Positions 1-64,000 of a DNA stretch of 64,000 bases are shown here, piece after piece. Source of the stretch: Patescibacteria group bacterium. GTDB lineage: Bacteria; Patescibacteriota; Patescibacteriia; UBA1558; UBA10009. The stretch is from the NCBI GenBank assembly GCA_041662565.1, contig JBAZSE010000002.1:91244-155243 (forward strand), in the 5' to 3' direction. Made by a program: the position numbers and the translations under genes. Below the pieces are notes generated by a model. It was given only the letters and a program-made list of their open reading frames with translations, had not been told where the DNA came from and did no database searches. The stretch's first letter is position 1, and the number at the start of each line of letters is the position of its first letter.

Positions 1-995
1 TTTTTAGCGTAGCCAAGCCAGGCGATAAAGTAATGGGTATGAGCTTACTGTTTGGTGGCCACTTAACCCATGGTTGGAAAGTTAATTTTTCTGGCGTATA
101 CTATAATTCCGTCCAGTACCAAACAGGCCCTGATGGAATTTTGGATTATGATGAATTGGAAAAAATCGTTAAACAGGAAAGACCCCGTGTTTTATTCTGC
201 GGAGCTACTGCCTATCCAAGATTATTTGATTACAAGCGCATTGCCGAAATTGTGCACTCGGTTGACGGCTACTTTATCGCTGATATTGCCCATGAGTGCG
301 GTTTAATGGCGGCTAAAGTTATCCCTACTCCGGTAGGACATGCTGATATTATTACTACTACCACTCACAAATCATTAAGAGGCCCCAGAGGCGCCATGAT
401 TATGTGCAACGGCAAAACTTCGCATCCTTTAAAACCCTTGAGCGAAGATGAGCCCATGAGAGAAAATTTGCCAACCTTAATTGATCGGGCGATTTTCCCA
501 GGGCTTCAAGGCGGACCACACAACCACACCACTACTGCTATTGCCGTGGCTTTAGGCGAGGCCTTAAAACCTGATTTTAAAGTTTATGCCCAGCAAATAT
601 TGAATAATGCTAAGGCGCTTAGCGCCTCATTAATGCATGAGGGTTTAAACTTAGCTACCGGCGGAACCGATAATCATTTGATGATTATTGACCTAACAAA
701 CTTAGATATTGGTGGCAAAGAAGCCGAGCTTGCTTTGGAAGAAATCGGTATTACGGCCAATAAAAACACCATTCCGTTTGATAAGCGCAAACCCTTTGAT
801 CCTTCCGGAGTGCGCCTTGGTACCCCTGCTTTAACAACCAGAGGATTTAAAGAAGATGAAATGAAACAGATCGGCCAACTAATTGCCAAAACCTTAAAAA
901 ATACCAAAAACGAAACCGTGAAAGAAGAAATTAAAAAATCAGTCCTGGAAATGACTGACAAATATCCTCTGTATCAGAATTTGAAATACAGCTAA
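1..995 (+). CDS. glyA: serine hydroxymethyltransferase, 5'-partial (reading frame open to window start)
   Basis: TTTTHKSLRGPRG (PLP-Lys region) and GGHLTHG motifs; no stop upstream of Met33 in frame. Confidence 0.85.
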   Translation, partial: FSVAKPGDKVMGMSLLFGGHLTHGWKVNFSGVYYNSVQYQTGPDGILDYDELEKIVKQERPRVLFCGATAYPRLFDYKRIAEIVHSVDGYFIADIAHECGLMAAKVIPTPVGHADIITTTTHKSLRGPRGAMIMCNGKTSHPLKPLSEDEPMRENLPTLIDRAIFPGLQGGPHNHTTTAIAVALGEALKPDFKVYAQQILNNAKALSASLMHEGLNLATGGTDNHLMIIDLTNLDIGGKEAELALEEIGITANKNTIPFDKRKPFDPSGVRLGTPALTTRGFKEDEMKQIGQLIAKTLKNTKNETVKEEIKKSVLEMTDKYPLYQNLKYS

Positions 996-1303
996 ATTAT
1001 CCTGGTTTCTTTTCTTACCCAATCACGATAAGCTGGATTTCTTTGATCAACATCAAGTTCTAAAATGCACGGCACCGAGTAGCTGTGCATTTTTTTAATT
1101 ATCGCTTCAACTTTTTTATAGTTCTCTTTTCTGGTTTTTAAAAACATGGCCGTTTCTTTGTTTAAAACAACTTTACTTTTCCAAACGTAAGTTGAAGTAA
1201 CCGACCACCAATTGGCGCAAGCGATTAATTTCAACTTTAATAAAACGCCGGCGATTTTTTTCGCTTCAGCGGGATTTTTACAAATTGTATAAATTAGAAT
1301 CAT
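992..1303 (-). CDS. CutA-like divalent-cation tolerance protein
   Basis: 103 aa, CutA1-like sequence pattern (ACANWW, SVPCILEL). Confidence 0.45.
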   Translation of the reverse strand: MILIYTICKNPAEAKKIAGVLLKLKLIACANWWSVTSTYVWKSKVVLNKETAMFLKTRKENYKKVEAIIKKMHSYSVPCILELDVDQRNPAYRDWVRKETRII

Positions 1304-1467
1304 ATTTTATGTCATTTCGAGCAAGCCAGTGAAGTGTCGGGAAGTGCTCCTAGGAAATATTTTGTAGCCGAGGACCTGTTTGAGTGACCAAGCAACGGAC
1401 AGCGAAGCTGTACGGAAGCGAGGGCACGAGTTCCGCAGGCAAAAAATATTGCCTAGGAGCACTGACC

Positions 1468-2244
1468 CTAAAACAATTTAGTTTGCCAATGTTCCTGCTG
1501 GCCTAAAATTTTAACCTCAATAATCTTATCAATGTTAAATATCCTAATGGCCTGTTTTAAATGGCAGTAGGCCTGCAGTTGGTTGCCTTTGATGGATTTG
1601 ATATCGATTTTCCGTACAGATCTTTCTTCTACTTCGGTTTTTAAATATTCAATTTCCACCTGTTGGCCGTTTCTAAACGCCTCGGAAATTTGCTTAGAAA
1701 CATCATTGCCATTGCCCCATCTAATTGGAATAGGCAACCGGCGGCCCTGCGATTCGTACCATAAATGACCATGTTTTTTGCCGTATTCATAAACATCCCG
1801 AGTAATGCGCACATCATCCAAACAATACTTGATTAAAGTATCCCAATCCTTATCGCGATAATACTTTAAAGCATCCAAACCGGAACCGCTTTTGCCTTCA
1901 CCCAAAGTGCTTTGGGCTAATGATTCCAATTTTAACCGGTGACCCAGTGCCAAATTAACTTCTTCCAAAATATCCAAATGAGGCAGTTTGCTTAAATTGA
2001 ATTTGTAATACGGTTGAAGAACCGCAAAATCAAAACTTTTGGAATTAAAACCAATGATTAAAGAAGCGGCTTTTAACCACTCGCCCATTTCCTTAAACTC
2101 TTCTTCCCTAAATGCCCTAAACTGGTTGCGGGAGTAAGAATAAATCCCGCAAACCGAAACCTCCAGCAGATGGCAATTTTGGTGCCCGCCCACATCATCA
2201 AAACTTTTTTTGGTTTCCAAATCCAAAACCAATTTATCATCCAT
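1468..2244 (-). CDS. RNase H-like 3'-5' exonuclease (DEDD) domain protein; alternative upstream start at 2343 overlaps ribF-kinase gene
   Basis: MDDKLVLDLETKK exo motif I, later FDFAVL and CLDDV motifs; start chosen to avoid 80-nt overlap. Confidence 0.45.
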   Translation of the reverse strand: MDDKLVLDLETKKSFDDVGGHQNCHLLEVSVCGIYSYSRNQFRAFREEEFKEMGEWLKAASLIIGFNSKSFDFAVLQPYYKFNLSKLPHLDILEEVNLALGHRLKLESLAQSTLGEGKSGSGLDALKYYRDKDWDTLIKYCLDDVRITRDVYEYGKKHGHLWYESQGRRLPIPIRWGNGNDVSKQISEAFRNGQQVEIEYLKTEVEERSVRKIDIKSIKGNQLQAYCHLKQAIRIFNIDKIIEVKILGQQEHWQTKLF

Positions 2245-2260
2245 AGTTTTTTTGCTAGCG

Positions 2261-2632
2261 CTAAGTGTTAGCAACGGGTTCAACCGGTTGGGGCCTGCTC
2301 CAAATTTCTTGCGCTTGTTTAATATCTGTTTGAATCTTGGCAATCAATTGCTCGCGATCATTGATTTTTAAAATCCCGCTTAATTTTTCTTTAATTTCCA
2401 CCTTTAACTGTTGATCATATAAATCACCGTTAAAATCGGCCAGCCAAACTTCTAGGCCATCAACCAAACCGATAACCACCAGTGAATGATATTGTTTATT
2501 ATTAAAAAACGTTTCGGCCAAATAAACACCCGGATCATAAAGCCGAGCCACGGTGGTTTTAACATTAGCCGTGGGAAAACCCAACTTTCGGCCTTCGCCT
2601 TTACCTTTTTCTACTGTTCCTAAAATTTTCAT
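2261..2632 (-). CDS. riboflavin kinase (RibF kinase-domain only)
   Basis: GEGRKLGFPTANV signature of riboflavin kinase. Confidence 0.7.
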   Translation of the reverse strand: MKILGTVEKGKGEGRKLGFPTANVKTTVARLYDPGVYLAETFFNNKQYHSLVVIGLVDGLEVWLADFNGDLYDQQLKVEIKEKLSGILKINDREQLIAKIQTDIKQAQEIWSRPQPVEPVANT

Positions 2633-2729
2633 AATTGATGTAATTATCTTTAAAATGCCCTCCTATCTTACTATAAAATTGAATAAAAATAAATACCCGA
2701 TGTATGAACGTTTTTCCCCAAAACCGCAA

Positions 2730-2758
2730 TTGACAGCTAGAAATAATTTGGCTAAAGT
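2730..2758 (+). promoter_or_regulatory. sigma70-like promoter (TTGACA-17-TAAAGT) preceding ORF-free structured region
   Basis: -35 TTGACA at 2730-2735, 17-nt spacer. Confidence 0.35.
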
Positions 2759-2764
2759 AAATAT

Positions 2765-3232
2765 ACTCGCACAAGGGGATAGGTTCTATTAAATGCCTGA
2801 TTATTCGTCAACTAACTTAGGAGGCTATCTGCGCCACTTAAATTTTGGCTTGACCCGGCTTTTACAGCCAACGATACCAGTCCTCCTGGATTGGACCCGT
2901 TAAAAGTTCGAGACCGATTCTCCTATTACATGGAGGGACCCCATATATGAATGTCTGGCATTTTGCCGACATTTGCTCTGACTCGCCATATCGTTTAATG
3001 GATGTTGAATGCTGGTGAGGAGTGATCCTGCAAACAACTATGAGTCATTGAGCTCGATTCAGTCATCCGACTGACCCGCCGGGAACAATCCCGATCCAAT
3101 TACCCGAATATTTTTCGGGAGAATTTCGAATGATCCTTTTCAGCGGTCTGTAAAACCGCCAGATGACCTATGGTCAGAGCGCTATTTGCACTGCTTCTTG
3201 CACTGCATCAGCGCTCTGACCGCTTTTTTTTA
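2765..3232 (+). ncRNA. candidate ~450-nt structured non-coding RNA of unknown class, ending in a strong intrinsic terminator
   Basis: 612 bp with no ORF of 60 aa or more on either strand in a compact genome; locally GC-richer; 12-bp perfect stem (ggtcagagcgct/agcgctctgacc) plus T9 at 3172-3231. Confidence 0.35.
3172..3231 (+). terminator. rho-independent terminator
   Basis: ggtcagagcgct ... agcgctctgacc stem followed by ttttttttt. Confidence 0.75.
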
Positions 3233-3400
3233 ACAAATTCACGTCAAAACCGAGCCCGGCAAAGCTTTAGCGAAGACGGGGCGAAGGTTGAGGCGTAGAA
3301 TTTGTTAACCCGCCGAAGCCATGGGCGTAGGCGGGTAAGTTACAATATCCCGCCAAAGCCGAGCTAAGCTCGGCGTCGGCGGGTTAGTTGAGCTAACAAG
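3233..3400. repeat. cluster of GC-rich palindromic hairpins (cccgccRaagcc / ggcgtMggcggg units) downstream of uvrD-like gene
   Basis: aacaaattc/gaatttgtt inverted repeat; cccgccgaagcc-atg-ggcgtaggcggg; cccgccaaagccgagc-taa-gctcggcgtcggcggg. Confidence 0.5.
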
Positions 3401-3404
3401 AACA

Positions 3405-5462
3405 CTAAACATCCGGTAAGTAACTAACCCCTCTATCATTAAGCTCGCCTTTAAGCCAATTACGTCCGCCAGCCATCAACCTTACTTCTTCCAATAATTC
3501 TTCTTCAATCTCCCGTAAAAACTGCGAAGGCGTATTTAAATTAAAAGAGTTGTAACCGCCCATTAACGGATAGGATAAAAACAAATACTTTTGGGCTCTG
3601 GTAATGGCCACGTAAAACAATCTGCGCTCTTCTTCCAAACCGCCATCTTCACCTAACGCGCGCTGATTGGGAAAAGCCATATCCACCAAATTTATGACAA
3701 ACACCGCTTCCCATTCTAAACCTTTGGCTTGATGAATGGTAGATAAGATAATCCTATCGTGATTACCCGATGGCCTTTCTTGACCCAAAGCAAAACTTTC
3801 TTGCAAAGTCATTTCCGAAAGAAAAGAAGTTAAATCATCATACCGTTCGGAAAAAACTGCCAACTGCTCCAAATCATCCAAACGATCCTGCCAATTTGGA
3901 TATTCGGCTTCCAAATAATTCCGGTAATCGGATTTAGCTATTTCTCTAACCATTTCTGCTATGGTTGGTTTGCTATCTGGCGAGCCAACAGCTTTTTTTA
4001 AAATACCAATCAAGCCCCGCCACCCAGCATCAGCCCTGGAACCTAATACTTGCCCTAAATTCAAAGCAATAATTTCGTTAATATCCGAATAATTTTTAAC
4101 TGCCTGATAAATTTTACCCGCAGTAGCTTCGCCTACTCCGCCCTGCAAATTTAAAATACGGAGCCAAGCCACTTCATCCGCCGGATTATTAATTACTTTT
4201 AAATAAGCCAAAGCATCCTTAACCTGGGCGCGTTCAAAAAACCGTACCCCCCCACGATATTCGTAATGAATATCCTGCTTGGTTAGTTCAAATTCCAATT
4301 CTTGCGAATGGTAAGCGGCTCTAAATAAAACAGCAATTTTATCCAATTCCAAACCGTCATTTTTAAGCTGATTTATCTGCTCCACAATAAACTGCGCTTC
4401 TTGCGCGGCGGAATTGGCTGGAATCAAATTTGGTTTAACCGATGAAGCCAGCATAGGACGTAAAACCTTGGCAAACTGATTACGGTTGTTTTCAATCACG
4501 CTATTAGCTACGTCCAAAATTTCAGGCGTACTGCGGTAATTGGTTTCCAATTTAAAAATCTTGGCGCCTTCAAACACCTTAGGAAAATTTAAAATATTGC
4601 CGATATCGGCTGCTCGAAAAGAATAAATGCTTTGCGCATCATCACCCACCACCAATACATTATGATGAACTTGAGAAAGTTCCTTAATAATTTCGGCTTG
4701 AAGATAATTGGTATCCTGATATTCATCAACCAAAATATATTGAAACTGAGCGCTTAAGCGATCACGCACCTCCGAAAATTGTTTTAAGAGCTTTAACCAA
4801 TTAAGCAACAAATCGTCAAAATCCATGCTATTGTTTTTGGCCTTTTTTTCCTCATACTTGCGCTCTATTTTGGCAATGGTATCGCTGATTTTTAACCACT
4901 TGGGATGCCTGGTATCAATAACTTCTTCCAAAGGAATTTCAGAATTTTTGGCAAAGCTGATTAATTCTTTTAACACTGCCGGCGAAGGAAATCTCTTGGA
5001 CTTAGTATCAATGTCTTCTTCTCTTAAACAAACTTTTAAAAGTGATTTAGCGTCTTCTTCATCCAGAATAGTAAAGTTAGGTTCAAAACCCAACATCTTG
5101 GCGTATTTGCGCAAAACCCGATTGCCAATGTGATGAAAAGTTCCACCCCAAAGTCCGGCCGGAAAATAACCCAACAACTGTTCCACTCGCGATAACATTT
5201 GATTGGCGGCTTTGTTGGTAAAAGTAACTAACAAAATATTCTCAGGGTTGACCCCGCGCTCGATTAGATACGCCACGCGATAAACAATGGTTCTGGTTTT
5301 ACCACTGCCTGCGCCAGCTAAAACCAAACAAGGCCCTTCGCCTTGGGTCACTACATTATATTGCTCCTGATTCAGTTCTTTCTGATAATCTACTCGAAAA
5401 TCTTTGGAAGTAGATGTATTTGGTAAAATAAATGTTTTAGTCATGCTGGTGTATTTTAGCAT
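3405..5462 (-). CDS. UvrD/PcrA/Rep-family ATP-dependent DNA helicase
   Basis: Walker A GAGSGKTRT, VDEYQDTN, helicase superfamily 1 motifs. Confidence 0.85.
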   Translation of the reverse strand: MLKYTSMTKTFILPNTSTSKDFRVDYQKELNQEQYNVVTQGEGPCLVLAGAGSGKTRTIVYRVAYLIERGVNPENILLVTFTNKAANQMLSRVEQLLGYFPAGLWGGTFHHIGNRVLRKYAKMLGFEPNFTILDEEDAKSLLKVCLREEDIDTKSKRFPSPAVLKELISFAKNSEIPLEEVIDTRHPKWLKISDTIAKIERKYEEKKAKNNSMDFDDLLLNWLKLLKQFSEVRDRLSAQFQYILVDEYQDTNYLQAEIIKELSQVHHNVLVVGDDAQSIYSFRAADIGNILNFPKVFEGAKIFKLETNYRSTPEILDVANSVIENNRNQFAKVLRPMLASSVKPNLIPANSAAQEAQFIVEQINQLKNDGLELDKIAVLFRAAYHSQELEFELTKQDIHYEYRGGVRFFERAQVKDALAYLKVINNPADEVAWLRILNLQGGVGEATAGKIYQAVKNYSDINEIIALNLGQVLGSRADAGWRGLIGILKKAVGSPDSKPTIAEMVREIAKSDYRNYLEAEYPNWQDRLDDLEQLAVFSERYDDLTSFLSEMTLQESFALGQERPSGNHDRIILSTIHQAKGLEWEAVFVINLVDMAFPNQRALGEDGGLEEERRLFYVAITRAQKYLFLSYPLMGGYNSFNLNTPSQFLREIEEELLEEVRLMAGGRNWLKGELNDRGVSYLPDV

Positions 5463-5568
5463 AAAAACTGGAGAAAAAGAAAAGCTGGACTAAATAGAGG
5501 TGTTATTGAACACATATTCAGTCCAGCAACATGAATAGGTCGGATCGAAGAACAATTGCTTGGGCATT

Positions 5569-6219
5569 TTACTTTTTAAAACCCCAATGGTTTGAACTGC
5601 GGGGTGTCAAAAAATAAGTACCAACCTCTGCCAACCAAAGAGATGCCAGCCAGAAAATTGATAATTCTAGAAATAGCCACCACAAGGCGGTTGTTCCAAG
5701 AACCATCAATAAATGAAGATATCTCTGTTGAGGCAATAAAAACTTGATTGGCCAAGTAATCATGCCTTGTCGGCGATCTTCTTCCACATCCCTCAAATCG
5801 CCAAGAAGATTTCTGACCATAATCAAAATCCCGGCCAACCAAGGCAAACCATCTCTTAAGCCGGTTAAAGCGGCTATCAAAACGACGGTTTGAAGGCCTC
5901 GAAAAATTGGCGACGCTAATCCCCAGAAATGCCTATTCTTTTTCGCATAAAGCATTGATGAAGCAATAAAAATCGCCCCTTCAATTATTGGAAAAAGTAA
6001 TAAACCCAAAGGAAATATAGCACAAGCCAAGCTCTTTGGTATATTGATCCTATAGTCATGAGCGTGGGCCGACTCTAGGTACGCCAAGAAACCGATCCAC
6101 AAACAGATGGCGCCAACCAATTTTACACCAGTAGCGCCCGCTGCCAGCAGTAACAGAATTAGGTCCGCTAAAGAATATATCCTGAGCACACCTACCAACT
6201 TGATGATTTTCATCATCAC
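5569..6219 (-). CDS. polytopic membrane protein, UbiA-prenyltransferase-like
   Basis: multi-TM; NLLGDLRDVEEDRRQG Asp-rich motif. Confidence 0.35.
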   Translation of the reverse strand: MMMKIIKLVGVLRIYSLADLILLLLAAGATGVKLVGAICLWIGFLAYLESAHAHDYRINIPKSLACAIFPLGLLLFPIIEGAIFIASSMLYAKKNRHFWGLASPIFRGLQTVVLIAALTGLRDGLPWLAGILIMVRNLLGDLRDVEEDRRQGMITWPIKFLLPQQRYLHLLMVLGTTALWWLFLELSIFWLASLWLAEVGTYFLTPRSSNHWGFKK

Positions 6220-6417
6220 TCCTTTTTAATTGTAATGTTCATTAACAGTCCATAATATCAATTATTATTACTATTGTCAATTATAAATATTCAATGTTAT
6301 TGATAAATTTACCTAAAATTAGCCAAAAATTAGATTAAATAATTTATTTGTCGGAATAGATTGACATTTTAAATAAACCATGATAAACTTATAACATAAT
6401 CATTAATCCCCTATCAG

Positions 6418-7224
6418 ATGAATATTGAATACTTTGAAAAACTCTCCTCTTTAGGCCTGCAAGATAACGAAGCCAGGGTTTATTTGGCCTTATTGGAACT
6501 TGGCCGAGGCAATGTTACCGAAGTCAGCAAAGCCGCCGGACTTAATAGAACAACCGGCTACGATATTTTAGAACGATTAGGATTACTAGGTTTGGTTAAC
6601 AGATCTACTTTAGGAAAAAAGAAATTAATCTACGTAGCCGAGCCGCCTTCAGCTATTAAGCAATTTTTGGAAGATAAAAAACACTTGTTTGAAAACCGGC
6701 TAAAAAAAGTTGATGATCTAATTTTTAATCTTAATGCCTTAACTAAAGGCGCCAATAAACCGATAATTAAATTTTTTGAAGGGCGTCAGGGTATTAAAAA
6801 TATCTATTTGCATTCTTTACGAGCCACAGAAACTATTTTATCAATTTTGGATTTTAATCAATACATTCCGGAATTTGACCAATTTGGTTTTGATTACATG
6901 GATCAACGTGCAAAATTGGGTATTAAAGAAAAGGTTTTGGCAGTAAAAAATGACATTGGCTTGGATTACTATCAACGAGCTTACAATAATTACCCGAAAC
7001 GACAACTGGTTACTGAATATCGCTGGCTTAAAAATGTACCTAATTTTTCTTTAGCTACCGAAGTTAATATTTATGATGATAAGGTGATGGCCGTATTAGC
7101 CAAGCCGGGTGAAAATATCGCTTTTGAAATCCAAAGCCAGTCATTTGCTAATACACTAAAAACCTTATTCAATCTTAGTTGGCAACACGGCGAAATTTTA
7201 AACAACAAAAAAACGGGAAAATAA
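6418..7224 (+). CDS. TrmB-family transcriptional regulator
   Basis: N-terminal winged HTH (EARVYLALLELGRGNVTEVSKAAGLNRTTGYDILERL). Confidence 0.55.
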   Translation: MNIEYFEKLSSLGLQDNEARVYLALLELGRGNVTEVSKAAGLNRTTGYDILERLGLLGLVNRSTLGKKKLIYVAEPPSAIKQFLEDKKHLFENRLKKVDDLIFNLNALTKGANKPIIKFFEGRQGIKNIYLHSLRATETILSILDFNQYIPEFDQFGFDYMDQRAKLGIKEKVLAVKNDIGLDYYQRAYNNYPKRQLVTEYRWLKNVPNFSLATEVNIYDDKVMAVLAKPGENIAFEIQSQSFANTLKTLFNLSWQHGEILNNKKTGK

Positions 7225-7240
7225 CTTTCCCGTTTTAATT
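7210..7240. terminator. bidirectional hairpin terminator between convergent genes
   Basis: aacgggaaa-ataact-ttcccgtt then T-run. Confidence 0.6.
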
Positions 7241-7247
7241 TTATAAC

Positions 7248-7820
7248 TTAACCTCTCAATTTTACCTCGTAAATAATTTGTTCTAATCTCTTTAAATTGC
7301 GTTTGGCATCATCAAACTTTTGCCTGCTGGAACCGGTTAAATACAAATTAAGCATAAAACCTACAATCTCTTGGGTAAAAGCACGATAATTTTCCAACAC
7401 CTGATAATTGCCTTTAGTGGCCTGCAACACCGCCTGCCTCACCAGCTCGCCGGTTAAATCGGTTAAACCATTAATATATTCTTCGGGCCCAATGGAGGCA
7501 ATCGGCAATTTATTTAAGGTCTTACCGGATATAAATTGATAAAAAGTTTTGGCCTCTACGTATTCTTCCAAACTGGCTTTATAACTGCCTTCAAACCTTA
7601 GGCGGTTATTTTTATTGTAGGATTTATTAAGCTTGGCAATAACGCCTTCAGCATCGCTTAAAGATTTAGCGGCTTCTTGATTTTTGCCGGCGTGAAGCGA
7701 AAAAATCGCGCTTTTAGAGGATTGCAAAATATCCCTGGAAGCATTGATAATCTGGTTGCGTTCTGCCTGATAAGTTTCCAAATCTTTTTTAATTTGGGCT
7801 AAAAATGTTTTGTTGATCAT
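7248..7820 (-). CDS. hypothetical alpha-helical protein (possibly translin-like)
   Basis: 190 aa ORF, no confident motif. Confidence 0.25.
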   Translation of the reverse strand: MINKTFLAQIKKDLETYQAERNQIINASRDILQSSKSAIFSLHAGKNQEAAKSLSDAEGVIAKLNKSYNKNNRLRFEGSYKASLEEYVEAKTFYQFISGKTLNKLPIASIGPEEYINGLTDLTGELVRQAVLQATKGNYQVLENYRAFTQEIVGFMLNLYLTGSSRQKFDDAKRNLKRLEQIIYEVKLRG

Positions 7821-7928
7821 ATTATATTTAATTAATGAATATGCTTATTATACTTAAACACACCCTAAAGCGCAACCATTGCCAAAAACCCCTTAATCTA
7901 TTATTATATCTTTAATCTGCTATCAAAT

Positions 7929-9284
7929 ATGGTTCAAAAAAATCTCTTAAAACAAGTTAATCCGCTTTCAAAAAAAGTTTGGCTTTCCAACTGGCATAAA
8001 TTTTTTTCTGATCCGGAAAAACCGTCTGAACAAGAAAAGTTGAATATTTATTTGGACGAGGGTTTTAAAGAAAAATCTTTGACCAAGGTAGAAATAACAT
8101 ATCCGTCAAAAATCAAACAGTTAGCGGATAAAAAAAATCTAGTTCGATTTTTGGCAACCGAATTAAATAATATTGTTATTACCTTAGGTACGGCTCAATT
8201 AGGGCTAGAAGGCCCTTTAGCTCAAGAGGTGAAATTTTATGTAGAGAAAAAATTACCCCATCTGCAAGAACAGATAAAAGAAAACTTCGGCGGCCAACCT
8301 AAAATCCAGCTTAGTCCGTTAAAAAAATCATTAGCTTTATTTTCGGCCTCGGTTAATCCAAAAGTTAAAATCTTAGGGCCAAGATTAGGCATTGACGTTG
8401 GCGGTACTTCTATTAATCTGGTTTTAGTAGACCACGGACAAGTTATTCAAAGCATTAGTTTTCCCAGCTTTCAGAAAAAAGAAACTTTTCATCAGTTTAT
8501 TAATCGCCTGATTTTACAAATTGAAAAAACGGTTTGGCTTAAAAAATTTAAAGGCATTGGCATTGCTTGGATCGGTGATGCCAGAAACGGCAAACCTTTA
8601 AGAAATTCCGCTTTTTTAAAAAAATTGGACAATACCAATAATTTGATGGAAAAATTTCCCCAAGTTATTTCCAAAAAATTTGGCGTGCCAATAGGTGTTT
8701 GGGGAGATATTGAAGCACTCGGTTGTTATTTAGGTAAAATCGGCAGGGCCAAAAATAGCTGGTTAATCAGGTTAGGCACCAGCGTCGGGGGTGCCTATTT
8801 TGATGCTAAAGGTAATTTTGACATTGGCTTTCATTTGGTTAGCCGGGTAATAATTAATATGTCCAACAAAGCATTTAAACATAATGCGACAGGAGTTAGG
8901 GGCATGGCACAGCAATACGTGGGCAGTTTTGCCTTTACACAGCTTTTGCAAGATAAAAAAATTAAAATACCACCTGGTAAAGGCCCTGGCGAAATTCTTC
9001 AAAAATTATTGATTGGTACAACTACAGATAAAAAAATTGCCCGCGCCATTATTTCACTTTATTCTCAGAATTTACACGAATTGATTAAAGAATTGATCAA
9101 GCATTATAATTTTAAAACGATAATTTTAAGCGGCTCCCCGGTAACTGGACTTTTAGGCAAAACCATTATAAACTCTGTTAAACGAAATTTACTTAAAGAC
9201 AAATTAAAGTTAACCATAAAAAAAGACAGTTTACCGCAAAAATACTCCGGCGCTTTTGCCGTAGCAGAACTATTAAGATTATAA
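7929..9284 (+). CDS. ROK/sugar-kinase-like ATPase domain protein with long N-terminal extension
   Basis: LGIDVGGTSINLVLVD phosphate-1 motif of ASKHA/ROK kinases. Confidence 0.4.
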   Translation: MVQKNLLKQVNPLSKKVWLSNWHKFFSDPEKPSEQEKLNIYLDEGFKEKSLTKVEITYPSKIKQLADKKNLVRFLATELNNIVITLGTAQLGLEGPLAQEVKFYVEKKLPHLQEQIKENFGGQPKIQLSPLKKSLALFSASVNPKVKILGPRLGIDVGGTSINLVLVDHGQVIQSISFPSFQKKETFHQFINRLILQIEKTVWLKKFKGIGIAWIGDARNGKPLRNSAFLKKLDNTNNLMEKFPQVISKKFGVPIGVWGDIEALGCYLGKIGRAKNSWLIRLGTSVGGAYFDAKGNFDIGFHLVSRVIINMSNKAFKHNATGVRGMAQQYVGSFAFTQLLQDKKIKIPPGKGPGEILQKLLIGTTTDKKIARAIISLYSQNLHELIKELIKHYNFKTIILSGSPVTGLLGKTIINSVKRNLLKDKLKLTIKKDSLPQKYSGAFAVAELLRL

Positions 9285-9287
9285 AGT

Positions 9288-10340
9288 ATGTCATTTTCCA
9301 TCGGCATCGTGGGCTTGCCCAATGTGGGCAAATCAACCCTGTTTACCGCTTTAACCAAAAAGCAGGTAGATTGCCAAAATTATCCTTTTTGCACCATTGA
9401 GCCCAATGTGGGTACGGTGGCTGTGCCCGACGAAAGGTTGCAAGCGCTAACCTCTCTTTATAATTCCGCCAAAGTTGTGCCAACCATTATTGAATTTGTG
9501 GATATTGCCGGATTGGTTAAAGGCGCTTCTACCGGAGAGGGCTTGGGCAATAAATTTTTAGCACACATTAGGGAAGTGGATGCCATTATTGAAGTGGTGC
9601 GGGATTTTGTTAATGATGATATTATCCATGTAGCCAATAAAATTAATCCGGCCGAAGACATTAAAACCATTAACTTGGAGCTTATAATTTCGGATTTGGA
9701 AACGGTTAGCAAGCGGTTGGCTAATTTGGAAAAACAAGCTAAGGGTAATGTGGCCAAAGAACTGGTAAAAAATTTGGAAATTTTAAAAGAACTGAAAAAT
9801 TTATTGGAACAGGAAAAATTCGCCAATGAAATTAAAGTAGATAAAGAAGACGAGCATTTTGTGAAAGAATTAAACTTACTAACCAGCAAGCCGATTATGT
9901 ATGTTTATAATGTTGATGAAAACGAACTTGCCAAAAACGATGAACGATTAAAAATTTGTGCTAAATTAGAAGCCGAACTTGCTGCTCTTTCGGAAGAGGA
10001 AGTTAAAGAATACTTGGAAGCGGCCGGCATTAAACAAACCGGTTTAGATCGGCTAATCGTGGAATCATACAAACTTTTAAATTTAATCACTTTTTTTACA
10101 GCCGGCCCCAAAGAAGCGCACGCTTGGACTTTGGTTAATGGAACCCTAGCCCCTCAAGCCGCCGGCGTTATTCATACTGATTTTGAACAGGGTTTTGTGA
10201 GAGCGGAAATTGTTAACTGGGCCGATTTAATTAAAGCCGGCAATGAAGCAAAGGCCAAAGAGTTGGGTTTGGTTAAAACCGAAGGTAAAAATTATATTAT
10301 GAAAGATGGCGATACGGCCAATTTTCTTTTCAATAAATAA
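9288..10340 (+). CDS. ychF: ribosome-binding ATPase YchF
   Basis: GIVGLPNVGKSTLFTALT G1 motif, YchF-specific TGS C-terminus. Confidence 0.85.
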   Translation: MSFSIGIVGLPNVGKSTLFTALTKKQVDCQNYPFCTIEPNVGTVAVPDERLQALTSLYNSAKVVPTIIEFVDIAGLVKGASTGEGLGNKFLAHIREVDAIIEVVRDFVNDDIIHVANKINPAEDIKTINLELIISDLETVSKRLANLEKQAKGNVAKELVKNLEILKELKNLLEQEKFANEIKVDKEDEHFVKELNLLTSKPIMYVYNVDENELAKNDERLKICAKLEAELAALSEEEVKEYLEAAGIKQTGLDRLIVESYKLLNLITFFTAGPKEAHAWTLVNGTLAPQAAGVIHTDFEQGFVRAEIVNWADLIKAGNEAKAKELGLVKTEGKNYIMKDGDTANFLFNK

Positions 10341-10739
10341 AGTAAGGGGACTTATATAAAATCATTTAAGTAGCACAGTTTTCCACTGGCTATATTTTAG
10401 TTTACTTTATATACTCAAATTAGAGAATTAATATTCTCTAAGCACAACATGGAGGGCGATATTTTTTGCTCATTTCATTCACCTATAACTCTGAGGAGCT
10501 TTTCTTATGAGAAATGTACGATTAAGCTATTGTAACCGTTCCAATTGGTGGTTGGTTAAAAAAAATTATTTGTTTATTAAACTGATTGCCAAATTTTCCC
10601 GATTTAAAAAATAGATATTTCTCAAATTATTTATTTCACCCGTCAACATCGCACAAGGAGGCTCCATGATCTTTCTTCTGCCCATCTACACTCTTATAGA
10701 GGAAGGAGGTGACCCAGGTCTCTCATAAGGGACTATCTA

Positions 10740-10796
10740 GCCGCCAGCTACTACATCCAAGAATCGCTTTCTTTGAGGCTGGCGGTTCTTTTTTTA
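10740..10796 (+). terminator. intrinsic terminator inside 570-bp ORF-free region
   Basis: gccgccagc ... gctggcgg stem then tttttttt. Confidence 0.6.
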
Positions 10797-10816
10797 ATAA
10801 AATTAAACCATTTGCC

Positions 10817-10845
10817 TTGACTTTTAGCAAAAAGTGTGCTATCAT
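10817..10845 (+). promoter_or_regulatory. sigma70-like promoter TTGACT-17-TATCAT (copy 1 of duplicated promoter-leader module)
   Basis: identical element in inverted orientation at 31708-31736. Confidence 0.5.
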
Positions 10846-10911
10846 TAAGTAGTAAGCATAGGAAACACCTATGTTTTTTGTTTCTCACGGCCCAATTTTA
10901 TAAACAAAAAT

Positions 10912-11139
10912 ATGAAAATCAAATCAGCCCCACAAAATAATGTTGCTTTAACCCTTTTAATTTGCCTATTGATAGTGGCCGGAACATCTAAGGGTTTGGT
11001 ATTGGCCGGCGAGCATTGGCGGGGCAATCAATTGGTTTTAGCGGAAGAGCTTTCTCCCCTACCCGATCAAGTTAACCAGCATCAGTTGACCGAAATGCTA
11101 AATGACGGCTATTTGGGAGTTGATTTATTTAATTTATAA
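10912..11139 (+). CDS. small hypothetical protein with N-terminal signal/TM segment
   Basis: 75 aa; LTLLICLLIVAGTS hydrophobic N-terminus. Confidence 0.4.
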   Translation: MKIKSAPQNNVALTLLICLLIVAGTSKGLVLAGEHWRGNQLVLAEELSPLPDQVNQHQLTEMLNDGYLGVDLFNL

Positions 11140-11282
11140 TTTTTGTTCTTTTAAAAATTTACAACAGACCTTGAAAAAATAAAAAGGGACTACAATAACG
11201 ATCTACTATCCATCGAGCTCAGCTCGACCAATTGATCATTATTTAGCAAAAAAATACAAGGTTTGTTGAAAAATAAAAACAA

Positions 11283-11425
11283 AAAACAAAAATCTCGGCT
11301 TGGTCCGAGTTTTGTTTTTATTAAAACTTATAACAAAAACATTTACCCTCCGCAGCTCCGAAGCAACGAAGGGGGAAAAAATCTCGGCTAATTACCGAGT
11401 TTTTGTTTTATTAAAATTTTAAAAA
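11283..11425. repeat. two direct copies of a ~45-bp terminator-like hairpin (aaaaatctcggctNNNNccgagtttttgttttattaaaa)
   Basis: copies at ~11286-11330 and ~11376-11425. Confidence 0.55.
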
Positions 11426-11426
11426 C

Positions 11427-11933
11427 CTACCAATAATGGCGAATTAAAATAAACGAGATAACGCTTAAAATAGCCCAATAGCCCCAAAGTTCCCAACCCC
11501 TAAAAAACGGCACAAGCCACCAATCAAAAAAACCGTGCAAGCGTTTTTGGGAAAAGGGCCACCACAATTTTAAACCCAACTTTTTTTTATGAGATGGCAA
11601 ATCCAGCAATAAATGCGTTAGCCACATTAAACTGTAAACCAAAGGCCAATTAAGAATAATGGAAAGGGCAAAAAAGATCAGGGGCGTAAAAATATTGTGC
11701 AATAAATTGTAAGGAAATAAATACCAGTGATTAATTTTTTCTTCCAAATGATTGTAATCATCAAACCGTAATGGTTTTTGGCCGTTATTTTTCATTCGGC
11801 CGTATTCATGAAGAAACTCAAAAGTATCCGGTAAAATGGCAAAAATTACCGTAATAATCCGCTGTTCGGTGGTTAAATTATGCCAACTGCTGGCCGCTAC
11901 CACGCCCACAAATAAATGTGTGCCTAAATCCAT
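11427..11933 (-). CDS. membrane protein, possible metal-dependent hydrolase (DUF457/YdjM-like)
   Basis: MDLGTHLFVG N-terminus, His-rich TM segments. Confidence 0.3.
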   Translation of the reverse strand: MDLGTHLFVGVVAASSWHNLTTEQRIITVIFAILPDTFEFLHEYGRMKNNGQKPLRFDDYNHLEEKINHWYLFPYNLLHNIFTPLIFFALSIILNWPLVYSLMWLTHLLLDLPSHKKKLGLKLWWPFSQKRLHGFFDWWLVPFFRGWELWGYWAILSVISFILIRHYW

Positions 11934-12026
11934 AGATTGTTAAAAAAATTAATGATTATTAGACTTATTAATTATACTATAAATCCAGCACCATTAAAAA
12001 CATTTAAAATAACTATAGTGGGATTA

Positions 12027-13091
12027 TTAATCTGAATGGTGCTGGATAAACATAGCGTCTCCGAAAGAGTAAAACCTGTATTTCTTGTTAATCGCCTCTT
12101 GATAGGCGGCTAAAATAAACTTTCTACCTGCCAAGGCAGATATTAACATCATGAGCGTGCTTTTGGGCAAATGAAAATTGGTAATTAGAGCGTTAACAAA
12201 TTTAAATTTATAACCGGGGTAAATAAAAATGTTTACCCATTTATTTCCGGCCTTAATTTTATCTTTGATAGTAAATGATTCTAAGGTTCTACTGGAAGTT
12301 GTGCCCACCGCAATAATCCGTTGACCATGTTTTTTAGCCAAATTCAATCTGCCCGCTGTTTTGGCATCAACACTTGCCCATTCCGCATGCATTTGATGCT
12401 TTGTAACATCCTTTACTTTAACCGGAGAAAAGGTGCCTAGGCCTACATGCAAAGTAACGTATTCAATTTGAACACCCTGTTTTTTTAATTTGGCTAAAAG
12501 ACCCTTGGTAAAATGAAAACCAGCGGTCGGAGCGGCTACCGAACCTTTGTTTTGCGCAAAAACCGTTTGATATTGATTCTTTAACTTTGCTTTGGAAGAT
12601 TGGCTTTTGATATACGGAGGCAAGGGCACACTGCCGATACTTTCGATTAATTTTTCTAATCTACCACCGGTTCTATTAAATTTAACTTCCCAAACAGATT
12701 CTTCAATTTTTTTCACAATCTGGCATTCTAATCCTTTGCCAAAAACGATATTTTGACCAATCTTTTTTCTTCGATTACCTATTAAAACTTCCCATCGAGC
12801 TGATCCAGCTGAGCTGGATTGGCTTGATTTAACTTCTTTCAATAAAAATACCTCAACTTTGCCGTTAGTATCTTTTTTGTGGCCAATCAACCGAGCCGGA
12901 AAAACTTTGGTGTTATTTAACACCAACACATCGCCTGAATGTAAATAATCCGGCAGATCAAAAAAATGGCGATTAATAATCGTCTTTTTGTTTTTGTCCA
13001 AAACCATCAATCTGGAATGGTCACGCGGAGAAATCGGTTGTTGGGCAATTAATTGTGTAGGTAAATGATAATCAAAATCGGATAACTTCAT
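12027..13091 (-). CDS. queA: S-adenosylmethionine:tRNA ribosyltransferase-isomerase
   Basis: MKLSDFDYHLPTQLIAQQP canonical QueA N-terminus. Confidence 0.9.
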   Translation of the reverse strand: MKLSDFDYHLPTQLIAQQPISPRDHSRLMVLDKNKKTIINRHFFDLPDYLHSGDVLVLNNTKVFPARLIGHKKDTNGKVEVFLLKEVKSSQSSSAGSARWEVLIGNRRKKIGQNIVFGKGLECQIVKKIEESVWEVKFNRTGGRLEKLIESIGSVPLPPYIKSQSSKAKLKNQYQTVFAQNKGSVAAPTAGFHFTKGLLAKLKKQGVQIEYVTLHVGLGTFSPVKVKDVTKHQMHAEWASVDAKTAGRLNLAKKHGQRIIAVGTTSSRTLESFTIKDKIKAGNKWVNIFIYPGYKFKFVNALITNFHLPKSTLMMLISALAGRKFILAAYQEAINKKYRFYSFGDAMFIQHHSD

Positions 13092-13102
13092 GAGTGATTA
13101 AT

Positions 13103-14125
13103 TTACAATAATTTTGACTGTAATTCTTGCGGCACGGGTAAACCCAAGTGCTGATAACCCAATTCCGTAACTACCCTGCCCCGGGGGGTGCGCATAATAA
13201 AACCTAACTGCATTAAATAGGGTTCATAAATTTCTTCAATCGTACCTTCTTCTTCCTGCACCGCGGCCGCTACGGAATTTAAACCAACAGGTCCGCCTTT
13301 AAATTTTTGAATAATGGTTTCTAAAATCCTTCTATCCAAATAATCCAATCCTTGTTCATCAACATCCATTAATTTAAGGGCTTCGGTAGCCAATTCCTGA
13401 CTGATTTTACCATTGCCTTTTACCTGGGCAAAATCCCTAACTCTTTTTAACAGCCGATTGGCGATTCTGGGAGTAAGGCGCGATCGCTTAGCAATTAATT
13501 TGGCTGCCTCGGTAATTAAATCAATATTTAAAATGCGCGCGCTGCGATTTAAAATCTGCTCAATTTCGGGAAAATTATAATAATCCAAACGGTAGGTGGC
13601 GCCAAATCTATCGCGCAAAGGTGAGGATAATAAATTATAACGGGTGGTGGCGCCAATAATGGTAAACTTGGGCAAATCCAGGCGCAAGGTTCTGGCGGAA
13701 GGGCCCTTACCGATAACAATATCTAGCGCGTAATCTTCCATAGCCGGATACAACACTTCTTCTATAATTTTATTCAAACGATGAATTTCATCAATAAATA
13801 AAATATCTCCCGGCTCAAGGTTGGTTAAAATCGCGGCCAAATCGCCGGCTCGTTCAATTGCCGGCCCGCTAGTTACCCTAATGTTAACCCCCATCTCATG
13901 GGCAATAATATGAGCCAAAGTGGTTTTGCCTAACCCCGGCGGGCCGTACAGCAAAACATGCTCAATGGGCTCCGCGCGCTTTTTGGCGGCCGCCATAAAA
14001 ATATCCAAATTATCTTTTATTTTTTGCTGACCAAAATATTCGGTCAAATTTTGCGGACGCAAAGTGGCATCAAAGGCCTGATCCTCGTTTTTTTCGGTTG
14101 GAGTAATGATTCTTTCTTCTGGCAT
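13103..14125 (-). CDS. ruvB: Holliday junction branch-migration helicase RuvB
   Basis: [14 protein letters not shown] Walker A, RuvB arginine finger region. Confidence 0.9.
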
Positions 14126-14317
14126 AGTAAAACAATTTTACCCCGCACCACTTTTAAAATCAAGTGGTTTAATGAACATGTATAAAACCAATAAAGATTA
14201 ACAAAGGAATACCATTTTTAGAAGGCATTGACAAGATTAATTACCTGAACTAAGCTTGGCTTAACTAGAGTACAATCCAACTTATCGAGCACGGCTCGAC
14301 AAAAATACGAGGCAATC

Positions 14318-14548
14318 ATGGATCCGTTAATCATCAAAGTGGTGATTGGGGCAATTTGGTTTGCCTTAGGCAATCATTACTTTTTCGATTGTGTCCCGGG
14401 ATACTTGCATCCGGACATTCCCTGGTGGGGCCCTGGCATCATCTATGCGCTCTTTATCATTTTAGCGCCCTTTACCTTGGCCATACACATCGCCGGTTTT
14501 CTATTTGAGATCTCTGAGCCAAGCCCCAAACCCAAGACCGCCATTTGA
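14318..14548 (+). CDS. small membrane protein
   Basis: 76 aa, two TM segments. Confidence 0.35.
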   Translation: MDPLIIKVVIGAIWFALGNHYFFDCVPGYLHPDIPWWGPGIIYALFIILAPFTLAIHIAGFLFEISEPSPKPKTAI

Positions 14549-14607
14549 CGGTCTTTTTTTATGCAACAAAAAAAGCCCTGCCCAAATAGTAAGCAAGGCA
14601 TTTTTTC

Positions 14608-15585
14608 TTATTTTTTGCCTTTTTTAATTCTGGAACATCTGATTAAACCGGAACAGGGAATAACCTCTACGCCTCTTTTTACCAATTCATCCAAAAACAA
14701 GTTCATACCCAAAGAATCGGATGACATATGTCCGGCAATAACAATGTTAAGATGAGCTTTTTCGGCTTCTAAACGATTATCTTCCTTCATATGCATACCC
14801 ACCACCGTACCAATGCCGGCCATGGCCAAATGGCTGTAAATTTCCTTACTGCCTTCGGTCCCGCCGGTAATTTCGGTTAAGGCGATTTTACCGGTGTAGT
14901 TGGATTCTTTACCGCAGAATAATCTGGGCCCTGATTTAAATTTAATGGCCTCTTGATATTCGGGCTGTTTTTTAATTAAAGCCAAAAGTTCGCCCACGGT
15001 TTCAATATTTTTTAAATCTTTTTTAATCACCTGATCCAAATAGTTGGCCACCAAATTATCGGTTGGCGTATGGGTGCACATAACGCTAAAATCCAACAGT
15101 TTGGCAGCATCAATCACGCGGTTATGGTTAACCGCCGAAACTCCTCTAGAGACCTCACTCATTCTAATGTGAGTTAAACCCTCGGCCACATTGATGGGCA
15201 TGCCATACTTAGCCATTAATTCCACTTGCAATTCCATTACTTCGTGCAAACCCGCCAAAGCCGAGCCAATGGGATGATGAGCCAAAACCAAATCAATTTT
15301 TTTGCCGTTCTTACTAAGTTCATTGGCGAGTAATAAATCCGAAACCTCAATATCAATACCGGCTAAAATCCGTTTAACCGGCCTATTTGGATCGCCCCAA
15401 AAACGGGTATCGGAAAAAGGATTGGTTAAGCGTTCTTGGTCAAATTCATTTTTTTGCGCCTGGGAGAGATCGTTAAAATGCATTTTAACGCGCTCCAATT
15501 TGCGCTTAACAATGGCTTGCCCTCTAAGATCGCTTTTAACACCCAGCTCAATGGCTAGATTATAAATTTGTTTAACTGTCATCAT
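14608..15585 (-). CDS. NIF3-family dinuclear-metal-centre protein (YqfO/YbgI-like)
   Basis: DLVLAHHP and IAGHMSSD motifs; start at second Met block MMTVKQ. Confidence 0.55.
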   Translation of the reverse strand: MMTVKQIYNLAIELGVKSDLRGQAIVKRKLERVKMHFNDLSQAQKNEFDQERLTNPFSDTRFWGDPNRPVKRILAGIDIEVSDLLLANELSKNGKKIDLVLAHHPIGSALAGLHEVMELQVELMAKYGMPINVAEGLTHIRMSEVSRGVSAVNHNRVIDAAKLLDFSVMCTHTPTDNLVANYLDQVIKKDLKNIETVGELLALIKKQPEYQEAIKFKSGPRLFCGKESNYTGKIALTEITGGTEGSKEIYSHLAMAGIGTVVGMHMKEDNRLEAEKAHLNIVIAGHMSSDSLGMNLFLDELVKRGVEVIPCSGLIRCSRIKKGKK

Positions 15586-15751
15586 ATGTTTATTTCCTTT
15601 AATGATAAGCTTAAGCAATTTAACAAATTATTCGACTTTTAGCAAATCTTGACCCACGCCCCGTGCGAGGGCTGAGTTGACAAAATGGCTGAATTTTGAT
15701 ACAAAGTAACGATTACTGCACGAATAACCTCACATCAAAAACGGAAAAAAG

Positions 15752-16105
15752 ATGAACAAACTTGTCATCAAGCAACCGGAAATCTGTTTCTTTATTGGCA
15801 ATGCTCTCAAGCTCGTCATCGATGAGCAGAGGAATATCTGCCATGATGATGGCGCAAACAGGACTGTTTTGGGCCGTTTAGTGGGATTTGTTGATCCTCA
15901 AAACGACCAAAATAAATCCTCTTTCCCGGTCGCCGGCTGGCAGCTGATCTTTGCCAATGAAGACGGCAAGGAATGCACTTTCGACCCGAAGGTCACCACC
16001 ATTCTCAATCGTCGAGGCAATGGCGACCAACGAAGTCGAAGCGTCGAAATGGATCTTGATCGCAGAGAAAAGCCCGATAGGCGGCAACAATCCGCCCCGA
16101 TCTGA
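15752..16105 (+). CDS. hypothetical protein encoded on a locally GC-rich (~50%) segment
   Basis: 117 aa ORF; followed by terminator gacggaca...tgtccgtc T7 at 16119-16160. Confidence 0.35.
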   Translation: MNKLVIKQPEICFFIGNALKLVIDEQRNICHDDGANRTVLGRLVGFVDPQNDQNKSSFPVAGWQLIFANEDGKECTFDPKVTTILNRRGNGDQRSRSVEMDLDRREKPDRRQQSAPI

Positions 16106-16246
16106 TCACCAAGTCACTTGACGGACACTAACCTACCCAGGTTGCTGTCCGTCTTTTTTTAATCAAAAAACGGTTAGGATTTTTACCCAACCGTTTAGTT
16201 TTATTAATTACTAGTTACCGGCATTTTGCCACTGACACCAAAATCT

Positions 16247-18796
16247 TTACACAAAAGTAACGCTTGCAACCTTATCGCCTTCTTCTTTAAACCTCATTAA
16301 CCTTACGCCTTGAGTAGCCCGGCCTATCACGTTAACCGATTTTAACGGCATGCGGATAACCTGGCCTTTTTGCGCCATAATAATCAAATCCTCGGCACTT
16401 CGTTTGGCATTAACAATAAAGGCAGAAACTAGCTTGCCGGTTTTGGCGGTTACCGACGCGGTTTTAATCCCCGATCCGCCTCTACCCTGAATTTTATATT
16501 CTTTTAAGTTGGTTCGTTTGCCAAAACCGTTTTCCAAAACTACCAGCAACTGCTCATCAACTCCGGCTTTACCCTGATCCACCACGTCCATGCCCACTAC
16601 TTCATCGCCGGATTTTTTTAGTTTAATGCCCCGTACTCCGGATGCGCCTCGGCCCATTTCTCTAATACCTTCTTCTTTAAATCTAATAGCTTGGCCTTGG
16701 GCGGTAACCAAAATAATATTATCCTTGCCGGTGGAAGGTTTAACCCACTTTAACTGATCATTGCCTTTTAGTTTAATGGCAATCAAACCTGATCTTCTAA
16801 CATTTTCAAATTTATCAATGCCCACTTTTTTAATCACGCCTTCGATAGTTACCATCACCAGATATTTAAAAGCTGTCATATCTTCATTTGATAACACGGC
16901 CGTGACTTTTTCTTCCGGAGATAATTGGAGGAAGTTAACAATGGCCTGGCCCTTGGCCGTGCGGCTGGCAGCCGGAATTTCGTAGGCCTTGGTTTGGAAC
17001 AATCTGCCCCTACTGGTAAAGAACATTAAATCGGCGTGAGTAGTAGTAGAGAATAAATGTTCCACCACATCTTCTTCTTTGGTGGTTTGGCCAATTACGC
17101 CCTTACCGCCCCGCTCCTGGACTTTAAAAGTATCCGGCGGCAAACGCTTAATATAGCCATCGTTGGTAACCATGACCACGGTTGATTCGTTGGGAATTAA
17201 ATCTTCGGCCGTAAATTGTCCTATGGCGCCTTTAACAATTTTGGTTCTGCGTTCATCGCCGTATTTAGCCCTTAATTCGGCTAGTTCTGTTTTAATAATG
17301 CCTAAAATCCTTTGCGTATCTTTAAGGATCGCCTCAAGTTCTTTAATCAGCTTTTTCTTTTCTTTTAATTCTTCTTCAACCCTCAAGCGTTCCAAATTAG
17401 CCAACTGCTGTAACTTCATTTCCAAAATCGCCAATGCCTGCCTCTCGGAGAGTTTGAATTTTTTAATCAAATTAACTTTGGCATCTTCTTTATCTTTGGA
17501 TTTTTTAATGGTAGCAATAATTTGATCAATATCTTCCAAAGCCATGACCAAACCCTCTAAAATATGAGCGCGATCTTTGGCTTTATTTAAATCAAACTGG
17601 GTCCGCGCCCTAATTACGCCATGGCGGTGCTTAACGTATTCTTCCAAAATCATCTTCAGCGTTAAAACTTTGGGCTGAATGCCATCCACCAAAGCCAATA
17701 AGTTAACATGAAAAGTTTCTTGCAATTGAGTGTGCTTGTAAAGCGCGTTTAAAACCTTTTTGGGGTAGGCCTCTTTTTTAAGTTCAATCACCACCCGCAC
17801 GCCTTCGCGATCGGATTCATCGCGCAAATCCCTAATGCCTTCGATTTTTTTATCCTTAACCAGTTCGGCGATTTTTTCGACCAAACTGGATTTATTAACC
17901 TGATAAGGAATTTCGGTAACCACGATATTAAAAGTCCCGCCTTTGGCTTCCACAATTTCGGCATTGGCGCGCATAACGATTCCGCCCTTGCCGGTAGCGT
18001 AAGCGGCTTTGATTTCATTAATATTGTAAATAGTGGCACCGGTAGGAAAATCCGGGCCTTTAACAAACTGCATTAAATCATCAACCGAAGCATTGGGATG
18101 ATCAATCAAATGGGTTATGCCATCGATAAGTTCGGTTAAATTATGAGGCGGAATGTTGGTAGCCATACCAACGGCAATTCCCACCGAACCGTTTAAAAGC
18201 AAATTGGGCAGTTTGGCCGGCAACACAGTCGGTTCAATTTGCGAGCCATCGTAGTTAGGAATAAATTTAACGGTTTCTTTTTCCAAATCAAATAATAATT
18301 CCTCGGCCAAATGGGTTAACTTGGCTTCGGTATAACGCATGGCGGCAGCACTATCGCCATCCATGGAACCAAAGTTTCCCTGGCCGTTAACCAACGGATA
18401 GCGCATGGCAAAATCCTGCGCCATTCTGACCAAAGTATCGTAAACAGCCACATCGCCGTGCGGATGATACTTACCCAAAACTTCACCAACAACCGTGGCG
18501 GATTTGCGGAATTTGGCGCTGGCTTTTAAGCCAATAGTCCCCATGGCGTACAAAATACGCCTATGCACCGGCTTTAAACCATCCCTAACATCAGGTAAAG
18601 CACGGGCCACAATCACGCTCATGGCATAATCCAAATAGGAAGTTTTCATTTCTTCCACAATGGGCTGGATTTCCAGTTTGCCTTGGTTATTTACCAATTC
18701 CAAACCGCTTAAAGCATGCTGTTTTAAGCCTTCGGTTTTTCCGCCCAACGGGCTGGAGGGTTTTTTAGCTTCGGGGCTGTGTAATTTTTTTGGCAT
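16247..18796 (-). CDS. gyrA: DNA gyrase subunit A
   Basis: [32 protein letters not shown], active-site Tyr region, C-terminal beta-pinwheel repeats. Confidence 0.95.
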
Positions 18797-18974
18797 AAAT
18801 AATATTAAAAAAATCTTAACAACAAATTCGTCAGGAAATTACTAAAGTAAATTATTTTTAGGAACCGTAAACAACCGAAACCACCATCATTAATATCGCA
18901 AATGAGCAAACGCTCAAGGCGGTAACAATCACGGCTGGCAAATGTTTGTATCTCATAAATTTTATTTTTATAAA

Positions 18975-19340
18975 TTATTGTTTATTTTGTTCTAATTTGA
19001 TTTTTAACTTATTTATCAGCTCGCCCTCTTCCAAAATAGGTTCGCTGGAAGTAGCCGGGGTAGAAGTGGCCAGCTGTTCGGCAGTTTTGGCGATATTTTC
19101 AATTTGGGATTTTATTTCCCCAAAAACTTGGCCGCCTTGATTAAGGGAATTTTTTAATTCCTTAAATTTTTCGCTTAGCCCCGGCTGCTTGGGTTTAACG
19201 GATACAGCCGAAACGGCAAAATTTTTAAAAAAGTGGAACCAAATGGCAATGATGATAACGCTTAAAACGGCAATGTAAGCCCACATTTCTTTTTTTTGCC
19301 TGGGTGTGGGAGCAGACATGTTAATTTGTCGACGGTTCAA
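18975..19340 (-). CDS. hypothetical membrane-anchored coiled-coil protein
   Basis: single N-terminal TM, 121 aa. Confidence 0.35.
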   Translation of the reverse strand: MNRRQINMSAPTPRQKKEMWAYIAVLSVIIIAIWFHFFKNFAVSAVSVKPKQPGLSEKFKELKNSLNQGGQVFGEIKSQIENIAKTAEQLATSTPATSSEPILEEGELINKLKIKLEQNKQ

Positions 19341-19962
19341 TAATGATAAAGTTGGTTTCTTCTTCCGGCAAATCCTTGCGGCTAACCTTGTATTTATCTA
19401 TTGTTTCAAAATTACCGCCCACGGCTTTTTTAAAGCTATCCAAAGAATCCAATTTAACTTTTAAGCCGGGCAATTGGTAATTCATAGGAATTACCACCCT
19501 GGGTTCCAATTCGCTGATTAATTCGGCAGCGGCTTCGGCCTTTAAACCATCCGATCCGCCAACCGGTAAAATTAAAATATCCACGCCTTCCAAACGCTCC
19601 AACTGCTTTTCGCTTAATTTAGTGGATTTTATTTTACCCAAATGAGCCAAATGAATGCCTTCGGTTTCAATTAAATAAATCAAACCATCCTTATTCGAAC
19701 CACCCGGGTCAGCCGGCAAACCATAAATAAAAATATCCTTAACTTCGTATTCGCCTGCCGTGCTGATAGTAAAACTTTGCTCGCCTTTGCCTTTGGCTTC
19801 GGGGTTATTGGTAAACAAGGCAATATCGTTTTGCATCCTGGGCAACTTTAAACCAGTTGAATCATCGTAAGGATCTATAATAACGGAAGCGCCGTTGTTT
19901 TGAATTCTAAAGCAAGTTAAACCAAAATAGGAAATATTCATATTATATAAAATGTTTGCCAA
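19321..19962 (-). CDS. metallo-beta-lactamase-fold hydrolase
   Basis: VIIDPYDD ... HLAHLG ... PVGG pattern. Confidence 0.45.
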   Translation of the reverse strand: MANILYNMNISYFGLTCFRIQNNGASVIIDPYDDSTGLKLPRMQNDIALFTNNPEAKGKGEQSFTISTAGEYEVKDIFIYGLPADPGGSNKDGLIYLIETEGIHLAHLGKIKSTKLSEKQLERLEGVDILILPVGGSDGLKAEAAAELISELEPRVVIPMNYQLPGLKVKLDSLDSFKKAVGGNFETIDKYKVSRKDLPEEETNFIIIEPSTN

Positions 19963-20055
19963 AGCAATGCGCCCAATGGCGAAAAAATTAAGCTAAATCT
20001 TGACTAAATAATAGCAAAAAATCCGATGTTTGTAAACCCCTAAAATCCTGGATTC

Positions 20056-20084
20056 TTGACTCAAAACCCTTCTTCCTCTATAAT
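20056..20084 (+). promoter_or_regulatory. consensus-like promoter TTGACT-17-TATAAT upstream of rpsA leader
   Basis: exact -10 TATAAT, 17-nt spacer. Confidence 0.55.
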
Positions 20085-20236
20085 ATCAGCACTCTCATTA
20101 TTACTACCTCCTGCGGCCCATTTTTAAGCAAAAAAAGCCACAATAGAGAGACAGGAGGGCTTTTTACTGGCATTTATGCCTTTAAAAGGTTAAGCGGTAT
20201 TTTTTTGTGCTAAAAATACAAAAAAATTAAAATTAT

Positions 20237-21406
20237 ATGGCATTATCTCAAATAAAAGCCGGCAAAAGCAGTATCATGGATGAATTGCTGGCCAAAGGCG
20301 AAGGACACGCTTTTCCCCGTGTTGGCGATTTAATTGAAGGCACGGTTATTTCGGCTTCCAAAAACGAAGTTTTATTAGACATTGACGGCTTATCAGCCGG
20401 CGTTGTTAGGGGCAAAGAAATTTACGACGAATCCGAAGAATATTCCGATGTTAAGCCAGGCGACAAAGTTTCGGCCACTGTTTTGGAACTGGAAAACGAA
20501 AACGGCCAATTGGAACTTTCTTTCCGCTACGCCGGGCACCAAAAGGCCTGGGAAACTTTGGAGCAATTAATGAAATCGGGCGAAGTTACCGAAGCCAAAA
20601 TCATTGATGCCAACAAGGGCGGTTTGATGGTTAAGGTGGGCAATGTTATCGGCTTTTTGCCGGTTTCCCAGTTAACTATTGAACACTATCCCCGCGTTGA
20701 AGGCGGAGATAAATCCCGAATCTTGGTGGCTCTTAAAAAATTCACCAATACCTTTTTTAAAGTTAAAGTTATCGACGTTAACGAAAACGACGAAAAATTG
20801 ATTGTTTCGGAAAAAGCCGCTTGGGAAGAAAAACAACAAAAAACTTTATCCAAATTTAAAGTGGGCGATGTGGTTGCCGGCAAAATTACCGGCGTGGTGG
20901 ATTTTGGCGCCTTTATTGAATTTGGCGATGAAGAAGAAACTTTAGAAGGCCTGATTCATATTTCGGAATTGGCCTGGCAAAGAATTGATGATCCCAAAAC
21001 CATCGTTAAAGTGGGTGATAACGTTAAGGCCCAGATTATTTCCATTGATAACGGCAAAATTTCCTTATCCATGAAAAAACTTTTGGATGATCCTTGGAAA
21101 GACGTAACGAAAAAATTCAGCATCGGCGATAAGGTTAAAGGCAAGGTTTTAAAAATCAATCCCTTTGGCGCTTTTGTAGAACTTTCTGCCGATATCCATG
21201 GCTTGATCCATATTTCCGAATTCAACGAACAGCAAAAAATCGATGAATTGAAAGAAAACGAATCTTACAGCTTCTATATAATCTCACTCGAACCTCAAGA
21301 ACACCGTTTGGGCTTATCCCTAAAACCCCTTAAAAAGAAAGAAACAGCTGAACCGCAAGAAACTCCTGCTACGGAAGATGATAAAACCGAAGCAAAAACC
21401 GAATAA
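20237..21406 (+). CDS. rpsA: 30S ribosomal protein S1 (four S1 domains)
   Basis: repeated S1 domains (GDLIEGTV..., GDVVAGKITGVVDFGAFIEF, GDKVKGKVLKINPFGAFVEL). Confidence 0.8.
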   Translation: MALSQIKAGKSSIMDELLAKGEGHAFPRVGDLIEGTVISASKNEVLLDIDGLSAGVVRGKEIYDESEEYSDVKPGDKVSATVLELENENGQLELSFRYAGHQKAWETLEQLMKSGEVTEAKIIDANKGGLMVKVGNVIGFLPVSQLTIEHYPRVEGGDKSRILVALKKFTNTFFKVKVIDVNENDEKLIVSEKAAWEEKQQKTLSKFKVGDVVAGKITGVVDFGAFIEFGDEEETLEGLIHISELAWQRIDDPKTIVKVGDNVKAQIISIDNGKISLSMKKLLDDPWKDVTKKFSIGDKVKGKVLKINPFGAFVELSADIHGLIHISEFNEQQKIDELKENESYSFYIISLEPQEHRLGLSLKPLKKKETAEPQETPATEDDKTEAKTE

Positions 21407-21413
21407 GAAAAAA

Positions 21414-21448
21414 AGCCCCGCCACTAAAAAATCTGACGGGGCTTTTAA
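21414..21448 (+). terminator. intrinsic terminator after rpsA
   Basis: agccccg ... cggggct tttt. Confidence 0.55.
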
Positions 21449-21458
21449 AATACAATCC

Positions 21459-21487
21459 TTGTCAGTTATGGTATTTTATATTATAAT
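21459..21487 (+). promoter_or_regulatory. promoter TTGTCA-17-TATAAT for ftsH, followed by a 5'-UTR hairpin gggcgggtttaaaacccgccc
   Basis: consensus -10; hairpin at ~21495-21518. Confidence 0.55.
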
Positions 21488-21549
21488 ACTGTACGGGCGG
21501 GTTTAAAACCCGCCCCTGCATTAATTCAACTAACACCTTTTAAATACCT

Positions 21550-23367
21550 ATGAAAAATAATTTATTCAAAAATTTTATCATCTTTCTGCTGATCTTTATG
21601 GTTATCGGCAGTTTATTCAGCTTATACAACGCCAAAAACAGCAAACCCGAAAAAATCGGCTTAGGCGAACTGGTTGGCCAGATAAACAACGAACAGATTA
21701 AATCCATTGAAGTAGATGGGGCCCAGTTAAAAATTATTTCTACCGAAGATAAAGAAAAAATCAGCCAAAAAGAACCCAGCGAATCCTTAAGCACTCTTTT
21801 AAAAAACTACGGCGTTGATCCGGTTAAAATTCAAAAAATAAATATCAGCATTAAAGAGGATTCTTCCGGCTCACTTTGGCTAGGCGCTGTGCTGCCATTT
21901 TTAATCCCCTTTTTGCTGATCGGCGTTTTTATCTGGTTTATGCTTAGGCAAGTACAGGGCGCCAATAACCGCGCTATTTCGTTTGGCCAATCCAGCGCCA
22001 AACAATCCAGCAAGGAAACAAAAAGTAAAACCACTTTTGCCGATGTGGCCGGCGCTATTGAAGCCAAAATTGAACTAACCGAAGTGGTGGAATTTTTAAA
22101 AACTCCACAAAAATTTTTGGCGCTTGGCGCTAAAATTCCCAAAGGCGTATTGCTTTTGGGCTCGCCCGGTACCGGCAAAACCTTGCTAGCCAGAGCTGTT
22201 GCTGGTGAAGCCAAAGTTCCTTTTTATCATATTTCCGGATCCGAATTTGTAGAAATGTTTGTGGGCGTGGGCGCTTCCAGAGTGCGCGATTTGTTTCAAA
22301 AAGCCAAAAAAACTTCACCCTGCATTGTGTTCATTGATGAAATTGATGCCGTTGGCAGGCAACGGGGCGCAGGATTAGGCGGAGGGCATGATGAGCGCGA
22401 ACAAACCTTAAACCAAATTTTGGTGGAAATGGACGGCTTTGAAACTCAAACCAATATTATTGTCATTGCCGCTACCAATAGGCCGGATGTTTTAGATCCT
22501 GCTTTGCTTAGGCCGGGTCGTTTTGACAGGCAGGTGGTAATTGATATGCCCGACATTCAAGACCGTGAAGCCATTTTAGCCGTGCACGCCAAAAACAAAC
22601 CCTTGGAACAAACTGCTTTGCTTAAAACCGTAGCCCAAAGAACACCGGGTTTTTCCGGTGCGGATTTGGCCAATGTTTTAAATGAAGCAGCAATCTTGGC
22701 GGCCCGCAACGACAAAAAAACCATCAGCCAAACCGACTTACTGATGAGCATTGAAAAAGTAATGATGGGCCCAGAACGGAAAAGCAAAATTGTTTCGGAT
22801 AAAGAAAAAAAGATTACCGCTTACCACGAAGCCGGACATGCTTTGGTGGCCCATCTTTTGCCCAATGCCGATCCTGTTCATAAAATTTCCATTATTTCCC
22901 GCGGAAGGGCTGCCGGCTACACTATGAAACTGCCCACCGAAGATAGGCAGTTTAAAACTAAAAGCGAATTTATTGATGAACTTTCGGTTTTGTTGGCCGG
23001 ACACACTGCTGAACTGGTAATTTTTGATGAATTAACAACCGGCGCTTCCAGCGACTTAAAACGGGCCACCGATATTGCCCGCAACTTAATTACTGAATAC
23101 GGCATGAGCACTGCTTTGGGCGCTCGTACTTTTGGTAAAAAAGAAGAAATGATTTTCTTGGGCAAAGAAATCCATGAACGCCGTGATTACAGCGAAAAAG
23201 TGGCCGAAGCCATAGATAAAGAACTTTCCAAACTTATTGATGACGCTCAAACTACCGCACGCGAATTAATCGTTAAGCATCGCGCTCAATTGGATAAAAT
23301 TGCCAATGCTCTCTTAGAAAAAGAAACTCTGGAAAAAGAAGAGTTTGCCGACTTGTTCAAAAAATAG
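21550..23367 (+). CDS. ftsH: ATP-dependent zinc metalloprotease FtsH
   Basis: [18 protein letters not shown] Walker A, HEAGHALV zinc motif. Confidence 0.95.
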
Positions 23368-23442
23368 TATAATAATAGAGTAATTCTTAACTTTGAATTT
23401 TTAATTTTGAAAAAAACCAAAATTATAGATTCATATTGATCT

Positions 23443-24432
23443 ATGGACTCACTCTATCGACAAATTCTTAAAAAGGCCTGGTATATTACCAAAAAATTCG
23501 CCTACTTGTGGCCATTAGGAATTATGGCGGCTTTTTTAGGTAATGGCGGCGAATACCAAACCTTATTTAACGAAATTGGCAGGGTAAAAAACCAACCCGA
23601 AACCATTTACGATTGGGCCAATAACCTTAATGCCTTGTTACCAATACTGGATTTATCAATGGAAAATATAATTTCCACCAGCCTTTACTGGGTTTGGGCT
23701 TTAATTATTATCTGCTTGTTTGTTTGGCTGATTGTTTCGGCCCTGGGCGGCTTAATTAAGGGTATTGCTTTAGCCAACACCGACGAAAAAGCCAATTTTT
23801 CAACTTTGCTTAAGATGGGTGCTAAAAAATTTGCTCCGCTTTTGGGCTTAAACATCGTGGCCAAAGCCATTGTTTACGGCATTTTGATTTTAATTTTAAC
23901 CCCATTGATGGTGGCCACTTTTGTACAGGGCGCGGATATGATTAATTGGCTGATTATCATGCTTTCCTTTTTGGTGTTTATACCGCTCACCATTATTGTT
24001 TCCTTGGTTACCAAATACGCCAGTTCTTACGTGATGTTAAATGAAGAAAGATTTTACAGCGCTTTTTTAAACGGCTGGAGATTGTTTAGAGCCAATTGGC
24101 TGGTTAGTTTAGAAATGGCCTTGCTCCTTTTTGCGATTAATTTGGTTATCGGCTTGGGCTTTGTTTTAGCCGCTTTACTGATTTTTTCACCTTTCTTTTT
24201 CTTTGGCTTGGCCTACACCATTGATTCCCCAGATCTTTTTCCGACCTTAATGTATTTAAGCGTTACTTTGGTTTTAATTCTTTCTTTGGCCTTAGGTGCT
24301 TTGCTCGCGGTGTTCCAGGTTAGCTCTTGGACCTTGCTGTATTTGCGCTTAACCACTGGCGGCAAGGCCTATGCCAAACTGGTGCGCTGGGTGGCTGTTT
24401 TACCTGAAAAATTCAAAAAGAAAACCGTCTAA
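23443..24432 (+). CDS. polytopic membrane protein, unknown function
   Basis: 329 aa, 7 or more TM segments. Confidence 0.45.
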   Translation: MDSLYRQILKKAWYITKKFAYLWPLGIMAAFLGNGGEYQTLFNEIGRVKNQPETIYDWANNLNALLPILDLSMENIISTSLYWVWALIIICLFVWLIVSALGGLIKGIALANTDEKANFSTLLKMGAKKFAPLLGLNIVAKAIVYGILILILTPLMVATFVQGADMINWLIIMLSFLVFIPLTIIVSLVTKYASSYVMLNEERFYSAFLNGWRLFRANWLVSLEMALLLFAINLVIGLGFVLAALLIFSPFFFFGLAYTIDSPDLFPTLMYLSVTLVLILSLALGALLAVFQVSSWTLLYLRLTTGGKAYAKLVRWVAVLPEKFKKKTV

Positions 24433-24457
24433 AATAATATTATTTTAAATTATCCTG

Positions 24458-24495
24458 CCCCGACTTTGCAAAGCAAACGTCGGGGTTTGTTTTAA
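24458..24495 (+). terminator. hairpin terminator with conserved loop tttgcaaagcaaa (copy 1)
   Basis: ccccgac tttgcaaagcaaac gtcgggg tttgtttt; near-identical copy at 31114-31156. Confidence 0.55.
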
Positions 24496-24513
24496 AAGCC
24501 AAAATGCGATAAA

Positions 24514-26304
24514 ATGATAGATATGACCGACTTAAACATCAATGATTTAATCAGCCCAAGCGCTACCGAAGGCGAGGCCGGCAATACCCTACCTCAAATG
24601 CCTGCAGATGCGCCTAATACTTCTCCTGCCACGCTCAGCGTGGCCTCTGTTGAAACTACCGAAAAGCTTGAAGATAAAATGGCGGAGATGGAAATTAAAA
24701 ACCTGGAACAGGTGGCTGAAGCCAAGGCCAATGGGTTGGGCATTGCCTATATTGATTTAAAGGGCTTTCCTATTTCCCCCGAAGCCATTGCTTTAATTCC
24801 CCAAGATCAAGCCGAGGCCTTAAGCGTGATTTGTTTTTTTTATTCCGGCACGGAACTGCGTTTGGGTTCATTAAATCCGCTTAACCCACAAATTAAAATC
24901 GTGGCTCAAGAACTTTCCGAAAAATACCACAGCCACATGGAAGTTTATTTGATTTCCCAAAACAGCTTTGATTTGGCTGTAAAAATTTACGATAAATTAC
25001 CCAAAATCCGCAAGAACATCAAGGGCGTGGAAATTTCCGAAGCGGATTTGCAAAAATACGCCAGCAGTTCCACCTCTTTTGACGGTTTGCAAGAAAAAAT
25101 AGACCAAACCAATATTACCGAGCTGATTACTTTGCTGATTGCTTCGGCCTTGCAAACAGGCAGTTCGGATATTCATATTGAAGCGGAAGAAAAAGACATT
25201 AAAATCCGCTTTAGGATAGACGGCGTTTTACATACCGTAGCCAGAATCAAGCAGGAAGAATGGGAAAAAATAATTTCCCGCGTTAAGCTTATTGCCGGCT
25301 TAAAACTAAATATTACCGACTCCCCGCAAGACGGCCGCTTTACCATATTTTTAACCAACGATAAGGTGGATGTTAGAGTTTCAAACATTCCCACCTCTTA
25401 CGGCGAAAGCGTGGTAATGAGAATTTTAAGATCAAGCGCACTCGGATTTAAATTTGAGGCCTTAGGACTGCGAGGCAAATCATTTGTTGATTTAAAGCAC
25501 GAAATTACCAGGCCCAACGGCATGATTGTTTCTACCGGCCCAACCGGCAGTGGTAAAACCACCACTCTTTACGCCATTTTAAACAAGCTAAATGATTCGG
25601 AAACCAAAATTATTACTTTGGAAGATCCGATTGAATACAAATTGGATGGCATTAACCAAAGCCAGATTGATAGAAGCAAAGATTACACTTTTGCCAAAGG
25701 TTTAAAATCCATTTTACGGCAAGATCCGGATATTGTTATGGTAGGTGAAATTAGGGATTTAGAAACAGCCGAAGTGGCCATTAACGCGGCGTTAACCGGG
25801 CATTTGGTTATTTCCACCATCCACACCAACAACGCGGCCGGCGCTATTCCCCGCTTTTTGGCCATGGGTGTTAAGCCCTTTTTGCTCTCGCCGGCTTTAA
25901 ACGCGGTTATCGGCCAGCGCTTGGTAAGGGTAATTTGCCCCAAATGCAAGATTGAAGATAAGATAGATAACGATACCATGACTAAAATTTTAAATATCCT
26001 TTCCAAAATCCCCATCAGTTCGGCCGAAAAATTGGATGATGAAGTTTTACATAATTTAAAATTTTATAAAGGCCAGGGTTGTACCGAATGCCATGGCATC
26101 GGCTTTAAGGGCCGGATTGGCATTTACGAAATAATGACTATGACTCCGGAAATCGAAAAAAATATCCTTTCCGCCAGCGTTTCCGAAAGCGATATTCAGG
26201 ATATTGCCGTTAAAGCCGGCATGGTAACCATGGTTCAAGATGGACTGTTAAAAGCCAAGGATGGCATTACCACGGTAGAAGAGGTGTTTAAAGTGGCTGA
26301 TTAA
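24514..26304 (+). CDS. pilB: type II secretion/type IV pilus assembly ATPase (GspE/PilB family)
   Basis: GSPII_E N-domain, Walker A GPTGSGKTTT, C-terminal tetracysteine CPKC...CTEC. Confidence 0.8.
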   Translation: MIDMTDLNINDLISPSATEGEAGNTLPQMPADAPNTSPATLSVASVETTEKLEDKMAEMEIKNLEQVAEAKANGLGIAYIDLKGFPISPEAIALIPQDQAEALSVICFFYSGTELRLGSLNPLNPQIKIVAQELSEKYHSHMEVYLISQNSFDLAVKIYDKLPKIRKNIKGVEISEADLQKYASSSTSFDGLQEKIDQTNITELITLLIASALQTGSSDIHIEAEEKDIKIRFRIDGVLHTVARIKQEEWEKIISRVKLIAGLKLNITDSPQDGRFTIFLTNDKVDVRVSNIPTSYGESVVMRILRSSALGFKFEALGLRGKSFVDLKHEITRPNGMIVSTGPTGSGKTTTLYAILNKLNDSETKIITLEDPIEYKLDGINQSQIDRSKDYTFAKGLKSILRQDPDIVMVGEIRDLETAEVAINAALTGHLVISTIHTNNAAGAIPRFLAMGVKPFLLSPALNAVIGQRLVRVICPKCKIEDKIDNDTMTKILNILSKIPISSAEKLDDEVLHNLKFYKGQGCTECHGIGFKGRIGIYEIMTMTPEIEKNILSASVSESDIQDIAVKAGMVTMVQDGLLKAKDGITTVEEVFKVAD

Positions 26305-28840
26305 TTTTTTCCTGCGCTAACCGCAATTTTTCTTGTTCTTTCTCAATCACTGCTTGCGGCGCCTTGCCGGTAAATTCCGGATTAGCCAATTTTATCTTTA
26401 AAGAGTTAATATATTTTTGCAAATCAGCAATTTCCAATTGCTTTTTTTTATTGAGATCGGCGTTTTCTGGAACAGCCAAAACAATAGCCACTTTGGGTAA
26501 ATTAATCTTAAGGCCAATTGCTTGAGGCATTACTTTAACTTTGGCCAAACCTTCTAATAAGGTTAAATTTTCGTTAACAGCTTTAACTGATGTTTTAATA
26601 CTACACTCCAAAATTTCCTTGGGGCTAATTGCTTGAGCGCTTCTAATATTTCTGATGGCGGACACCGCTTCTTGAATCAAGGTAAATGTTTCAGTTTTAA
26701 ATTTTAAGTTTTTAGCTTTAAGTTGCGGCCACTTTTCTACCATCAACAAAGTTTTTTTGCCCATCTCGCTCCAAATCGCTTCGGTCACAAACGGGCAAAA
26801 CGGATGCCAAAGAATCAATAATTTTTCCAGCAGAGGCAATAATATTTCTGTTTTATCGCCTTCAATTTTAGCAATCTCCAAATACCAATCGGCCAGCTTA
26901 TTCCAAGTAAATTCATACAATTCCTCACCGGCAGCCGAAAACTTAAACTCCTCGATATTTTTGGTGGTTGAAACAATAAGCTTATCAAATTCTGATAAAA
27001 TCCATTGATCGGCTAAAGTTTTAGCGATTGGATCTTGTAACTTGGAATTTTTTTGTTGATTGTCGCTTGTTGGTTGTTGATTGGCTAAAATGTATCTGCT
27101 GATATTCCAAAGCTTGTTGACAAAATTGCGGTAACCGGCGATTTTTTCTTCATACAACCGCAAATCAGTGCCCGGAGTTGCCCCAATAATCATGGATAAA
27201 CGCAAGGCATCGGCCCCAAATTTATTTATCATTTCCAAAGGATCAATGCCATTACCTAAACTTTTGGACATTTTCCGGCCTTCTTTATCCTTAACCATGG
27301 CGTGCAGATAAACGGTTTTAAAAGGCACTTCTTTCATAAAATAGCACGACATGATAATCATTCTGGCTACCCAGAAAAACAAAATATCGTACATGGTTTC
27401 CAACACGCTAGTTGGATGGAAAGTTTTTAAATCTTTGGTTTTATTTGGCCAACCAAGAGTGGAAAAAGTCCATAAGCCGGAAGAAAACCAAGTATCCAAA
27501 GTATCTTGATCCTGCTGCCAACCTGCTTCTTTTGGCGCCTCCAAACCAACAAAAATTTCGGCGCCTTTATACCAAACAGGAATTTGATGGCCGTACCAAA
27601 TCTGCCGAGAAATACACCAATCATGCAAATTATCCATCCATTGGAAATAGGTTTTATTAAACCGATCGGGGATAATTTTAATACCACCCTTTTTAACCGC
27701 TTCACTGGCCAGCTGTTTTAACGATTTTCCTCTGCCTGGGATTTGATGGTTTACCGCCACAAACCATTGCTTGGAAGGCAAGGGCTCAATCGGAGTGCCA
27801 CAACGATAACAGACCGATAAATTATGAACATACTCTTCATCAATTTTTTCCACCAGACCTTTTTGTTGCAACTTTTTAACAATACCACTTCTGGCTTGCA
27901 AAGCATTTTGCCCGGCAAATTCACCGGCCAATTCGGTTAAATTGCCATGTTGATCAATAATCTTTTCTAAGGGTAAATGATATTTTTGCGCCAGTTCAAA
28001 ATCAGTAAAACTATGAGCCGGAGTTATAGTCATGGCGCCGGTGCCCAATTCCATTTCTGCCACCGGATCGGCAATTACCCTGGCTTTAACCGGACCATTA
28101 ATCCATTCCACTTCAAACTCCTTGCCGACCAAAGCTTTATACCTCTCATCTTTAGGATGGACAATAATTGTTTTATCGGAAAATTTAGTTTCGGGCCTGG
28201 CTGTGCCGATAACCACCGGACCGTATTTAAAATAATAAAACGGGGCTTTTTCTTCTTTATATTCCACTTCATCATCGGCCAATGTTGATTGGCATCTGGG
28301 GCACCAATTTACCACCCGTTCACCGCGGTAAATTAAACCGTCATCATACATTTTTTTAAAAGCGGTTCTAACGGCTAAAGACAAATTGGCATCCAAAGTA
28401 AATCTTTCCCTGCTCCAATCCAAACTGGAGCCCATTTTTTTAATTTGGTTTCTAATGATGACTTTGGCTTCTTCGGCAAATTGATTGACCTTGGTTAAAA
28501 ATTTTTCCCGACCCAAATCATGGCGGGTTTGACCCTGCTTTTTAAGTTCTTTTTCCACCACGTTTTGGGTGGCAATGGCCGCATGATCCATACCCGGCAA
28601 CCACAAAGTTTTATCGCCCAACAGGCGATGATAACGGATCATAATATCTTGGTACGAAAGCATGGAAGCATGGCCCAAATGAAGCTTGCCGGTTACATTG
28701 GGCGGAGGCAAGGCAATGGAAAATGATTTAGCCCGCTTGCCAGGCAAATTATCGGGATTAAAAAAACCCGATTCTTCCCAAGAGCGGTAAATTTTATCTT
28801 CGTAATTTTCGGGCTGATAATTTTTATCTAATTCCGGCAT
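26288..28840 (-). CDS. valS: valine--tRNA ligase
   Basis: PPPNVTGKLHLGHA HIGH motif, KMSKS, C-terminal coiled coil. Confidence 0.95.
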   Translation of the reverse strand: MPELDKNYQPENYEDKIYRSWEESGFFNPDNLPGKRAKSFSIALPPPNVTGKLHLGHASMLSYQDIMIRYHRLLGDKTLWLPGMDHAAIATQNVVEKELKKQGQTRHDLGREKFLTKVNQFAEEAKVIIRNQIKKMGSSLDWSRERFTLDANLSLAVRTAFKKMYDDGLIYRGERVVNWCPRCQSTLADDEVEYKEEKAPFYYFKYGPVVIGTARPETKFSDKTIIVHPKDERYKALVGKEFEVEWINGPVKARVIADPVAEMELGTGAMTITPAHSFTDFELAQKYHLPLEKIIDQHGNLTELAGEFAGQNALQARSGIVKKLQQKGLVEKIDEEYVHNLSVCYRCGTPIEPLPSKQWFVAVNHQIPGRGKSLKQLASEAVKKGGIKIIPDRFNKTYFQWMDNLHDWCISRQIWYGHQIPVWYKGAEIFVGLEAPKEAGWQQDQDTLDTWFSSGLWTFSTLGWPNKTKDLKTFHPTSVLETMYDILFFWVARMIIMSCYFMKEVPFKTVYLHAMVKDKEGRKMSKSLGNGIDPLEMINKFGADALRLSMIIGATPGTDLRLYEEKIAGYRNFVNKLWNISRYILANQQPTSDNQQKNSKLQDPIAKTLADQWILSEFDKLIVSTTKNIEEFKFSAAGEELYEFTWNKLADWYLEIAKIEGDKTEILLPLLEKLLILWHPFCPFVTEAIWSEMGKKTLLMVEKWPQLKAKNLKFKTETFTLIQEAVSAIRNIRSAQAISPKEILECSIKTSVKAVNENLTLLEGLAKVKVMPQAIGLKINLPKVAIVLAVPENADLNKKKQLEIADLQKYINSLKIKLANPEFTGKAPQAVIEKEQEKLRLAQEKINQPL

Positions 28841-29057
28841 AAAAATACAGATTTATATCAGGAGAAGTGGGTTAAAGAATGAAATTTTTGCAACCGCGCG
28901 GCCGTTTAAGCATCGCCAAGCGTGACCAAAAGTATTTAGATCGGCGGGCATAACCGACGTCTTTCTGACAATAACCATTGGCGCGTTCCGCGAGGTGAAA
29001 AAATTTTATTCTTTAACCTACAAAAATTCATTTCTTGTCCTAAAAATTCCAAAACTA

Positions 29058-30047
29058 TTACTTGATAAAGCTTGCACTTTTGGCATTCTCCGTAAACTGA
29101 TCAATTTCTTCTTGGCTAAAAATCTCATTGGTCCGAACAAATTCCAGCTCTTTAAACAAGTTGGTGCGGTACATTTCCGGACCATCGGTATTAATTGTCA
29201 GCTTAACTCCATTTTGATGTAAGGTTTGATAAATCTTTTTTTCTTCGGCCAATGATTTAATCACCCCGCATTTTAAATTGGAAGTTGGGCACAGTTCCAA
29301 AACAATATCATTCTTAACCAGATCTTTCATTAATTGAGAATCCTGCCAAGCTAAAAATCCGTGGCCAATCCGATCAGGTTTGATTAATTTTACCACCTGG
29401 CGCATTTCTTCCAAATTACCTTCTTCACCGGTATGAATAGTTACGCCCAAACCCTGTTTTTTGGCTTCTTTAAACAAATCCACGTAATCTGCCATTTTAA
29501 ATTTAGGATCTTGCGGTCCGGCCACATCCAAACCGATAATGCCTCGGTTTTGGTATTTTAATGCCTTATGCAAAATAATTTCGTTTAACTGATACGAAAA
29601 AGTCCTATCCAGCATTAAAATTAGGCCGGCTTTAACTTGAGGATATTCCAACACCGCCCGATCCATACCCCGAATTGCGGCCATAATAATATGATCCAAA
29701 TCCTGTTCGCCACCTCTATTACGCTTCATGGGATTAAACCGCAACTCATGAGTGGTAATATTGCACTTGCGGTAACCGCCACCAATCACCGATTGCACCG
29801 ATGTTTCTACCGCCAAAGGCGAAGATTGAATTAATTCTGTCCAATAAAAAAGCTGTTTATCCACTTCGGCTACGCTTTGGTAATCGTCGGAACCGCCAAT
29901 GGTAATCAGCTTTTCAAAATCCCAATAATTTTTACTGGGCAGTTTAATGCCTTGGGTATGGGCAATAGACCACATAATGGGCGGATCAACGGCCGCACCC
30001 AAATGATTATGCAAATCCACCCGATCGGGCATGTTTTTTAAATTCAT
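29058..30047 (-). CDS. adenosine/AMP deaminase-family amidohydrolase
   Basis: VDLHNHL metal-binding HxH N-terminus, TIM-barrel deaminase pattern. Confidence 0.55.
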   Translation of the reverse strand: MNLKNMPDRVDLHNHLGAAVDPPIMWSIAHTQGIKLPSKNYWDFEKLITIGGSDDYQSVAEVDKQLFYWTELIQSSPLAVETSVQSVIGGGYRKCNITTHELRFNPMKRNRGGEQDLDHIIMAAIRGMDRAVLEYPQVKAGLILMLDRTFSYQLNEIILHKALKYQNRGIIGLDVAGPQDPKFKMADYVDLFKEAKKQGLGVTIHTGEEGNLEEMRQVVKLIKPDRIGHGFLAWQDSQLMKDLVKNDIVLELCPTSNLKCGVIKSLAEEKKIYQTLHQNGVKLTINTDGPEMYRTNLFKELEFVRTNEIFSQEEIDQFTENAKSASFIK

Positions 30048-30172
30048 GAAGATAAAAGTAAAAATTAAATCTCTTCATAATATACAATAAAAAAGGCCCT
30101 AAGTCAATTTTAAACCAAACAAAAACCGTTTCGACTTTCTTTACAAAAATCGGAACGGTCAATAAAATTGAT

Positions 30173-31105
30173 TTATTTTTTTGTTATTTCATCAAGCTCT
30201 TCCGGGGTAATGCCTAAACCTTGGGCCAAATTTGATTTCTCATTGTTATCCATGTTTCTAATATTACTATTCACCGCTTCTTTGGCAGTAACAAATTTAT
30301 CGATTATCACCGAAGCGGGATCATTCAAACAATCACGCAAATCTTCGTCAACCTTTCTAAAATCGTCGCTTTTAGCCATTAAAGAAAGACCAAAATCAGA
30401 ATAAGGTATAAAAGGTTTTAAATTCGCCTCTGACCAATTAGTATTTACTTCTTTTTTGTCATTTCTATCGCAATAAGATCTTAGAATGTTAAATCTTTCA
30501 TCAACCGATAATTGACGCCAAATTGCAGCCATCTGTATTTGCTGAAAATTTTTGTCCTTTAATTCTGCTGGTACTTCTAAGTCCTTAATTTCAAATTGAT
30601 GATTTTGAGGATTGTATAATTTTCTAACAATAGCCGTAGGGCCACTCCATAAAACACGCTTGTTAAGCACTTGCTCTTCATCTTTATAAATATTAATACG
30701 GTTAGCATTAGCATATTGGCTAACACTCATATCTTCTAACCTATTAAAATAAAGTTCGTCCTGTTCGGCTGCTCGTAGCACATCAATTCTTTCCTGTGGA
30801 CTTAAATTCTGCCAGGCCTGGTCCATTTCTGTTAATAATGCCTCTTCCGGGCTTTGTTTATATTCCGAGCTGCTTCTCTCAAGCGCTCTTTTTCTTTTAC
30901 CTACCTCTTTTTGTATCCATACCTTATCCTTTTCTTTCACACTTTGTAATCGCTCGGCTCTTTCCTCTGAACTTAAACCCGGGAACAGCGTATCTATGTC
31001 TGCTAACATTTCTCTATCAATATCCGCTAATATTTCCAAATCTTCCGGATTTTCTTGTTCCGGGTGTTCTTTGGCTGTTAAAGTATTTTTAAAAATTTCG
31101 TTCAT
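30173..31105 (-). CDS. hypothetical acidic protein
   Basis: 310 aa ORF. Confidence 0.4.
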   Translation of the reverse strand: MNEIFKNTLTAKEHPEQENPEDLEILADIDREMLADIDTLFPGLSSEERAERLQSVKEKDKVWIQKEVGKRKRALERSSSEYKQSPEEALLTEMDQAWQNLSPQERIDVLRAAEQDELYFNRLEDMSVSQYANANRINIYKDEEQVLNKRVLWSGPTAIVRKLYNPQNHQFEIKDLEVPAELKDKNFQQIQMAAIWRQLSVDERFNILRSYCDRNDKKEVNTNWSEANLKPFIPYSDFGLSLMAKSDDFRKVDEDLRDCLNDPASVIIDKFVTAKEAVNSNIRNMDNNEKSNLAQGLGITPEELDEITKK

Positions 31106-31113
31106 AATAAAGT

Positions 31114-31156
31114 TACGTCCCGGCTTTGCAAAGCAAACGTCGGGACGGTTTTTTAA
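31114..31156 (-). terminator. hairpin terminator with conserved loop tttgcaaagcaaa (copy 2)
   Basis: cgtcccggc tttgcaaagcaaac gtcgggacg gtttttt. Confidence 0.55.
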
Positions 31157-31165
31157 TTTATATAA

Positions 31166-31675
31166 TTACCAGTGATAGTTATCCAGCGTGCGGGCTTTAA
31201 CTGGTGGAGCCCAAAGCAACATTTCCGGCACTTTGGCCAAGGTCTCACCTGTAGCCACAAACAATTTAGCGAGCGATTGCTGGTAAATTTGAATCGTTAC
31301 CGGTAAAGGATCACCCATTTGGCTACCTAAATCAATGGCGCTAGTTAATAATTGCTCCGCAGCCACACCCATTGGCTGGCCAATGGCCGAAAAAACATTG
31401 CTGTAAGGATCGTTGCCGACCGCCAAAGAATTTATCACCAATAGGGCGTAAACAATCAAACAACTGCAAAATATGTAAGTGCCCCTAAACAGATAATCAA
31501 AATATTTATCCGGCGAAGAGCGCTTTGCTCGGCATTGGCCTGATTCGCAGGATCCGCCGGTGCTTATATGAAAAGAGTGGGCATTGGAAACAAGTTTGAA
31601 ACTTGGCATATTTTTTTGGTTTTTGTTTTTATTAAATGCATCCGCCTGGGCTTTTTTAGCTTTAGCTGGATACAA
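31166..31675 (-). CDS. hypothetical protein (TTG start per ORF track)
   Basis: 169 aa ORF downstream of duplicated promoter-leader module. Confidence 0.4.
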   Translation of the reverse strand: MYPAKAKKAQADAFNKNKNQKNMPSFKLVSNAHSFHISTGGSCESGQCRAKRSSPDKYFDYLFRGTYIFCSCLIVYALLVINSLAVGNDPYSNVFSAIGQPMGVAAEQLLTSAIDLGSQMGDPLPVTIQIYQQSLAKLFVATGETLAKVPEMLLWAPPVKARTLDNYHW

Positions 31676-31707
31676 AAAACATAGGCGTTACCTATGCTTA
31701 CTATGTA

Positions 31708-31736
31708 ATGATAGCACACTTTTAGCTAAAAGTCAA
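31708..31736 (-). promoter_or_regulatory. sigma70-like promoter TTGACT-17-TATCAT (copy 2, inverted) with downstream MFFVS mini-ORF leader
   Basis: reverse complement identical to 10817-10845; shared leader continues ~45 nt. Confidence 0.5.
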
Positions 31737-31766
31737 CCTAGTTCTTCGCAAAGGGCTGAATAGACT

Positions 31767-32249
31767 CTAATTTATTTCCACAAACCTCTCACTCTCGGCC
31801 TCCCCTTCTGTAAAATTTATCATCATGGAATTTTTTGGTAAAATATCTTTGACCCTATCCGCCCATTCTATAACCACCAGGGTATTTGGTTTACCAAAAT
31901 ATTCCAGCAAACCGATATTTTTTAATTCTTCCGAATTATGCAAACGATAAGCGTCAACATGCACCAGCGTCTTAATCGGGCTAGTTGATGTTTGGTAAAC
32001 TTTCATTAAGACAAAGGTCGGGCTGTTAACTTTTTCTTGAACCCCTAACTCACTCGCCAAAAACTGGACAAAAGTGGTTTTACCGGCGCCCAACTCCCCC
32101 ACTAAGCCAACTACTTCGCCGCCTTTAAAACTAGCCATTAACTTTTTAGCTAATTTATTTAAGTCATTTAAATTTTTAATCGCCTGTTTCATATATAGGA
32201 TAATATCTGATATTGAAAAAAAAATCAATGAAAATAAGGTATTTGACAA
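31767..32249 (-). CDS. tsaE: tRNA threonylcarbamoyladenosine biosynthesis ATPase TsaE
   Basis: VGLVGELGAGKTTFVQ P-loop, YjeE-family length. Confidence 0.75.
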   Translation of the reverse strand: MSNTLFSLIFFSISDIILYMKQAIKNLNDLNKLAKKLMASFKGGEVVGLVGELGAGKTTFVQFLASELGVQEKVNSPTFVLMKVYQTSTSPIKTLVHVDAYRLHNSEELKNIGLLEYFGKPNTLVVIEWADRVKDILPKNSMMINFTEGEAESERFVEIN

Positions 32250-32336
32250 AGTTTAGCGGTCTGCTATAATTAATACTAGAAAAAGGCTTTTGGCCGAGGT
32301 TGTTATAACCTCAATCTGGTCGAAGGTCTTTTTTCG

Positions 32337-32609
32337 TTACTTATATATATCATGCTTGCCGATGTCGAAAAAATAAACAATTTCCGAATCAGCGAATTCA
32401 AAGATAATTCTATAACCGTAATTAACAGAAAAAGACCACAATTTATTGAGCCTGCCTTTTAATTTATGTATCTTTAAGGCGGGAGAAAATGGATTTTGAA
32501 TAAAAATTTCCTCTCTGCGGGCGGCGGCTTGTTTAATTTCAACAGGAAGTTTATTAAATTTCCTAACAAAAAAAGAAGTGTAGATGATTTTCATAAAATC
32601 GCTTTTCAA
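32337..32609 (-). CDS. RelE/ParE-superfamily toxin
   Basis: 90 aa; KIHKLKG...LWSFSVNYGYRIIFEF...EIVYFFDIGKHD pattern of RelE/ParE mRNA-interferase family. Confidence 0.6.
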   Translation of the reverse strand: MKSDFMKIIYTSFFVRKFNKLPVEIKQAAARREEIFIQNPFSPALKIHKLKGRLNKLWSFSVNYGYRIIFEFADSEIVYFFDIGKHDIYK

Positions 32610-32623
32610 TTTTATCTAAATAA

Positions 32624-32839
32624 TTATAATAAATCTTTCATTGACTTAATTTTAACACCCTTGCCTGCCTTGATTTCCTCTCGACCCTTTTTTACTTCTC
32701 TCAATAACTTATTAATTTGCCACTCGCGCAACAAATGCCTAAAAAATTCACTAACCGTGGCAAAACCCTCTTTTTTAAAATTGACTCTTAATTCTTTAGC
32801 CATTTCTTGAGGCAGAGAAATATTGATTACTTGACGCAT
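32624..32839 (-). CDS. cognate antitoxin (small, upstream, 15-nt spacing)
   Basis: 71 aa ORF immediately 5' of toxin on same strand. Confidence 0.45.
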   Translation of the reverse strand: MRQVINISLPQEMAKELRVNFKKEGFATVSEFFRHLLREWQINKLLREVKKGREEIKAGKGVKIKSMKDLL

Positions 32840-32906
32840 ATAATTGATTAATTAATTGTAATACATTGTATTACACATAATAACATCCTAAAAATAAACT
32901 GTCAAA

Positions 32907-33782
32907 TTAATCAAGCGGACTTTTAATACCACTAAAGCTATTGGCCACCTGAACATAACCCTCGGTGGTTTTTAAATTAACATGCCCTAACAGTTTTTGA
33001 ATAACCCTGATATCCGTGCCATTTTGCAAAAGATGCGTAGCAAAAGAATGCCTTAAAGAATGAATCCCCGCTTTTTTATTGATGTTGGCACAAACCAGGG
33101 CTTGATTAAAAATTTTTTGCGCCGATCTGGAAGTTAAATGACTCCTATTTTCCGCTCCATTATACAAATACTTTTGTTCCGCTGGCAATGTTGGCAAATA
33201 CTGATTTAATAGTTCTGTCGAATGATGGCTTAATAAAGTTACCCTATCTTTTGCGCCCTTACCCGACTTCACCATAATTTTATTTTGTCTCAAATCCAGA
33301 TGCTCAATCTTTAAACAAACCGCTTCCGAAACCCTTAAACCCGAACCATACATTATGGATAGTAACAATTTATGTTTAAGATTGTCTGTTAGCTCCAGCA
33401 ATTTGATTATTTCCTCTTTAGATAAAACAGTTGGCAAATATTTTTCCTTAGTTGGGCGAGTAATATTAAAAAACAGCTTCCGTTTAAGAATCTGTTGAAA
33501 ATAAAACTTTAAAGCCGAAATTGTTAAATTTAATGAAGTATTGGATTGCCCCTGTGCCTTAAGGTAAAGAAGATAATTTTTAACATCCTGCGTTGTTGCT
33601 TCTTTAGCTGACTTACCAATATAAACCAGAAATCTCCGGTTAATACTTAAATACGCTTCTATTGTTCGTTTGGAAAAACCCCTAATGATCAGCTCTTGAG
33701 CTAAAGTTGCCAATGGGTTTACTTTTTGAATGTTTGGCTTATAATAGGAGGATAAGCCAACCTCATTAAAACCGCTTTTCAT
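32907..33782 (-). CDS. tyrosine site-specific recombinase; candidate integron integrase (IntI-like), divergent from cassette array
   Basis: catalytic residues in GLRVSEA (R), HSLRHSFAT (H-x-x-R), LLGH (H), EGYVQV (Y); position and orientation relative to attC array. Confidence 0.6.
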   Translation of the reverse strand: MKSGFNEVGLSSYYKPNIQKVNPLATLAQELIIRGFSKRTIEAYLSINRRFLVYIGKSAKEATTQDVKNYLLYLKAQGQSNTSLNLTISALKFYFQQILKRKLFFNITRPTKEKYLPTVLSKEEIIKLLELTDNLKHKLLLSIMYGSGLRVSEAVCLKIEHLDLRQNKIMVKSGKGAKDRVTLLSHHSTELLNQYLPTLPAEQKYLYNGAENRSHLTSRSAQKIFNQALVCANINKKAGIHSLRHSFATHLLQNGTDIRVIQKLLGHVNLKTTEGYVQVANSFSGIKSPLD

Positions 33783-33865
33783 AAGGTTTTATGATTACTT
33801 ATTAGTTCCCCAATCTTGGCTTATTTAAAGCAAAAAGTCAACACTTCGCCTATCCAGTGTTGTAC
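33783..33865 (+). other. attI-like region; first cassette junction G|TTGTAC at ~33859/33860
   Basis: ccagtGTTGTACgaaat resembles cassette junctions cacGTTRRRYgaaat; the matching GTACAAC R'' lies at 34693. Confidence 0.5.
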
Positions 33866-33922
33866 GAAATAAATTTTTATATAAAATCCTACTTAGGGCG
33901 AATTCTCTTCTAAAACTTACTA

Positions 33923-34681
33923 ATGAACATGACTAAATTTATGGAAAAATATCCAACAAATATTCCCTTAGAACAAACTACGACAGAAAAACCTTTTGAA
34001 ACTTCCTTAACGGAAGAACAAAAGGAAACCGAAAGAAAAACAGAAGCTTTAAAATGGTTCGTTGACCAGGCGTTTCATAAACCAAAGATAAACGAATCAA
34101 CTAACTTTGAACAACTATCGAAATGGTGTGAATTTGTTTTAAACCATCTTTTAAAATCCAAAGAAGGGTATAACCGAGCAAATGGATGCCCGACTTATTT
34201 AGCTAGTTTTGAATACATTGGATCTCAAATCTCTGACTCTGACTCGGAACAAATAGATAACATATTAATGGAAATTAAAAAAACAATAAACGAAAACAAT
34301 GAGTTAAAGGAATGGCTCATTAAAGCTTCCAATCCAAAAAACATGGATGACATCTTAGTTAAACGTAATCTTTTCTTTGATAATATAAGTTTCTACAATC
34401 CTGCCACCTCAGCAAGGATATATCATCCAAGTGGATTAAAAAAAATAACTGAAAATGTATTTGAATTAGAAGAAAATATAAGTATTGACGAAATGTATGA
34501 ATCTTACCTAGGTTACTTAACAAGAAGTATAGAATTCGCCCTAAGTAAAGGTTCGAAACCTGAAGACGATGCTGGTTCCGCCAATGGACTAAAGAGATAT
34601 CTTAGTGTTTATGAAAAAATGACAGGAAAACCATTTAATGAATCTAGTGTTAAAAGTCAAGATGATAATACAAAAATTTAA
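33923..34681 (+). CDS. cassette 1 hypothetical protein
   Basis: 252 aa ORF. Confidence 0.5.
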   Translation: MNMTKFMEKYPTNIPLEQTTTEKPFETSLTEEQKETERKTEALKWFVDQAFHKPKINESTNFEQLSKWCEFVLNHLLKSKEGYNRANGCPTYLASFEYIGSQISDSDSEQIDNILMEIKKTINENNELKEWLIKASNPKNMDDILVKRNLFFDNISFYNPATSARIYHPSGLKKITENVFELEENISIDEMYESYLGYLTRSIEFALSKGSKPEDDAGSANGLKRYLSVYEKMTGKPFNESSVKSQDDNTKI

Positions 34682-34692
34682 AAATTTATATC

Positions 34693-34836
34693 GTACAACA
34701 CCCCATATGCGGTTCCGCGCCTTGCTAGGCGCTTCACCCAAATTGCTTGTCCGCTTAGGCGGTTAGCTCGGCTATCGCCTCGCGATTATACCGCCACGCG
34801 GCCTGCGCAACTTCGCATATGGTGGCACGTTATATG
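34693..34836 (+). repeat. attC site 1 (R'' GTACAAC ... R' GTTATAT)
   Basis: ccatatgcg / cgcatatgg inner repeats; crossover G|TT at ~34830. Confidence 0.7.
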
Positions 34837-34868
34837 AAATATTTAATTTTATTTTTAATCACAAAACT

Positions 34869-35375
34869 ATGATACCAGGCTGGTTAATTGCAATTCTTAC
34901 GTTTCCAGGAATTATTGCTCATGAGTTTGGGCACATGTTTTTTTGTAAACAATTTAATGTCAAAATCCATAAAGTTTGCTATTTTAGATTTGGAAACCCG
35001 GCTGGCTATGTAATACATGATGACCCTAATAACTTTAAACAATCTTTTTTTATTGACGTAGGCCCATTTATTGTCAGTAATATATTAGCTATTGTTGCCT
35101 TTATTTTCTCTGCCTCCCTTATGAATAGTATAGAAAGCGCGGGAATATTCTTTAGCTGGCTTGGTATTTCTTTTGCGATGAATTCTTTTCCTAGTAAAGG
35201 TGATGCAAAAGTTCTATGGGCCGTTACAAAAAAACATTCTGAAAAAGATAGTTTTCTTAAACTTATTGGGTATCCTTTTGCAATTATAATCTACATTGCA
35301 AATTTATTAAGTTTTATTTGGTTTGATTTAATTTGGGCAATTGGATTATATACATTAGTTAATAGTATAATATAA
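34869..35375 (+). CDS. membrane HExxH zinc-metallopeptidase-like protein (DUF3267-like)
   Basis: AHEFGHMFF motif in first TM helix, 4-5 TM segments. Confidence 0.45.
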   Translation: MIPGWLIAILTFPGIIAHEFGHMFFCKQFNVKIHKVCYFRFGNPAGYVIHDDPNNFKQSFFIDVGPFIVSNILAIVAFIFSASLMNSIESAGIFFSWLGISFAMNSFPSKGDAKVLWAVTKKHSEKDSFLKLIGYPFAIIIYIANLLSFIWFDLIWAIGLYTLVNSII

Positions 35376-35395
35376 AAAATAAAATTAAATACATC

Positions 35396-35971
35396 ATATA
35401 ACACAGGATTGCCGGTTCATAAACTAAATAAAACTTAATAATATGGAAAACCAACCGTATGATCCAGTTGGACACATTAAAATACTAGCTTCTGACTTTA
35501 AAAAAAGTTACTCTTTTTACAAGGATATTTTTGAGGCCTTAAATTACAAACAGGTCTCCAATAAAGAAAATAGTGCTGGTTGGGCTAAAAATGGATATGG
35601 TATATTATTAGGGCAAGCAAAAATCATTGATTTTCCATATAAATATGGGATGCCTGGAATTCATCATATTTGCTTAAAAGCAGAGTCAACTGATAAAGTA
35701 GATGAATTATACAATCTAGCAGTTAAAAAAGAGGTTCATATTTATGAACCACCTCAAAAATATCCTAATTATACCGATAAGTATTATGCTGTATTTTTCG
35801 CTGACCCAGATGGAATGAAAATGGAAATAGCTTATTATTAAGTTTTCTTTAGTTTATTCACCCAAATTGCTCGTTCCCCCTCGTCGCTACGGTGCTAGGC
35901 CTCCGGCCAATTTTAGCACCTTCGCTCGCTCGGGGTCACTTCGCAACTTCGGCAATCCACGCACGTTGTGC
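35396..35971 (+). repeat. split attC site 2: 5' arm (R'' ATATAAC + AGGATTGCCG) and 3' arm (CGGCAATCC + R' GTTGTGC) separated by the VOC ORF
   Basis: L'' aggattgccg at ~35404-35413 is the reverse complement of cggcaatcc at ~35952-35960; 3' arm begins ttcacccaaattgct as in intact attCs. Confidence 0.55.
35443..35841 (+). CDS. VOC/glyoxalase-bleomycin-resistance-fold protein (copy 1)
   Basis: 132 aa; near-identical paralogue at 49242-49640 including 45 nt upstream. Confidence 0.5.
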   Translation: MENQPYDPVGHIKILASDFKKSYSFYKDIFEALNYKQVSNKENSAGWAKNGYGILLGQAKIIDFPYKYGMPGIHHICLKAESTDKVDELYNLAVKKEVHIYEPPQKYPNYTDKYYAVFFADPDGMKMEIAYY

Positions 35972-36004
35972 GAAATAAAATTTTTTTCAGCCTAAAACAT
36001 ACAT

Positions 36005-36487
36005 ATGACAATAATTAAAAAGGCAAAAATCAATGATGCCGCAAATATTGCAAAAATGGCAGTAGCATTATTAAAATACCATGCAAATTTTGATCCATAT
36101 TTTGCCCCCATTAATGACGCAGAAAATATTTATGCTAAGTATTTTAAAAAGTGTATTTACTCTCCAACAAAGCAATTACTGGTGGCAGAATGTGACGGGA
36201 AGTTAGCCGGCTACGCTTTAATTGAAATTACTTCTAGACCCCCTGTTTTCAAAGTAAAAAATATGGGGTTAGTCAATGATATTTTTGTGGTGGCTAAGTT
36301 TCGTAGAAAAGGTGTGGGAAAAGAACTTTTTATCGGTATGCTGGATTGGATTAAAAGTAAAAAACCAGGATATAAATCACTAGACTATATAGAACTATCA
36401 GTAAATATAAAAGACATTATTAGCCAAAAAGCGTGGGCAAAGTATGGATTCAAAGAATATATAAGCAAACAAAGAATGAAGATATAA
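36005..36487 (+). CDS. GNAT-family N-acetyltransferase
   Basis: VAKFRRKGVGKELF acetyl-CoA binding motif A. Confidence 0.65.
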   Translation: MTIIKKAKINDAANIAKMAVALLKYHANFDPYFAPINDAENIYAKYFKKCIYSPTKQLLVAECDGKLAGYALIEITSRPPVFKVKNMGLVNDIFVVAKFRRKGVGKELFIGMLDWIKSKKPGYKSLDYIELSVNIKDIISQKAWAKYGFKEYISKQRMKI

Positions 36488-36512
36488 AACCGGCTGAAAA
36501 AATTTTACATCG

Positions 36513-37035
36513 CACAACACAGGATTGCCGATTCGCAAGGCGAAAAATCTCATTATGTATGAACGAATATACTAAATACATAGGTCAAATAGTTAAGGTT
36601 ATTATGGATAGGCCAATGGGTACTACTCATCCTAGAATCCCAGAAATTTACTATACTCTAAACTATGGTTATATTCCTGATACAATGGCCCCTGATGGTG
36701 AAGAGATAGATGCATATATATTGGGTATTTCTGAACCACTATCTGAATTTACTGGAGAATGTATTGCAGTAATTCATAGATTAAACGATAATGATGATAA
36801 GCTGATAGTTGTGCCAAAAGGGATTACCTTTACTGATGAGCAAATTATAACCTTAACTAACTTTCAGGAAAAATATTTTAAAAGCGAGATTATCAGGAAC
36901 TAAGTTATTTTTTCGCCTTGCTCATCCAAATTGCTCGTTCCCCCTCGTCGCTACGGTGCTAGGCCTCCGGCCAATTTTAGCACCTTCGCTCGCTCGGGGT
37001 CACTTCGCAACTTCGGCAATCCACGCACGTTAGGC
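36513..37035 (+). repeat. split attC site 3: R'' GCACAAC + AGGATTGCCG ... ORF ... CGGCAATCC + R' GTTAGGC
   Basis: R'' complements cassette start TTGTGC; arms complementary across a 345-nt ORF. Confidence 0.55.
36559..36903 (+). CDS. inorganic-pyrophosphatase-like protein (short, N-terminally reduced), encoded inside split attC
   Basis: YTLNYGYIPDTMAPDGEEIDAYILG and DNDDKLIVVP resemble family I PPase motifs. Confidence 0.35.
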   Translation: MNEYTKYIGQIVKVIMDRPMGTTHPRIPEIYYTLNYGYIPDTMAPDGEEIDAYILGISEPLSEFTGECIAVIHRLNDNDDKLIVVPKGITFTDEQIITLTNFQEKYFKSEIIRN

Positions 37036-37106
37036 GTAATTCCATTTCAAGAAAGATAATTTTTGTTATTTTTTGGGAAAAGAAAAAGGAGGGCAGATAC
37101 ACAGAT

Positions 37107-37418
37107 CTACCCTCCATTGATTTGATACTTTCGCTTTCTTGGGATTCTTACTCTAAACAAAGGCTTTTTATATAGTGGCTCTTTATATAGAGAAACAAAA
37201 GCAATAACTCCTACCACTGGACTAGCAACCATCCCTATAATCAATACAATATTGTCAAATAGAGAAGGTTCCATAGACGGCCCATTGTAACCAAGGGTAT
37301 GTAAGTTATTGACTAAAACTATTGCACCGCAAGTTATAACAGGCAAAAGTGCGGCTACAATAGCTCCAACGCAAGATCTTATAACTCTTTTCATCTCTCC
37401 CTCATAAAATTTTGCCAC
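37107..37418 (-). CDS. reverse-oriented cassette ORF: small membrane protein with own promoter
   Basis: minus-strand TTGACA-17-TATTAT at ~37448-37476 and GAGGGAG Shine-Dalgarno. Confidence 0.45.
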   Translation of the reverse strand: MAKFYEGEMKRVIRSCVGAIVAALLPVITCGAIVLVNNLHTLGYNGPSMEPSLFDNIVLIIGMVASPVVGVIAFVSLYKEPLYKKPLFRVRIPRKRKYQINGG

Positions 37419-37623
37419 TAAAGGAGTGACACCTTATAAATGAACCATTTAATAAATTATAATAGCATGGTATTTCTATTCTGTCAATCTATGCCACTTC
37501 GTTTTTTACTAAATTTAGCTAATATTAGCCAAAAATAACAAAAATTATTAAAAAATACATTGTAAAATCAAGGTTTTTCAATTATTAAGAGATTATGGTA
37601 GGATTATTGGGAAATGGAACACC

Positions 37624-37830
37624 GCCTAACACCGCGTATGCGGCTTTAGCTTCCGCCTCTCTAACTAGCATTGATATTTCTTAACAAAACTGCTTAAATT
37701 AGATTAAGCAGTTTTAGTTTTTAATACAGAACGTGCGGCGTAAGCTAAAGCGTACATTGGCGGGTGGTTCCCCGCCTGTCGGCGGGATATTTTACCACCC
37801 GCCAACGTCGCATACGCACGCACGTTAGGC
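37624..37830 (+). repeat. attC site 4 (long type; R'' GCCTAAC ... R' GTTAGGC) with internal hairpin ctgcttaa-attagat-ttaagcag
   Basis: ccgcgtatgcg / cgcatacgcacg inner repeats. Confidence 0.7.
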
Positions 37831-37869
37831 GTAATTAATTTTAAATTTAAACATTATTATACTAAATAC

Positions 37870-38751
37870 ATGGGAATAGAAAAATACACTTTCACTGAAA
37901 AAAATAATTTATTTGAAAAAGGAGAAGTAGATCCTGATTTTGAAATACAAAAAACAACAGTTGAAGATGCCTTAAGTAGAGCTATTTATGTTGGGGAAGG
38001 ATACGCTAGCGAAAGCCTGCTCAAAGAAAGACCAGGTTATTATGCTAGCTACCAGTCGAATCACGGAATCGACCGAGACCCGGAGTCAGGCAAAATTATT
38101 CCAGGATCTTTCATGAGAAAAAGTATTAAATTAGAAGGTTACTGTTGGCTCGTTGTTGATATAGATGAATATTTTGCAGAATTCGAAAAATCAATTACTG
38201 ACCCAAGTAGAATTTTTGAACTTGCTGAAAAAACCCATCCTTCATTATTAAAACTTATTCGAGCAAGAGGGTTCTTAAAACAAGAAGATTCCATAGAACA
38301 GAGAAAAGAAGATCTTATTACAAATTTAATTGGCATGGAAAATAAAAATAATCTAGCAATAACTTTTGCATATGAGGGTACGGATGAGAACGCGGAAAAA
38401 CTATTTAATGATTTATTTTCAAATAGAGATAAGAAAATAGATGAGGAGAGGCAAATAACTGAAAGTTTAGTAAGTAATGATTCAGAAGTTCAAATCGTAT
38501 TTAATCAAAAAGAGGGACGGGCTGATTTTAAGTCAGTATTTATGGATAACGATAGCGGTATTGGTAGATTTCGTTTTTGGCTACCAGAAGGATTATCAAA
38601 AATAGGAATTGAGCATCCAGAAAGATTTAAAAAAATTTTAGATGATATTAAGTTACTAATTGATAAATTAAAAGAAAATAAGCAAGTTTCACAAATCCAT
38701 ATAAGTCTTGGGACTGGAGTTTTATCTCCATTTTGGAAAAGAAATGAATAA
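37870..38751 (+). CDS. cassette hypothetical protein
   Basis: 293 aa ORF. Confidence 0.5.
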   Translation: MGIEKYTFTEKNNLFEKGEVDPDFEIQKTTVEDALSRAIYVGEGYASESLLKERPGYYASYQSNHGIDRDPESGKIIPGSFMRKSIKLEGYCWLVVDIDEYFAEFEKSITDPSRIFELAEKTHPSLLKLIRARGFLKQEDSIEQRKEDLITNLIGMENKNNLAITFAYEGTDENAEKLFNDLFSNRDKKIDEERQITESLVSNDSEVQIVFNQKEGRADFKSVFMDNDSGIGRFRFWLPEGLSKIGIEHPERFKKILDDIKLLIDKLKENKQVSQIHISLGTGVLSPFWKRNE

Positions 38752-38771
38752 TAAAATTGAAAATTAACACC

Positions 38772-38907
38772 GCCTAACACCCCATATGCGGTTCCGCCCG
38801 CCTGCTGTCGGGCTTCACCCAAATTACTCGTTCGTTCGGGGGTCGGCTCCGCCGATATTTTACCCCCTCACTCACTTCGCAACTTCGCATATGGTGGCAC
38901 GTTAGGT
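38772..38907 (+). repeat. attC site 5 (short type; R'' GCCTAAC ... R' GTTAGGT)
   Basis: ccatatgcg / cgcatatgg. Confidence 0.7.
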
Positions 38908-39064
38908 GAAATAAATTTTTCTTTTAGGGGCAAGTTGAACGATAATACTTTTAAAATAACGGATAAAATTTTGCTTTTTCTTTTTTATTTTAGGGGGATA
39001 TAGGTGTTTTTGCCCCCGACAAAGCGGGGTCAAAAACGATTTATAATAATTAAATACAAAATAT

Positions 39065-39814
39065 ATGAGATTATTCCTAGATGAAACTATATGGAAAACA
39101 AAAAGAGGTTTTACTTTTGATAAAGCTGCTAGCTATTTAGCCATAGGAATTCATGGGGGTCAAGATTTTTTTACATTACCCGTAGGAAGCATACCTGTTT
39201 ACGCCCCTTGCGATGGTGAACTAATAACATTCCCTGGGTTTTCTAAATCAGCTGGTTGGTGGGGTGTATACAGATTCCAATGTAATAATGCTACTTACAG
39301 TTTAAAAATCCTACACATGTACAAAGAACTTAAAGCTGGTAAATACAAAGAAGGTGATATTCTAGGATATTGCGGAGGAACAGGGCTAGCCGTAACCGGA
39401 AAATACGGAACATCATATATAGGAGAATCGCATGAGGAACAAACTTCAGACAGAGCCGTCCCTCATCTACACGCAGAACTTCATATTGGAGAATATAAGC
39501 ATGACACAAACAAAAATAAACTACTAGCACAACAACGCTTAATTGATCCGGTCAAAACCTTTGAAAAATGGCTAAGCGAAACATTAACAACTCAAAATAA
39601 TATGACTTTCTATAAAGAAAAAGATAAATCATCGGTATACATCAAAGGCGCGGATAACATTTACTACCCTATTATAACAGGTAAACATTTCTTAACTTTA
39701 TTTGGCGACTGGAAAGACAATAAAATAAACGAAGTTGACTCCCTGGAACCAAAATCTGACATATATTTTGGGTTATTTAAATCACAAGACGATGGAAAAT
39801 ACGACATTGCATAA
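39065..39814 (+). CDS. M23-family (LytM/lysostaphin-like) metallopeptidase domain protein
   Basis: HGGQD (HxxxD), GSIPVYAPCDGELI, PHLHAELH (HxH) motifs. Confidence 0.6.
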   Translation: MRLFLDETIWKTKRGFTFDKAASYLAIGIHGGQDFFTLPVGSIPVYAPCDGELITFPGFSKSAGWWGVYRFQCNNATYSLKILHMYKELKAGKYKEGDILGYCGGTGLAVTGKYGTSYIGESHEEQTSDRAVPHLHAELHIGEYKHDTNKNKLLAQQRLIDPVKTFEKWLSETLTTQNNMTFYKEKDKSSVYIKGADNIYYPIITGKHFLTLFGDWKDNKINEVDSLEPKSDIYFGLFKSQDDGKYDIA

Positions 39815-39829
39815 AAATAAATTAATTCT

Positions 39830-41434
39830 ATGAGAATTTCAAAAATCATTGTAGAAAACTACAGGTCAATTGAAAGAGTAGAGGTTATACCAGAAAATTT
39901 TTCTATTTTCGTTGGACAAAACAACCATGGAAAAACAAATTTTTTTGAAGCGATAGAATGGTTTTATAACGCTAAATCTTCAAAAGAGGATGAGCACTTT
40001 CAACGCGAAACAAGCAATACTATTAGCGTTGAAATATTATTTGAAGATGTTCAAGAATCAGACATAAATAAGTTAAAAACCGAAGGAAATAAAACAAAAA
40101 TACGTACCATGCTAGGCACAAACACTAGCTTCTCCATTATAAAAAAGAGTCCGGACAATAAAAGAAGCTACTTTGTAAACGAAGAGGATAAGGGCAATCC
40201 TTCTGGTTTAGATACCGCCATAAACGAATTTTTACCTAAATTAGAATATGTTGATACAAAATTAAGACTTGACGATGTTTCAAAATATAAAGATAAAAAT
40301 CCAATAGGCACAATGCTATCCGGGGTTCTAACTACAATTATAGAAAATTCTCAAGACTATATAAATTTCAAAGTAACATTTTCAAAACTATTTGACAGCG
40401 AGGAATCAGAAGTTCGCCAGGAATTAAATAAATTAGGCGCTAAAGTTGAGATCTACTTACAAAAACAATTTCCCGATGGCACGAAAGTTAAATTTACGGT
40501 TAATTCCCCTGAATTTACTGATTTATTGAAGAATTTTGAAACTACTGTAGATGACGGCGTTGAAACTAAGGCCGAAGACAAAGGAGATGGAATGCAGAGA
40601 GCAATTATGTTATCGATTATTCAAGCATTCGCTGATTATAGAAAGGAACAAACAGGTGGTGGCACATTTCTATTTTTAATAGATGAAGCCGAACTTCATT
40701 TGCACCCATCAGCACAAAGAGCATTAAAAAAAGCATTACTAGATATATGTTCAACCGACCAAGTTTTTATAAATACTCATTCATCAGTTCTGGTTGTTGA
40801 TAATCATGAACTGCAAAAAATATTCAAAGTTGAAAAAGAAAATAAAATTACTAATATCACAGGGGTTGGCGATGCAGAAAAAATTGATATAATTTTTGAT
40901 TTACTAGGTGGCAGTCCTTCTGATTTATTATTACCAAGAAATTTTATTATAGTTGAGGGCAGAAGTGAATTTGTTTTCATAAATACAGTTATTAAACGTT
41001 TTTATGCTGAAAAGTATAGGGGTATAAAAATTATTTTTGCCGGCGGGGATCTAGATCAACAAGAACCATCTCTTCTTGCGGTGCATAAATTATTCGTTCC
41101 CTTAGCTGGTTCAGATAATCCTATATATAAAGAAGAGGCCATTATGTTAATTGATAAACCTAATTCGGAACAACAAACAAAATATAATTCTTTTAAATCA
41201 GGCTACCCATACCTTTTCACAAATAACCAAGTTTTTGAATTAACGTCCGAAACTCTTGAGGAATATTACCCAAATGGTTATAAAAAAACAAAAAATGAAA
41301 TACAGGTGGATAAAAAAGTGTCCTATGCAGAAGAGGTGGGTAATAAAATTACACAGGCACAATTTGAATCTGAAATGAAAATTATACACGACGCGCTAGA
41401 GGCAGCAAATACAAAAGGCTTCAATGTTCAATAA
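39830..41434 (+). CDS. OLD-family ATP-dependent endonuclease (ABC-type ATPase + Toprim)
   Basis: GQNNHGKTN Walker A, LFLIDEAELHLHP Walker B/D-loop, C-terminal IIVEGRSE Toprim glutamate and GGDLD. Confidence 0.65.
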   Translation: MRISKIIVENYRSIERVEVIPENFSIFVGQNNHGKTNFFEAIEWFYNAKSSKEDEHFQRETSNTISVEILFEDVQESDINKLKTEGNKTKIRTMLGTNTSFSIIKKSPDNKRSYFVNEEDKGNPSGLDTAINEFLPKLEYVDTKLRLDDVSKYKDKNPIGTMLSGVLTTIIENSQDYINFKVTFSKLFDSEESEVRQELNKLGAKVEIYLQKQFPDGTKVKFTVNSPEFTDLLKNFETTVDDGVETKAEDKGDGMQRAIMLSIIQAFADYRKEQTGGGTFLFLIDEAELHLHPSAQRALKKALLDICSTDQVFINTHSSVLVVDNHELQKIFKVEKENKITNITGVGDAEKIDIIFDLLGGSPSDLLLPRNFIIVEGRSEFVFINTVIKRFYAEKYRGIKIIFAGGDLDQQEPSLLAVHKLFVPLAGSDNPIYKEEAIMLIDKPNSEQQTKYNSFKSGYPYLFTNNQVFELTSETLEEYYPNGYKKTKNEIQVDKKVSYAEEVGNKITQAQFESEMKIIHDALEAANTKGFNVQ

Positions 41435-42224
41435 GGATAAACGTCTTGCCATAAAATTTAAAAATTGGCTTTTAAATAAGCTTTTTGATATAATTAGTTT
41501 CAGAAAAATAAAATTTATGCCCTACTTAAAATTTATATCTGACCAAGATTTAATAAAAGCTGTCAATAAAGTTGTCGGAATTATTGAAAAAGCTGAAGAA
41601 GACGCAGACGCTACATTATATCAAAATGTCATTGACCCTTTCTCTGCCCTATTTCACGGCATTACCCATTCAATGTCATGCAAAGAATGGATTATGCAAG
41701 AAAAGGCAAGGCAAACTCAAAAAACAATGCAAAATGCCATTGGTGATTTTCACCAAGAGATATTGGGATCTATCCCCGGTTGGAAAAACCTTGGCGTAGG
41801 CGGTGGTTTAGATGTTATAAACCTAGAAAAAGAGATTATCGCTGAGGTAAAAAACAAATTCAACACAACAAAGGGTAATCACAAAGTTGAGATATATGAC
41901 GCTATTAAAATGACCTTGAAAAACAATCAGCACAAAGACTTTACTGGCTATTTTGTAGAAATTATCCCTCAAGGAAAGCGTATATACGACAAACCATTTA
42001 CCCCACCAGACAACAAAACCAAGAAAAGACGGCCTGTAAATAACAAAATACGGGTAATTGACGGCGTTAGCTTCTACGCCTTGGCTACTGGACGCAAATT
42101 TGCCTTACAGGAGCTGTTTGAAGTTTTACCAAAAGTTATATCTGAAAACCATAAATATAATCTAAATAAGGCTGAAACCGCTCAATATTTTGAATTATTT
42201 AAAAGAGCTTTTTCCACAGAATAA
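41424..42224 (+). CDS. hypothetical protein, possible PD-(D/E)xK nuclease (restriction-endonuclease candidate); start overlaps OLD gene stop
   Basis: GLDVINLEKEIIAEVKNK D...E.K arrangement; 11-nt overlap implies co-translation. Confidence 0.3.
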   Translation: MFNKDKRLAIKFKNWLLNKLFDIISFRKIKFMPYLKFISDQDLIKAVNKVVGIIEKAEEDADATLYQNVIDPFSALFHGITHSMSCKEWIMQEKARQTQKTMQNAIGDFHQEILGSIPGWKNLGVGGGLDVINLEKEIIAEVKNKFNTTKGNHKVEIYDAIKMTLKNNQHKDFTGYFVEIIPQGKRIYDKPFTPPDNKTKKRRPVNNKIRVIDGVSFYALATGRKFALQELFEVLPKVISENHKYNLNKAETAQYFELFKRAFSTE

Positions 42225-42238
42225 CCATTGCCTAGGCA

Positions 42239-43543
42239 ATGGTTATAGAATATAATAATGATAGACTAATCCTCTATCATTTTTATATGAAAACAAAAGA
42301 ACAATATTTTACAGCCGGTGAGGCTGCCGTAAAATTAGGAATCTCTATTGATACTATTAGAAGATGGGATAAAGGTGGCTTAATAAAATCTTTTCGCAAT
42401 GAAAGAAATGATCGAATCTTTAGTTTAGAGGAAATAAAAAGGATTCAAAACAAAACGCAGAGTAGTAATAGTAAAAATAAATACAAAATATTAACTAACA
42501 AAAAATCTTCTCCTTATACCGTAATTGAGCTATTTGCTGGCGCAGGCGGAACCGCTCTAGGCATGGAAAATGCTGGGATTAAGCATGTATTACTAAATGA
42601 AAATGATAAACATGCTTGCGAAACATTAAGAATTAACAAACCTAATTGGAATGTTGTTGAAGAGGATGTAAGAAAACTATCTTTCACTGAAGGCCAAGCA
42701 GACATTGTCCAAGGCGGATTCCCCTGCCAAACATTTTCCTATGCTGGTAGAAAAATGGGTTTTGAAGATATCCGGGGAACTTTGTTTTTTGAATTTGCTA
42801 GATGCGTTAAAGAGGTTAGGCCTAAAATAGCAATTGGTGAAAATGTAAAAGGATTACTAAATCACGACAACGGAAGAACGCTAAAAACTATGGTCGCTGT
42901 TTTAGAAGATCTAGGATATAGAGTTAAATGTAAAGTATTAAAATCACAATACTTTGATGTGCCTCAAAAAAGAGAACGCCTAATTATTATCGGCGTTAGA
43001 AAAGACTTAGACATTCCCATTTCATTTCCAAAAGAAAAAGATTACATAATCCCATTGCGCGAAGCTCTTTATAAATGCCCTAAATCAGAAGGTCAAGAAT
43101 ACCCAGCGAGCAAGAAAAAAATAATGGATTTAATACCACCGGGCGGATATTGGAGAAATCTACCAGAAAAACTGCAAAAAGAATATATGGGCGCTAGTTT
43201 TTTTATGGGTGGTGGTAAAACAGGGATAGCAAGGAGATTATCTTTAGACGAGCCATCGCTAACACTAACTTGTAGCCCAGCTCAAAAACAAACTGAACGC
43301 TGTCATCCTCTAGAAACACGCCCTCTTTCTGTAAGAGAATACGCTAGAATTCAAACATTCCCAGACAATTGGAAATTTGCCGGCTCTGTTGCTCAACAAT
43401 ATAAGCAGATTGGAAATGCTGTGCCCGTAAATCTTGGATACTATATTGGTGATAATATTGTAAAAATGCTAAACGGAGAGATTAAAGAAGAAGAGGAAGA
43501 GCCAATTATGTATAGACAACAAGTGTTCTCTTTTGCTACCTAA
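42239..43543 (+). CDS. DNA (cytosine-5)-methyltransferase with N-terminal MerR-like HTH; likely true start MKTKEQ near 42287
   Basis: FAGAGG (motif I), GFPCQTFS (IV), GENVKGLL (VI), QIGNAVPV (X); N-terminal GEAAVKLGISIDTIRRWDKGGLI HTH. Confidence 0.8.
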   Translation: MVIEYNNDRLILYHFYMKTKEQYFTAGEAAVKLGISIDTIRRWDKGGLIKSFRNERNDRIFSLEEIKRIQNKTQSSNSKNKYKILTNKKSSPYTVIELFAGAGGTALGMENAGIKHVLLNENDKHACETLRINKPNWNVVEEDVRKLSFTEGQADIVQGGFPCQTFSYAGRKMGFEDIRGTLFFEFARCVKEVRPKIAIGENVKGLLNHDNGRTLKTMVAVLEDLGYRVKCKVLKSQYFDVPQKRERLIIIGVRKDLDIPISFPKEKDYIIPLREALYKCPKSEGQEYPASKKKIMDLIPPGGYWRNLPEKLQKEYMGASFFMGGGKTGIARRLSLDEPSLTLTCSPAQKQTERCHPLETRPLSVREYARIQTFPDNWKFAGSVAQQYKQIGNAVPVNLGYYIGDNIVKMLNGEIKEEEEEPIMYRQQVFSFAT

Positions 43544-43690
43544 TTAGATATTTAAAACGGTTTTGGCTCAGGGGCATTCACCCCTAGCCCCTCTGCCCCC
43601 TCGCCAAAAACGGAAAAAGCAAAATTTTATAACTCAATAATTAAACTGATAAGGCAGATAAATAAGAAAAATTTACATCGGCTAACACCC

Positions 43691-43915
43691 CATATGCGGC
43701 TTAGCTTACGCCTACTATAGTAAGATTGCTATTTGAACTTAAAAATGCTTAAATTAGATTAAGCATTTTTGCTTTAGTAAGCTGTTATTACGGCGTAAGC
43801 TGCGCCCAAATTAGCTCCTCCGTGGCGGCGGTGGGCTCCCCCTCGACTTCGCTCGGGGTCGCAATTATACCACCGCCACTCCGTCGCTAACTTCGCATAT
43901 GGTGGCACGTTATAT
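43691..43915 (+). repeat. attC site 6 (hybrid long type; R' GTTATAT)
   Basis: 5' arm long-type with gcttaaattagattaagc hairpin, 3' arm short-type cgcatatggtggcacgtt. Confidence 0.65.
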
Positions 43916-43964
43916 GAAATTCAGAAGCCCCTAATTTAAATAATTAACAACAAATCATAAAATT

Positions 43965-44486
43965 ATGCAAAAAAGAACAACACTTATAATAGCTACCTTA
44001 GTCATTGCTGGTATTATTGGGGTTTATTATTATACTAAGGACACATATTCTCTATCTTTGATAAACCAACCGACGCCAATAAATATCAATTCTGATTCAG
44101 AAATAGATCCACCGACTTCAAAAAAAATCGGAGTTTCTGATCCTTCAGATTCACCTAAGACTGAGTCAAAAAACACTGATCAAAAATGGCAAGAGGAAAT
44201 ATGTAAAAACCTTTCACAAAATGAATGTGAAAATAATGATAATTGCTCAGGAGCATATGGTTCTAGTTATTGCGCTCCTAATGGAGGCCCATGTACAATG
44301 GATATGGCTTTTAAGTCATGCTTTCCTTCTGGTTTAAATGCTAACGAGATACAACAACTCAAAATGGAGTGTGATAAAATTGGCGGGGAATATAATAAAA
44401 TTGGTTCTAGCATCTATTGTAGTTGTAACAACCAGAATGACAATGTTTGCCTAAAAGAATTAATGTCAGAATTGATAAATAATTAA
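43965..44486 (+). CDS. Cys-rich secreted/membrane-anchored protein
   Basis: N-terminal TM/signal, 14 Cys in C-terminal 90 aa. Confidence 0.45.
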   Translation: MQKRTTLIIATLVIAGIIGVYYYTKDTYSLSLINQPTPININSDSEIDPPTSKKIGVSDPSDSPKTESKNTDQKWQEEICKNLSQNECENNDNCSGAYGSSYCAPNGGPCTMDMAFKSCFPSGLNANEIQQLKMECDKIGGEYNKIGSSIYCSCNNQNDNVCLKELMSELINN

Positions 44487-44501
44487 ACCCTTACGTGGGC
44501 T

Positions 44502-44676
44502 TCTGAACTTCATATAACACCCCATATGCGGTTCCGCTCGCCACTCGCAGGCTCGTGTCTCACTTCACCCAAATTGCTTGTCCGCTTAGGCGGTAGCGCT
44601 TACGCGCAATTATACCGCCACGCGTCCTGCGCAACTTCGCATATGGTGGACAGTTAGGTGAAATATCGTCCAATTT
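44502..44676 (+). repeat. attC site 7 (R'' ATATAAC ... R' GTTAGGT)
   Basis: R'' complements cassette start TTATAT. Confidence 0.7.
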
Positions 44677-44762
44677 CTGCTTCGTATATTGACAAAAATA
44701 CTCAATTAATATAGGGTAGGTTATTACGCCCTTAGTTCAACCGTTCAACTTTAGGAAAGATC

Positions 44763-45083
44763 ATGAAGGTAAAAGGGATCACAGAGGTCCAAGTTTTCGT
44801 ACGCAAAAACGAACCAGTTTCGGAAGGAGATTTTCCTCCTTCTCATTACCTGGTGGTAAGAAAACATTTCGCTTGTGGCGATTTAGTCATTGGCATTGAT
44901 AACAGATTGAATCTCGATGTTCTTCATGCCAGTACCAAACCGCACTTCCAGCTGAGTTCGTACCGACAAAAGGGCACGATTGGATTGCCGAACGACATTA
45001 TCCAAAGTGCCACAAAAATCGTCCAAGAACAGCGGGTACTGAACAGAAAGTTCAGAACAGTTAAGCTACTTTTACCTGCTTAG
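44763..45083 (+). CDS. cassette hypothetical protein, GC-rich coding sequence
   Basis: 106 aa; followed by 15-bp-stem terminator at 45089-45132. Confidence 0.4.
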   Translation: MKVKGITEVQVFVRKNEPVSEGDFPPSHYLVVRKHFACGDLVIGIDNRLNLDVLHASTKPHFQLSSYRQKGTIGLPNDIIQSATKIVQEQRVLNRKFRTVKLLLPA

Positions 45084-45088
45084 ACCAA

Positions 45089-45132
45089 TGGTGGTGTGGT
45101 GATACAATATCGCCACACCACCTCTTTTTTTT
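45089..45132 (+). terminator. strong intrinsic terminator inside cassette
   Basis: ggtggtgtggtgata caa tatcgccacaccacc + T8. Confidence 0.7.
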
Positions 45133-45157
45133 AAAAGCAGAAATTGTCCGATACATC

Positions 45158-45366
45158 ACCTAACACCGCGTATGCGGCTTTAGCTTCCGCCTCTTATAAT
45201 AAGGATTGATATTTCTAAACAAAACTGCTTAAATTAGATTAAGCGGTTTTAGTTTTAAATACAGAACGTACGGCGTAAGCTAAAGGCCTACATTGGCGGG
45301 TGGTTCCCCGCCTGCCGGCGGGATATTATACCACCCGCCAACGTCGCATACGCACGCACGTTAGGT
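45158..45366 (+). repeat. attC site 8 (long type; R'' ACCTAAC ... R' GTTAGGT)
   Basis: as site 4. Confidence 0.7.
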
Positions 45367-45480
45367 GAAATTTTACTCAACAAATACTATTTTTTAATTA
45401 AGCCCTTTTGGGATTTTTTTGTAAATGAAAAGTCCCGCATTAAATCGTTCTGCTGAACTTTTCAATGTGGGACTAACCTT

Positions 45481-45759
45481 TCAAAGGCAATGACTTTGCA
45501 TAAGTTCGCCCAATGCATGAAAGGCTACCTCGGATTGATCACCGAGTGGTATGTCGGTTGGGAAATCCCCTGGTTCTAATGGACAAACGCCATGTTCTTC
45601 CATTATAGCTTGGTTGAGTGCGATCTTGGCATCAAACAACTTTTGATCGTCGTCTGTTATGTCAACATTTGCCTCAAATTTCCAAAGCATTTCTACGGCA
45701 TTCTGCAATGTTGCCATCTGAATTTTTCTCTTGAATACGTTTGGTTCACCATGAATCAA
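45481..45759 (-). CDS. reverse-oriented cassette ORF, hypothetical protein with own promoter
   Basis: minus-strand TTGACA-17-TATTAT at ~45770-45806 immediately upstream of ATG. Confidence 0.4.
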   Translation of the reverse strand: MIHGEPNVFKRKIQMATLQNAVEMLWKFEANVDITDDDQKLFDAKIALNQAIMEEHGVCPLEPGDFPTDIPLGDQSEVAFHALGELMQSHCL

Positions 45760-45887
45760 ACAATATATAATAGCATATTATATAAAACCTGTCAAGCTTT
45801 TTAATAAAAAATACTTAAGTATAGCTAAAATTAGCCAAAAAATCCCAAAAGAGCTTAAAAATAAGGTAATTTGTTTCGTAAAACATC

Positions 45888-46094
45888 ACCTAACACCGCG
45901 TATGCGGCTTTAGCTTCCGCCTCTAAGTTCAAGGTTGATATTTCTTAACAAAACTGCTTAAATTAGATTAAGCGGTTTTAGTTCTGACTAAGAACGTGCG
46001 GCGTAAGCTAAAGGCCTACATTGGCGGGTGGTTCCCCGCCTGTCGGCGGGATATTATACCACCCGCCAACGTCGCATACGCACGCACGTTATAT
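45888..46094 (+). repeat. attC site 9 (long type; R'' ACCTAAC ... R' GTTATAT)
   Basis: as site 4. Confidence 0.7.
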
Positions 46095-46165
46095 GCCATA
46101 TTGCTCTTTGACAAGGTGTTTTTAAGAAGTGCACGAACAACAAACTAATTCATACGGAGGATGAA

Positions 46166-46429
46166 GTGAAAAACTTCTTCAACAAAATCAGCATACTCTG
46201 GCATAAGCTTAAGTTTGAGGAAAACTGGCTTAAGTTTGAGGAAAAAATTGGCTTTCTTCTAACGATTAAGCTGGTTTATGTATTAATCATCATTGGAATG
46301 ATTTATTTATGTGCTCCAGAACCCTATTCACATTATGCCCTTTGGTGTTGCTGGAGAATCATTCTCGCCGTGCTATTATACGAGCTGATTACACTTCTGC
46401 TTCAGCGTAGATGCACTAATTATAAGTAG
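46166..46429 (+). CDS. small membrane protein flanked by 20-bp inverted repeats
   Basis: 87 aa; IR aaggtgtttttaagaagtgca (46108-46127) / tgcacttcttaaaaacactt (46476-46495). Confidence 0.4.
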   Translation: MKNFFNKISILWHKLKFEENWLKFEEKIGFLLTIKLVYVLIIIGMIYLCAPEPYSHYALWCCWRIILAVLLYELITLLLQRRCTNYK

Positions 46430-46566
46430 CACGACGCAATTAACAGCAGGAAGAACACCACATGTGTTCTTCCTGCACTTCTTAAAAACACTTTGAAAGA
46501 TAATACTGAATTCAATAAATCTAATCAATTAAAAAGATTGTTTAAAATCAACGAGAGCAATACAGC

Positions 46567-46756
46567 ATATAACACCCCATATGCGGTTCCCCCGCCTACG
46601 CTTTCAGCTTCAGCGGGTTCACCCAAATTTTAATACTTTTCTTGCGGTGGCGCTCCCACCTACGCTCCTCGTCAGGCTCGGAGCTACGGCGGGCAAGCCG
46701 CGCAAATTATACCGCAATAAAAGTATTAAAACTTCGCATATGGTGGCACGTTAGCT
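46567..46756 (+). repeat. attC site 10 (R'' ATATAAC ... R' GTTAGCT)
   Basis: ccatatgcg / cgcatatgg. Confidence 0.7.
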
Positions 46757-46793
46757 GAAATTTTGTTTGCTTTTCATATAACTCAACATTAAT

Positions 46794-47240
46794 ATGTCAG
46801 AAAAAGAAAGGTTTAGACCATTCGCCGCCGCCTATCTCATACTAATTAAAGACGGGCAAGTTTTACTTTCTAAAAGACATAATACCGGATACCTAGATGG
46901 TAATTACGGCTTAATGTCCGGTCATTTTGATGGCGGTGAGACAGCTAAGCAATGTATTATTCGTGAAGCGAAAGAAGAGGCTGATACTACCTTAAGTCCG
47001 GAAGATCTTGAGGTAATTCATGTTATGCATAGACTTGAATCTGACAGGGAATATTTTGATATTTATCTTAAGTCTGAAAAATGGATTGGAGATATTACTA
47101 TCATGGAACCAGATAAATGTAGCGAGCTTAAGTGGAATAACATTGACGATCTTCCGGACAATATGGTTCCAGAAGTAAAACTTGCCCTTGAAAATATTAA
47201 TAAGGGCATACACTATGGTGAATTTGGCTGGACGGCTTGA
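46794..47240 (+). CDS. NUDIX hydrolase
   Basis: Nudix box GHFDGGETAKQCIIREAKEEADT. Confidence 0.7.
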   Translation: MSEKERFRPFAAAYLILIKDGQVLLSKRHNTGYLDGNYGLMSGHFDGGETAKQCIIREAKEEADTTLSPEDLEVIHVMHRLESDREYFDIYLKSEKWIGDITIMEPDKCSELKWNNIDDLPDNMVPEVKLALENINKGIHYGEFGWTA

Positions 47241-47269
47241 TGATAATAACAAAAGGCAAACAAAACATC

Positions 47270-47405
47270 AGCTAACACCCCATATGCGGTTCCATGCCCT
47301 TGCTAGGGCACTCCACCCAAATTGCTCGTTCGTTCGGGGGTCGGCTCCGCCGATATTATACCCCCTCACTCACTTCGCAACTTCGCATATGGTGGCACGT
47401 TAGGT
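47270..47405 (+). repeat. attC site 11 (R'' AGCTAAC ... R' GTTAGGT)
   Basis: R'' complements cassette start TTAGCT. Confidence 0.7.
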
Positions 47406-47439
47406 GCCATATCGCTAACATTTCACGACGAGATCAATT

Positions 47440-47826
47440 ATGGAAAATTCAAAACTTTCACTTTCAATATTGCCGCAAAAATTAGCAATTTGCCGGTTGA
47501 ATAAAGACGCTCGGATTCCTTCTTGGATTGACAATGATGATTATTTCTCAATCACTAAAACTAATAATGAGCTTTCGATAGTTTGTTCTGAGATCAAGGT
47601 GCCTGACGATATTAAAGCTGAAAAAAATTGGCGAGCATTAAAAGTCAACGGATTTTTGGATTTTTCACTTACGGGAATCCTCGCTTCGCTAACTACTCCA
47701 TTAGCAGAAGCTAAAATCAGTATTTTTGCCATATCAACATATGATACTGATTATATACTTGTAAAAGACGATAAGCTCGATGAAGCCGTGAAAGTTTTGA
47801 GCACTTTTTGCAACATTCAAAAATAA
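47440..47826 (+). CDS. ACT-domain-like small-molecule-binding protein
   Basis: 128 aa; ACT_7-like pattern (low confidence). Confidence 0.35.
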   Translation: MENSKLSLSILPQKLAICRLNKDARIPSWIDNDDYFSITKTNNELSIVCSEIKVPDDIKAEKNWRALKVNGFLDFSLTGILASLTTPLAEAKISIFAISTYDTDYILVKDDKLDEAVKVLSTFCNIQK

Positions 47827-47847
47827 ATTCTGAAAACGCGATACAGC

Positions 47848-48508
47848 ACCTAACACAGCGTATCTGGTTTCGTGAAAAGAAAAAATAATAAATAATTTCA
47901 GATATTTAATTAGTTCTTTTAAAATTTTATTATAAAAAAGGCCGCCTCAACCTTCTTGGGTATATTGGCGGTAATGATGTCGGCTTGAGGTAGTATTCTA
48001 CAATTTCCGAAGATCCAGAGCGGGGTTCGGGAAAAAGCAGACCTTGCCACCAAATGCATCTACTGATATGTAGAGCACGTTTGTGCCCTTTGCCTTGCAG
48101 CCGGACCTTGCCGACAAAGGTGCCACGCCGACTACGGTAGCACTTCTGCGATAGGGATCTTCCACCCTATCGCCGGGCTCAAAACCGAATTGAGCGCAAG
48201 CCTCCTTAGAAGGATCAACCTTCAAAACCGTGCCATTAAAGGCAGTAACTTCCTGCAACATTAGCACTCCCTATACTTGTGAGATTGTGTCTTGTGTATT
48301 TTTACAATTCATGGAATAGTATCATTATTTTAAAATTATGTCAATGTTAGTATAAAATTTTAAAAGAACATTAATTAAGGTAAATTATTTATTATATTTC
48401 TCTTCACTTCACCCAAATTTTCTGTTTACTTCGGGGGTAGGCTCGCTACCGCTCGCAATTATACCCCCTCCGTTCACAGAAAACTTCAGATACGCACGCA
48501 CGTTAGGC
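47848..48508 (+). repeat. split attC site 12 (~660 bp): R'' ACCTAAC + CAGCGTATCTG ... embedded minus-strand ORF ... CAGATACGCACG + R' GTTAGGC
   Basis: cgtatctg at 5' arm is reverse complement of cagatacg in 3' arm; 3' arm starts ttcacccaaatttt. Confidence 0.5.
47998..48267 (-). CDS. hypothetical protein encoded on GC-rich insert inside attC 12
   Basis: 89 aa minus-strand ORF; GC content well above flanking DNA. Confidence 0.4.
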   Translation of the reverse strand: MLMLQEVTAFNGTVLKVDPSKEACAQFGFEPGDRVEDPYRRSATVVGVAPLSARSGCKAKGTNVLYISVDAFGGKVCFFPNPALDLRKL

Positions 48509-48528
48509 GAAATTTCGCCCCTACTCAT

Positions 48529-49179
48529 ATGATTACAGAACAAGTAAAACAACTGGGTAAAAAGGTATGCGAATACCTTAAAATGAATAACATTCTTGAA
48601 AAATCTGATTGTATTTTAGTTTTAGGCAGTTATGACGAAAGGGTGGCTATTAGAGCATCAGAATTATACTTACAAGGATTAGCACCTCTGCTTGTATTTT
48701 CAGGTGGATTTGGTAAATTTGCCAAAGATAATTGGGGCGAGGCCGAAGCTGATCATTTTGCAAAAATAGCTATTAAAATGGGTGTGCCTAAAAAGAACAT
48801 CTTGATTGAAAATCAATCAACTAATACCGGAGAGAATATATTATTTACACAAAACCTCTTTCACGAAAAAGGTTTAAACCTAAATAGCTTCATTATTGTT
48901 CAAAAGCCATATATGGAAAGAAGAAGCTATGCCACTTTTAAAAAATATTGGCCCGATAAAAAAGTTTTAGTAACCTCGCCCCAATTATCTTTTGAAGAAT
49001 ACCCGACAACTGGTATATCAATGGAAAGAGTAATTAATACTGCAGTTGGCGACCTACAAAGAGTAAAACTTTATTCTGAAAATGGGTATCAGATTTTTCA
49101 AGAAATATCTAAAGATGTTTGGGATGCTTATGAACAGTTAGTGGCTCTTGGATATAATAAACGTTTAATAAAAGAATAA
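48529..49179 (+). CDS. DUF218/YdcF-like (SanA/ElyC family) protein
   Basis: STNTGENI motif (cf. STNTYEN in YdcF). Confidence 0.5.
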   Translation: MITEQVKQLGKKVCEYLKMNNILEKSDCILVLGSYDERVAIRASELYLQGLAPLLVFSGGFGKFAKDNWGEAEADHFAKIAIKMGVPKKNILIENQSTNTGENILFTQNLFHEKGLNLNSFIIVQKPYMERRSYATFKKYWPDKKVLVTSPQLSFEEYPTTGISMERVINTAVGDLQRVKLYSENGYQIFQEISKDVWDAYEQLVALGYNKRLIKE

Positions 49180-49194
49180 TCGGGGCGAAACATC

Positions 49195-49760
49195 ACCTAA
49201 CACAGGATTGCCGGTTCATAAACTAAATAAAACTTAATAATATGGAAAATCAACCATATGATCCAGTTGGTCACATTAAAATATTAGCATCTGACTTTAA
49301 GAAAAATTATTCTTTTTACAAGGATATTTTTGAGGCCTTAGATTATAAACAAGTTTCCAATAAAGAAAATAGCGCTGGTTGGGCGAAAAATGGTTATAGT
49401 ATATTATTAGGGCAGGCTAAAATCATAGATTATCCATTTAAATATGGCATGCCTGGTATTCATCATATCTGCTTAAAGGCAGAGTCAACTGATAAAGTAG
49501 ATGAATTATATAATCTAGCAATTAAAAAAGAGGTTCATATATATGAACCGCCTAAAAAATATCCTAATTATACCAATAAGTATTACGCTGTATTTTTTGC
49601 TGACCCAGACGGAATGAAGATAGAAATAGCTTATTATTAAGTTTTCTTTAGCTTATTCACGCAAATTGCTCATTTCCCCTCGTCGCTACGGTGCTAGGCC
49701 TATCGGCCAATTTTAGCACTTCCGCTCAAGTAAAACTTCGCATATGGTGGCACGTTAGGT
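49195..49760 (+). repeat. split, chimeric attC site 13: 5' arm AGGATTGCCG-type, 3' arm short-type (cgcatatggtgg), enclosing VOC copy 2
   Basis: 5' arm and 45-nt leader identical to 35396-35442; 3' arm L' does not complement 5' L''. Confidence 0.5.
49242..49640 (+). CDS. VOC/glyoxalase-fold protein (copy 2)
   Basis: paralogue of 35443-35841 with only a few substitutions. Confidence 0.5.
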   Translation: MENQPYDPVGHIKILASDFKKNYSFYKDIFEALDYKQVSNKENSAGWAKNGYSILLGQAKIIDYPFKYGMPGIHHICLKAESTDKVDELYNLAIKKEVHIYEPPKKYPNYTNKYYAVFFADPDGMKIEIAYY

Positions 49761-50168
49761 GAAATCAAATTTTTCTCTATGAGAAAAGGACTATCTACAG
49801 ACAGTCCTTTTAAAATAATGGAGTAGCTGGAAACCAGCAATAATAATTGACAATTGGGAGTCCGACTACGCTCGGACTACACGCCTAAGCAAAATAGCTT
49901 TTGGGTCAATCCCTGCTAGATTTGAAATCCCAATCATCGACCATTGAACATAAGTTCAAATATTGCTGTCTAGCATGTTTCCAGCTACCACTTTTTATGC
50001 TAAACGAACGAATATAAAAAGATATTAAACTATATATAATTTATTGTCAATAGTATTAAAATTATAATAAATAAGTTTATTAATATAGAAAAATTTGACA
50101 TCACCTAACACCGCGTATGCAGTTAAATCAAATTTGCCTTATTTTTCAACTTTTGATAGTATAGCAGT

Positions 50169-50393
50169 ATGAAAAACTTAAACTTTACAGTATACATAGA
50201 AAGAGATGAGGATGGCGTATTTATTGGTTCCATCCCTACTATTCCCTCCTGTTATGCTCAAGGTAAGACCCAAGAGGATATGCTTAAAAATCTTAGGGAA
50301 GTTTTGCGTCTTTGTTTAAGGAATAATAAAAGAGATACTTTAGAAAATACTAAATTTGTAGGCATACAAAACCTAGAAGTTGCTTATGCCTAG
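50169..50393 (+). CDS. hicB: HicB-family antitoxin (UPF0150)
   Basis: YIERDEDGVFIGSIPTIPSCYAQGKTQEDMLKNLREVL matches HicB N-domain pattern. Confidence 0.6.
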   Translation: MKNLNFTVYIERDEDGVFIGSIPTIPSCYAQGKTQEDMLKNLREVLRLCLRNNKRDTLENTKFVGIQNLEVAYA

Positions 50394-50603
50394 ATTAATT
50401 CCAATTAAACCCAAGAAATTGATTAAAATCCTCTTGGGTTTTGGTTTTATAGAACGTGATGCCGAAGGGTCTCACGTCTTTTTTAAACACCAGATGGCAG
50501 AACAACAGTAATACCCATGCACGACGAAATAAGCAAGGGATTGTTAAAAAAGATACTCAACGATATTCAACTCTCAATAGAGGAATACGATAGATTAAGG
50601 TAA
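50386..50603 (+). pseudogene. hicA: hicA toxin gene disrupted by frameshift (two reading frames: MPRLIP...KHQMAEQQ* then IPMHDEISKGLLKKILNDIQLSIEEYDRLR*)
   Basis: both halves match HicA (GSH..F.H and IP.H..I..GLL..IL); frames shift near 50505-50515. Confidence 0.5.
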
Positions 50604-50796
50604 TAAGGCAAATTTTCTTTAACGTACATTGGCGTGTGGTTCCCCGCCTGCCGGCGGGATATTTTACCACCCGCCAACGTCGCATACGCCCGCACGTTAG
50701 GTGAAATAGCCAGAAATTTCTTTTTTATTTTTTAGATTTTTTGACAATTTATCGTAAAATAACATGGCTTGTGATATAATTTAAGTCGTCTAATTA

Positions 50797-51252
50797 TTGA
50801 CTGTAAATATTATGAAAAAAATTTATAAAAATATTGGCATTGGGTTGTTGGTAGCAAATATTTTTTTACTCGTAACTGGTAACTTTTTGAAATTTTTAAC
50901 AGCTCTAATTGTTCTTCCAAATTTTTATTCCTACTTATCGCAAATGATCTCAGTTAATGGACAATATAATGTAATCTTACTTTATTTGTTGATGTCATTA
51001 GATGCCTTACTGACATTTTGGGGAATTGTATTATCAATTATCCTAATTAAAAATAATCGTTATAATAAGCAGTTATTATGGTGGATATACTCATGGGTAG
51101 GAATAAAAATTTTATCCTTTATTTTATTTCTGCCATTAAAAATTTACGAGACTACGGATTTGGTGATAGCTGTACTTTTTTTTGTATTCCTAATCTATCA
51201 AGATAATAAATGGTCAAGGATCATAAAGAATAAATTGCCAAAAAATATATAA
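50797..51252 (+). CDS. cassette polytopic membrane protein
   Basis: 151 aa, 4 TM. Confidence 0.45.
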   Translation: MTVNIMKKIYKNIGIGLLVANIFLLVTGNFLKFLTALIVLPNFYSYLSQMISVNGQYNVILLYLLMSLDALLTFWGIVLSIILIKNNRYNKQLLWWIYSWVGIKILSFILFLPLKIYETTDLVIAVLFFVFLIYQDNKWSRIIKNKLPKNI

Positions 51253-51275
51253 AGGAAAAAATTTCTGTCTACATC

Positions 51276-51494
51276 CCCTATCACCGCGTATGCGGCTTTA
51301 GCTTCCGCCTACTTACTATTACATTGATATTTCATACTAAAGATGCTTAAATACAATTAAGTATCTTTTAGTTTATGGATAACGTGCGGCGTAAGCTAAA
51401 GGCCTACATTGTCAGGGAGTTTCGGGGGTGGCGCTCCGCGCATATTATACCCCCTCAACTCCCTGACAACGTCGCATACGCACGCACGTTAGGT
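51276..51494 (+). repeat. attC site 15 (long type, degenerate R'' CCCTATC; R' GTTAGGT)
   Basis: hairpin gcttaaatacaattaagt variant with compensatory changes. Confidence 0.6.
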
Positions 51495-51584
51495 GCCATT
51501 GCCTTAAAAGTGACTACTATTGTAAGATGTAAAGGTGATGGAAACATCTAAACTAAAAACTAATGTGCGAATATAGGCAACAGC

Positions 51585-52197
51585 ACCTAACACAGGATTG
51601 CCGATTCGCAAATTTAAATAAAATTATTTACCAACTAACCTAAGAATATGTCACAAACTATCAACATTAGTCAGCCGGTCGGTAATGAAAATTATTACGC
51701 TTCCAAAAAAAGAAAAATCATTGACTTTCTAATAGGATTATTTAGTAATTTTTTATCAATACCTTTATTTACATTCTTAGTTCTTTTATTAGGCACTGCA
51801 AGTAATATAGACATTTTTGACCAACATTTACATGATTGGGTTGGGCTAGAGGAAAAATCCTTTATATTCATAACAACGATCCTTATTACATTAGCAACTT
51901 TATTAACTGAATATTTAATAATAAAAAAGTTGAATAAAAAAAGAAAGTACATAACTAAAGGAATGATCATCCCTTTAGTATTATTAATCCTTATTATGCT
52001 CTACGCTTTACTTTATACCAAAATTAAGGGATTTAATTACATGTAATTTCTAAGATGTATTCAATAATTTTATTTAAATTCGCTCATCCAAATTGCTCGT
52101 TCCCCCTCGTCGCTACGGTGCTAGGCCTCTGGCCAATTTTAGCACCTTCGCTCGCTCGGGGTCACTTCGCAACTTCGGCAATCCACGCACGTTCGGT
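51585..52197 (+). repeat. split attC site 16: R'' ACCTAAC + AGGATTGCCG ... ORF ... CGGCAATCC + R' GTTCGGT
   Basis: arms complementary across 399-nt ORF. Confidence 0.55.
51648..52046 (+). CDS. membrane protein encoded inside split attC
   Basis: 132 aa, 3 TM. Confidence 0.45.
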   Translation: MSQTINISQPVGNENYYASKKRKIIDFLIGLFSNFLSIPLFTFLVLLLGTASNIDIFDQHLHDWVGLEEKSFIFITTILITLATLLTEYLIIKKLNKKRKYITKGMIIPLVLLILIMLYALLYTKIKGFNYM

Positions 52198-52272
52198 GCC
52201 ATATTTGGTAAAAAGTAGCCTTGAAAAATTCAAAAAAATGTGTTAATATACCCATATAAATAACCTATTTTC

Positions 52273-52431
52273 TATGAAAAATATCTCTATAACTACTGAA
52301 AAATTACACAAAGCAGTTGCTCAATCTTCCAAAATGGAAGGATTAAGTTTTAATGACGCTAAAAGGAATAAAAAGCTTATTCAAACCTTAAAATCTTATG
52401 GCAGAGCATTCGCGATATTACGTCAGCGATA
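52273..52431 (+). CDS. FicA/VbhA-like antitoxin (52 aa) with inhibitory S-x-x-x-E-G motif
   Basis: SSKMEG matches (S/T)xxxE(G/N); overlaps Fic gene start by ~35 nt. Confidence 0.45.
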
Positions 52432-53009
52432 ATGATGCCGGGGTTAGCAAAGGAATACTTAAAAACAAGCTTGGGATTAAAAGCAGAAAAAAGTTAAGTG
52501 AAGCCGAAACCCTGCTACTTACTGACACCTACACACATTTTTTTGAACTATTAAGAAAAGGCAAAATAAAATTTGACCTTTCTTTATTATTTTCTATTCA
52601 TGAATATTTCTTAAATCATCTCTACGACTGGGCAGGCAAAGTAAGAACAGTCAATATTTCAAAAGATGAGATGCTTTTTGTTCCAGTTAAATATATTGAT
52701 AAAGTTTTAGTAGAATTCAATAAACTTCTTACAACAACATCGCCAAAACAATCTAACCCTAATAGTGAAATTTCTCAAAAACTAGCAATCATTCATAATG
52801 AATTTAATGTCATTCATCCTTTTAGAGAGGGCAATGGCAGAACAATACGTTTATTTCTTGATTTAATTGCTGTAAGTGTAGGCAATGATCCGATTGACTG
52901 GAGTAAAACGCCAAATAAAGATTATCTCAAAGCCTGCGTTCAAGGCGTAAATGGTAATCACGAACCAATGGCAAAAATAATAAAGAAAGGCCTTAATAAA
53001 TCTGCTTAA
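52398..53009 (+). CDS. Fic-domain protein (class I FicT-like toxin)
   Basis: HPFREGNGRTIRLF Fic motif HPFx(D/E)GNGR. Confidence 0.7.
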   Translation: MAEHSRYYVSDNDAGVSKGILKNKLGIKSRKKLSEAETLLLTDTYTHFFELLRKGKIKFDLSLLFSIHEYFLNHLYDWAGKVRTVNISKDEMLFVPVKYIDKVLVEFNKLLTTTSPKQSNPNSEISQKLAIIHNEFNVIHPFREGNGRTIRLFLDLIAVSVGNDPIDWSKTPNKDYLKACVQGVNGNHEPMAKIIKKGLNKSA

Positions 53010-53063
53010 TAAAATCAAATTTTTCAATTATTGAAAGATCATGGTAAGATTTTAAATAGATGG

Positions 53064-53077
53064 AACACCGCCTAAAA
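53064..53077 (+). repeat. truncated attC remnant (R'' gcctaaa only) marking distal end of array
   Basis: preceding 35 nt resemble the tail before attC 4 (..atggtaRgatt..atggaacaccgcctaa). Confidence 0.4.
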
Positions 53078-53126
53078 AAATTGCTTGCACAAAAATAAAA
53101 AATTAATTTGCTAACTTGCAAACAAT

Positions 53127-53492
53127 ATGGAACTTACTATTTTTTTAGCCAGATTTTGGGGAAGTTTATTTATGTTACTTGGCGCGATGAGTGTTGGCGC
53201 AAAGTTGCTAGGCAGAATCATAGAATATACCGAAGATAAAACCATTACCATAGCCACCGGCTACATTACTTTTTTGCTAGGCCTGGCTACCGTTGTGGCG
53301 CATAATATCTGGGTTGCTGACTGGCAAGTGGCCATTACTATTTTGGGCTGGATTACTTTATTTAAAGGAATTGAAAAAATCGGTTTTCCGGATCGCGTTA
53401 ATAAAAAAGCGCAGATGTTTAAGGGCAAACAAATACTTTGGGGCGGTGTTATCTTTTTAATCGGCGCTTTTTACTTTTGGATAAGTTTATAA
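53127..53492 (+). CDS. membrane protein (3-4 TM)
   Basis: 121 aa ORF. Confidence 0.4.
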   Translation: MELTIFLARFWGSLFMLLGAMSVGAKLLGRIIEYTEDKTITIATGYITFLLGLATVVAHNIWVADWQVAITILGWITLFKGIEKIGFPDRVNKKAQMFKGKQILWGGVIFLIGAFYFWISL

Positions 53493-53894
53493 AGATTTGA
53501 TATTAAAATAAACATACCAAACAACATTTTATATTAAAGCAAAATAACCAAAATAATATGGGCAGTTTAATAGAAATAAACGATACTTTGCAGATTAGCG
53601 CCAAGCAGGGATTTCCGGTGAAATTGAATTATCACAAACATCTAAAAACACCCTTGCAAACCAAGGATTTTTAAAATAAAATATTTCACTTTAAAAATAA
53701 AGCCGGAATTAGAATATTCCAGACGTTGCCAGTTAGAAATTTTTTAGTTCAAAATATTAATGGCAAGTGGCTTTACTGGGGTTTAATAAATATCATTGAG
53801 GTGATTTATGATTATGAGAAAAAAATTACTGCCGGTAAATTTAAAATTACTTATATTTATACGCCCGAAGAAATGAAACAGGCGCATAAATTAA

Positions 53895-54146
53895 TTGACC
53901 AAAGAAAAAAAACCGATTATTTTAATTAACAAAAAAAATATGTTTGTTCATCACAAAGAAAAAAATCCTTTTATTTACTATTTTATCACCGGAACCGGTT
54001 TGGTAATATTTTGGCGAGGTTTATGGGGATTATTGGATATTTATCTTTTCCCGGGAAATCCCCTTTTAAGTTACGTTGTTTCGGCGGGTATTGGCTTGGT
54101 AATTTTGTATATCAATGACTTTTCCTTATCGGAATTGAGCAAATAA
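53895..54146 (+). CDS. small membrane protein
   Basis: 83 aa, 2 TM. Confidence 0.35.
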   Translation: MTKEKKPIILINKKNMFVHHKEKNPFIYYFITGTGLVIFWRGLWGLLDIYLFPGNPLLSYVVSAGIGLVILYINDFSLSELSK

Positions 54147-54167
54147 TTTTATTGCCCAGCCGCTATC

Positions 54168-55202
54168 CTAAACCAATCTTAAGTTAGCTTCTGCATCCAA
54201 AATCTTCCAATTATTCTTGGAAGATTTTTGTTTATTAAAATATCCGGCTAAAGCAATCATCGCCGCGTTATCTCCTGTTAACCATTTTTCGGGCACAAAA
54301 CAGTTGAGTTTAGAATTATTAGCTTTGAGTTTTAAGTTTTGAGTTAATTCTTCATTCGCGCTAACTCCCCCGCCCAAGATAACTGACTTCACTTTATATT
54401 TTTCCGCCGCCCTGATTGTTTTAGCAACCAGCACTTCAATCACCGCTTGTTGAAATGAAGCACAAACATCATTGACGTGCGCTTGGCTTAAAGAACCGGT
54501 AGGTGCCATATCTCTAATATGGTATTTAACCGCTGTTTTTAAACCGGAAAAAGAAAAATCAAAATTAGCAGAGGTTAGCATTGGCCGAGGAAATTTAATA
54601 GCCGAGCTATTTCCCTTGGCGGCAAAATGAGCCACAATCGGTCCGCCAGGATAACCCAATTCCAACATTTTAGCCACTTTATCAAAGGCCTCACCCACGG
54701 CATCATCCAGTGTTTGCCCTATAAGCTTATATTTACCAATGCCTTTAACTAAGATGAGTTCGGTATGACCGCCAGAAACAATCAAACCGACCGCCGGTAG
54801 ATTTGTGATTTGTTTGTTTTTTGCTTCTTGTTGATTGCGATTTAATAAGTAGCTCCACAAATGCCCTTCCAAATGATTAACGCCGATCAAAGGAACATCC
54901 CAAGCATAGGATAAAGTTTTAGCGGTTTGCACGCCAACTGATAATGAAGTAATTAAACCAGGGCCCATGGTAACAGCAAGCAAATCCGGTTTGGAATTTT
55001 TTCCCATGGCCTCTTGAATAACCGGCATTATTGCTTCAACATGTTGTCTAGCTGCCACCTCCGGTACAACTCCACCGTATTTTTGATGAATTTGGGTTTG
55101 CGACCAAACAACGTTTTTAACAACCTTAAACTTATCGCCTTTTACTTCCAGTAAAGCGGCTGCTGTTTCATCACAAGATGATTCGATTCCTAGGATAATC
55201 AT
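54168..55202 (-). CDS. tsaD: tRNA N6-adenosine threonylcarbamoyltransferase TsaD
   Basis: MIILGIESSCDETAAAL N-terminus, HLEGH metal site. Confidence 0.85.
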   Translation of the reverse strand: MIILGIESSCDETAAALLEVKGDKFKVVKNVVWSQTQIHQKYGGVVPEVAARQHVEAIMPVIQEAMGKNSKPDLLAVTMGPGLITSLSVGVQTAKTLSYAWDVPLIGVNHLEGHLWSYLLNRNQQEAKNKQITNLPAVGLIVSGGHTELILVKGIGKYKLIGQTLDDAVGEAFDKVAKMLELGYPGGPIVAHFAAKGNSSAIKFPRPMLTSANFDFSFSGLKTAVKYHIRDMAPTGSLSQAHVNDVCASFQQAVIEVLVAKTIRAAEKYKVKSVILGGGVSANEELTQNLKLKANNSKLNCFVPEKWLTGDNAAMIALAGYFNKQKSSKNNWKILDAEANLRLV

Positions 55203-55261
55203 ATGAGAAAATACTAACACATTTTAGTAAAAACAAAAACCGCTTAAACAGCGGAATTTTC

Positions 55262-55336
55262 TGGTACCACCACGGGGAATCGAACCCCGATTACCAGGAT
55301 GAAAACCTGGCGTCCTAACCGTTAGACGATGGTGGC
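55262..55336 (-). tRNA. tRNA-Glu (anticodon TTC), CCA encoded
   Basis: cloverleaf: acceptor GCCACCA/TGGTGGT, anticodon stem CCAGG/CCTGG loop TTTTCAT, T-arm GGGGTTCGATTCCCC. Confidence 0.8.
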
Positions 55337-55438
55337 TTACTTAAACTATGCCTTATTATACTTAAAACTCGGTAAATGTCAAGATTTGCCTAAATTTAGC
55401 CATAAAAAGGCGTAGTGAAACGTAGCGCATACCACACC

Positions 55439-55466
55439 TTGACAAATCCTGAAAAATAGGTATAAT
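55439..55466 (+). promoter_or_regulatory. promoter TTGACA-16-TATAAT for GC-rich island genes
   Basis: consensus hexamers; AAGGAGG Shine-Dalgarno 7 nt before TTG start. Confidence 0.5.
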
Positions 55467-55521
55467 AAACTATTCATGCTCGTTACAATTCACCCCCAAC
55501 CCCTCTGAAAGGAGGTTCTTC

Positions 55522-55848
55522 TTGGCTGAAGCCAAACCCAAAAGAAACCTTGCCTTTGATTCGTATTTGACCACAATTAACCACACCCTAACAGATGAGA
55601 TTGATACTGTGTTTAGGGGAAAAGGTTACTTTTTGGTAAAGTATGATTTCCAAGGCGAAGTTATCTTTATCACCTGCTCATTATCTTCTCTGTCTTCACC
55701 GACAAAAGAAGATGATAAGCCGCAAATCAGCTTACCAGAGCTACAACAACAATGCGTACCTGGTTGCAAGGTCCTACTCATCGAAGTGGGATTTGTAGAA
55801 AGACGCAAGGGCGGCGGATATCGAGCCACCTCGGCTCAACCGCTGTAG
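55522..55848 (+). CDS. hypothetical protein (TTG start), GC-rich island
   Basis: 108 aa; ~50% GC. Confidence 0.4.
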   Translation: MAEAKPKRNLAFDSYLTTINHTLTDEIDTVFRGKGYFLVKYDFQGEVIFITCSLSSLSSPTKEDDKPQISLPELQQQCVPGCKVLLIEVGFVERRKGGGYRATSAQPL

Positions 55849-55882
55849 AAAGCAAGAAAGAAAAGAAAGCAAGGAGAACTCC

Positions 55883-56950
55883 ATGAGTTCAACGACTCCT
55901 CGGGCATTCCTGGACTTCTTGGAAAGCCATCGGCAACTGCTATCACAACGTGATGAGCAGTGGCAACGCACTTTGCGGGCAATTGTCCGCCGTTCAACCT
56001 CGGAAGAAGGCCTTCGACTCCAACTCGTCGAGTTGGTTGACGCAGGTAAACAACCTAAGATTCATCTATCAATCCGGGCAAAGGCCTTGTGTCTGCTTAT
56101 GACACCTTCGCTGGCCTGGTTTGATGGCAGTTTGGTTCGTTCTGAGCTAATCAATGCTCATCGGCCTCTCACGCCCTGGCTGGCCGACATCGCCAACATC
56201 AACTGGACATTCATTCCGTACGAACTCATGTCACTCGCCAAGGAACTGATTCTAATTTCTTGGAAGCTGATTCCCGACCGTGATGACACAGTTTCACGGG
56301 AAAAATATTCCAGACACTTATTGGAATACGCATCGGTTACCTTAGATGAGGAACTGGTACAAATGTACCCGCTCGATTGCCTACCGGTTTCATATGCTGC
56401 GGTCATCAAGAACCGTCAAATCCCAACCATCAAGAGATTGACGATTGACGCTTCGATTCGCATACGGATTGAAAAAGGCACTCCAGATGAGATCAAGAGC
56501 TACTTCTGGGTCATCATGGAAACCTGCAAGCTTCTGCTAAGCTCATACCCAAGTGATCTGCTTGTACAACAACTGCTCTTCATCGCCCCGCGCCACAAGG
56601 ATCTACTGGCGCCGCTCTTGAACATAAAGATGATGGGCATGCTGATGCACATCGCGACAGCAACTCCGGAGATGGATGATGCTTTGGTTCACCTGATCAC
56701 CAATTTCGTCAGCAGCCATACGGAAGGCAGCGGGAACTGCCTAACCTACACCGGACCTGCGGATATGGAAACGTTGATCCTAATGAAAAGAAGAATGGCC
56801 AGAGCCGAGTATGCACGCGTTGCCCGGACCATCGGCGACACCATCAACAAACTGGAGACAAAAATCGCAAGCTGCACCTGCTCAACAGGCGCATGTCCTT
56901 GCCAGGGGGTGGAGCATCCGGCAGTTCTAGCAATGCCGAAAATGCAATAA
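55883..56950 (+). CDS. hypothetical protein with C-terminal Cys cluster (CTCSTGACPCQG), GC-rich island
   Basis: 355 aa; ~52% GC versus ~38% background. Confidence 0.45.
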   Translation: MSSTTPRAFLDFLESHRQLLSQRDEQWQRTLRAIVRRSTSEEGLRLQLVELVDAGKQPKIHLSIRAKALCLLMTPSLAWFDGSLVRSELINAHRPLTPWLADIANINWTFIPYELMSLAKELILISWKLIPDRDDTVSREKYSRHLLEYASVTLDEELVQMYPLDCLPVSYAAVIKNRQIPTIKRLTIDASIRIRIEKGTPDEIKSYFWVIMETCKLLLSSYPSDLLVQQLLFIAPRHKDLLAPLLNIKMMGMLMHIATATPEMDDALVHLITNFVSSHTEGSGNCLTYTGPADMETLILMKRRMARAEYARVARTIGDTINKLETKIASCTCSTGACPCQGVEHPAVLAMPKMQ

Positions 56951-57005
56951 CCTTTACCCGCCTCGGGCGACTCAATCACATTTGCGAATCAAAAGCATTT
57001 GTGAA

Positions 57006-57031
57006 AGAGTCGCTCGAGCGGTCTTTTTTTT
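57006..57031 (+). terminator. intrinsic terminator ending GC-rich island
   Basis: gagtcgctcgagcggtc + T8. Confidence 0.5.
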
Positions 57032-57037
57032 ACAAAT

Positions 57038-57066
57038 TTGCCATGTGTATAAAAACATTGTATAAT
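57038..57066 (+). promoter_or_regulatory. promoter TTGCCA-17-TATAAT for hsp20
   Basis: consensus -10. Confidence 0.5.
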
Positions 57067-57084
57067 AAACGACGTAAAGCGAGT

Positions 57085-57112
57085 GAAGTGAAAAAGTTAA
57101 CTTTTTCACTTC
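57085..57112 (+). promoter_or_regulatory. perfect 12-bp inverted repeat gaagtgaaaaag-ttaa-ctttttcacttc in hsp20 5' leader (operator or RNA hairpin)
   Basis: located +15 to +45 relative to predicted start. Confidence 0.4.
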
Positions 57113-57183
57113 CGAGCTGAGGAATTTATATGTAATCATATAAAGAGGTAAAAATACTTTTTAAAATTATCTGAACTACCTAT

Positions 57184-57666
57184 ATGTTACTTTTCGGCAA
57201 AAAAAATAAAACCAACACCGAAGCGGTGGCTGATGACTTTTTTTTAAACAACGAATCCGCTGAAACAAAAACCATTGCCACCAAAAAACCCTCACCCACC
57301 GAAGAAAAATGGTTGGATGAAGATTACGAAGAAGGCCAGCTTTCGGTTGATGTTTACCAAACAACAAACGCCATTGTGATTAAATCCACCATTGCCGGCG
57401 TTAAACCCGAAGACATTGATATTTCCATCAATAACGATATGGTAACCATTAGGGGCAAACGGGAAATTGAAGAAACCATAGCCGAAGACGATTATTTTTA
57501 CGCCGAATGCTACTGGGGCGGTTTTAGCCGTTCTATTATCTTGCCGGTAGAAATTATGGCCGATAAAGTGGAGGCCTCTTTAAAAAACGGCGTGCTGACT
57601 GTTACTTTGCCTAAAGCCAAAAAATCCCAGGCCTTTAGCATTAAAGTTAAGGAAGAAAATGATTAA
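57184..57666 (+). CDS. Hsp20/alpha-crystallin small heat-shock protein
   Basis: alpha-crystallin domain ...VTIRGKREIEE...GVLTVTLPKAK. Confidence 0.7.
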   Translation: MLLFGKKNKTNTEAVADDFFLNNESAETKTIATKKPSPTEEKWLDEDYEEGQLSVDVYQTTNAIVIKSTIAGVKPEDIDISINNDMVTIRGKREIEETIAEDDYFYAECYWGGFSRSIILPVEIMADKVEASLKNGVLTVTLPKAKKSQAFSIKVKEEND

Positions 57667-57677
57667 TGAATTATTAA

Positions 57678-59540
57678 ATGCCAGACCACAAGATTCAGCT
57701 TGATCCAATTGACCTGCCATTACCCCGCCTAATGAAATGGTTACTTATGATTGTAACCATTTTTTTGATTGTGTCCACGCTGGTGATTTTAGCTGCCTTA
57801 ACTTACGCTAAAACCCATGCTACTGGTTTTTTTCCGGGCGTTGCCATTAACAATCAATCATTAAAAAATATCTCTTTAGAAACGGCCACCTTAAATTTGC
57901 AAAACAAAGTGGACGAGTTTATTAAAAATGGATTGAATTACCGCTTTAACGGGCAAACCATTAATATTTACCCGGCGATTGCCGGCAGTAATCCGGACAC
58001 ATCTTACCAATTGATTAATTTTGACGTGCCCGCAACCGTGGAGCAGGCCTATTTAGTCGGGCGAAAAAAAGGCTATACCACCAACTTTAAAGAACAGTTG
58101 CTGGCTTTGGTATTTGGCAAAAACATCGGGCTTAACTACCAAATGCTGGATACAGATTTAGAAGCCGTGTTAAGGGAAAATTTAAGCCAATTTATCAATT
58201 TAGGAACCGATGCCCGGCCGCAAATTGCCGATAATTTGGAGATAACGATTTTACCGGAAGCCACCGGCACTAATTTTGATTTTTCAAAAATTCTTAATGA
58301 ATCAAAACAAAGGATTAATAATTTATCCAGCGAACCCCTTGAGATTGAATTGATAATTGATGAGCCACAAGTTAAACAGATTGATATCAACGAAGATCTT
58401 ATTTTGGAACTTAAAAACAAATTGGCCAATGGTTCTCTTAATTTAATTTACCAAAAAAACAGTTGGGTTGTGCCTATTGAAGAATTAAAAAAATGGCTGG
58501 TTTTTAGTAAAACTGAAGGAAAAATCAATTTGGGATTGGATGCTTCTACCAGTTTAAATTATTTAAAAAATATTATTGCGCCTAAAATTTTTAAACCCAC
58601 TTTGGAAGCCAAATTTTCCATTACCAACGGCCGGGTAGCCGAATTTCAAGGCAGCCAAGATGGGCAGGAATTGGATATAGCCAAAAGTTTGGAAAAAATC
58701 CAAAGCGACTACTTGATTGAAAACTTAAATACCATTCCGTTAACGGTAAACGAAACCAAAGCCAAAGTTTCAACCGATAGCCAAAACGATTTGGGCATTG
58801 CTCAAATAATCGGCACAGGGCAATCTAACTTTAAAGGCAGCCCTAAAAATCGCAGGCACAATATTGCCACCGGCGCGGCCGCTTTAAACGGTGTTTTAAT
58901 TAAGCCGGGCGAAACCTTTTCTTTAATCAGCGCACTTGGCGAGATAGACGGCGAAAATGGCTACTTACAGGAACTGGTAATTAAAGGCGATAGGACAATT
59001 CCGGAATACGGCGGGGGCTTATGCCAAATAGGCACCACGGTTTTTAGAGCCGCTCTGGCTTCGGGTTTGCCTATTACCGAACGGCACAACCATTCTTACC
59101 GAGTGGCTTATTACGAACCGGCCGGCAAAGACGCTACCATTTACAGCCCTAGGCCTGATTTAAAATTTACCAATGATACCGCTAAGCATATTTTAATCCA
59201 AAGCAGGATATCAGGCGACGATATTTATTTTGATTTTTGGGGCACAACTGATGGCCGAATAGCCGAACAAACCGATTCGGTGGTTTATAATATCCGCTCG
59301 GCCGGACCCGTTATTAATATTGAAACCGACACCTTAAAACCGGGCGAAAAAAAATGCACCGAAACCGCCCATGCGGGCGCTGATGCCTACTTTGACTACA
59401 AAGTAACTTACCCCGGTGGCGAAGTTAAAGAAGAGCGTTTTTCCAGCCACTATATTCCTTGGCCGGCCAAATGTTTGATTGGCAAACTGCCAACACCGGA
59501 AATAACCAGCCCAACTTCTACGTTGCCGGTGGTACAATAA
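57678..59540 (+). CDS. VanW-domain protein with N-terminal TM anchor
   Basis: GGGLCQIGTTVFRAALASGLPITERHNHSY VanW signature. Confidence 0.55.
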   Translation: MPDHKIQLDPIDLPLPRLMKWLLMIVTIFLIVSTLVILAALTYAKTHATGFFPGVAINNQSLKNISLETATLNLQNKVDEFIKNGLNYRFNGQTINIYPAIAGSNPDTSYQLINFDVPATVEQAYLVGRKKGYTTNFKEQLLALVFGKNIGLNYQMLDTDLEAVLRENLSQFINLGTDARPQIADNLEITILPEATGTNFDFSKILNESKQRINNLSSEPLEIELIIDEPQVKQIDINEDLILELKNKLANGSLNLIYQKNSWVVPIEELKKWLVFSKTEGKINLGLDASTSLNYLKNIIAPKIFKPTLEAKFSITNGRVAEFQGSQDGQELDIAKSLEKIQSDYLIENLNTIPLTVNETKAKVSTDSQNDLGIAQIIGTGQSNFKGSPKNRRHNIATGAAALNGVLIKPGETFSLISALGEIDGENGYLQELVIKGDRTIPEYGGGLCQIGTTVFRAALASGLPITERHNHSYRVAYYEPAGKDATIYSPRPDLKFTNDTAKHILIQSRISGDDIYFDFWGTTDGRIAEQTDSVVYNIRSAGPVINIETDTLKPGEKKCTETAHAGADAYFDYKVTYPGGEVKEERFSSHYIPWPAKCLIGKLPTPEITSPTSTLPVVQ

Positions 59541-59806
59541 TTTCCAACAAAAAAAATGCTGTCCTAATTACTGCGTCCAAGAAAATTATTGCTGGCTCGC
59601 ATCGAGCGGTCTACCCTAAAGTAAAGGCCAGATATAAAGCCGGCAATAATCCCCATGCTTGTCGTGGACGCAGAACTCAAAACAGCATTCTTAAATAACA
59701 ATCAAGTATAGCACAAATAAATATCTTGTCAAGCCCTTGGGGCAGATATTAACAAATTTTGGCTAACTTTAGCCAAATAAGTTTAATCCAGAATTAAGCC
59801 ATAAAA

Positions 59807-59835
59807 TTGACAAATAAATAATTTTCCCGTATAAT
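59807..59835 (+). promoter_or_regulatory. consensus promoter TTGACA-17-TATAAT for rpmF-nusB
   Basis: exact consensus hexamers. Confidence 0.6.
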
Positions 59836-59871
59836 CCCAAATATTCAATAATCTAATAATAAACTAACCAT

Positions 59872-60069
59872 ATGGGTCTTCAAACACAAAAAAGAACCAA
59901 ATCCTCCAAAAAAAGGCGTGCCTCGCACTTTGCCTTAAAAACCACCAAGGCAAACTATTGCCCCAAATGCACTGCCCCGATTTTAACTCATCGCATGTGC
60001 GCCACTTGCGGTTTTTACAAGGGCAAGGAAGTTATTAAGATTAAATCAAAAGTTGCTAAAAAGAAATAA
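59872..60069 (+). CDS. rpmF: 50S ribosomal protein L32
   Basis: KRRASHFAL ... CPKCTAPILTHRMCATCGFYKG zinc-ribbon L32 pattern. Confidence 0.7.
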   Translation: MGLQTQKRTKSSKKRRASHFALKTTKANYCPKCTAPILTHRMCATCGFYKGKEVIKIKSKVAKKK

Positions 60070-60081
60070 TTAAGGAATAAC

Positions 60082-60945
60082 ATGTCCAACCGACATTTAG
60101 CCCGTACCTTAGTTTTGCAATCACTCTTCCAGTGGGATTTTAACGGTCAAAAAGAAAATATCGTAGAACTGCTGGAAAACAATAAACAAGAGTTTGCTCC
60201 TGATTTTGATGATCAGGATTTTTCGGATAATTTGCTGGGCAACATTGTAACCAAGATTGATGAACTAAACGCCTTGATTGGCAAGTATGCACCCGAATGG
60301 CCTTTGGAACAAATAACCGTCATTGATAGAAATGTTTTGCGGATCGGCATTTTTGAACTTAAATTCTCGCGCGATATTCCCCCTAAAGTGGCTATTAACG
60401 AAGCCATTGAACTGGCCAAAAAATACGGCGGAGAATCATCCGGCAAATTTGTGAACGGTGTATTAGGCAGCGTTTTTAAAGATATGCAAGAAAGCGGAGA
60501 AAAAAAGGATTTTGAAACAGAGCCCACTAAAGAATTTTCCGGCGGTGGAGTGGTTTTTAGAAAAGACAATCAAACTTATCAATTCGCTTTGATTTTGGAT
60601 GCTTACGGCAAATGGACTTTTCCCAAGGGTCATATTGAAGCGGGTGAAAACCAAGCCGAAGCGGCTTTAAGAGAAGTAGGCGAAGAAATCGGCATCAAAA
60701 ATACCACCAACCATGGCTATTTGGGCAGTATTGATATTAAGGTAAATGAACCCAATAAACGGCCGGTGCCAAAAACCGTTTACTATTATTTAATAGAAAC
60801 AACTGACCAAGATTTTACCATTACCTCCGAACCAGAAGTTAAAGACGCCAAATGGGTGAGCCAGCAAGAGGCCCTAAATTTGATCAGTTATGAAAACGCC
60901 AGGGAGATTTTTAAAGCGGCTCTGAATAAACTGGGTATTGAATAA
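60082..60945 (+). CDS. nusB: NusB antitermination factor fused to a C-terminal NUDIX hydrolase domain
   Basis: N-terminal HLARTLVLQSLFQWDF (NusB); C-terminal Nudix box GHIEAGENQAEAALREVGEEIG. Confidence 0.65.
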   Translation: MSNRHLARTLVLQSLFQWDFNGQKENIVELLENNKQEFAPDFDDQDFSDNLLGNIVTKIDELNALIGKYAPEWPLEQITVIDRNVLRIGIFELKFSRDIPPKVAINEAIELAKKYGGESSGKFVNGVLGSVFKDMQESGEKKDFETEPTKEFSGGGVVFRKDNQTYQFALILDAYGKWTFPKGHIEAGENQAEAALREVGEEIGIKNTTNHGYLGSIDIKVNEPNKRPVPKTVYYYLIETTDQDFTITSEPEVKDAKWVSQQEALNLISYENAREIFKAALNKLGIE

Positions 60946-61060
60946 ACCCTTTTTCAAAAATAATCAAATGAATAAAATTAACTAATTCGTGTAACGTGTA
61001 CCATGTAGCCCGAAACACAAATTTTCAGGATACACGACACACGATACAGGATCCACACCA

Positions 61061-61750
61061 ATGAAAGACGCAAAAAAGCTGGAAAAAAACCTCAAGGTCT
61101 CTTTTAAAAATCAGGATCTTTTAAAAATGGCTACCATCCACCGCTCTTACCTTAACGAGCACAAAAACTTCGGCCTAGAACATAATGAACGGCTGGAATT
61201 TTTAGGTGATGCGGTTTTAGAATTGGTAACCACCGATTACCTTTACAAAAATTATCCCAACCCGGAAGGCGACTTAACCAATTGGCGCGCTTCTTTGGTC
61301 AACGCCAAAATGCTCGCCGAAATCGCCCACTCTTTGGAAATTGAAGATTTTTTGTACATGAGCAAGGGCGAGGCGCAGGACCAAAACCCCAAAGCCAGAA
61401 ACTATATTTTAGCTAATGCCATTGAAGCCATTATCGGGGCAATTTATTTGGATCAGGGTTTAGCTGCGGCCAGCGAATTTATCCATCAAAATATTTTAAG
61501 CCGCCTTAAAAACATTTTGGAAAACCAGCTTTATTTGGATCCTAAAAGCAAGTTTCAAGAAAAATCCCAAGAAATCTACAACATCACGCCCAGCTACAAA
61601 GTATTGGAAGAATCAGGGCCCGACCATAATAAATTTTTTAAAGTGGGAATTTTTTTAAATCACGAAATGGTAGCTGAAGGCGAAGGCACCAGCAAGCAGG
61701 AAGCCCAAGTATCAGCCGCCCAAAACGCCCTCGATGTTAAGGGTTGGTAA
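61061..61750 (+). CDS. rnc: ribonuclease III
   Basis: ERLEFLGDAVLELV RNase III signature, C-terminal dsRBD. Confidence 0.9.
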   Translation: MKDAKKLEKNLKVSFKNQDLLKMATIHRSYLNEHKNFGLEHNERLEFLGDAVLELVTTDYLYKNYPNPEGDLTNWRASLVNAKMLAEIAHSLEIEDFLYMSKGEAQDQNPKARNYILANAIEAIIGAIYLDQGLAAASEFIHQNILSRLKNILENQLYLDPKSKFQEKSQEIYNITPSYKVLEESGPDHNKFFKVGIFLNHEMVAEGEGTSKQEAQVSAAQNALDVKGW

Positions 61751-61819
61751 AAATATAAATTTAAAAACGGTTCCGTCGTTCGCTTGCGAAGTCGGAACCG
61801 TTTTTTGATTCTTTTTAAT

Positions 61820-63133
61820 TCAAAGAATCTTCATATCATCGGAGTACAGCCAATCTTTTAACTTGGTCCACAAAGGTTTTGGAGAGCTGGTTAAATTATA
61901 GGCGGTTTTTTGAGCTAAATTATAAATTTCAATAAAACCAGCGGCGGAATTTTGGTTAAAGGCATAATTTTTATTAAAGGTGGCTAAATTATGGTTAAAC
62001 AAAGAATAAGGAGAGGTTAAAGCTACCACTGTTATATTGCCTTTATATAATTTAACTTTAACCGTACCTGTAACTTTTTTATTTTGATCATTAATATAGG
62101 CCTTAAGATGCTGCATGGTTGGTTCAAACCATTTGGCTCCGTATGTTAAGTAGGCAAATTTCTGATCAATTAATTCTTTTAACTCATTTTCTTCCCTAGT
62201 GGAAACCAACTGTTCTAATTTTTTGTGGGCGGCGATTATTATGCTGGCCGCCGGATTTTCGTACACCCCCCTAACTTTTAAACCCACAATCCTATCCTCA
62301 ATCAAATGGACAAAACCAACCCCATGCTGGCCGCCGATTTTATTTAAACCGGCGATTATTTGGCTAAGCTTTGTGGCCTGCCCATTTAAACTTATAGGCA
62401 CACCTTCGGCAAAAGTTATTTCCACTAATTCTTCTTGATCGGGCGCAGCTTGAGGTAGCTGGCACCATTTTAATATTTTTTCCAAGGGCGGAATCAACTC
62501 GGGTTTTTCAATTTCACCCCCCTCGGCCGTATTAGACCACATATTTTCATCATAAGAATAGGGTAATTGATTGGTTTGAATAACAGGAATGCCGTGCTTA
62601 TAAGCATAAGCAATTTCTTCATCCCTACCCATGGACCATTCCCTAACAGGAGCAATGGTTTTTAGAGACGGATTTAAAGTTGTGATATAACCTTCAAACC
62701 TAACTTGATCATTGCCTTTTCCCGTAGAGCCGTGGGCCACTACCGAACAATTATATTGCTTGGCAATCTTAACGGCGGCTTGGGCAATCATTACCCTGCC
62801 CAAAGGACAACCCAAATGATAACCGCCTTGATAATCGGCGTTAGCTTTAATGGCTTGAGCTAAAATAGTTTGGGCAAATTCATTTTTAGCGTCATAAACA
62901 ATTACTTCTTTGGCACCAAGCATAAGGGCTTTTTGTTTTAGCTTTTCAAAGTCATCAACAGTTTGGCCGATATCAATAATTAAAGCTATAACTTCGGATT
63001 GGTACTGCTCTTGAATCCATTTAAGCAAAACCGAGGTATCCAATCCGCCCGAATACAACAATAAACACCTGTTAAAACTTCCTTTAACAGCTTCGTGAGA
63101 TGCGACTTTTTGATAAACATTAATAGTTTCCAT
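61820..63133 (-). CDS. argG: argininosuccinate synthase
   Basis: LLYSGGLDTS PP-loop, GKGNDQVRFE motif. Confidence 0.8.
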   Translation of the reverse strand: METINVYQKVASHEAVKGSFNRCLLLYSGGLDTSVLLKWIQEQYQSEVIALIIDIGQTVDDFEKLKQKALMLGAKEVIVYDAKNEFAQTILAQAIKANADYQGGYHLGCPLGRVMIAQAAVKIAKQYNCSVVAHGSTGKGNDQVRFEGYITTLNPSLKTIAPVREWSMGRDEEIAYAYKHGIPVIQTNQLPYSYDENMWSNTAEGGEIEKPELIPPLEKILKWCQLPQAAPDQEELVEITFAEGVPISLNGQATKLSQIIAGLNKIGGQHGVGFVHLIEDRIVGLKVRGVYENPAASIIIAAHKKLEQLVSTREENELKELIDQKFAYLTYGAKWFEPTMQHLKAYINDQNKKVTGTVKVKLYKGNITVVALTSPYSLFNHNLATFNKNYAFNQNSAAGFIEIYNLAQKTAYNLTSSPKPLWTKLKDWLYSDDMKIL

Positions 63134-63284
63134 GTATTTTATTGATTAATTAAAATTAAAAAGGCCTCTGTTTAAATCAGAAGCCCGGATAAATTTTTTG
63201 TATCTTAAATCACCGGAACTTCTGATATTTCCTCCGCCGACGTCTTAATTGTAAAATACTCTTAAACATAAAATATTAACAAAA

Positions 63285-63600
63285 AACTCTCGTTCTTTCA
63301 CTAATAAAATAAATTACTAATGAAGGAACGAGAGTATTCTCGTGGTACCATCCTTATTCATGATTATCTTTTCGATAACCACCTTGATCAGTTTTTACCA
63401 CAGCTTGCGGCAAAATAACTGTAGCGCTTGATAACGGACGCTAGCCGGCGACACCTACTTTCTTTTTTTAAAAAGATTTCTTCGGTTGCAACCTTATTTT
63501 AGGGCTCGTTCGATTGCCTTTTTTTGCCGGGCTTGCACCATCCCCGACTCGCTCTGATTTTTGGCTATCTACTATTCCCAAGGTTTTTTATTATATTTTC
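63285..63600 (-). promoter_or_regulatory. T-box-like riboswitch leader upstream of argG (minus strand)
   Basis: minus-strand AATAAGGATGGTACCACGAG (cf. T-box AAUUAGGGUGGUACCGCGG) overlapping 5' side of terminator ctctcgttccttca...tgaaagaacgagag + T6. Confidence 0.45.
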
Positions 63601-63653
63601 AAGAACTATTGTTAGTTTAATATAAAATCGGCCAAATGTCAATTTTTTCAAAC

Positions 63654-63792
63654 TTGACCCTAGATAATAAATCAGATATACTGACGGAAATGCCTATATT
63701 ATTTTGGAAAAATTTACCTATTTTACATGCTGGCAACTGGCAAACCTACCGGCTATTTATTTAATCAACCCCTTAACGTGGGGTTATTTTTT
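63654..63792 (+). promoter_or_regulatory. promoter TTGACC-17-TATACT followed by ~85-nt leader ending in hairpin aacccc-ttaacgt-ggggtt + T-run, 25 nt before next ORF
   Basis: possible attenuator or riboswitch-type leader. Confidence 0.35.
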
Positions 63793-63813
63793 ATCTAAAT
63801 TTTTCATTAAAAT

Positions 63814-64000
63814 ATGATTCAACCTTGGAATTTAAAAGAACAATTGCAAGCGGCCGTTAATAAAAATGGCGGCTGGGTTAACACTCATGCCCATTTTGAT
63901 AAGGCCTTTTATATTACCAAAGATGGTTTGGATAAAAGCATGATTGATATGGAACAAAAATGGCTGATGAGCGACGATATCAAAAGAAAATCAACTCAAG
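63814..64000 (+). CDS. amidohydrolase-superfamily protein, 3'-truncated by window end
   Basis: NTHAHFDKA metal-binding HxH motif near N-terminus. Confidence 0.4.
   Translation, partial: MIQPWNLKEQLQAAVNKNGGWVNTHAHFDKAFYITKDGLDKSMIDMEQKWLMSDDIKRKSTQ

Follow-up and report, generated by a model that had tools for sequence, protein, structure and literature searches.

The window, a 64-kb stretch of an 809-kb patescibacterial genome, holds a tyrosine recombinase gene (291 amino acids, 32907–33782, reverse strand) and, running divergently from it, 17 cassettes at 33859–53075 which are separated by 16 imperfect-palindrome sites (RYYYAAC...GTTRRRY) and closed by one truncated site (R'' GCCTAA, 53070–53075). 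A preliminary description had placed a recombinase of this size directly upstream of the array on the opposite strand, had located the repeats with their boxes and inner inverted repeats, and had allowed for a CPR-like host; all of this was borne out, and the distance from the first junction to the recombinase start codon, given there as about 75 bp, was measured as 77 bp. The array spans 19 kb in a Patescibacteria/CPR host with a tiny genome. The contig is from a short-read metagenome assembly, in which repeat-rich arrays can be mis-ordered; the chain rule described below argues that the array joins were assembled correctly.

The recombinase has Pfam Phage_integrase and SAM-like N domains, and its catalytic residues R150, K175, H241, R244, H267 and Y276 are invariant across its family. 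It reached none of the curated IntI or Xer cutoffs, with XerA_Arch as its best NCBIfam match (215.5 bits, cutoff 220), a match in two pieces to the IntI model TIGR02249 (193.5, cutoff 265) and weak NCBIfam matches to tyrosine-type invertases (1e-10). VchIntIA (2a3v) is its best PDB match both by sequence and by fold, the latter from an AF2 model (pLDDT 83) for which XerA came next. A C-terminal IKSPLD motif is common to the recombinase and IntI, and a tree places the protein on the IntI side, apart from E. coli XerC/D (bootstrap 98), in a CPR clade of its own (support 83). The IntI-specific (I2) domain, of about 40 amino acids, is missing: segment 176–222 has 47 residues compared to 86–92 in 23 canonical IntIs, residues 187–211 align opposite residues 172–237 of VchIntIA, W157 of VchIntIA stands opposite a K, and the extra helix at 199–217 is absent from the AF2 model. 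In the comparison of IntI and Xer profiles proposed in the preliminary description, both cutoffs were missed; the tree supports the IntI grouping, and the canonical IntI domain is lacking. Sequence and predicted fold together point to a divergent recombinase related to integron integrases. According to Messier and Roy 2001, as cited in PMC9668308, the domain absent here is necessary for IntI activity, and this domain accommodates the extrahelical bases (PMC4792948).

The attI core (33837–33865, forward strand) comprises GTCAAC, an L-like TTCGCCTAT, the 5-nt spacer CCAGT and the crossover box G|TTGTAC (crossover G at 33859), which starts cassette 1 as predicted; the core is similar to the 3' arm of the attC sites, and GTCAA-N17/18-G|TTRRRY-GAAAT is kept upstream of all orthologous recombinases. 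A palindrome at 33816–33833, TTGGCT-N6-AAGCAA (family consensus TT[AG]GCT-N6-AGC[TC]AA), keeps its position in the window and at the related loci L081, L083, L085, L087, L088, L089 and L090, and its arms resemble the R-box consensus; the recombinase may possibly bind it as an accessory site or an operator. Within the 5' end of the recombinase gene and facing the array, TTTACT-16-TATAAT (33718–33745, forward strand, 10/12 matches) could be a Pc-like cassette promoter, but as such sites were no commoner in the promoter scan than in shuffled sequence, it is only a candidate.

All attC units have one and the same orientation, no unit of this geometry was found in the 64-kb window outside the recombinase-adjoining block, and GCACGTTRRRY occurs 9 times compared to 0.4 expected. 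Four L-box types coexist within the single array, and type-B units contain a terminator-like hairpin. The attC sites are 136–661 bp long; a unit length of 120–225 bp had been claimed, but ten units are short (136–236 bp) and six are long (524–661 bp), each of the latter with a whole ORF between its inner repeats. These nested ORFs had been overlooked. In the coordinates that follow (cassettes on the forward strand), the crossover G is the last base of cassettes 1–16 and the R'' box starts at the first base of each attC.

Cassette 1 (33860–34829; start TTGTAC, R'' GTACAAC) carries a 252-amino-acid ORF (33923–34681) for which Pfam gave no family, and a type-A attC (34693–34835, 143 bp). Cassette 2 (34830–35965) carries a zincin-like DUF3267 ORF (34869–35375) and a 576-bp type-C attC (35396–35971) enclosing a glyoxalase/VOC ORF (35443–35841), with TTATAT paired with ATATAAC and L'' GGATTGCCG at 35406 paired with L' CGGCAATCC before 35965. 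Cassette 3 (35966–37029; TTGTGC with GCACAAC) has a GNAT ORF (36005–36487, Pfam) and, inside its 524-bp type-C attC (36512–37035), a pyrophosphatase-like ORF (36559–36903). TTAGGC is paired with GCCTAAC in both cassette 4 (37030–37824; type-B attC 37624–37830, 207 bp), whose reverse-strand ORF (37107–37418) has its own promoter-like and terminator-like sites by scan, and cassette 5 (37825–38901; type-A attC 38772–38907, 136 bp, own R' GTTAGGT), which has a 293-amino-acid ORF of no family (37870–38751). Cassette 6 (38902–43909, 5 kb; type-A attC 43680–43915, 236 bp) encodes a weak M23-like ORF, an OLD-family ATPase/nuclease, an Eco47II-like REase and a C5 DNA methylase (Pfam, PADLOC); its R'' GGCTAAC matches its start TTAGGT at only 2/4 bases, suggesting that it may be a fusion.

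TTATAT is paired with ATATAAC in cassette 7 (43910–44653; 173-amino-acid ORF of no family, 43965–44486; type-A attC 44512–44659, 148 bp) and cassette 10 (46089–46750; 87-amino-acid ORF 46166–46429; type-A attC 46567–46756, 190 bp), and TTAGCT with AGCTAAC in cassette 11 (46751–47399; NUDIX ORF 46794–47240, Pfam; type-A attC 47270–47405, 136 bp). Cassettes 8, 9, 12, 14 and 16 pair TTAGGT with ACCTAAC. Cassette 8 (44654–45360) has a 106-amino-acid ORF (44763–45083) and a type-B attC (45158–45366, 209 bp), and cassette 9 (45361–46088; type-B attC 45888–46094, 207 bp, own R' GTTATAT) has small ORFs only (45592–45804 forward, 45481–45759 reverse). Cassette 12 (47400–48502) has an ACT-domain ORF (47440–47826) and a 661-bp type-D attC (47848–48508) in which L'' GCGTATCTG is paired with L' CAGATACGC and a reverse-strand ORF (47998–48267) is nested. 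Cassette 14 (49755–50696) lacks an outer ORF and has a HicB-like ORF (50169–50393, Pfam) inside its 600-bp type-B attC (50103–50702), with no HicA ORF found, while the only ORF of cassette 16 (51489–52191; 132 amino acids, 51648–52046) is nested in a 613-bp type-C attC (51585–52197) and has a homologue (41% identity) within a type-C attC of L081. In cassette 13 (48503–49754; DUF218 ORF 48529–49179) the attC (49195–49760), with a VOC ORF inside (49242–49640), is chimeric: its L'' is of type C and its L' of type A, the arms are not complementary, and in a three-way alignment the cassette equals a DUF218 cassette of locus L116 up to ACCTAAC|AC and then the VOC module of cassette 2. Cassette 15 (50697–51488; 151-amino-acid ORF 50797–51252; type-B attC 51276–51494, 219 bp) has a degenerate R'', CCCTATC. 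Cassette 17 (52192–53075) has a Fic ORF (52398–53009; Pfam Fic, PADLOC PDC-S04) and an attC truncated after GCCTAA, the 56 nt ahead of the truncation being 82% identical to 37574–37629, which precedes the cassette 4 attC. The cargo is cassette-like as predicted, with GNAT, NUDIX, VOC, Fic and DUF218 all present, but of the HicAB pair that had been named only HicB was found.

The four variable bases of R'' are the reverse complement of the previous junction (the box starting the same cassette) in 13/16 units, and R'' is complementary to the unit's own R' in only 4/16; none of 100,000 permutations was as good (P < 1e-5). Such chain complementarity had been described for every unit and ascribed to crossover at G|TT; cassettes 6 and 15 are among the exceptions. 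In 26 independent metagenome contigs, 18 of 28 informative pairs match the previous junction compared to 1 matching the own R'. When the R helix is reconstituted from R'' and the previous TTRRRY, it is 96.4% paired over 29 units at 7 loci, compared to 84.2% with the own R', and compensatory changes were seen in 4/7 pairs of the R helix and in 7/9 pairs of the L boxes. The previous junction is thus the sole partner of R'' in the R helix, and what the attC units conserve is structure rather than sequence. A fold check, as had been proposed, showed the bottom strand to be more stable than the top in 10/10 short units, with the unpaired bases all on its 5' arm; the arm spacers are unequal (3 and 6 nt), and loops of 400–600 nt should fold poorly. 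With three imperfect links in a chain of 16 and a chimeric attC, the array may in part be frozen.

Orthologues of the recombinase (55–69% identity; L081/82, L083/84, L085/86, L087, L089 and L090) occur in other Patescibacteria, and every one checked lies divergently beside the same kind of array with a conserved attI; in several lineages the neighbourhood consists of conserved housekeeping genes (ftsH/gyrA/ruvB and S20/holA/polA). L081 and L082 are identical in gene and attI (0 mismatches in 1022 nt) and in 10,000 nt of flanking sequence (0 mismatches), and beyond GTTAGG| the two arrays are unrelated, with the junction base covarying with the first-cassette R'' (T with ACCTAAC, C with GCCTAAC), so cassettes have been replaced at the G|TT box between strains. 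The DUF218 cassette is re-used in the contig L116, where another attC precedes it, and the homology begins at G|TT. A second sample with the exact window recombinase (L095) breaks inside attC 1. The orthologue linkage, the array replacement and the cassette re-use directly support an integron reading.

We consider it probable from these sequence data that the locus is a functional, chromosomal, integron-like platform for cassettes recognised as folded single-stranded DNA, run by an I2-less relative of IntI in a Komeilibacteria-like Patescibacteria host. The divergently transcribed enzyme would never have had, or would have lost, the I2 'additional domain', and would insert and excise circular cassettes by one-strand exchange at G|TT between the double-stranded attI by its gene and an attC folded as a single strand (R'' with R', L'' with L'). 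The exchanged strand would most likely be the bottom one, resolution would be replicative, and successive insertions would have built the 17-cassette array; recombination itself and present-day activity in the window genome we infer. The missing I2 domain, the K opposite W157, the long loops, the imperfect chain links and the chimeric attC weigh against this reading.

It is unlikely, though conceivable, that the recombinase is instead a housekeeping dimer resolvase with a dif-like site adjoining its gene, as in XerS/difSL, beside an IMEX-like array of integrated elements, the cassettes being parasites that integrate as folded single-stranded DNA as CTX phage does with XerCD. The XerA match just under its cutoff, the lack of I2, the housekeeping neighbourhoods, the Xer-like palindrome (6-bp spacer) between gene and attI and the absence of a second Xer from the 64 kb examined agree with this, but the enzyme falls under every Xer cutoff, groups with IntI and has the IntI-type SPLD motif, the skew switch expected at a terminus is missing, GC skew being negative to either side of the array, and what the array holds is neither phages nor islands but single promoterless genes with sites of the attC type. 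Mechanistically this overlaps with the integron-like platform, the sole difference being whether the enzyme also resolves dimers. An orphan, CALIN-like array, either a dead relic or acted on in trans by a canonical IntI encoded elsewhere, with an unrelated recombinase beside it, seems improbable: degenerate units are present and the examined DNA is 64 kb of the genome, but wherever an independent orthologous locus includes upstream sequence (7/7), its array begins about 77 nt from the start of the recombinase and behind the conserved attI, cassettes differ at that spot between two otherwise identical strains, and linkage across 55–77% protein divergence is unexpected for an unrelated neighbour. 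We regard as highly improbable a double-stranded system in which inverted R''-L'' and L'-R' sites flip the enclosed gene, or two-strand exchange occurs at L'-spacer-R'. Six units do have an ORF between inverted arms (reversed in unit 12) and the invertase matches would fit, but inversion sites would not have R'' complementing the previous junction, the arm spacers are unequal, ten units hold nothing invertible, and the attI and attC spacers differ (CCAGT and NNGCAC), which would block classical exchange. Chance dispersed repeats between genes (REP/MITE-like palindromes or terminators) would account for imperfect palindromes after ORFs and for the type-B hairpins, but are effectively refuted, in keeping with the preliminary description, by the chain complementarity, the covariation, the L081/L082 cassette difference and the confinement of the units to one block of the 64 kb, next to the recombinase and in a single orientation.

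Compared to classical integrons, the three unpaired bases between the R and L helices here lie on the arm that would be cut rather than on the opposite one, the attC can be very long with a loop able to hold a complete gene, and R'' appears to be a second joint; compared to canonical IntI, the I2 domain is absent. With this domain missing, a score under the IntI cutoff and a different attC geometry, the system is not a canonical integron by the field's definition, so that "integron-like", the wording first chosen, has the right strength, the predictions on architecture all holding for a non-canonical system. No description of such an I2-less cassette platform was found in the literature searched. 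A recombinase without the supposedly IntI-defining domain, together with differently built sites, bears on how integrons arose.

Between 33.8 and 53.1 kb the window carries a series of imperfect palindromes in a single orientation, made up of 16 complete units that are preceded by an attI-type junction and followed by a truncated final site (GCCTAA, 53070-53075), which makes 17 cassettes. Each unit begins with acatc-RYYYAAC, AC[C/A] and a 9-nt inner repeat (L'') and ends with a 9-nt complement of it (L'), a 6-nt spacer NNGCAC and GTTRRRY-gaaat, so that the outer boxes RYYYAAC (R'') and GTTRRRY (R') are present and the inner boxes are kept in pairing and not in sequence. Four L-box types, A to D, were distinguished (the sequences being CCATATGCG, GCGTATGCG, GGATTGCCG and GCGTATCTG), all of them with a common geometry, the spacer of every unit measuring 3 nt between R'' and L'' and 6 nt between L' and R'. 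No unit with this 3/6 geometry was found outside the array in a scan of the whole 64 kb (a permissive search for arm pairing gave about 80 chance matches per strand and was specific only with the 3/6 geometry fixed and 8-9 bases paired), and the motif GCACGTTRRRY occurred 9 times compared to 0.4 expected. The L helix was 97% paired, a figure that is high partly because the units were chosen on L pairing, with compensatory changes in 7 of the 9 pairs and at least four sequence types, this diversity of pair types being free of that bias. An Rfam scan of the window matched only the tRNA and is uninformative on the sites, as Rfam holds no attC family.

The preliminary description had proposed that within each cassette R'' is complementary to the bases with which that cassette starts, and this was borne out: the four variable R'' bases were the reverse complement of the starting junction of the same cassette in 13 of the 16 units, compared to a match with the unit's own R' in 4, a level of agreement with the previous junction that was reached in 0 of 100,000 permutations (p<1e-5). 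When 29 units from seven loci were aligned, with each R'' joined to the previous junction, the R helix was 96.4% paired, and 4 of the 7 pairs had changed on both sides; with the unit's own R' the figure was 84.2%, the four variable positions having 6, 10, 10 and 4 unpaired cells. A set of 26 independent metagenome contigs with the exact type-A 3' arm gave 28 informative neighbour pairs, of which 18 had an R'' fitting the previous R' and 1 an R'' fitting its own, and the chain of complementarity was confirmed in the orthologue loci L081-L090. Such a chain is what a G|TT crossover (the bar marking the point of exchange) leaves behind, and the complementarity is its signature; the covariation demands intrastrand pairing in the excised form. 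That the chain rule is kept also argues that short-read assembly joined the repeats correctly. The AAC and GTT triplets of the outer boxes, otherwise invariant, sometimes change jointly, an R' reading GATAGAT being followed by an R'' reading ACCTATC (+ strand of L083, units near 7891-8118 and 6234-6277). Two attI junctions, in L087 and L088, read G|ATAGAC and are followed by the same sequence in these different genomes, and a CCCTATC unit of the window (51276) is without a matching triplet change.

Folding of the bottom strand had been put forward as a check in the preliminary description. In minimum-energy folds the bottom strand was more stable than the top by 2-7 kcal/mol in all 10 short units, and the three unpaired bases (GT and A, or equivalents) all lay on the bottom-strand 5' arm together with the AA|C cleavage point, and not on the R''-L'' arm (the 3' arm of the folded bottom strand) where canonical sites have their extrahelical bases; in three attCs of the class 1 integron that we used as a reference (L091) the unpaired spacer is 5 nt/6 nt and L'' contains an extra C, on the R''-L'' arm. 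Ten units are 136-236 bp in length and the six with a nested ORF are 524-661 bp; canonical attCs are short, some 57-141 bp, with a small variable terminal structure. The attC bodies of type B and one of type A contain a perfect hairpin between an A-tract and a T-tract, AAAACTGCTTAA-N6-TTAAGCAGTTTT (37686-37715, ~45221-45250, ~45950-45979 and ~43741-43770), resembling an intrinsic terminator that would act in both directions and forms part of the recombination site. A motif, TTCACCCAAATTGCT, is repeated inside attC bodies of different types and different genomes (34732-34748, 35856-35872, 38813-38829, 44563-44579, 47311-47327 and 48407-48423 in the window, and also L081, L083 and L116).

The divergent recombinase (32907-33782, - strand) has a SAM-like N domain and a Phage_integrase catalytic domain whose catalytic residues are invariant across the family. 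It lies between families and passes no curated IntI or Xer model, scoring 215.5 bits with XerA_Arch (cutoff 220), 193.5 with the IntI profile TIGR02249 (cutoff 265, the match being in two pieces), 129.6 with PRK15417 (cutoff 435), 178.6 with XerD (cutoff 329.6), 177.9 with XerC (cutoff 335) and 66.6 with XerS (cutoff 267), so that the assignment by profile envisaged in the preliminary description came closest for XerA and next for IntI and reached neither cutoff. The top PDB relative both by sequence and by predicted fold is the Vibrio cholerae integron integrase VchIntIA (2A3V), followed by archaeal XerA. The alignment with 2A3V splits at the IntI-specific additional domain, I2, with query residues 187-211 facing residues 172-237. 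The query segment 176-222 is 47 aa long and is 45-55 aa in a group comprising this protein and about 60 others, its counterpart is 86-92 aa in IntI1 and 22 other canonical IntIs, and none fell between (86 relatives, among the matches listed). An AF2 model has no extra helix at this position, and the enzyme is without the I2 domain of a canonical integrase. W157 of VchIntIA, reportedly placed by MacDonald and colleagues in 2006 among the residues holding the extrahelical G, is aligned with a K. The C-terminus, GIKSPLD, is a motif common to IntI1, VchIntIA and nearly all relatives and is not found in E. coli XerC and XerD.

The distant relatives used for this insertion test and for a tree came from a profile search of genome contigs with the family alignment, in which, among the matches listed, all were at 44% identity or less and none belonged to the close clade. 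In the neighbour-joining tree the canonical IntIs were monophyletic (bootstrap 100) with the CPR clade outside them (support for the clade of the window protein 83), and short relatives and canonical IntIs together stood apart from E. coli XerC and XerD (bootstrap 98); the sampling is skewed to relatives of the query and is without XerA, XerH and XerS sequences, and hence the tree supports a position close to IntI but no particular order of branching. Directly downstream of the recombinase gene are genes for an RHH antitoxin-like and a HigB-like toxin protein (32337-32839, - strand), a pair kept in the window and in L081/L082 (11023-11528 in L081) and present in L094 and L095.

A protein identical to the recombinase is annotated from a Patescibacteria MAG, in agreement with the earlier suggestion of a reduced-genome, CPR-like host, and its closest relatives are from Komeilibacteria, Parcubacteria and Nomurabacteria. 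Orthologues at 55-69% identity were found at L081/82, L083/84, L085/86, L087, L089 and L090, and at every orthologue locus with upstream sequence the gene points away from an adjoining array, which consists of small genes with like sites, mostly of 3/6 geometry and with L types partly in common. In several lineages the gene stands in housekeeping neighbourhoods (ftsH/gyrA/ruvB or S20/holA/polA), and this conservation suggests vertical inheritance, as in a sedentary chromosomal integron. A contig from a MAG labelled Firmicutes (HGW-Firmicutes-8; L015, 1-5100) has a short I2-less relative of 42% identity next to at least four units with inner repeats GGCTAAAC/GTTTAGCC and 4/7 spacer geometry, which obey the chain of complementarity, GTTAGAC being followed by GTCTAAC and GTTATGT by ACATAAC; this could mean that the system is not confined to Patescibacteria, or else that the contig is mis-binned. 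No array was present upstream of the short relatives at the loci checked from Spirochaetota (L001) and, among DPANN archaea, from Undinarchaeales (L002) and Woesearchaeota (L053), so the link to an array is not general to all I2-less relatives.

The attI junction, ccagtG|TTGTAC (G at 33859), lies 77 nt from the start codon of the recombinase, has no inner repeats, and both adjoins the divergent gene and is the point of cassette insertion. The order of elements in the intergenic region is the same in all orthologue loci: TGATTAAT, a palindrome, GTCAA, 17-18 nt and G|TTRRRY-GAAAT. Two loci from different samples with the same recombinase, L081 and L082, are identical over 1022 nt of gene and attI and, on the other flank, over 10,000 nt, and from GTTAGG| onward have only repeats in common. 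One has the junction G|TTAGGT with a first R'' of ACCTAAC and the other G|TTAGGC with GCCTAAC, and as junction and first R'' co-vary, the variable box bases are part of the cassette, which is what the G|TT model demands. A crossover at R'' with attI at the far end was considered and rejected, as these two loci are alike from GTCAA to GTTAGG and diverge only afterwards. The DUF218 cassette (cassette 13 of the window) was found again in L116 with a type-A attC in place of the type-D one of the window, at 87% identity and with homology starting at G|TT; the Fic cassette, too, and several attCs turn up in other contexts. L095, from a second sample and with the exact recombinase of the window, is identical and ends inside attC 1; the contigs of many relatives break off within the first attC or at a distance of 20-600 nt upstream of the gene (L004, L006, L010, L013, L026, L088 and L095), which suggests assembly breaks caused by population-level differences in the array or by repeats. 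L013 and L026 have in common an attI-like ...CGTATAGRAAKGAGTTGTRCGACATA.

There are signs of a second joint, at R''. In a three-way alignment cassette 13 equals the DUF218 cassette of L116 up to ...ACCTAAC|AC and, from AAC|ACAGGATTGCCGG on, the VOC module of window cassette 2, so that this module follows two different outer genes and the joint falls within R''. The cassette 13 attC, with non-complementary inner repeats (L'' of type C, L' of type A), is probably immobile. One reading, drawn from two examples, is that without I2 the enzyme would be less strand-selective and would also exchange at AA|C of R'' on the top strand. The array itself stops right after GCCTAA, at the AA|C position of R'', and the 56 nt before this truncated last R'' (53020-53075) are 82% identical to 37574-37629, ahead of the cassette 4 attC; past the end are an unannotated 121-aa membrane-like ORF, tsaD and a tRNA.

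The cargo includes DUF3267, two VOC, GNAT, pyrophosphatase-like, NUDIX, ACT, DUF218, HicB-like and Fic proteins (the last a PADLOC candidate, PDC-S04) and several ORFs without a family match; no HicA ORF was found as a partner of the HicB-like one. A 5-kb cassette (38902-43909) is a defence island inside the array, encoding an OLD-family ATPase/nuclease (PADLOC Old, 1e-61) together with a restriction enzyme like Eco47II and a C5 methylase that has a MerR-type HTH; its R'' is unmatched to its start and so it may be a fusion of cassettes. Cassette 4 carries a reverse 103-aa ORF with a near-consensus promoter-like TTGACA-17-TATTAT (+TG) and a terminator-like hairpin (37088-37487, - strand). Units 2, 3, 12, 13, 14 and 16 contain a complete ORF between L'' and L' (VOC twice, pyrophosphatase-like, HicB-like, a 132-aa membrane protein and one reverse ORF), which in cassettes 14 and 16 is the sole gene, and no alternative 5' arm was found downstream of the nested ORF in these six long units. 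The same arrangement was seen in L081, L082, L083, L085 (3 of 3 units), L087 and L089 and in 9 of 54 units of the metagenome contigs, and the same type-C arms carry different nested genes. A gene in the hairpin loop is topologically a gene in the rest of the single-stranded circle, and thus the mechanism allows nested ORFs, although we know of no canonical integron with a gene nested in an attC loop. In several relatives a diversity-generating retroelement (RVT_1 reverse transcriptase, bAvd and a 134-nt repeat pair) is the first element, directly at attI (L085:7300-9900, L086, L087:5900-7400 and L088:1-131); the repeats in L085, at 7798-7931 and 8314-8447, are 83% identical.

The proposal that this is an integron-like system is upheld by architecture, covariation, linkage to a recombinase and replacement of cassettes at the box. 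It fails the canonical tests (Messier & Roy 2001; IntegronFinder) in three respects, namely the integrase domain, where the unpaired bases lie and how long the sites are, which is why we class it as an integron-like variant and not as a canonical integron. The recombinase would bind a double-stranded attI (an L-like TTCGCCTAT, a spacer and TTGTAC) and an attC folded as a single strand in the cell, the bottom strand would be exchanged at AA|C (G|TT on the top strand), and the junction would be resolved by replication, as in integrons and in CTX-phage integration by XerCD; this strain would presumably be using the system at present.

A serious rival is that the enzyme is a housekeeping Xer protein and the cassettes are IMEX-like parasites at a gene-proximal dif. 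The XerA score near its cutoff and the conserved synteny would suit this, as would the Xer-like palindrome TT[AG]GCT-N6-AGC[TC]AA (33816-33833) in the stretch from the recombinase start to attI. This palindrome, found at the corresponding place in L081, L083, L085 and L087-L090, has arms that resemble the R-box consensus and may serve as an operator or accessory site or as a double-stranded site of dif-like type. Against it, GC skew is negative on both flanks of the array (-0.10 to -0.14 in the left flank and -0.02 to -0.07 in the right one) with no switch at the locus within the 64 kb, so that a location at dif or the terminus is unsupported; the protein, moreover, groups with IntI. This explanation and the one that we favour differ mainly in whether the enzyme has a second job. 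An orphan array served by a canonical IntI encoded elsewhere, for which there is room as the 64 kb are only part of the genome, is hard to reconcile with the clade-wide linkage of the recombinase and the conserved attI. Inversion and double-stranded exchange fail on the chain rule and the unequal spacers, and REP/MITE palindromes fail on these too and were rejected because the own R' fits R'' in so few units and the units lie in one block and one orientation. A sigma-70-like candidate (10 of 12 positions) for a Pc promoter driving the cassettes is located inside the recombinase gene (33718-33745, + strand), the scan that gave it being not above chance (20 sites compared to 18.3 expected).

Returning to the integron-like reading, we suggest tentatively, and with slightly less than even confidence, that Patescibacteria and possibly neighbours (the L015 lineage) hold an integron lineage whose integrase never acquired I2. 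If so, cassette recombination through folded single-stranded DNA is older than I2 or arose in its absence, the choice of strand and the geometry of the site are determined otherwise (with unpaired bases on the cleaved arm and with R' and R'' both joints) and the attC loop can itself carry genes. It would be a living 'proto-integron' or a parallel integron in which the origin of integrons and the roles of I2 and of extrahelical bases become experimentally testable, and a natural system for how ssDNA-hairpin recombination arose from Xer-like enzymes. Integrons are defined and searched for via the IntI-specific domain, a rule that is contradicted by a clade-wide, evidently active platform with a domain-less relative of IntI. 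For the CPR genome it means that some 2.4% of the DNA (19 kb of 809 kb) is a swappable gene bank of restriction-modification, OLD nuclease, Fic and toxin-antitoxin parts, and in relatives a diversity-generating retroelement, of relevance to the adaptation and defence of an episymbiont. The attC-loop genes and R'' joints also suggest a route of cassette assembly, an open question in the field.

Among known systems, sedentary chromosomal integrons such as the V. cholerae superintegron are alike in the divergent recombinase beside attI, the G|TT crossover, the RYYYAAC/GTTRRRY boxes, an R'' complementing the start of its own cassette, L boxes conserved in pairing, cassettes that are mostly single, co-oriented and promoterless with content differing between strains, and a cargo of toxin-antitoxin, defence, GNAT, VOC and NUDIX genes. 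They differ in that the window recombinase is without I2 (47 aa compared to 86-92) and below the TIGR02249 cutoff, and in that the window attCs, of 136-661 bp, hold whole ORFs in the loop and seemingly have a second joint at R''; canonical attCs (L091) are 5x6 with the extra base in L'', whereas those of the window are 3x6 with the extra bases on the L'-R' arm. I2 is unique to integrases and central to the handling of extrahelical bases, which it accommodates while blocking second-strand exchange (Escudero et al., PMC4792948). A 2021 integron review lists 14 bacterial phyla, Patescibacteria not among them (PMC8618304), and we found no description of integrons in Patescibacteria/CPR in the literature searched, where absence is no proof that there are none. 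Archaeal integrons, with 539 attCs and only 6 IntIs in 75 genomes (Ghaly et al. 2022, PMC9668308), are likewise integron-type arrays outside the classical hosts, in MAGs including small-genome lineages and many without a detectable IntI, and their attCs fold like bacterial ones, but their IntIs carry the additional domain that the window recombinase lacks.

Xer recombinases (XerCD at dif, archaeal XerA, XerS/difSL and XerH/difH) are alike in size and in having no I2, and XerA is the top curated-family match and second-best fold match of the window protein. One-strand exchange of a folded ssDNA hairpin by XerCD at dif, resolved by replication, is an established mechanism for CTX phage, and in XerS/difSL the gene adjoins its own site. 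The window system is set apart from these by attC-type sites with chain complementarity, by a long array of small single-gene cassettes in place of phages or islands, by a recombinase below the Xer cutoffs and by the lack of a skew switch within the 64 kb. IntegronFinder requires the IntI-specific profile, and domain-less recombinases near fewer than 3 attC sites, scattered among phage integrases, were judged not to be IntI (Cury et al. 2016, PMC4889954); the present array would at best be reported as a CALIN or be missed by standard tools. It resembles such CALIN and intI_Cterm-less cases in having a PF00589 recombinase without the IntI-specific region beside attC-like sites, and is distinguished from them by its 16-17 sites, the clade-wide linkage of recombinase and array, and the turnover of cassettes at attI.

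Follow-up and report, generated by a model that had tools for sequence, protein, structure and literature searches.

Integron gene cassettes are mobilized through attC sites whose complementary arms are expected to form a single folded recombination site, which raises the question of how sites whose arms lie on either side of an intact gene should be understood. Such sites were noticed in a window of 64,000 nucleotides from a Candidatus Komeilibacteria (Patescibacteria) genome (GCA_041662565.1, contig JBAZSE010000002.1, positions 91,244 to 155,243). An earlier note on this sequence described six attC sites whose arms are separated by an entire ORF and proposed either that the hairpin forms around a protein-coding loop or that the genes were inserted into pre-existing attCs. 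The analysis confirmed the observation and supported the central claim of the note, that each site is one attC-like site with its two halves on either side of an intact gene and that this is not a standard configuration. Of the two alternatives, the evidence favors a hairpin that closes around the gene. Whole genes sit inside the recombination sites of this ultra-small (CPR) bacterium, a conserved design that standard integron models and detection tools do not allow for and of which no published description was found.

The cassette array and its recombinase

The window holds a chromosomal, integron-like array consisting of a divergent tyrosine recombinase, an attI-like box and 16 attC-like sites (Table 1). 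Five sites carry matched R''-L'' and L'-R' arms that are 520-660 nt apart with a gene between them. Three of these are type A (L'' AGGATTGCCG, L' CGGCAATCC), while the others are type D (L'' AGCGTATCTG, L' CAGATACGC) and type B (L'' CGCGTATGCA, L' CGCATACGC). The sixth is a hybrid with a type A 5' arm and a type C 3' arm (L' CGCATATGG) that cannot form the L box; the note listed only its 5' arm.

The arm pairs are not due to chance. A strict detector that required YAAC, 2-4 nt, a 9-nt arm, the exact reverse complement of that arm, 5-7 nt and GTTR found 15 pairs on the array strand and none elsewhere in the window or on the other strand. In related loci (given here as L numbers) pairs were found only on the expected strand next to the recombinase gene. 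The embedded ORFs are real genes with Pfam hits to Glyoxalase, Pyrophosphatase and HicB-like families and dN/dS values of 0.05-0.23, indicating purifying selection. Some details of the note require correction or addition. A gene caller extends the pyrophosphatase-like ORF to a GTG at 36433, although the ATG at 36559 fits the frame seen in all other sites. Additionally, hicA is frameshifted, and each gene is hugged by an extra stem that the note did not mention.

The recombinase is Xer-like and lacks the IntI-specific domain. It has Pfam Phage_integrase and SAM-like domains and scores 215.5 bits against the NCBIfam XerA_Arch/integron integrase model (cut-off 220) and 193.5 bits against TIGR02249 (cut-off 265). 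Only 25 amino acids lie where VchIntIA (2a3v) has 66, and the protein aligns end to end with XerA (4a8e). The missing domain counts against integron-type activity, since it has been reported to be necessary for integron integrase activity (Messier and Roy 2001).

Table 1. Features of the cassette array, in window coordinates.
Feature	Position	Strand	Details
Tyrosine recombinase	32907-33782	-	291 aa, divergent from the array
attI-side R box	33859-33866	+	GTTGTACG, start of the first cassette; exact complement of the first attC's R'' CGTACAAC at 34692-34699
attC 1	34693-34831	+	Type C, 139 nt, minimal hairpin 1
Cassette body (example)	34829-35402	+	DUF3267 ORF 34869-35375, bracketed by its own inverted repeat next to the R boxes
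attC 2	35396-35971	+	Type A, with cargo; R'' 35396-35402, L'' 35405-35414, hairpin-1 arms 35419-35437 and 35839-35857, junction TCACCCAAATT 35858-35868, hairpin 2, L' 35950-35958, R' GTTGTGC 35965-35971
Cargo of attC 2	35443-35841	+	VOC/glyoxalase-family protein, 132 aa, in the hairpin-1 loop; Pfam Glyoxalase 5e-10; dN/dS 0.057 against the paralog at 49242-49640
attC 3	36512-37035	+	Type A, with cargo; L'' 36521-36530, hairpin-1 arms 36535-36547 and 36909-36921, L' 37014-37022, R' 37029-37035
Cargo of attC 3	36559-36903	+	Short pyrophosphatase-like protein, 114 aa; Pfam Pyrophosphatase 1.9e-8
attC 4	37624-37826	+	Type B, 203 nt; hairpin 1 carries an ~80-nt AT-rich insert with a bidirectional terminator-like hairpin; same class at 43680-43911, 45158-45362, 45888-46090 and 51276-51490
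attC 5	38772-38903	+	Type C, 132 nt; other short sites at 44512-44655, 46567-46752 and 47270-47401
attC 12	47848-48508	+	Type D, with cargo; L'' 47857-47866, long hairpin-1 arms 47872-47930 and 48352-48407, L' 48487-48495, R' 48502-48508
Cargo of attC 12	47998-48267	-	Reverse orientation, 89 aa, no family hit; own promoter-like site at 48344-48316
attC 13	49195-49760	+	Hybrid; type A 5' arm and hairpin 1 around the VOC paralog 49242-49640, type C 3' end with L' 49739-49747
attC 14	50103-50702	+	Type B, with cargo; L'' 50112-50121, hairpin-1 arms 50122-50143 and 50602-50623, L' 50681-50689; cargo hicB 50169-50393 plus frameshifted hicA at about 50390-50603
attC 16	51585-52197	+	Type A, with cargo, preceded by a cassette body of only 104 nt; L'' 51594-51603, hairpin-1 arms 51608-51628 and 52063-52083, L' 52176-52184, R' 52191-52197
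Cargo of attC 16	51648-52046	+	Predicted membrane protein, 132 aa; dN/dS 0.23; homologous cargo in the same frame in L033 and L037
Fic/DOC body	52194-53003		Shared with related loci
Distal end of the array	53066-53075	+	R'' remnant CACCGCCTAA followed by unrelated sequence; break at AA|C

Each gene-bearing site is a single site

Several lines of evidence show that the two halves belong to one site. The L'' and L' types match across each gene (A/A, B/B, D/D) apart from the hybrid. The hicBA cargo has B/B arms in the window but C/C arms in L019, so that both sides have changed together. The R'' is the 8/8 complement of the GTTNNNNN that starts its own cassette in 13-14 of 16 cassettes, including four with cargo, which is the canonical cassette signature. 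Finally, no related genome examined shows the gene between two complete, independent attCs. The possibility that AGGATTGCCG is only a leader or promoter is not supported, since the motif has its complement downstream (the hybrid aside) and no promoter signal sits in the frame.

Predicted structure of the sites

The bottom strand of the sites is predicted to fold into a three-way junction made of an R/L stem (the R box, an asymmetric spacer and the L box), a GC-rich hairpin 2 and a variable hairpin 1. Hairpin 1 acts as a cargo slot. In different sites it holds a tetraloop, an ~80-nt terminator-like insert, or a 13-27-bp stem that closes directly around a whole gene of 60-200 codons or a hicBA pair, making the gene the loop of the variable terminal structure. 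Minimum-energy bottom-strand folds of full-length sites give the L box, hairpin 2 and a gene-closing stem, with z = -6.2 and -5.4, and short and mid-size sites give the same junction. When the circular junction is restored, a continuous rod forms and the bottom strand is 5-9 kcal/mol more stable than the top. For type A frames the bottom strand is more stable in 19 of 23.

The closing stem covaries strongly. In 21 distinct stems, 92.6% of cells are paired and 16 of 18 pairs show changes on both sides, and the covariation score is 0.536 against 0.173 in shuffles (0 of 500 reach it) and at most 0.147 in slid controls. Cognate arms pair over 18.8 bp on average while non-cognate arms pair over 8.2 bp. 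However, in an equilibrium model the L box pairs with P of about 0.98 with the closing stem and about 0.95 when its 5' arm is shuffled, so the conservation of the stem is not explained thermodynamically, and a role as a kinetic clamp is only inferred. Non-Watson-Crick cells in the stems are A.C on the top strand about 21 times and G.T about 4 times, which means wobble pairs on the bottom strand and points to folding of DNA rather than sense mRNA.

All 16 ordinary cassette bodies are also bracketed by their own stems, which extend 5-20 bp beyond the R box (cognate mean 11.4, non-cognate 3.0), and about 35 further bodies in related loci show the same.

Recurrence in related genomes

Cargo-bearing sites occur in L001, L005, L006 and L009. 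Of 27 type A 3' arms (three in the window, three in L001 and the rest in 23 metagenome contigs), 22 have a type A 5' arm 307-841 nt upstream, almost always with a sense ORF between, while the remaining five are hybrids or rearranged. The enclosed ORFs fall into 18 unrelated families, and no empty type A site was seen. Recent turnover of cassettes is also evident, as L033 and L037 are 99.97% identical up to an R' and then differ.

Proposed mechanism

The explanation held with reasonable, though not full, confidence is that these are single attC-like recombination sites in which genes ride. It is proposed that when about 0.4-0.9 kb of the strand is single-stranded (lagging-strand template or DNA uptake), the closing stem and the L and R boxes bring the two halves of the site together, and that the neighboring Xer-like recombinase then exchanges strands at the G|TT of R', as in integrons, so that the embedded gene travels with the site. 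The evidence is entirely comparative and no recombination was observed; folding in vivo, catalysis by this recombinase and the cleavage point are inferred. Published work reports up to a 4-log drop in recombination for long variable structures under replicative conditions, and the sites lack canonical extrahelical bases in the L box and have a spacer of 2-3 nt on one arm and 6 nt on the other. In addition, bodies and attC interiors assort independently, as dif modules do: the same cassette body is followed by different site interiors in different genomes, which crossover at R' alone does not predict. In the excised circle the cassette would be a dumbbell composed of body loop, body stem, R box, L box, junction and cargo loop.

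Alternative explanations

A possible extension of this model, rather than one that excludes it, is a two-compartment system resembling dif modules. The array would be a chain of alternating bodies flanked by R boxes and interiors flanked by L boxes, separated by inversely oriented half-sites, with crossovers at R'' as well as at R', for example because both strands are recombined by an enzyme that lacks the strand-selecting IntI domain. Bodies and interiors would then be equivalent gene compartments that assort independently. The Fic/DOC body is followed by five different interiors and preceded by six in L001, L028, L033, L038 and L041, with breaks at R'' and R', and a second body shared by L020, L025 and L031 behaves the same way. 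The array also ends at a cut R'', although this is a single case, and alternating C and D dif modules flanked by inversely oriented sites are a documented precedent. This reading remains tentative because the spacer of the R''-L'' half-site is too short for a double-stranded core site, the L arms do not resemble the R arms and the bottom strand is clearly favored energetically. Independent assortment could instead arise from homologous recombination or slippage between the conserved arms, or from fusion of minimal cassettes such as 51488-52197.

It is unlikely that the sites are immobile fossils into which genes were inserted by an unrelated process and which are kept only because the genes are useful. 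The hybrid and rearranged sites, the frameshifted hicA and the reported effect of long variable structures are compatible with this view. However, arms stay matched in most type A cases and across arm types, the closing stem shows many compensatory changes, and VOC frames are identical over 46 nt while synonymous sites differ (dS 0.5). Moreover, cargo always sits in the same slot, the stem arms occur only inside frames, and no transposase, reverse transcriptase or target duplication is present. An origin by insertion of genes into an attC arm is not excluded, but it would then be a systematic and ancient process and not an accident, as every matched type A site seen is loaded, with unrelated ORF families.

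An RNA-level element, in which the flanks pair in the mRNA as a leader or trailer for processing, stability or translation, is more doubtful still. The flanks hug the start and stop codons, the stop TAA is often the first three bases of the 3' arm, and long 5'-3' stems may serve as RNase III sites. Against this, mismatches on the sense strand are A.C and not G.U, the antisense-oriented cargo of attC 12 has the same bracket, the outer arms are the R/L boxes shared with all short sites, R'' covaries with the cassette start, and neither a promoter signal in the frame nor an Rfam hit was found. Although repeated attCs can mislead assemblers, chance complementarity or an assembly artefact can be all but dismissed, since the same architecture appears in more than 30 independent contigs from different samples and studies, the detector gave no off-array hits and the window lies on an 809-kb contig.

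Comparison with known systems

Integron attC sites with long, branched variable terminal structures, such as the Vibrio cholerae repeats, share with the sites described here the RYYYAAC and GTTRRRY boxes at the two ends, L''/L' pairing whose sequence is free to vary, a variable terminal structure that can be branched, a more stable bottom strand, an R'' complementary to the start of its own cassette, and an array next to a divergent tyrosine recombinase and an attI-like box. Published attC lengths are 57-141 bp whereas sites here reach 660 nt in the window and 845 nt elsewhere, with a whole gene in one arm of the junction. The L box, the asymmetric spacer, the stem-bracketed cassette bodies and the recombinase differ as well.

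The dif modules (pdif sites, XerC/XerD) of Acinetobacter plasmids also involve the Xer-type recombinase family and two classes of gene modules that alternate between inversely oriented sites. These modules, often toxin-antitoxin pairs, assort independently, and fused modules occur. However, pdif sites are 28-bp double-stranded sites with a 6-bp spacer that are bound by two different recombinases, while here the half-sites flanking a module are complementary arms of a hairpin with unequal spacers and one dedicated recombinase gene sits next to a unidirectional chromosomal array.

Elements that insert into attC sites (the IS1111-attC group and group IIC-attC introns) likewise place foreign DNA inside an attC. 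The cargo described here has no transposase or reverse transcriptase, occupies a constant structural slot and is closed by a covarying stem, and the two attC halves stay matched. Among archaeal integrons and XerA-like recombinases, the NCBIfam XerA_Arch/integron integrase model is the one against which the recombinase scores best, and relatives at 44% identity occur in DPANN archaeal MAGs, but archaeal IntIs were reported to carry the IntI-specific additional domain that this protein lacks. Synthetic attC sites embedded in coding sequence (Nivina et al. 2020) show, as do the present sites, that attC function depends on structure and tolerates almost any sequence, but that work puts an attC inside a gene whereas here a gene is inside an attC.

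Organization of the cassette array

The region is the cassette array of a chromosomal, integron-like element whose host is a Candidatus Komeilibacteria (Patescibacteria/CPR); the window is part of an 809-kb contig, and the closest recombinase genes lie in Komeilibacteria and Patescibacteria MAGs. A 291-aa tyrosine recombinase is encoded divergently from the array, with an attI-type box, GTTGTACG, 77 nt upstream of its gene. The 16 attC-like sites that follow all lie on the plus strand, and the attI-type box is complementary to the R'' of the first of them. Each site reads R'' (RYYYAAC), AC, a 10-nt L'', an interior, a 9-nt L', a 6-nt spacer and then R' (GTTRRRY). The sites can be grouped by the sequence of their L arms (types A to D).

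An earlier note had listed six attC sites whose complementary arms are separated by an entire ORF, and every motif and ORF that it listed is present. Five of these sites have matched arms 520-660 nt apart with a gene between them, while the sixth (at 49195) combines a type A 5' arm with a type C 3' end and cannot form its L box. A permissive search for arm pairs, allowing one mismatch and AT-rich arms, was swamped by chance hits and was replaced by strict criteria. The strict detector found arm pairs only inside the array and only on the plus strand, and in related loci only on the strand expected from the recombinase gene. Chance is therefore excluded. The enclosed ORFs are real genes, with Pfam hits to Glyoxalase, Pyrophosphatase and HicB-like, and dN/dS is 0.057 for the two VOC copies, 0.05-0.06 for hicB and 0.23 for the membrane protein. 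The hicA toxin gene within the hicBA cargo, however, has a 1-nt deletion relative to the related loci L019 and L028 and is frameshifted, whereas hicB is intact.

Four lines of evidence show that each of these is a single site rather than two. First, L'' and L' types match across each interior (A/A, B/B, C/C, D/D) in 15 of the 16 window sites. Second, the hicBA cargo with its closing stem is 90% identical in L019, where both arms are type C whereas both are type B here, so the two sides changed together across 500 nt. Third, the R'' in front of each gene is the exact 8/8 complement of the GTTNNNNN that starts that same cassette. This classical cassette signature, which implies crossover between the G and the TT of the box, holds in 13-14 of 16 cassettes, and ten informative cases favour the cassette's own start over the next R'; the pattern is symmetric, however, and would also fit a crossover at R''. 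Fourth, in no related genome is one of these genes flanked by two complete attCs. The interpretation in the earlier note, that the two halves of one site lie on either side of a gene, is thus supported.

Features of the array and of related loci. Coordinates are those of the window unless a related locus (L) is named.
Feature	Coordinates	Strand	Remarks
HigB-like toxin and RHH antitoxin pair	32337-32839	-	Directly behind the recombinase gene
Tyrosine recombinase, 291 aa	32907-33782	-	Xer-like
attI-type box	33859-33866		GTTGTACG
16 attC-like sites	34693-52197	+
Cassette bodies (examples)	34829-35402; 35965-36518		Bracketed by their own inverted repeats
Conserved motif on one side of hairpin 2 (examples)	35920-35932; 37787-37797; 38856-38866		(C/G)(A/G)ATTWTA(C/G)C, unpaired
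AT-rich inserts in hairpin 1 of five mid-size attCs (approximate)	37646-37745; 43702-43820; 45180-45280; 45910-46010; 51298-51400		About 80 nt, with palindromic terminator-like hairpin (AAAACTGCTTAAATTAGATTAAGCAGTTTT)
Defence cassette, 4.8 kb	38904-43679		Four genes: weak M23-like protein; AAA_15 ATPase; Eco47II-type restriction endonuclease; C5 cytosine methylase with a MerR-type HTH
Cassette body without an ORF, 350 nt	49757-50102		Long inverted repeat (GTAGCTGGAAAC ... GTTTCCAGCTAC)
Strong promoter-like site in that body	50050-50022	-
hicA	50390-50603		Frameshifted, inside the hicBA cargo
Fic/DOC cassette body	52194-53003		Also in L001, L028, L033, L038 and L041
R'' remnant at the array end	53066-53075		CACCGCCTAA followed by AAAA
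Frame-less, partly decayed cassette-type genes	53127-54146		Downstream of the array end
Pseudogene among these	53559-53930		Family that is cargo in L021
Minimal 34-nt site	L041, about 3985-4018 (array-strand coordinates)		CACCTAACACCGCGTATGCATACGCACGCACGTT; R and L boxes but no variable structure
Contigs differing in cargo	L025, 4394-4933; L032, 720-1106		97.7% identical from hairpin 2 through the next cassette

Predicted structure of the sites

Bottom-strand folds of short (132-186 nt), mid-size (203-232 nt) and long sites all give a three-way junction consisting of the R/L stem, a GC-rich hairpin 2 and a variable hairpin 1. Hairpin 1 takes three forms. In short sites it is a 5-7-bp stem with a tetraloop; in five mid-size sites it is a 15-bp stem with a conserved AT-rich insert holding a bidirectional terminator-like hairpin; and in the long sites it is a 13-27-bp stem that closes directly around the gene. 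The gene is thus the loop of the site's variable terminal structure, closed by a stem that the earlier note had not seen, and often the stop codon TAA is the first three bases of the 3' arm of this stem. The AT-rich insert occurs in both type B and type C frames, recurs in the related loci L020, L033, L036 and L041, and has no Rfam match. The conserved motif of hairpin 2 is present in all arm types and in distant relatives, and the junction motif TCACCCAAAT is likewise conserved; these are possible protein contact points.

Covariation supports the closing stem. In 21 distinct type A closing stems, 92.6% of cells pair and 16 of 18 pairs show changes on both sides, and the covariation score is 0.536 against 0.173 in shuffles (0 of 500 reach it) and at most 0.147 for slid partners. 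Cognate arms pair over 18.8 bp on average, non-cognate arms over 8.2 bp. Non-Watson-Crick cells in these stems and in the body stems described below are A.C on the top strand about 21 times and G.T about 4 times. These are wobble pairs on the bottom strand, which argues for folding of bottom-strand DNA rather than of the sense mRNA. Additionally, the bottom strand is more stable in 19 of 23 type A frames, and with the circular junction restored it is more stable by 5-9 kcal/mol, whereas the published figure for attCs is about 2-3 kcal/mol. The role of the closing stem is less clear, since an equilibrium model predicts L-box pairing at P of about 0.98 in the full-length strand and still about 0.95 when the 5' arm of the stem is shuffled. 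A clamp function is therefore only a kinetic inference.

Occurrence in related genomes

Cargo-bearing sites also occur in the arrays of four related loci (L001, L005, L006 and L009) whose recombinases are 58-72% identical, with other arm sequences. A metagenome scan for the type A 3' arm returned 23 contigs, and counting the window and L001 as well gives 27 type A 3' arms. In 22 of them a type A 5' arm lies 307-841 nt upstream, almost always with a sense ORF of 59-198 codons between. These ORFs fall into 18 unrelated families, including HNH and RibD_C/DHFR-like proteins. No empty type A site was found among them, and five arms are hybrids or rearranged. Recombinases 44% identical to the one described here occur in DPANN archaeal MAGs (Woesearchaeota; L011 and L012).

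No recombination was observed directly, but there are indirect signs of activity. The contigs L033 and L037 are 99.97% identical up to an R' and then carry different cassettes, and the Fic/DOC cassette body recurs behind different sites in five loci.

Cassette bodies and exchangeable units

All 16 ordinary cassette bodies of the window are also bracketed by inverted repeats. After the 9-bp R box and a conserved 2-nt mismatch comes a body-specific stem of 5-20 bp, with a cognate mean of 11.4 bp against 3.0 for non-cognate pairs in the window, and about 35 further bodies in L001 and L019-L041 show the same. With the junction restored, the body stem, R box and L box form one rod, so that a circular cassette would be a dumbbell with two loops, either of which can hold a gene. 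One body contains no ORF and may encode a non-coding RNA, although it has no Rfam hit.

Bodies and site interiors assort independently. Breakpoint statistics over all HSPs were confounded by attC-attC similarity, and the analysis was repeated by HSP class. The same Fic/DOC body is followed by five different interiors and preceded by six, with breaks at R'' and R', and a second body shows the same. Hairpin 1 with its cargo is a third exchangeable unit, since L025 and L032 share hairpin 2 and the next cassette but hold different cargo and different hairpin-1 bases; the short helix at the junction also covaries (GGT/ACC against GAT/ATC). Lastly, the array ends at an R'' remnant cut between AA and C. 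These observations resemble the alternating C and D dif modules of Acinetobacter plasmids and suggest that exchange may also occur at R'', but homologous recombination or slippage between the conserved arms could give the same picture.

A tentative reading, not excluded by the evidence, is that CPR bacteria carry a distinct cassette system, either a sister or an ancestor of integrons, that is run by a Xer-like recombinase without the IntI domain. The mobile unit would be a dumbbell of single-stranded DNA with two gene-carrying loops, the cassette body and the interior of the recombination site, each closed by its own stem. Strand exchange could occur at either R box, allowing the two compartments to shuffle independently, which would combine integron-type and dif-module-type logic. 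Such a system would give a concrete setting, genes in hairpin loops, in which to ask how cassettes are made.

An independent mobile element bounded by terminal inverted repeats (a transposon or MITE) is rejected for now, because the stem arms were found only inside type A frames in 435 kb of related DNA, a sample that is biased towards integron regions. A leader or promoter role for the flanks gained no support, since a promoter and terminator scan was barely above the shuffle expectation and showed no promoter in the type A frame, and a search of Rfam at E up to 0.1 over 32000-54000 gave nothing.

Implications

Sites of this kind bear on how recombination sites are defined, because genes of up to about 200 codons are here a regular, conserved part of a site that is otherwise treated as a short, gene-free hairpin following a gene. 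Structure-specific recombination sites may therefore tolerate kilobase-scale loops if these are closed by a helper stem. In detection, the embedded genes would be called ordinary cassette genes or "ORF-less cassettes", and cassette content in CPR genomes, and possibly elsewhere, may be mis-described. That one conserved frame encloses 18 unrelated genes, and that bodies are also stem-bracketed, puts a concrete constraint on the long-open question of how genes become cassettes. A Xer-like enzyme without the IntI domain next to a cassette array bears on how integron integrases arose from Xer recombinases. The design also suggests recombination sites that carry their own payload.

Comparison with known systems

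Literature searches for integrons in Patescibacteria/CPR, or for ORFs within attC, found no description. Elements that target attC sites (IS or group IIC introns) encode a transposase or reverse transcriptase, whereas the cargo domains found here are VOC, pyrophosphatase-like, HicB, HNH and RibD_C, or give no hit. In dif module systems, two module classes alternate between inversely oriented sites and assort independently, as bodies and interiors do here. The 28-bp pdif sites, however, consist of an XerC arm, a 6-bp spacer and an XerD arm. Here L' and R' with the 6 nt between them are not dyad-symmetric, the L and R arms are not inverted copies, and R'' and L'' are separated by only 2-3 nt, so that a double-stranded dif-like core site is rejected.

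The array shares with integrons a recombinase gene divergent from a unidirectional array, an attI-type box at the proximal end, R'' and R' boxes with L''/L' inverted repeats predicted to fold as a hairpin, complementarity of R'' to the start of its own cassette, and a more stable bottom strand. It differs in the recombinase, which aligns end to end with XerA, has 25 residues where VchIntIA has the 66 that include the IntI-specific domain, and scores 193.5 against the integron-integrase model TIGR02249, below its cut-off of 265. Archaeal integron integrases, in contrast, were reported to keep the IntI domain. The sites differ as well. Their L boxes pair without bulges and so lack extrahelical bases, and the spacer is AC(A) on one arm and ACGCAC or TGGCAC on the other rather than an unpaired 5-6 nt on each arm. 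Reviews and primary papers give attC lengths of 57-141 bp and describe variable terminal structures from 3 nt to branched forms, with recombination falling as these lengthen unless the DNA is delivered single-stranded. The sites described here measure 132-232 nt without genes and 520-661 nt with genes in the window, and up to 845 nt elsewhere.

Follow-up and report, generated by a model that had tools for sequence, protein, structure and literature searches.

An integron-like cassette in a Patescibacteria bacterium bundling an Eco47II/Sau96I-type restriction-modification pair with an OLD-family protein and an M23-like gene

The Class 1 OLD nucleases include P2 Old, Thermus scotoductus OLD, Vibrio cholerae OLD and E. 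coli YbjD. Among other nuclease-based defences, PrrC is a guardian within EcoprrI, a Type I locus, and PARIS responds to the sensing of Ocr with abortive infection. Class 1 OLD has been defined by its isolated genomic context (PMC10568477), PARIS also exists in fused forms (PMC12392090), and OLD-ABC/TOPRIM modules have been described as backup effectors in BREX and BREX-related loci (PMC12839542).

The cassette analysed here bundles known defences and is not a new two-protein system. Its OLD protein resembles Class 1 in being one polypeptide of ~530 aa with an ABC ATPase at its N-terminus and a Toprim domain at its C-terminus, as well as in having no GajB, retron or AriB partner; unlike Class 1, its clade is frequently operonic with restriction-modification (R-M) genes. 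As in PrrC/RloC and PARIS, an ABC-type ATPase is coupled to a nuclease, and the clade occurs inside R-M operons, including the hsdS-hsdR slot that prrC occupies. Unlike those systems, the cassette OLD has neither an anticodon-nuclease (HEPN-type) domain nor an AriB/DUF4435 match, and in the window (the whole 64,000-nt stretch of DNA analysed) it does not lie between R-M subunits. The BREX-embedded effectors (PMC12839542) offer a parallel, in that a methylation-based defence locus gains an OLD-type ATPase-nuclease as its second effector; the present clade, however, is hosted by classical R-M operons of Type I and Type II and, in the window, by an integron-type cassette.

Cassette layout and array context

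A Xer/IntI-like tyrosine recombinase gene on the minus strand (32907..33782; Pfam Phage_integrase, 7.9e-36) heads an array of attC-like sites spanning about 34.7 to 51 kb of the window. The recombinase scores 215.5 bits against the NCBIfam XerA/integron integrase model (cut-off 220) and 193.5 against integrase_gron (cut-off 265). Within the array, four ORFs share the plus strand (39065-39814, 39830-41434, 41424-42224 and 42239-43543), separated in turn by 15 nt, by 82 nt (an 11-nt overlap if the longest ORF is taken) and by 14 nt.

Identical repeat ends flank these genes: the 19-mer CGCATATGGTGGCACGTTA occurs at 38886 and 43894, and the 17-mer TAACACCCCATATGCGG at 38775 and 43683, both representing ends of attC-like repeats. 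Across the window they number 7 and 11 matches, against 0.01 and 0.09 predicted by shuffles, and a search within the cassette interval found zero additional copies. The upstream attC-like site (38772..38907, plus strand) runs from R'' GCCTAAC (38772-38778) to R' GTTAGGT (38901-38907), placing the cassette start at ~38902, just past the G of GTTAGGT; its bottom strand folds with paired ends in the centroid structure (z=-2.6). The downstream site (43680..43915, plus strand; R'' GGCTAAC 43680-43686, R' GTTATAT 43909-43915) is unusually long at ~236 nt, carrying an internal insertion with a perfect hairpin at ~43738-43775, and on folding its bottom strand reaches -49.9 kcal/mol (z=-5.2), again with paired ends. 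ORFs, identical repeats and hairpin folds agree with the original prediction of four co-oriented genes in one attC-to-attC interval, and confirm these genes as well as the attC-like boundary on either side. Two short contigs from other samples, L162 and L163, carry the same gene order, each with the identical OLD protein; L162 ends inside the gene following the restriction endonuclease, and L163 inside the gene following OLD.

The first gene (39065..39814, plus strand; 249 aa) encodes an M23-like (LytM-type) peptidase. The HxxxD and HLH motifs behind its earlier naming as an M23 peptidase are present, but the Pfam Peptidase_M23 match is weak (E=8e-4, 20 bits, under the 28.7 cut-off), and no obvious signal peptide was seen in the protein. 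The family is small (47 clusters), and its homologues elsewhere adjoin CBASS, HEPN/HNH, Mrr-like and R-M genes. Among the loci of both families examined, an M23-like gene was never found beside OLD outside the present cassette. Here it lies 15 nt upstream of OLD, a co-presence that the reading of the cassette as stacked modules does not account for.

The restriction-modification pair

The third gene had been described as an uncharacterised 266-aa ORF, but its product is a Type II restriction endonuclease of the Eco47II/Sau96I family (Pfam RE_Eco47II, PF09553, 1.7e-55; PADLOC REase_II, 2.5e-55). The longest ORF begins at 41424, but the true start is very probably Met32 at 41517, 82 nt past the OLD stop, giving a 235-aa protein (41517..42224, plus strand), because the homologues do not extend over the first 31 codons and the nucleotide similarity sets in only part-way through them. 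None of the 120 homologues listed covers these codons, and nearly all are 231-236 aa long (three are shorter and one is 244 aa); stand-alone R-M loci are similar at the nucleotide level from 41469/41504 to 43537/43627, and the similarity is confined to that span. The 11-nt overlap with OLD, and with it the proposed translational coupling, is thus probably an artefact of calling the longest ORF. The D-x12-EVK arrangement originally reported gives way to a PD-(D/E)xK triad spaced D-x10-E-x-K (D99, E110 and K112 in the 235-aa numbering), which is invariant among the homologues.

The fourth gene (42239..43543, plus strand; 434 aa) is the cognate cytosine-5 DNA methyltransferase (MTase) of this R-M unit. 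Profile matches to Pfam DNA_methylase (1.2e-83) and TIGR00675 dcm (2.1e-80), together with a MerR_1 match (1.8e-07) to an N-terminal MerR-type HTH at residues ~23-70 (42305-42448), bear out its earlier reading as an HTH-fused m5C MTase, whose quoted motifs are all present in the translation. In 72 of 80 related endonuclease-centred metagenome loci, the endonuclease is followed directly by the same MTase, HTH N-terminus included; seven of the remaining eight are cut at a contig end, and one (L110) has no MTase match. Neither OLD nor the M23-like gene was found near this endonuclease in any of the 80 loci. The R-M pair is independent of OLD.

The similarity to stand-alone R-M loci begins at the promoter-like spacer between OLD and the endonuclease. 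This spacer holds two overlapping sigma-70-like matches on the plus strand (41465..41514), TTGGCT-18-TATAAT (with TG) and TTGATA-18-TAAAAT, each 10/12; these are consensus matches only, across the whole region such matches show no excess over shuffles, and we regard the pair as candidate promoter sequence for the R-M unit. The MerR-type HTH is probably an autoregulator, most likely repressing or tuning the unit's own promoter in the 82-nt spacer 5' of the endonuclease. SsoII-type methyltransferases are likewise autoregulated.

Endonuclease and MTase together make up a complete R-M unit of Type IIP in the Eco47II/Sau96I family; by homology, the m5C MTase would shield GGNCC and the 235-aa PD-(D/E)xK endonuclease would cut it when unmethylated. 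GGNCC does not occur in the cassette, where composition predicts 4.5 sites and a first-order Markov model 8.3 (zero in 0/300 simulations), and this absence fits the specificity; same-composition controls are all present (CCNGG 7, GCNGC 6, CGNCG 8, GGCC 5), and the cassette lies inside the window's longest stretch lacking GGNCC (37279-44286). Across the whole window GGNCC is not depleted (observed/expected 1.01 by composition, 0.71 by Markov), so that long-term R-M activity in the host is not evident. The pair therefore shares with described Eco47II/Sau96I systems its endonuclease family, an adjoining m5C MTase, the R-then-M order seen in 72/80 relatives and a GGNCC-free surrounding. It differs from them in being joined by two further genes within one integron-type cassette, in a specificity assigned by homology, and in the N-terminal MerR-type HTH of its MTase, which is conserved in CPR relatives.

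These data bear directly on whether OLD and the 266-aa protein form an obligate, coupled nuclease pair, with the MTase providing self-protection. The co-orientation of the genes within one cassette and the 11-nt overlap of the longest ORF with the OLD stop speak for such a pair; however, the putative partner is an Eco47II-family endonuclease, its 31-codon extension is unconserved among homologues that start at the Met32 equivalent, and co-occurrence is zero in both directions (0/80 loci each), the endonuclease and MTase standing without OLD in the 80 endonuclease loci and no Eco47II-type endonuclease lying near OLD homologues in 80 OLD loci. We consider this reading highly improbable. The undescribed OLD-plus-partner system originally put forward is effectively refuted, its partner being the nuclease of a self-contained Eco47II/Sau96I-type pair.

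The OLD-family protein

The second gene (39830..41434, plus strand; 534 aa) encodes an OLD-family ABC ATPase and Toprim nuclease. This assignment, already made in the original prediction, is upheld by its best PADLOC model (Old, 1e-61), by Pfam AAA_15 (3.6e-31) and DUF2813 (YbjD-type, above its cut-off), by phrog_4747 (2.6e-71, residues 1-500) and by PDB sequence matches to GajA and Thermus OLD (6p74). The AF2 model (pLDDT 79.9) has Toprim topology and retrieves GajA (6.8e-21), Thermus OLD (6p74, 1.4e-19) and also retron-Eco8 OLD in Foldseek. Homologues number 1611 at E<=1e-10, the best 120 of which are 531-567 aa long and 66-82% identical.

Residue conservation across 43 sequences revealed that the ABC ATPase motifs (Walker A K35, signature KGDGMQRA, Walker B D285-E286, H317) are invariant in the family. 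The Toprim domain retains E376, E380, D442, T475, E477 and K486, with the four acidic positions kept in 43/43 sequences, S/T in 31/43 and K/R in 39/43. Its DxD motif, however, reads D-K-P, with Pro444 in place of the second Asp (Pro in 37/43, Asp in 0/43), a departure from Class 1 which means that nuclease activity is not assured. The gene is intact and conserved, and its Toprim is atypical. The original prediction had paired a well-known restriction endonuclease with a degraded ABC-ATPase as the outcome that would make the region ordinary; the first half holds, while the second is ruled out by the full length, strong conservation and Toprim fold of OLD.

The missing Asp raises the alternative that OLD is not a defence nuclease and acts through its ATPase alone, in cassette stabilisation or addiction, in DNA repair or cell-cycle functions like those of archaeal OLD Cran1, or as a regulatory partner. 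The family-wide loss of this residue favours such a role, but conservation at the five remaining catalytic positions and at the basic residue is unexpected for a dead domain; the surroundings are mobile and defence-rich, with recombinases and R-M genes close by, and the spread of OLD across distant phyla at high identity is typical of defence genes. On this evidence, an ATPase-only function seems improbable.

Other known systems match OLD in part. Among PDB entries, GajA of Gabija matches the whole protein best in both sequence and fold, but no UvrD-like GajB appears among the cassette ORFs or Pfam matches, as originally noted, and OLD has 534 aa against 575-598 aa in solved GajA chains. PARIS had been dismissed because ATPase and Toprim are fused, an argument that fails since fused forms exist (PMC12392090), yet PARIS is still unsupported: although the ATPase half resembles AriA, the C-terminal domain matches no PADLOC model, AriB included, and Pfam OLD-like_TOPRIM is sub-threshold. 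To P2 Old itself the protein is 27% identical, over the ATPase part only.

Association of the OLD clade with restriction-modification genes

The OLD clade is statistically associated with R-M genes. In 80 homologous loci it often lies within Type I, HaeIII-, TdeIII- or N4/N6-type R-M operons; MTase genes are 8.5x denser within 1.5 kb of OLD than at greater distances in these loci (p=7e-9), and in 13 of them R-M genes on the same strand are no more than 60 nt away. The closest relatives adjoin an N4/N6 MTase (L001, 82% identical), a TdeIII R-M system (L002, 81%), a HaeIII R-M system (L003, 79%) and Type I hsdM/hsdR genes (L004 and L010, 75% and 73%). Junctions in embedded loci overlap or measure 3-30 nt, the order hsdS-OLD-hsdR included. 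Recombinases and R-M genes are close by in these mobile, defence-rich surroundings, and high-identity homologues occur across distant phyla, which indicates horizontal transfer of the kind typical for defence genes. In the more distant half of the family, most members do not adjoin R-M genes.

This association invites the view that OLD guards its R-M system, staying silent while restriction works and triggering abortive infection once a phage disables it or restriction fails, with phage anti-restriction proteins or DNA mimics as proposed triggers. The clade is embedded in unrelated R-M operons, hsdS-OLD-hsdR mirrors hsdS-prrC-hsdR, and OLDs 75-82% identical stand beside wholly different R-M systems, indicating a partner-independent add-on; the ATPase half resembles AriA (PADLOC, 5.8e-34), the guardian concept is established (PMC12707154), and backup effectors of the OLD-ABC/TOPRIM type are known within BREX and BREX-related loci (PMC12839542). 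Against it, the trigger would be conjectural, the distant half of the family lies mostly away from R-M genes, defence genes commonly co-localise without functional coupling, and the Eco47II-type pair occurs without OLD in 80/80 loci sampled and hence does not need it. Moreover, OLD elsewhere usually follows an MTase or sits between hsdS and hsdR, whereas here it lies upstream of an R-M unit that seemingly has its own promoter, with the promoter-like spacer between them, which weakens the analogy with embedded cases. We regard the guardian role as possible, though on balance unlikely. The related proposal of an R-M system with an OLD accessory nuclease in one cassette is compatible with the recurrence of the clade in unrelated R-M operons; it is plausible but unproven, functional coupling being the conjectural part.

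The cassette probably stacks defence modules that are of known kinds and evolved separately, carried between attC-like sites in a chromosomal integron-like array of a Patescibacteria (CPR) bacterium. Alongside the R-M unit, with the M23-like peptidase as a putative third module, OLD would act as an autonomous second-layer nuclease, any cross-talk between the modules being putative; it belongs to a widespread clade whose members habitually lie within R-M operons of any type or directly beside them. The ATPase dimer of OLD may detect a signal of infection and then allow the Toprim to cleave nucleic acid, by nicking DNA like Vibrio OLD or by cleaving tRNA like P2 Old.

Organization of the cassette and its integron-like array

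Our analysis indicates that the cassette is ordinary in kind, a mobile element that carries a restriction-modification (R-M) system together with one further defence gene. As originally predicted, four co-oriented genes lie between two attC-like sites, and both flanking repeats were recovered. In order, these are an M23-like ORF (39065-39814, 249 aa), an OLD-family ATPase-nuclease ORF (OLD; 39830-41434, 534 aa), an ORF whose longest form spans 266 aa (REase; 41424-42224) and an HTH-fused m5C methyltransferase ORF (MTase; 42239-43543, 434 aa). The right end of the repeat, CGCATATGGTGGCACGTTA, is identical at 38886 and 43894, and its left end, TAACACCCCATATGCGG, is identical at 38775 and 43683. 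Right and left ends occur 7 and 11 times across approximately 34.7-51 kb, compared with 0.01 and 0.09 occurrences predicted by shuffles. Direct reading yielded the cores GCCTAAC ... GTTAGGT at the upstream site and GGCTAAC ... GTTATAT at the downstream site. These match the RYYYAAC/GTTRRRY core pattern of attC sites. The predicted cassette limits, 38902 and 43915, coincide with R' cores, and the bottom strands form hairpins in which the two ends are paired (z = -2.6, -3.2 and -5.2). R''/R' cores, a bottom-strand hairpin and an array of like sites were thus all present, as expected of an integron cassette boundary. We also considered a degraded internal attC dividing the interval; none was found at ≤3 mismatches, and the 15- and 14-nt gaps are too short to hold one.

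The array occupies 32907-51300, with attC-like repeats at 34696-51295 and, at its head, a divergently oriented tyrosine recombinase gene (32907-33782, minus strand) encoding a 291-aa Xer/IntI-like protein. This recombinase falls just short of the NCBIfam integron-integrase cut-offs (XerA/integron integrase, 215.5 bits versus 220; integrase_gron, 193.5 versus 265), and the array is therefore termed integron-like. It is flanked by TsaE (31767-32249) and TsaD (54168-55220), both on the minus strand. HigB-like toxin and RHH antitoxin genes lie between the recombinase and TsaE (approximately 32337-32839, minus strand; annotation of locus L161). Two attC-like sequence types, CCCCATATGCGG and CCGCGTATGCGG, occur in the array. 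The downstream attC-like site of the cassette measures about 236 nt, roughly 100 nt above the length of its neighbours, and contains, within 43700-43800, a perfect internal hairpin, AAAAATGCTTAAAT...ATTTAAGCATTTTT (approximately 43738-43775), between GCGTAAGC/GCTTACGC arms; its sequence suggests that this site carries an insertion.

The exact OLD protein is recorded in a Patescibacteria-group MAG. Two short contigs from other samples (L162 and L163) encode an identical OLD, and over their length the gene order is that of the cassette, L162 running through the REase into the next gene and L163 ending in the gene that follows OLD. In the literature searched in full text, integrons and Patescibacteria are mentioned together only in two resistome surveys.

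Identity, start and specificity of the restriction-modification pair

The 266-aa ORF, previously described as uncharacterised, was identified by family searches as an Eco47II/Sau96I-type Type II restriction enzyme (Pfam RE_Eco47II, PF09553, 1.7e-55, 188 bits versus a cut-off of 25.9; PADLOC REase_II, 2.5e-55). The D-x12 spacing attributed to it is in fact D-x10-E-x-K, and the catalytic residues D99, E110 and K112 (235-aa numbering) do not vary across 22 sequences, leaving the PD-(D/E)xK triad intact. A PDB sequence search with the REase returned no meaningful match. The predicted HTH-fused cytosine-5 methyltransferase was borne out by Pfam matches to DNA_methylase (1.2e-83) and, for the fused HTH, MerR_1 (1.8e-07).

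Nearly all of the best 120 REase homologues are 231-236 aa long and cover 88% of the 266-aa ORF, which places their start at the equivalent of Met32, and the NCBI annotation of the window's own genome likewise carries the shorter form. In nucleotide comparisons with 77 stand-alone R-M loci, the cassette becomes similar no earlier than 41469-41504 and ceases to be so at 43537-43627. Homologue lengths and this late onset of similarity together put the 31-codon extension outside the conserved gene. The REase probably starts at Met32 (window position 41517), and the 11 nt shared with OLD are very probably an artefact of calling the longest ORF. We rejected the proposed translational coupling between OLD and this ORF on the same evidence, namely homologues of about 235 aa and a match to stand-alone R-M loci at the nucleotide level only past 41468. 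The 82-nt OLD-REase spacer contains none of the repeat ends; instead it holds promoter-like hexamers, with two sigma-70-like matches (10/12 each) that are consensus matches only.

We surveyed 80 metagenome loci, each built around a REase homologue (47-78% identical). The MTase lies directly 3' of the REase in 72/80 loci, at 44-83% identity, a similarity that takes in the N-terminal HTH region. In seven of the remaining eight, the contig breaks off too close to the REase for an MTase to be seen, and the other (L110) has no MTase match in approximately 2.9 kb downstream of the REase. Neither OLD nor an M23-like gene occurs in any of the 80 loci. Judged from these sequences, REase and MTase are a self-contained Type II R-M unit and an ordinary member of its family. 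Attachment-site ends near other R-M loci yielded one plausible case only: at approximately 8181 in a stand-alone Eco47II-type locus (L097), an attC-like left end, TAACACAGCGTATGCGG, lies about 160 nt past the MTase stop. Other Eco47II-type R-M units may thus also travel as integron cassettes.

Eco47II and Sau96I recognise GGNCC, and one source name among the REase matches listed reads "Eco47II Sau96I". By family membership, GGNCC is the expected specificity of the R-M unit. The 5,008-bp cassette contains no GGNCC site, compared with 4.5 expected from composition and 8.3 under a first-order Markov model, a count reached by 0/300 simulations, and same-composition controls are present in it (CCNGG 7, GCNGC 6, CGNCG 8, GGCC 5). 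The cassette also lies within 37279-44286, which is the window's longest interval free of GGNCC. This absence fits the predicted specificity. Window-wide GGNCC avoidance was uninformative as a sign of R-M activity (observed/expected 1.01 by composition and 0.71 by Markov model); the window as a whole shows no GGNCC depletion, so the absence informs on the cassette and not on the host. At the window scale, AGNCT is strongly under-represented (38 observed versus 134-223 expected), as are GTAC and TCGA (observed/expected 0.29 and 0.31), which suggests pressure from other R-M systems in the lineage; the corresponding ratios are 0.49 for GGWCC and 1.85 for GGSCC.

By analogy, the MTase-fused HTH would most likely autoregulate the R-M unit, as in SsoII-type systems, a precedent taken from the reference list of PMC12707154.

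The OLD protein and its relation to known OLD classes

In PADLOC, OLD matches Old (1e-61), AriA (5.8e-34) and GajA (about 1e-22); in Pfam it matches AAA_15 (3.6e-31) and, above cut-off, DUF2813 (YbjD-type); and a PDB sequence search recovered GajA and Thermus OLD. Homologues number 1611 at E ≤ 1e-10, the best 120 ranging over 531-567 aa and 66-82% identity. Walker A, signature, Walker B and H-loop of an N-terminal ABC ATPase are all there, with G34-K35-T36, K251-G252-D253-G254-M255-Q256-R257, D285-E286 and H317 invariant or nearly so. An AF2 model (pLDDT 79.9; alignment of 43 sequences only) shows Toprim beta-alpha-beta topology, with E376 after beta1, D442 after beta3 and beta-alpha repeats. 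Foldseek with the whole model returned GajA (6.8e-21), Thermus OLD 6p74 (1.4e-19) and retron-Eco8 OLD, and phrog_4747 aligns with OLD up to residue 500. The modelled topology and the full-length Foldseek matches point to a C-terminal Toprim fold. The C-terminal 185 aa form a narrow family, with 213 representative clusters in a set of 1.84 billion proteins, match no PADLOC family even at E ≤ 10, and reach only E = 0.005, under the cut-off, against Pfam OLD-like_TOPRIM. Among proteins matching this domain, shorter ones of approximately 430-470 aa (e.g., P0303-P0387) carry the same Toprim-like domain at residues ~250-400; their sequences place them as a shorter ATPase-plus-domain architecture related to the OLD clade, that is, the window OLD and its relatives.

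The complete two-metal OLD set comprises a Glu, DxD, an acidic residue at +4, S/T-x-E and a basic residue, represented in Thermus OLD by E377, D431 and D433, D381, S478 and E480, and R487 (PMC7049728). We mapped the positions of OLD onto this set and counted them in 43 sequences. The metal A Glu (E376), the acidic residue at +4 (E380; E or D), the first Asp of DxD (D442) and the Glu of S/T-x-E (E477) are each present in 43/43, the basic residue (K486; K or R) in 39/43 and the S/T of S/T-x-E (T475; S or T) in 31/43. The second Asp of DxD is Pro444, a position with Pro in 37/43 and Asp in 0/43. OLD thus lacks the full two-metal set, its DxD reading D-K-P. Residue conservation indicates strong purifying selection on the gene, whose ATPase is not degraded. 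The alternative of a degraded ABC-ATPase is countered by the invariant ATPase motifs and a modelled Toprim fold; the latter, bearing D-K-P, may or may not cut nucleic acid. The phage phenotype of YbjD does not require its Toprim (PMC13261556).

Comparison with the known OLD classes placed the protein outside most of them. Gabija (Class 2) carries a UvrD/PcrA-like gajB directly downstream of its OLD gene, whereas the cassette has the Eco47II REase and m5C MTase there and no helicase ORF, confirming the predicted mismatch. Retron-associated OLD (Class 3) has an adjacent RT and ncRNA, whereas the cassette has no RT ORF, and Rfam over the whole window found only a tRNA at 55265-55336 and no retron ncRNA. 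With helicase, RT and ncRNA all absent, both classes are ruled out. PARIS (Class 4) possesses an AriB-type Toprim (DUF4435), separate or fused, whereas the C-terminal 185 aa of the window OLD are without a match to that domain; PARIS AriA matches the ATPase half, more weakly than Old does (5.8e-34 versus 1e-61). A PARIS assignment through a fused AriB is ruled out by the lack of an AriB match even at E ≤ 10 and of Pfam DUF4435. The earlier exclusion of PARIS therefore holds in outcome, its basis being the missing AriB-type domain. By context, Class 1 OLD is an isolated single gene without neighbouring defence genes (PMC10568477, PMC6755086). The class-1 assignment of the original prediction stands for architecture; it fails for context, as OLD lies 82 nt from the R-M unit, and for the full catalytic motif, given Pro444. 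What stand-alone (Class 1) OLD proteins sense, and whether they defend alone, is an open question in the field (PMC10568477).

Genomic neighbourhoods and interpretation of the cassette

To place OLD in its genomic context, we sampled 80 genome loci chosen by similarity (homologues 45-82% identical) from CPR groups, Gammaproteobacteria, Bdellovibrionota, Bacteroidota, Acidobacteriota, Nitrospirota and others. None of the 80 contains an Eco47II-type REase or an M23-like gene. According to Pfam annotation, OLD neighbours are often R-M parts of unrelated systems, in the arrangements HsdM-OLD-HsdR (L004, L010), HsdS-OLD-HsdR (L024, L025), HsdM-OLD-HsdS (L070), HaeIII REase, Dcm, OLD (L003, L026), N4/N6 MTase, TdeIII REase, OLD (L002, L072), and N4/N6 MTase then OLD (L001, L047). 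Each of the four closest homologues (82, 81, 79 and 75% identity) abuts a different R-M system.

Using phmmer seeded with verified neighbours, we found DNA MTase densities of 0.112/kb within 1.5 kb of OLD and 0.0133/kb farther out in the same loci, an 8.5-fold enrichment (binomial p = 7e-9, kinship of the 80 loci ignored). An MTase lies ≤1.5 kb from OLD in 21/80 loci and a same-strand R-M gene ≤60 nt away in 13/80, counts that are lower bounds, since seed-based detection can miss other MTase or REase families. The link is strongest near the window OLD (seen in 12 of the 21 usable loci that reach ≥60% identity) and weak in the more distant half of the homologues. Other recurrent neighbours are DUF2130, nSTAND3, a PD-(D/E)xK protein and serine/tyrosine recombinases. 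A DUF2130 gene adjoins OLD in five loci (L005, L009, L020, L056, L077), with gaps of approximately 4-6 nt in four; it lies upstream of OLD in L077 and downstream in the others, and L005 and L009 are hsdM-containing loci. OLD homologues are followed by nSTAND3 NTPases in L011, L035 and L073, and by a PD-(D/E)xK protein in L012. Pairings of OLD with DUF2130, nSTAND3 or PD-(D/E)xK are possible additional OLD-partner architectures.

The M23-like gene was only partly as predicted: its translation shows the zinc-ligand motifs H-G-G-Q-D (HxxxD) and H-L-H, and its Pfam match is sub-threshold (20 bits versus 28.7). The protein has no match in PHROGs, NCBIfam or PADLOC, and its family comprises 47 clusters. 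In nine contexts outside the cassette (within L164-L175), homologues neighbour a CBASS operon, EMARD/HEPN_AbiU2/HNH genes, Mrr-like nucleases, HaeII- and AlwI-type R-M genes and an N4/N6 MTase, usually 10-35 nt past the preceding co-oriented gene. One adjoins TsaD and TsaE, the pair flanking the window's array. A conserved M23-OLD pair was rejected, as 0/80 OLD loci contain an M23-like gene and none of the nine M23 contexts contains OLD. These neighbourhoods point to either a defence-island gene or a conserved flank of a defence hotspot.

Collectively, the identity of the REase, the independence of the R-M pair and the OLD neighbour census refute the proposed undescribed system of OLD plus a novel partner: the partner is a restriction enzyme within a self-contained R-M unit, and co-occurrence is 0/80 in both directions. 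An R-M system with an OLD accessory nuclease survives as a hypothesis. We consider it likely that the cassette is a stack of known modules, namely a complete Eco47II/Sau96I-type R-M unit, an OLD of an R-M-associated clade and an M23-like gene that may or may not contribute. OLD would then act as a separate, probably second-layer, effector beside the R-M unit.

It seems unlikely, by comparison, that OLD is a guardian of its linked R-M system, firing when restriction is disabled. The clade-level R-M association does resemble PrrC inside hsd operons and PARIS, both R-M guardians (PMC12707154), and parallels the OLD-ABC/TOPRIM backup effectors reported in BREX-type loci (PMC12839542). However, PrrC-type guardians are activated by inhibiting the linked R-M enzyme, whereas the OLD clade shows genomic embedding only, and the window OLD lies upstream of the R-M unit with seemingly its own promoter, unlike the embedded cases. 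We hold as similarly doubtful the broader proposal that the D-K-P OLD clade (~535 aa) is a portable, partner-agnostic R-M plug-in, spread across phyla by insertion into Type I/II operons and acting as guardian or backup when restriction is blocked or overwhelmed. OLD inside classical R-M operons is not explicitly described in the literature searched, where only BREX-related reports and general guardian/accessory-gene statements were found, and an earlier description is possible. The ABC-ATPase survey of Krishnan et al. 2020 may already describe OLD/R-M neighbourhoods.

As a likely stack of known modules, the cassette provides a record of multi-gene defence cargo carried by a CPR bacterium within an integron-like array, and our survey draws attention to a well-conserved OLD clade that recurs inside R-M operons unrelated to one another. 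If the plug-in proposal were true, the integron-type cassette would be a ready-made two-layer defence package, and Class 1-like OLD would gain a defined biological trigger. If the link is functional, one OLD with and without various R-M partners and anti-restriction proteins would offer an experimental handle, and the R-M guardian idea, known from PrrC, PARIS and BREX-embedded OLD modules, would extend to classical Type I/II systems.
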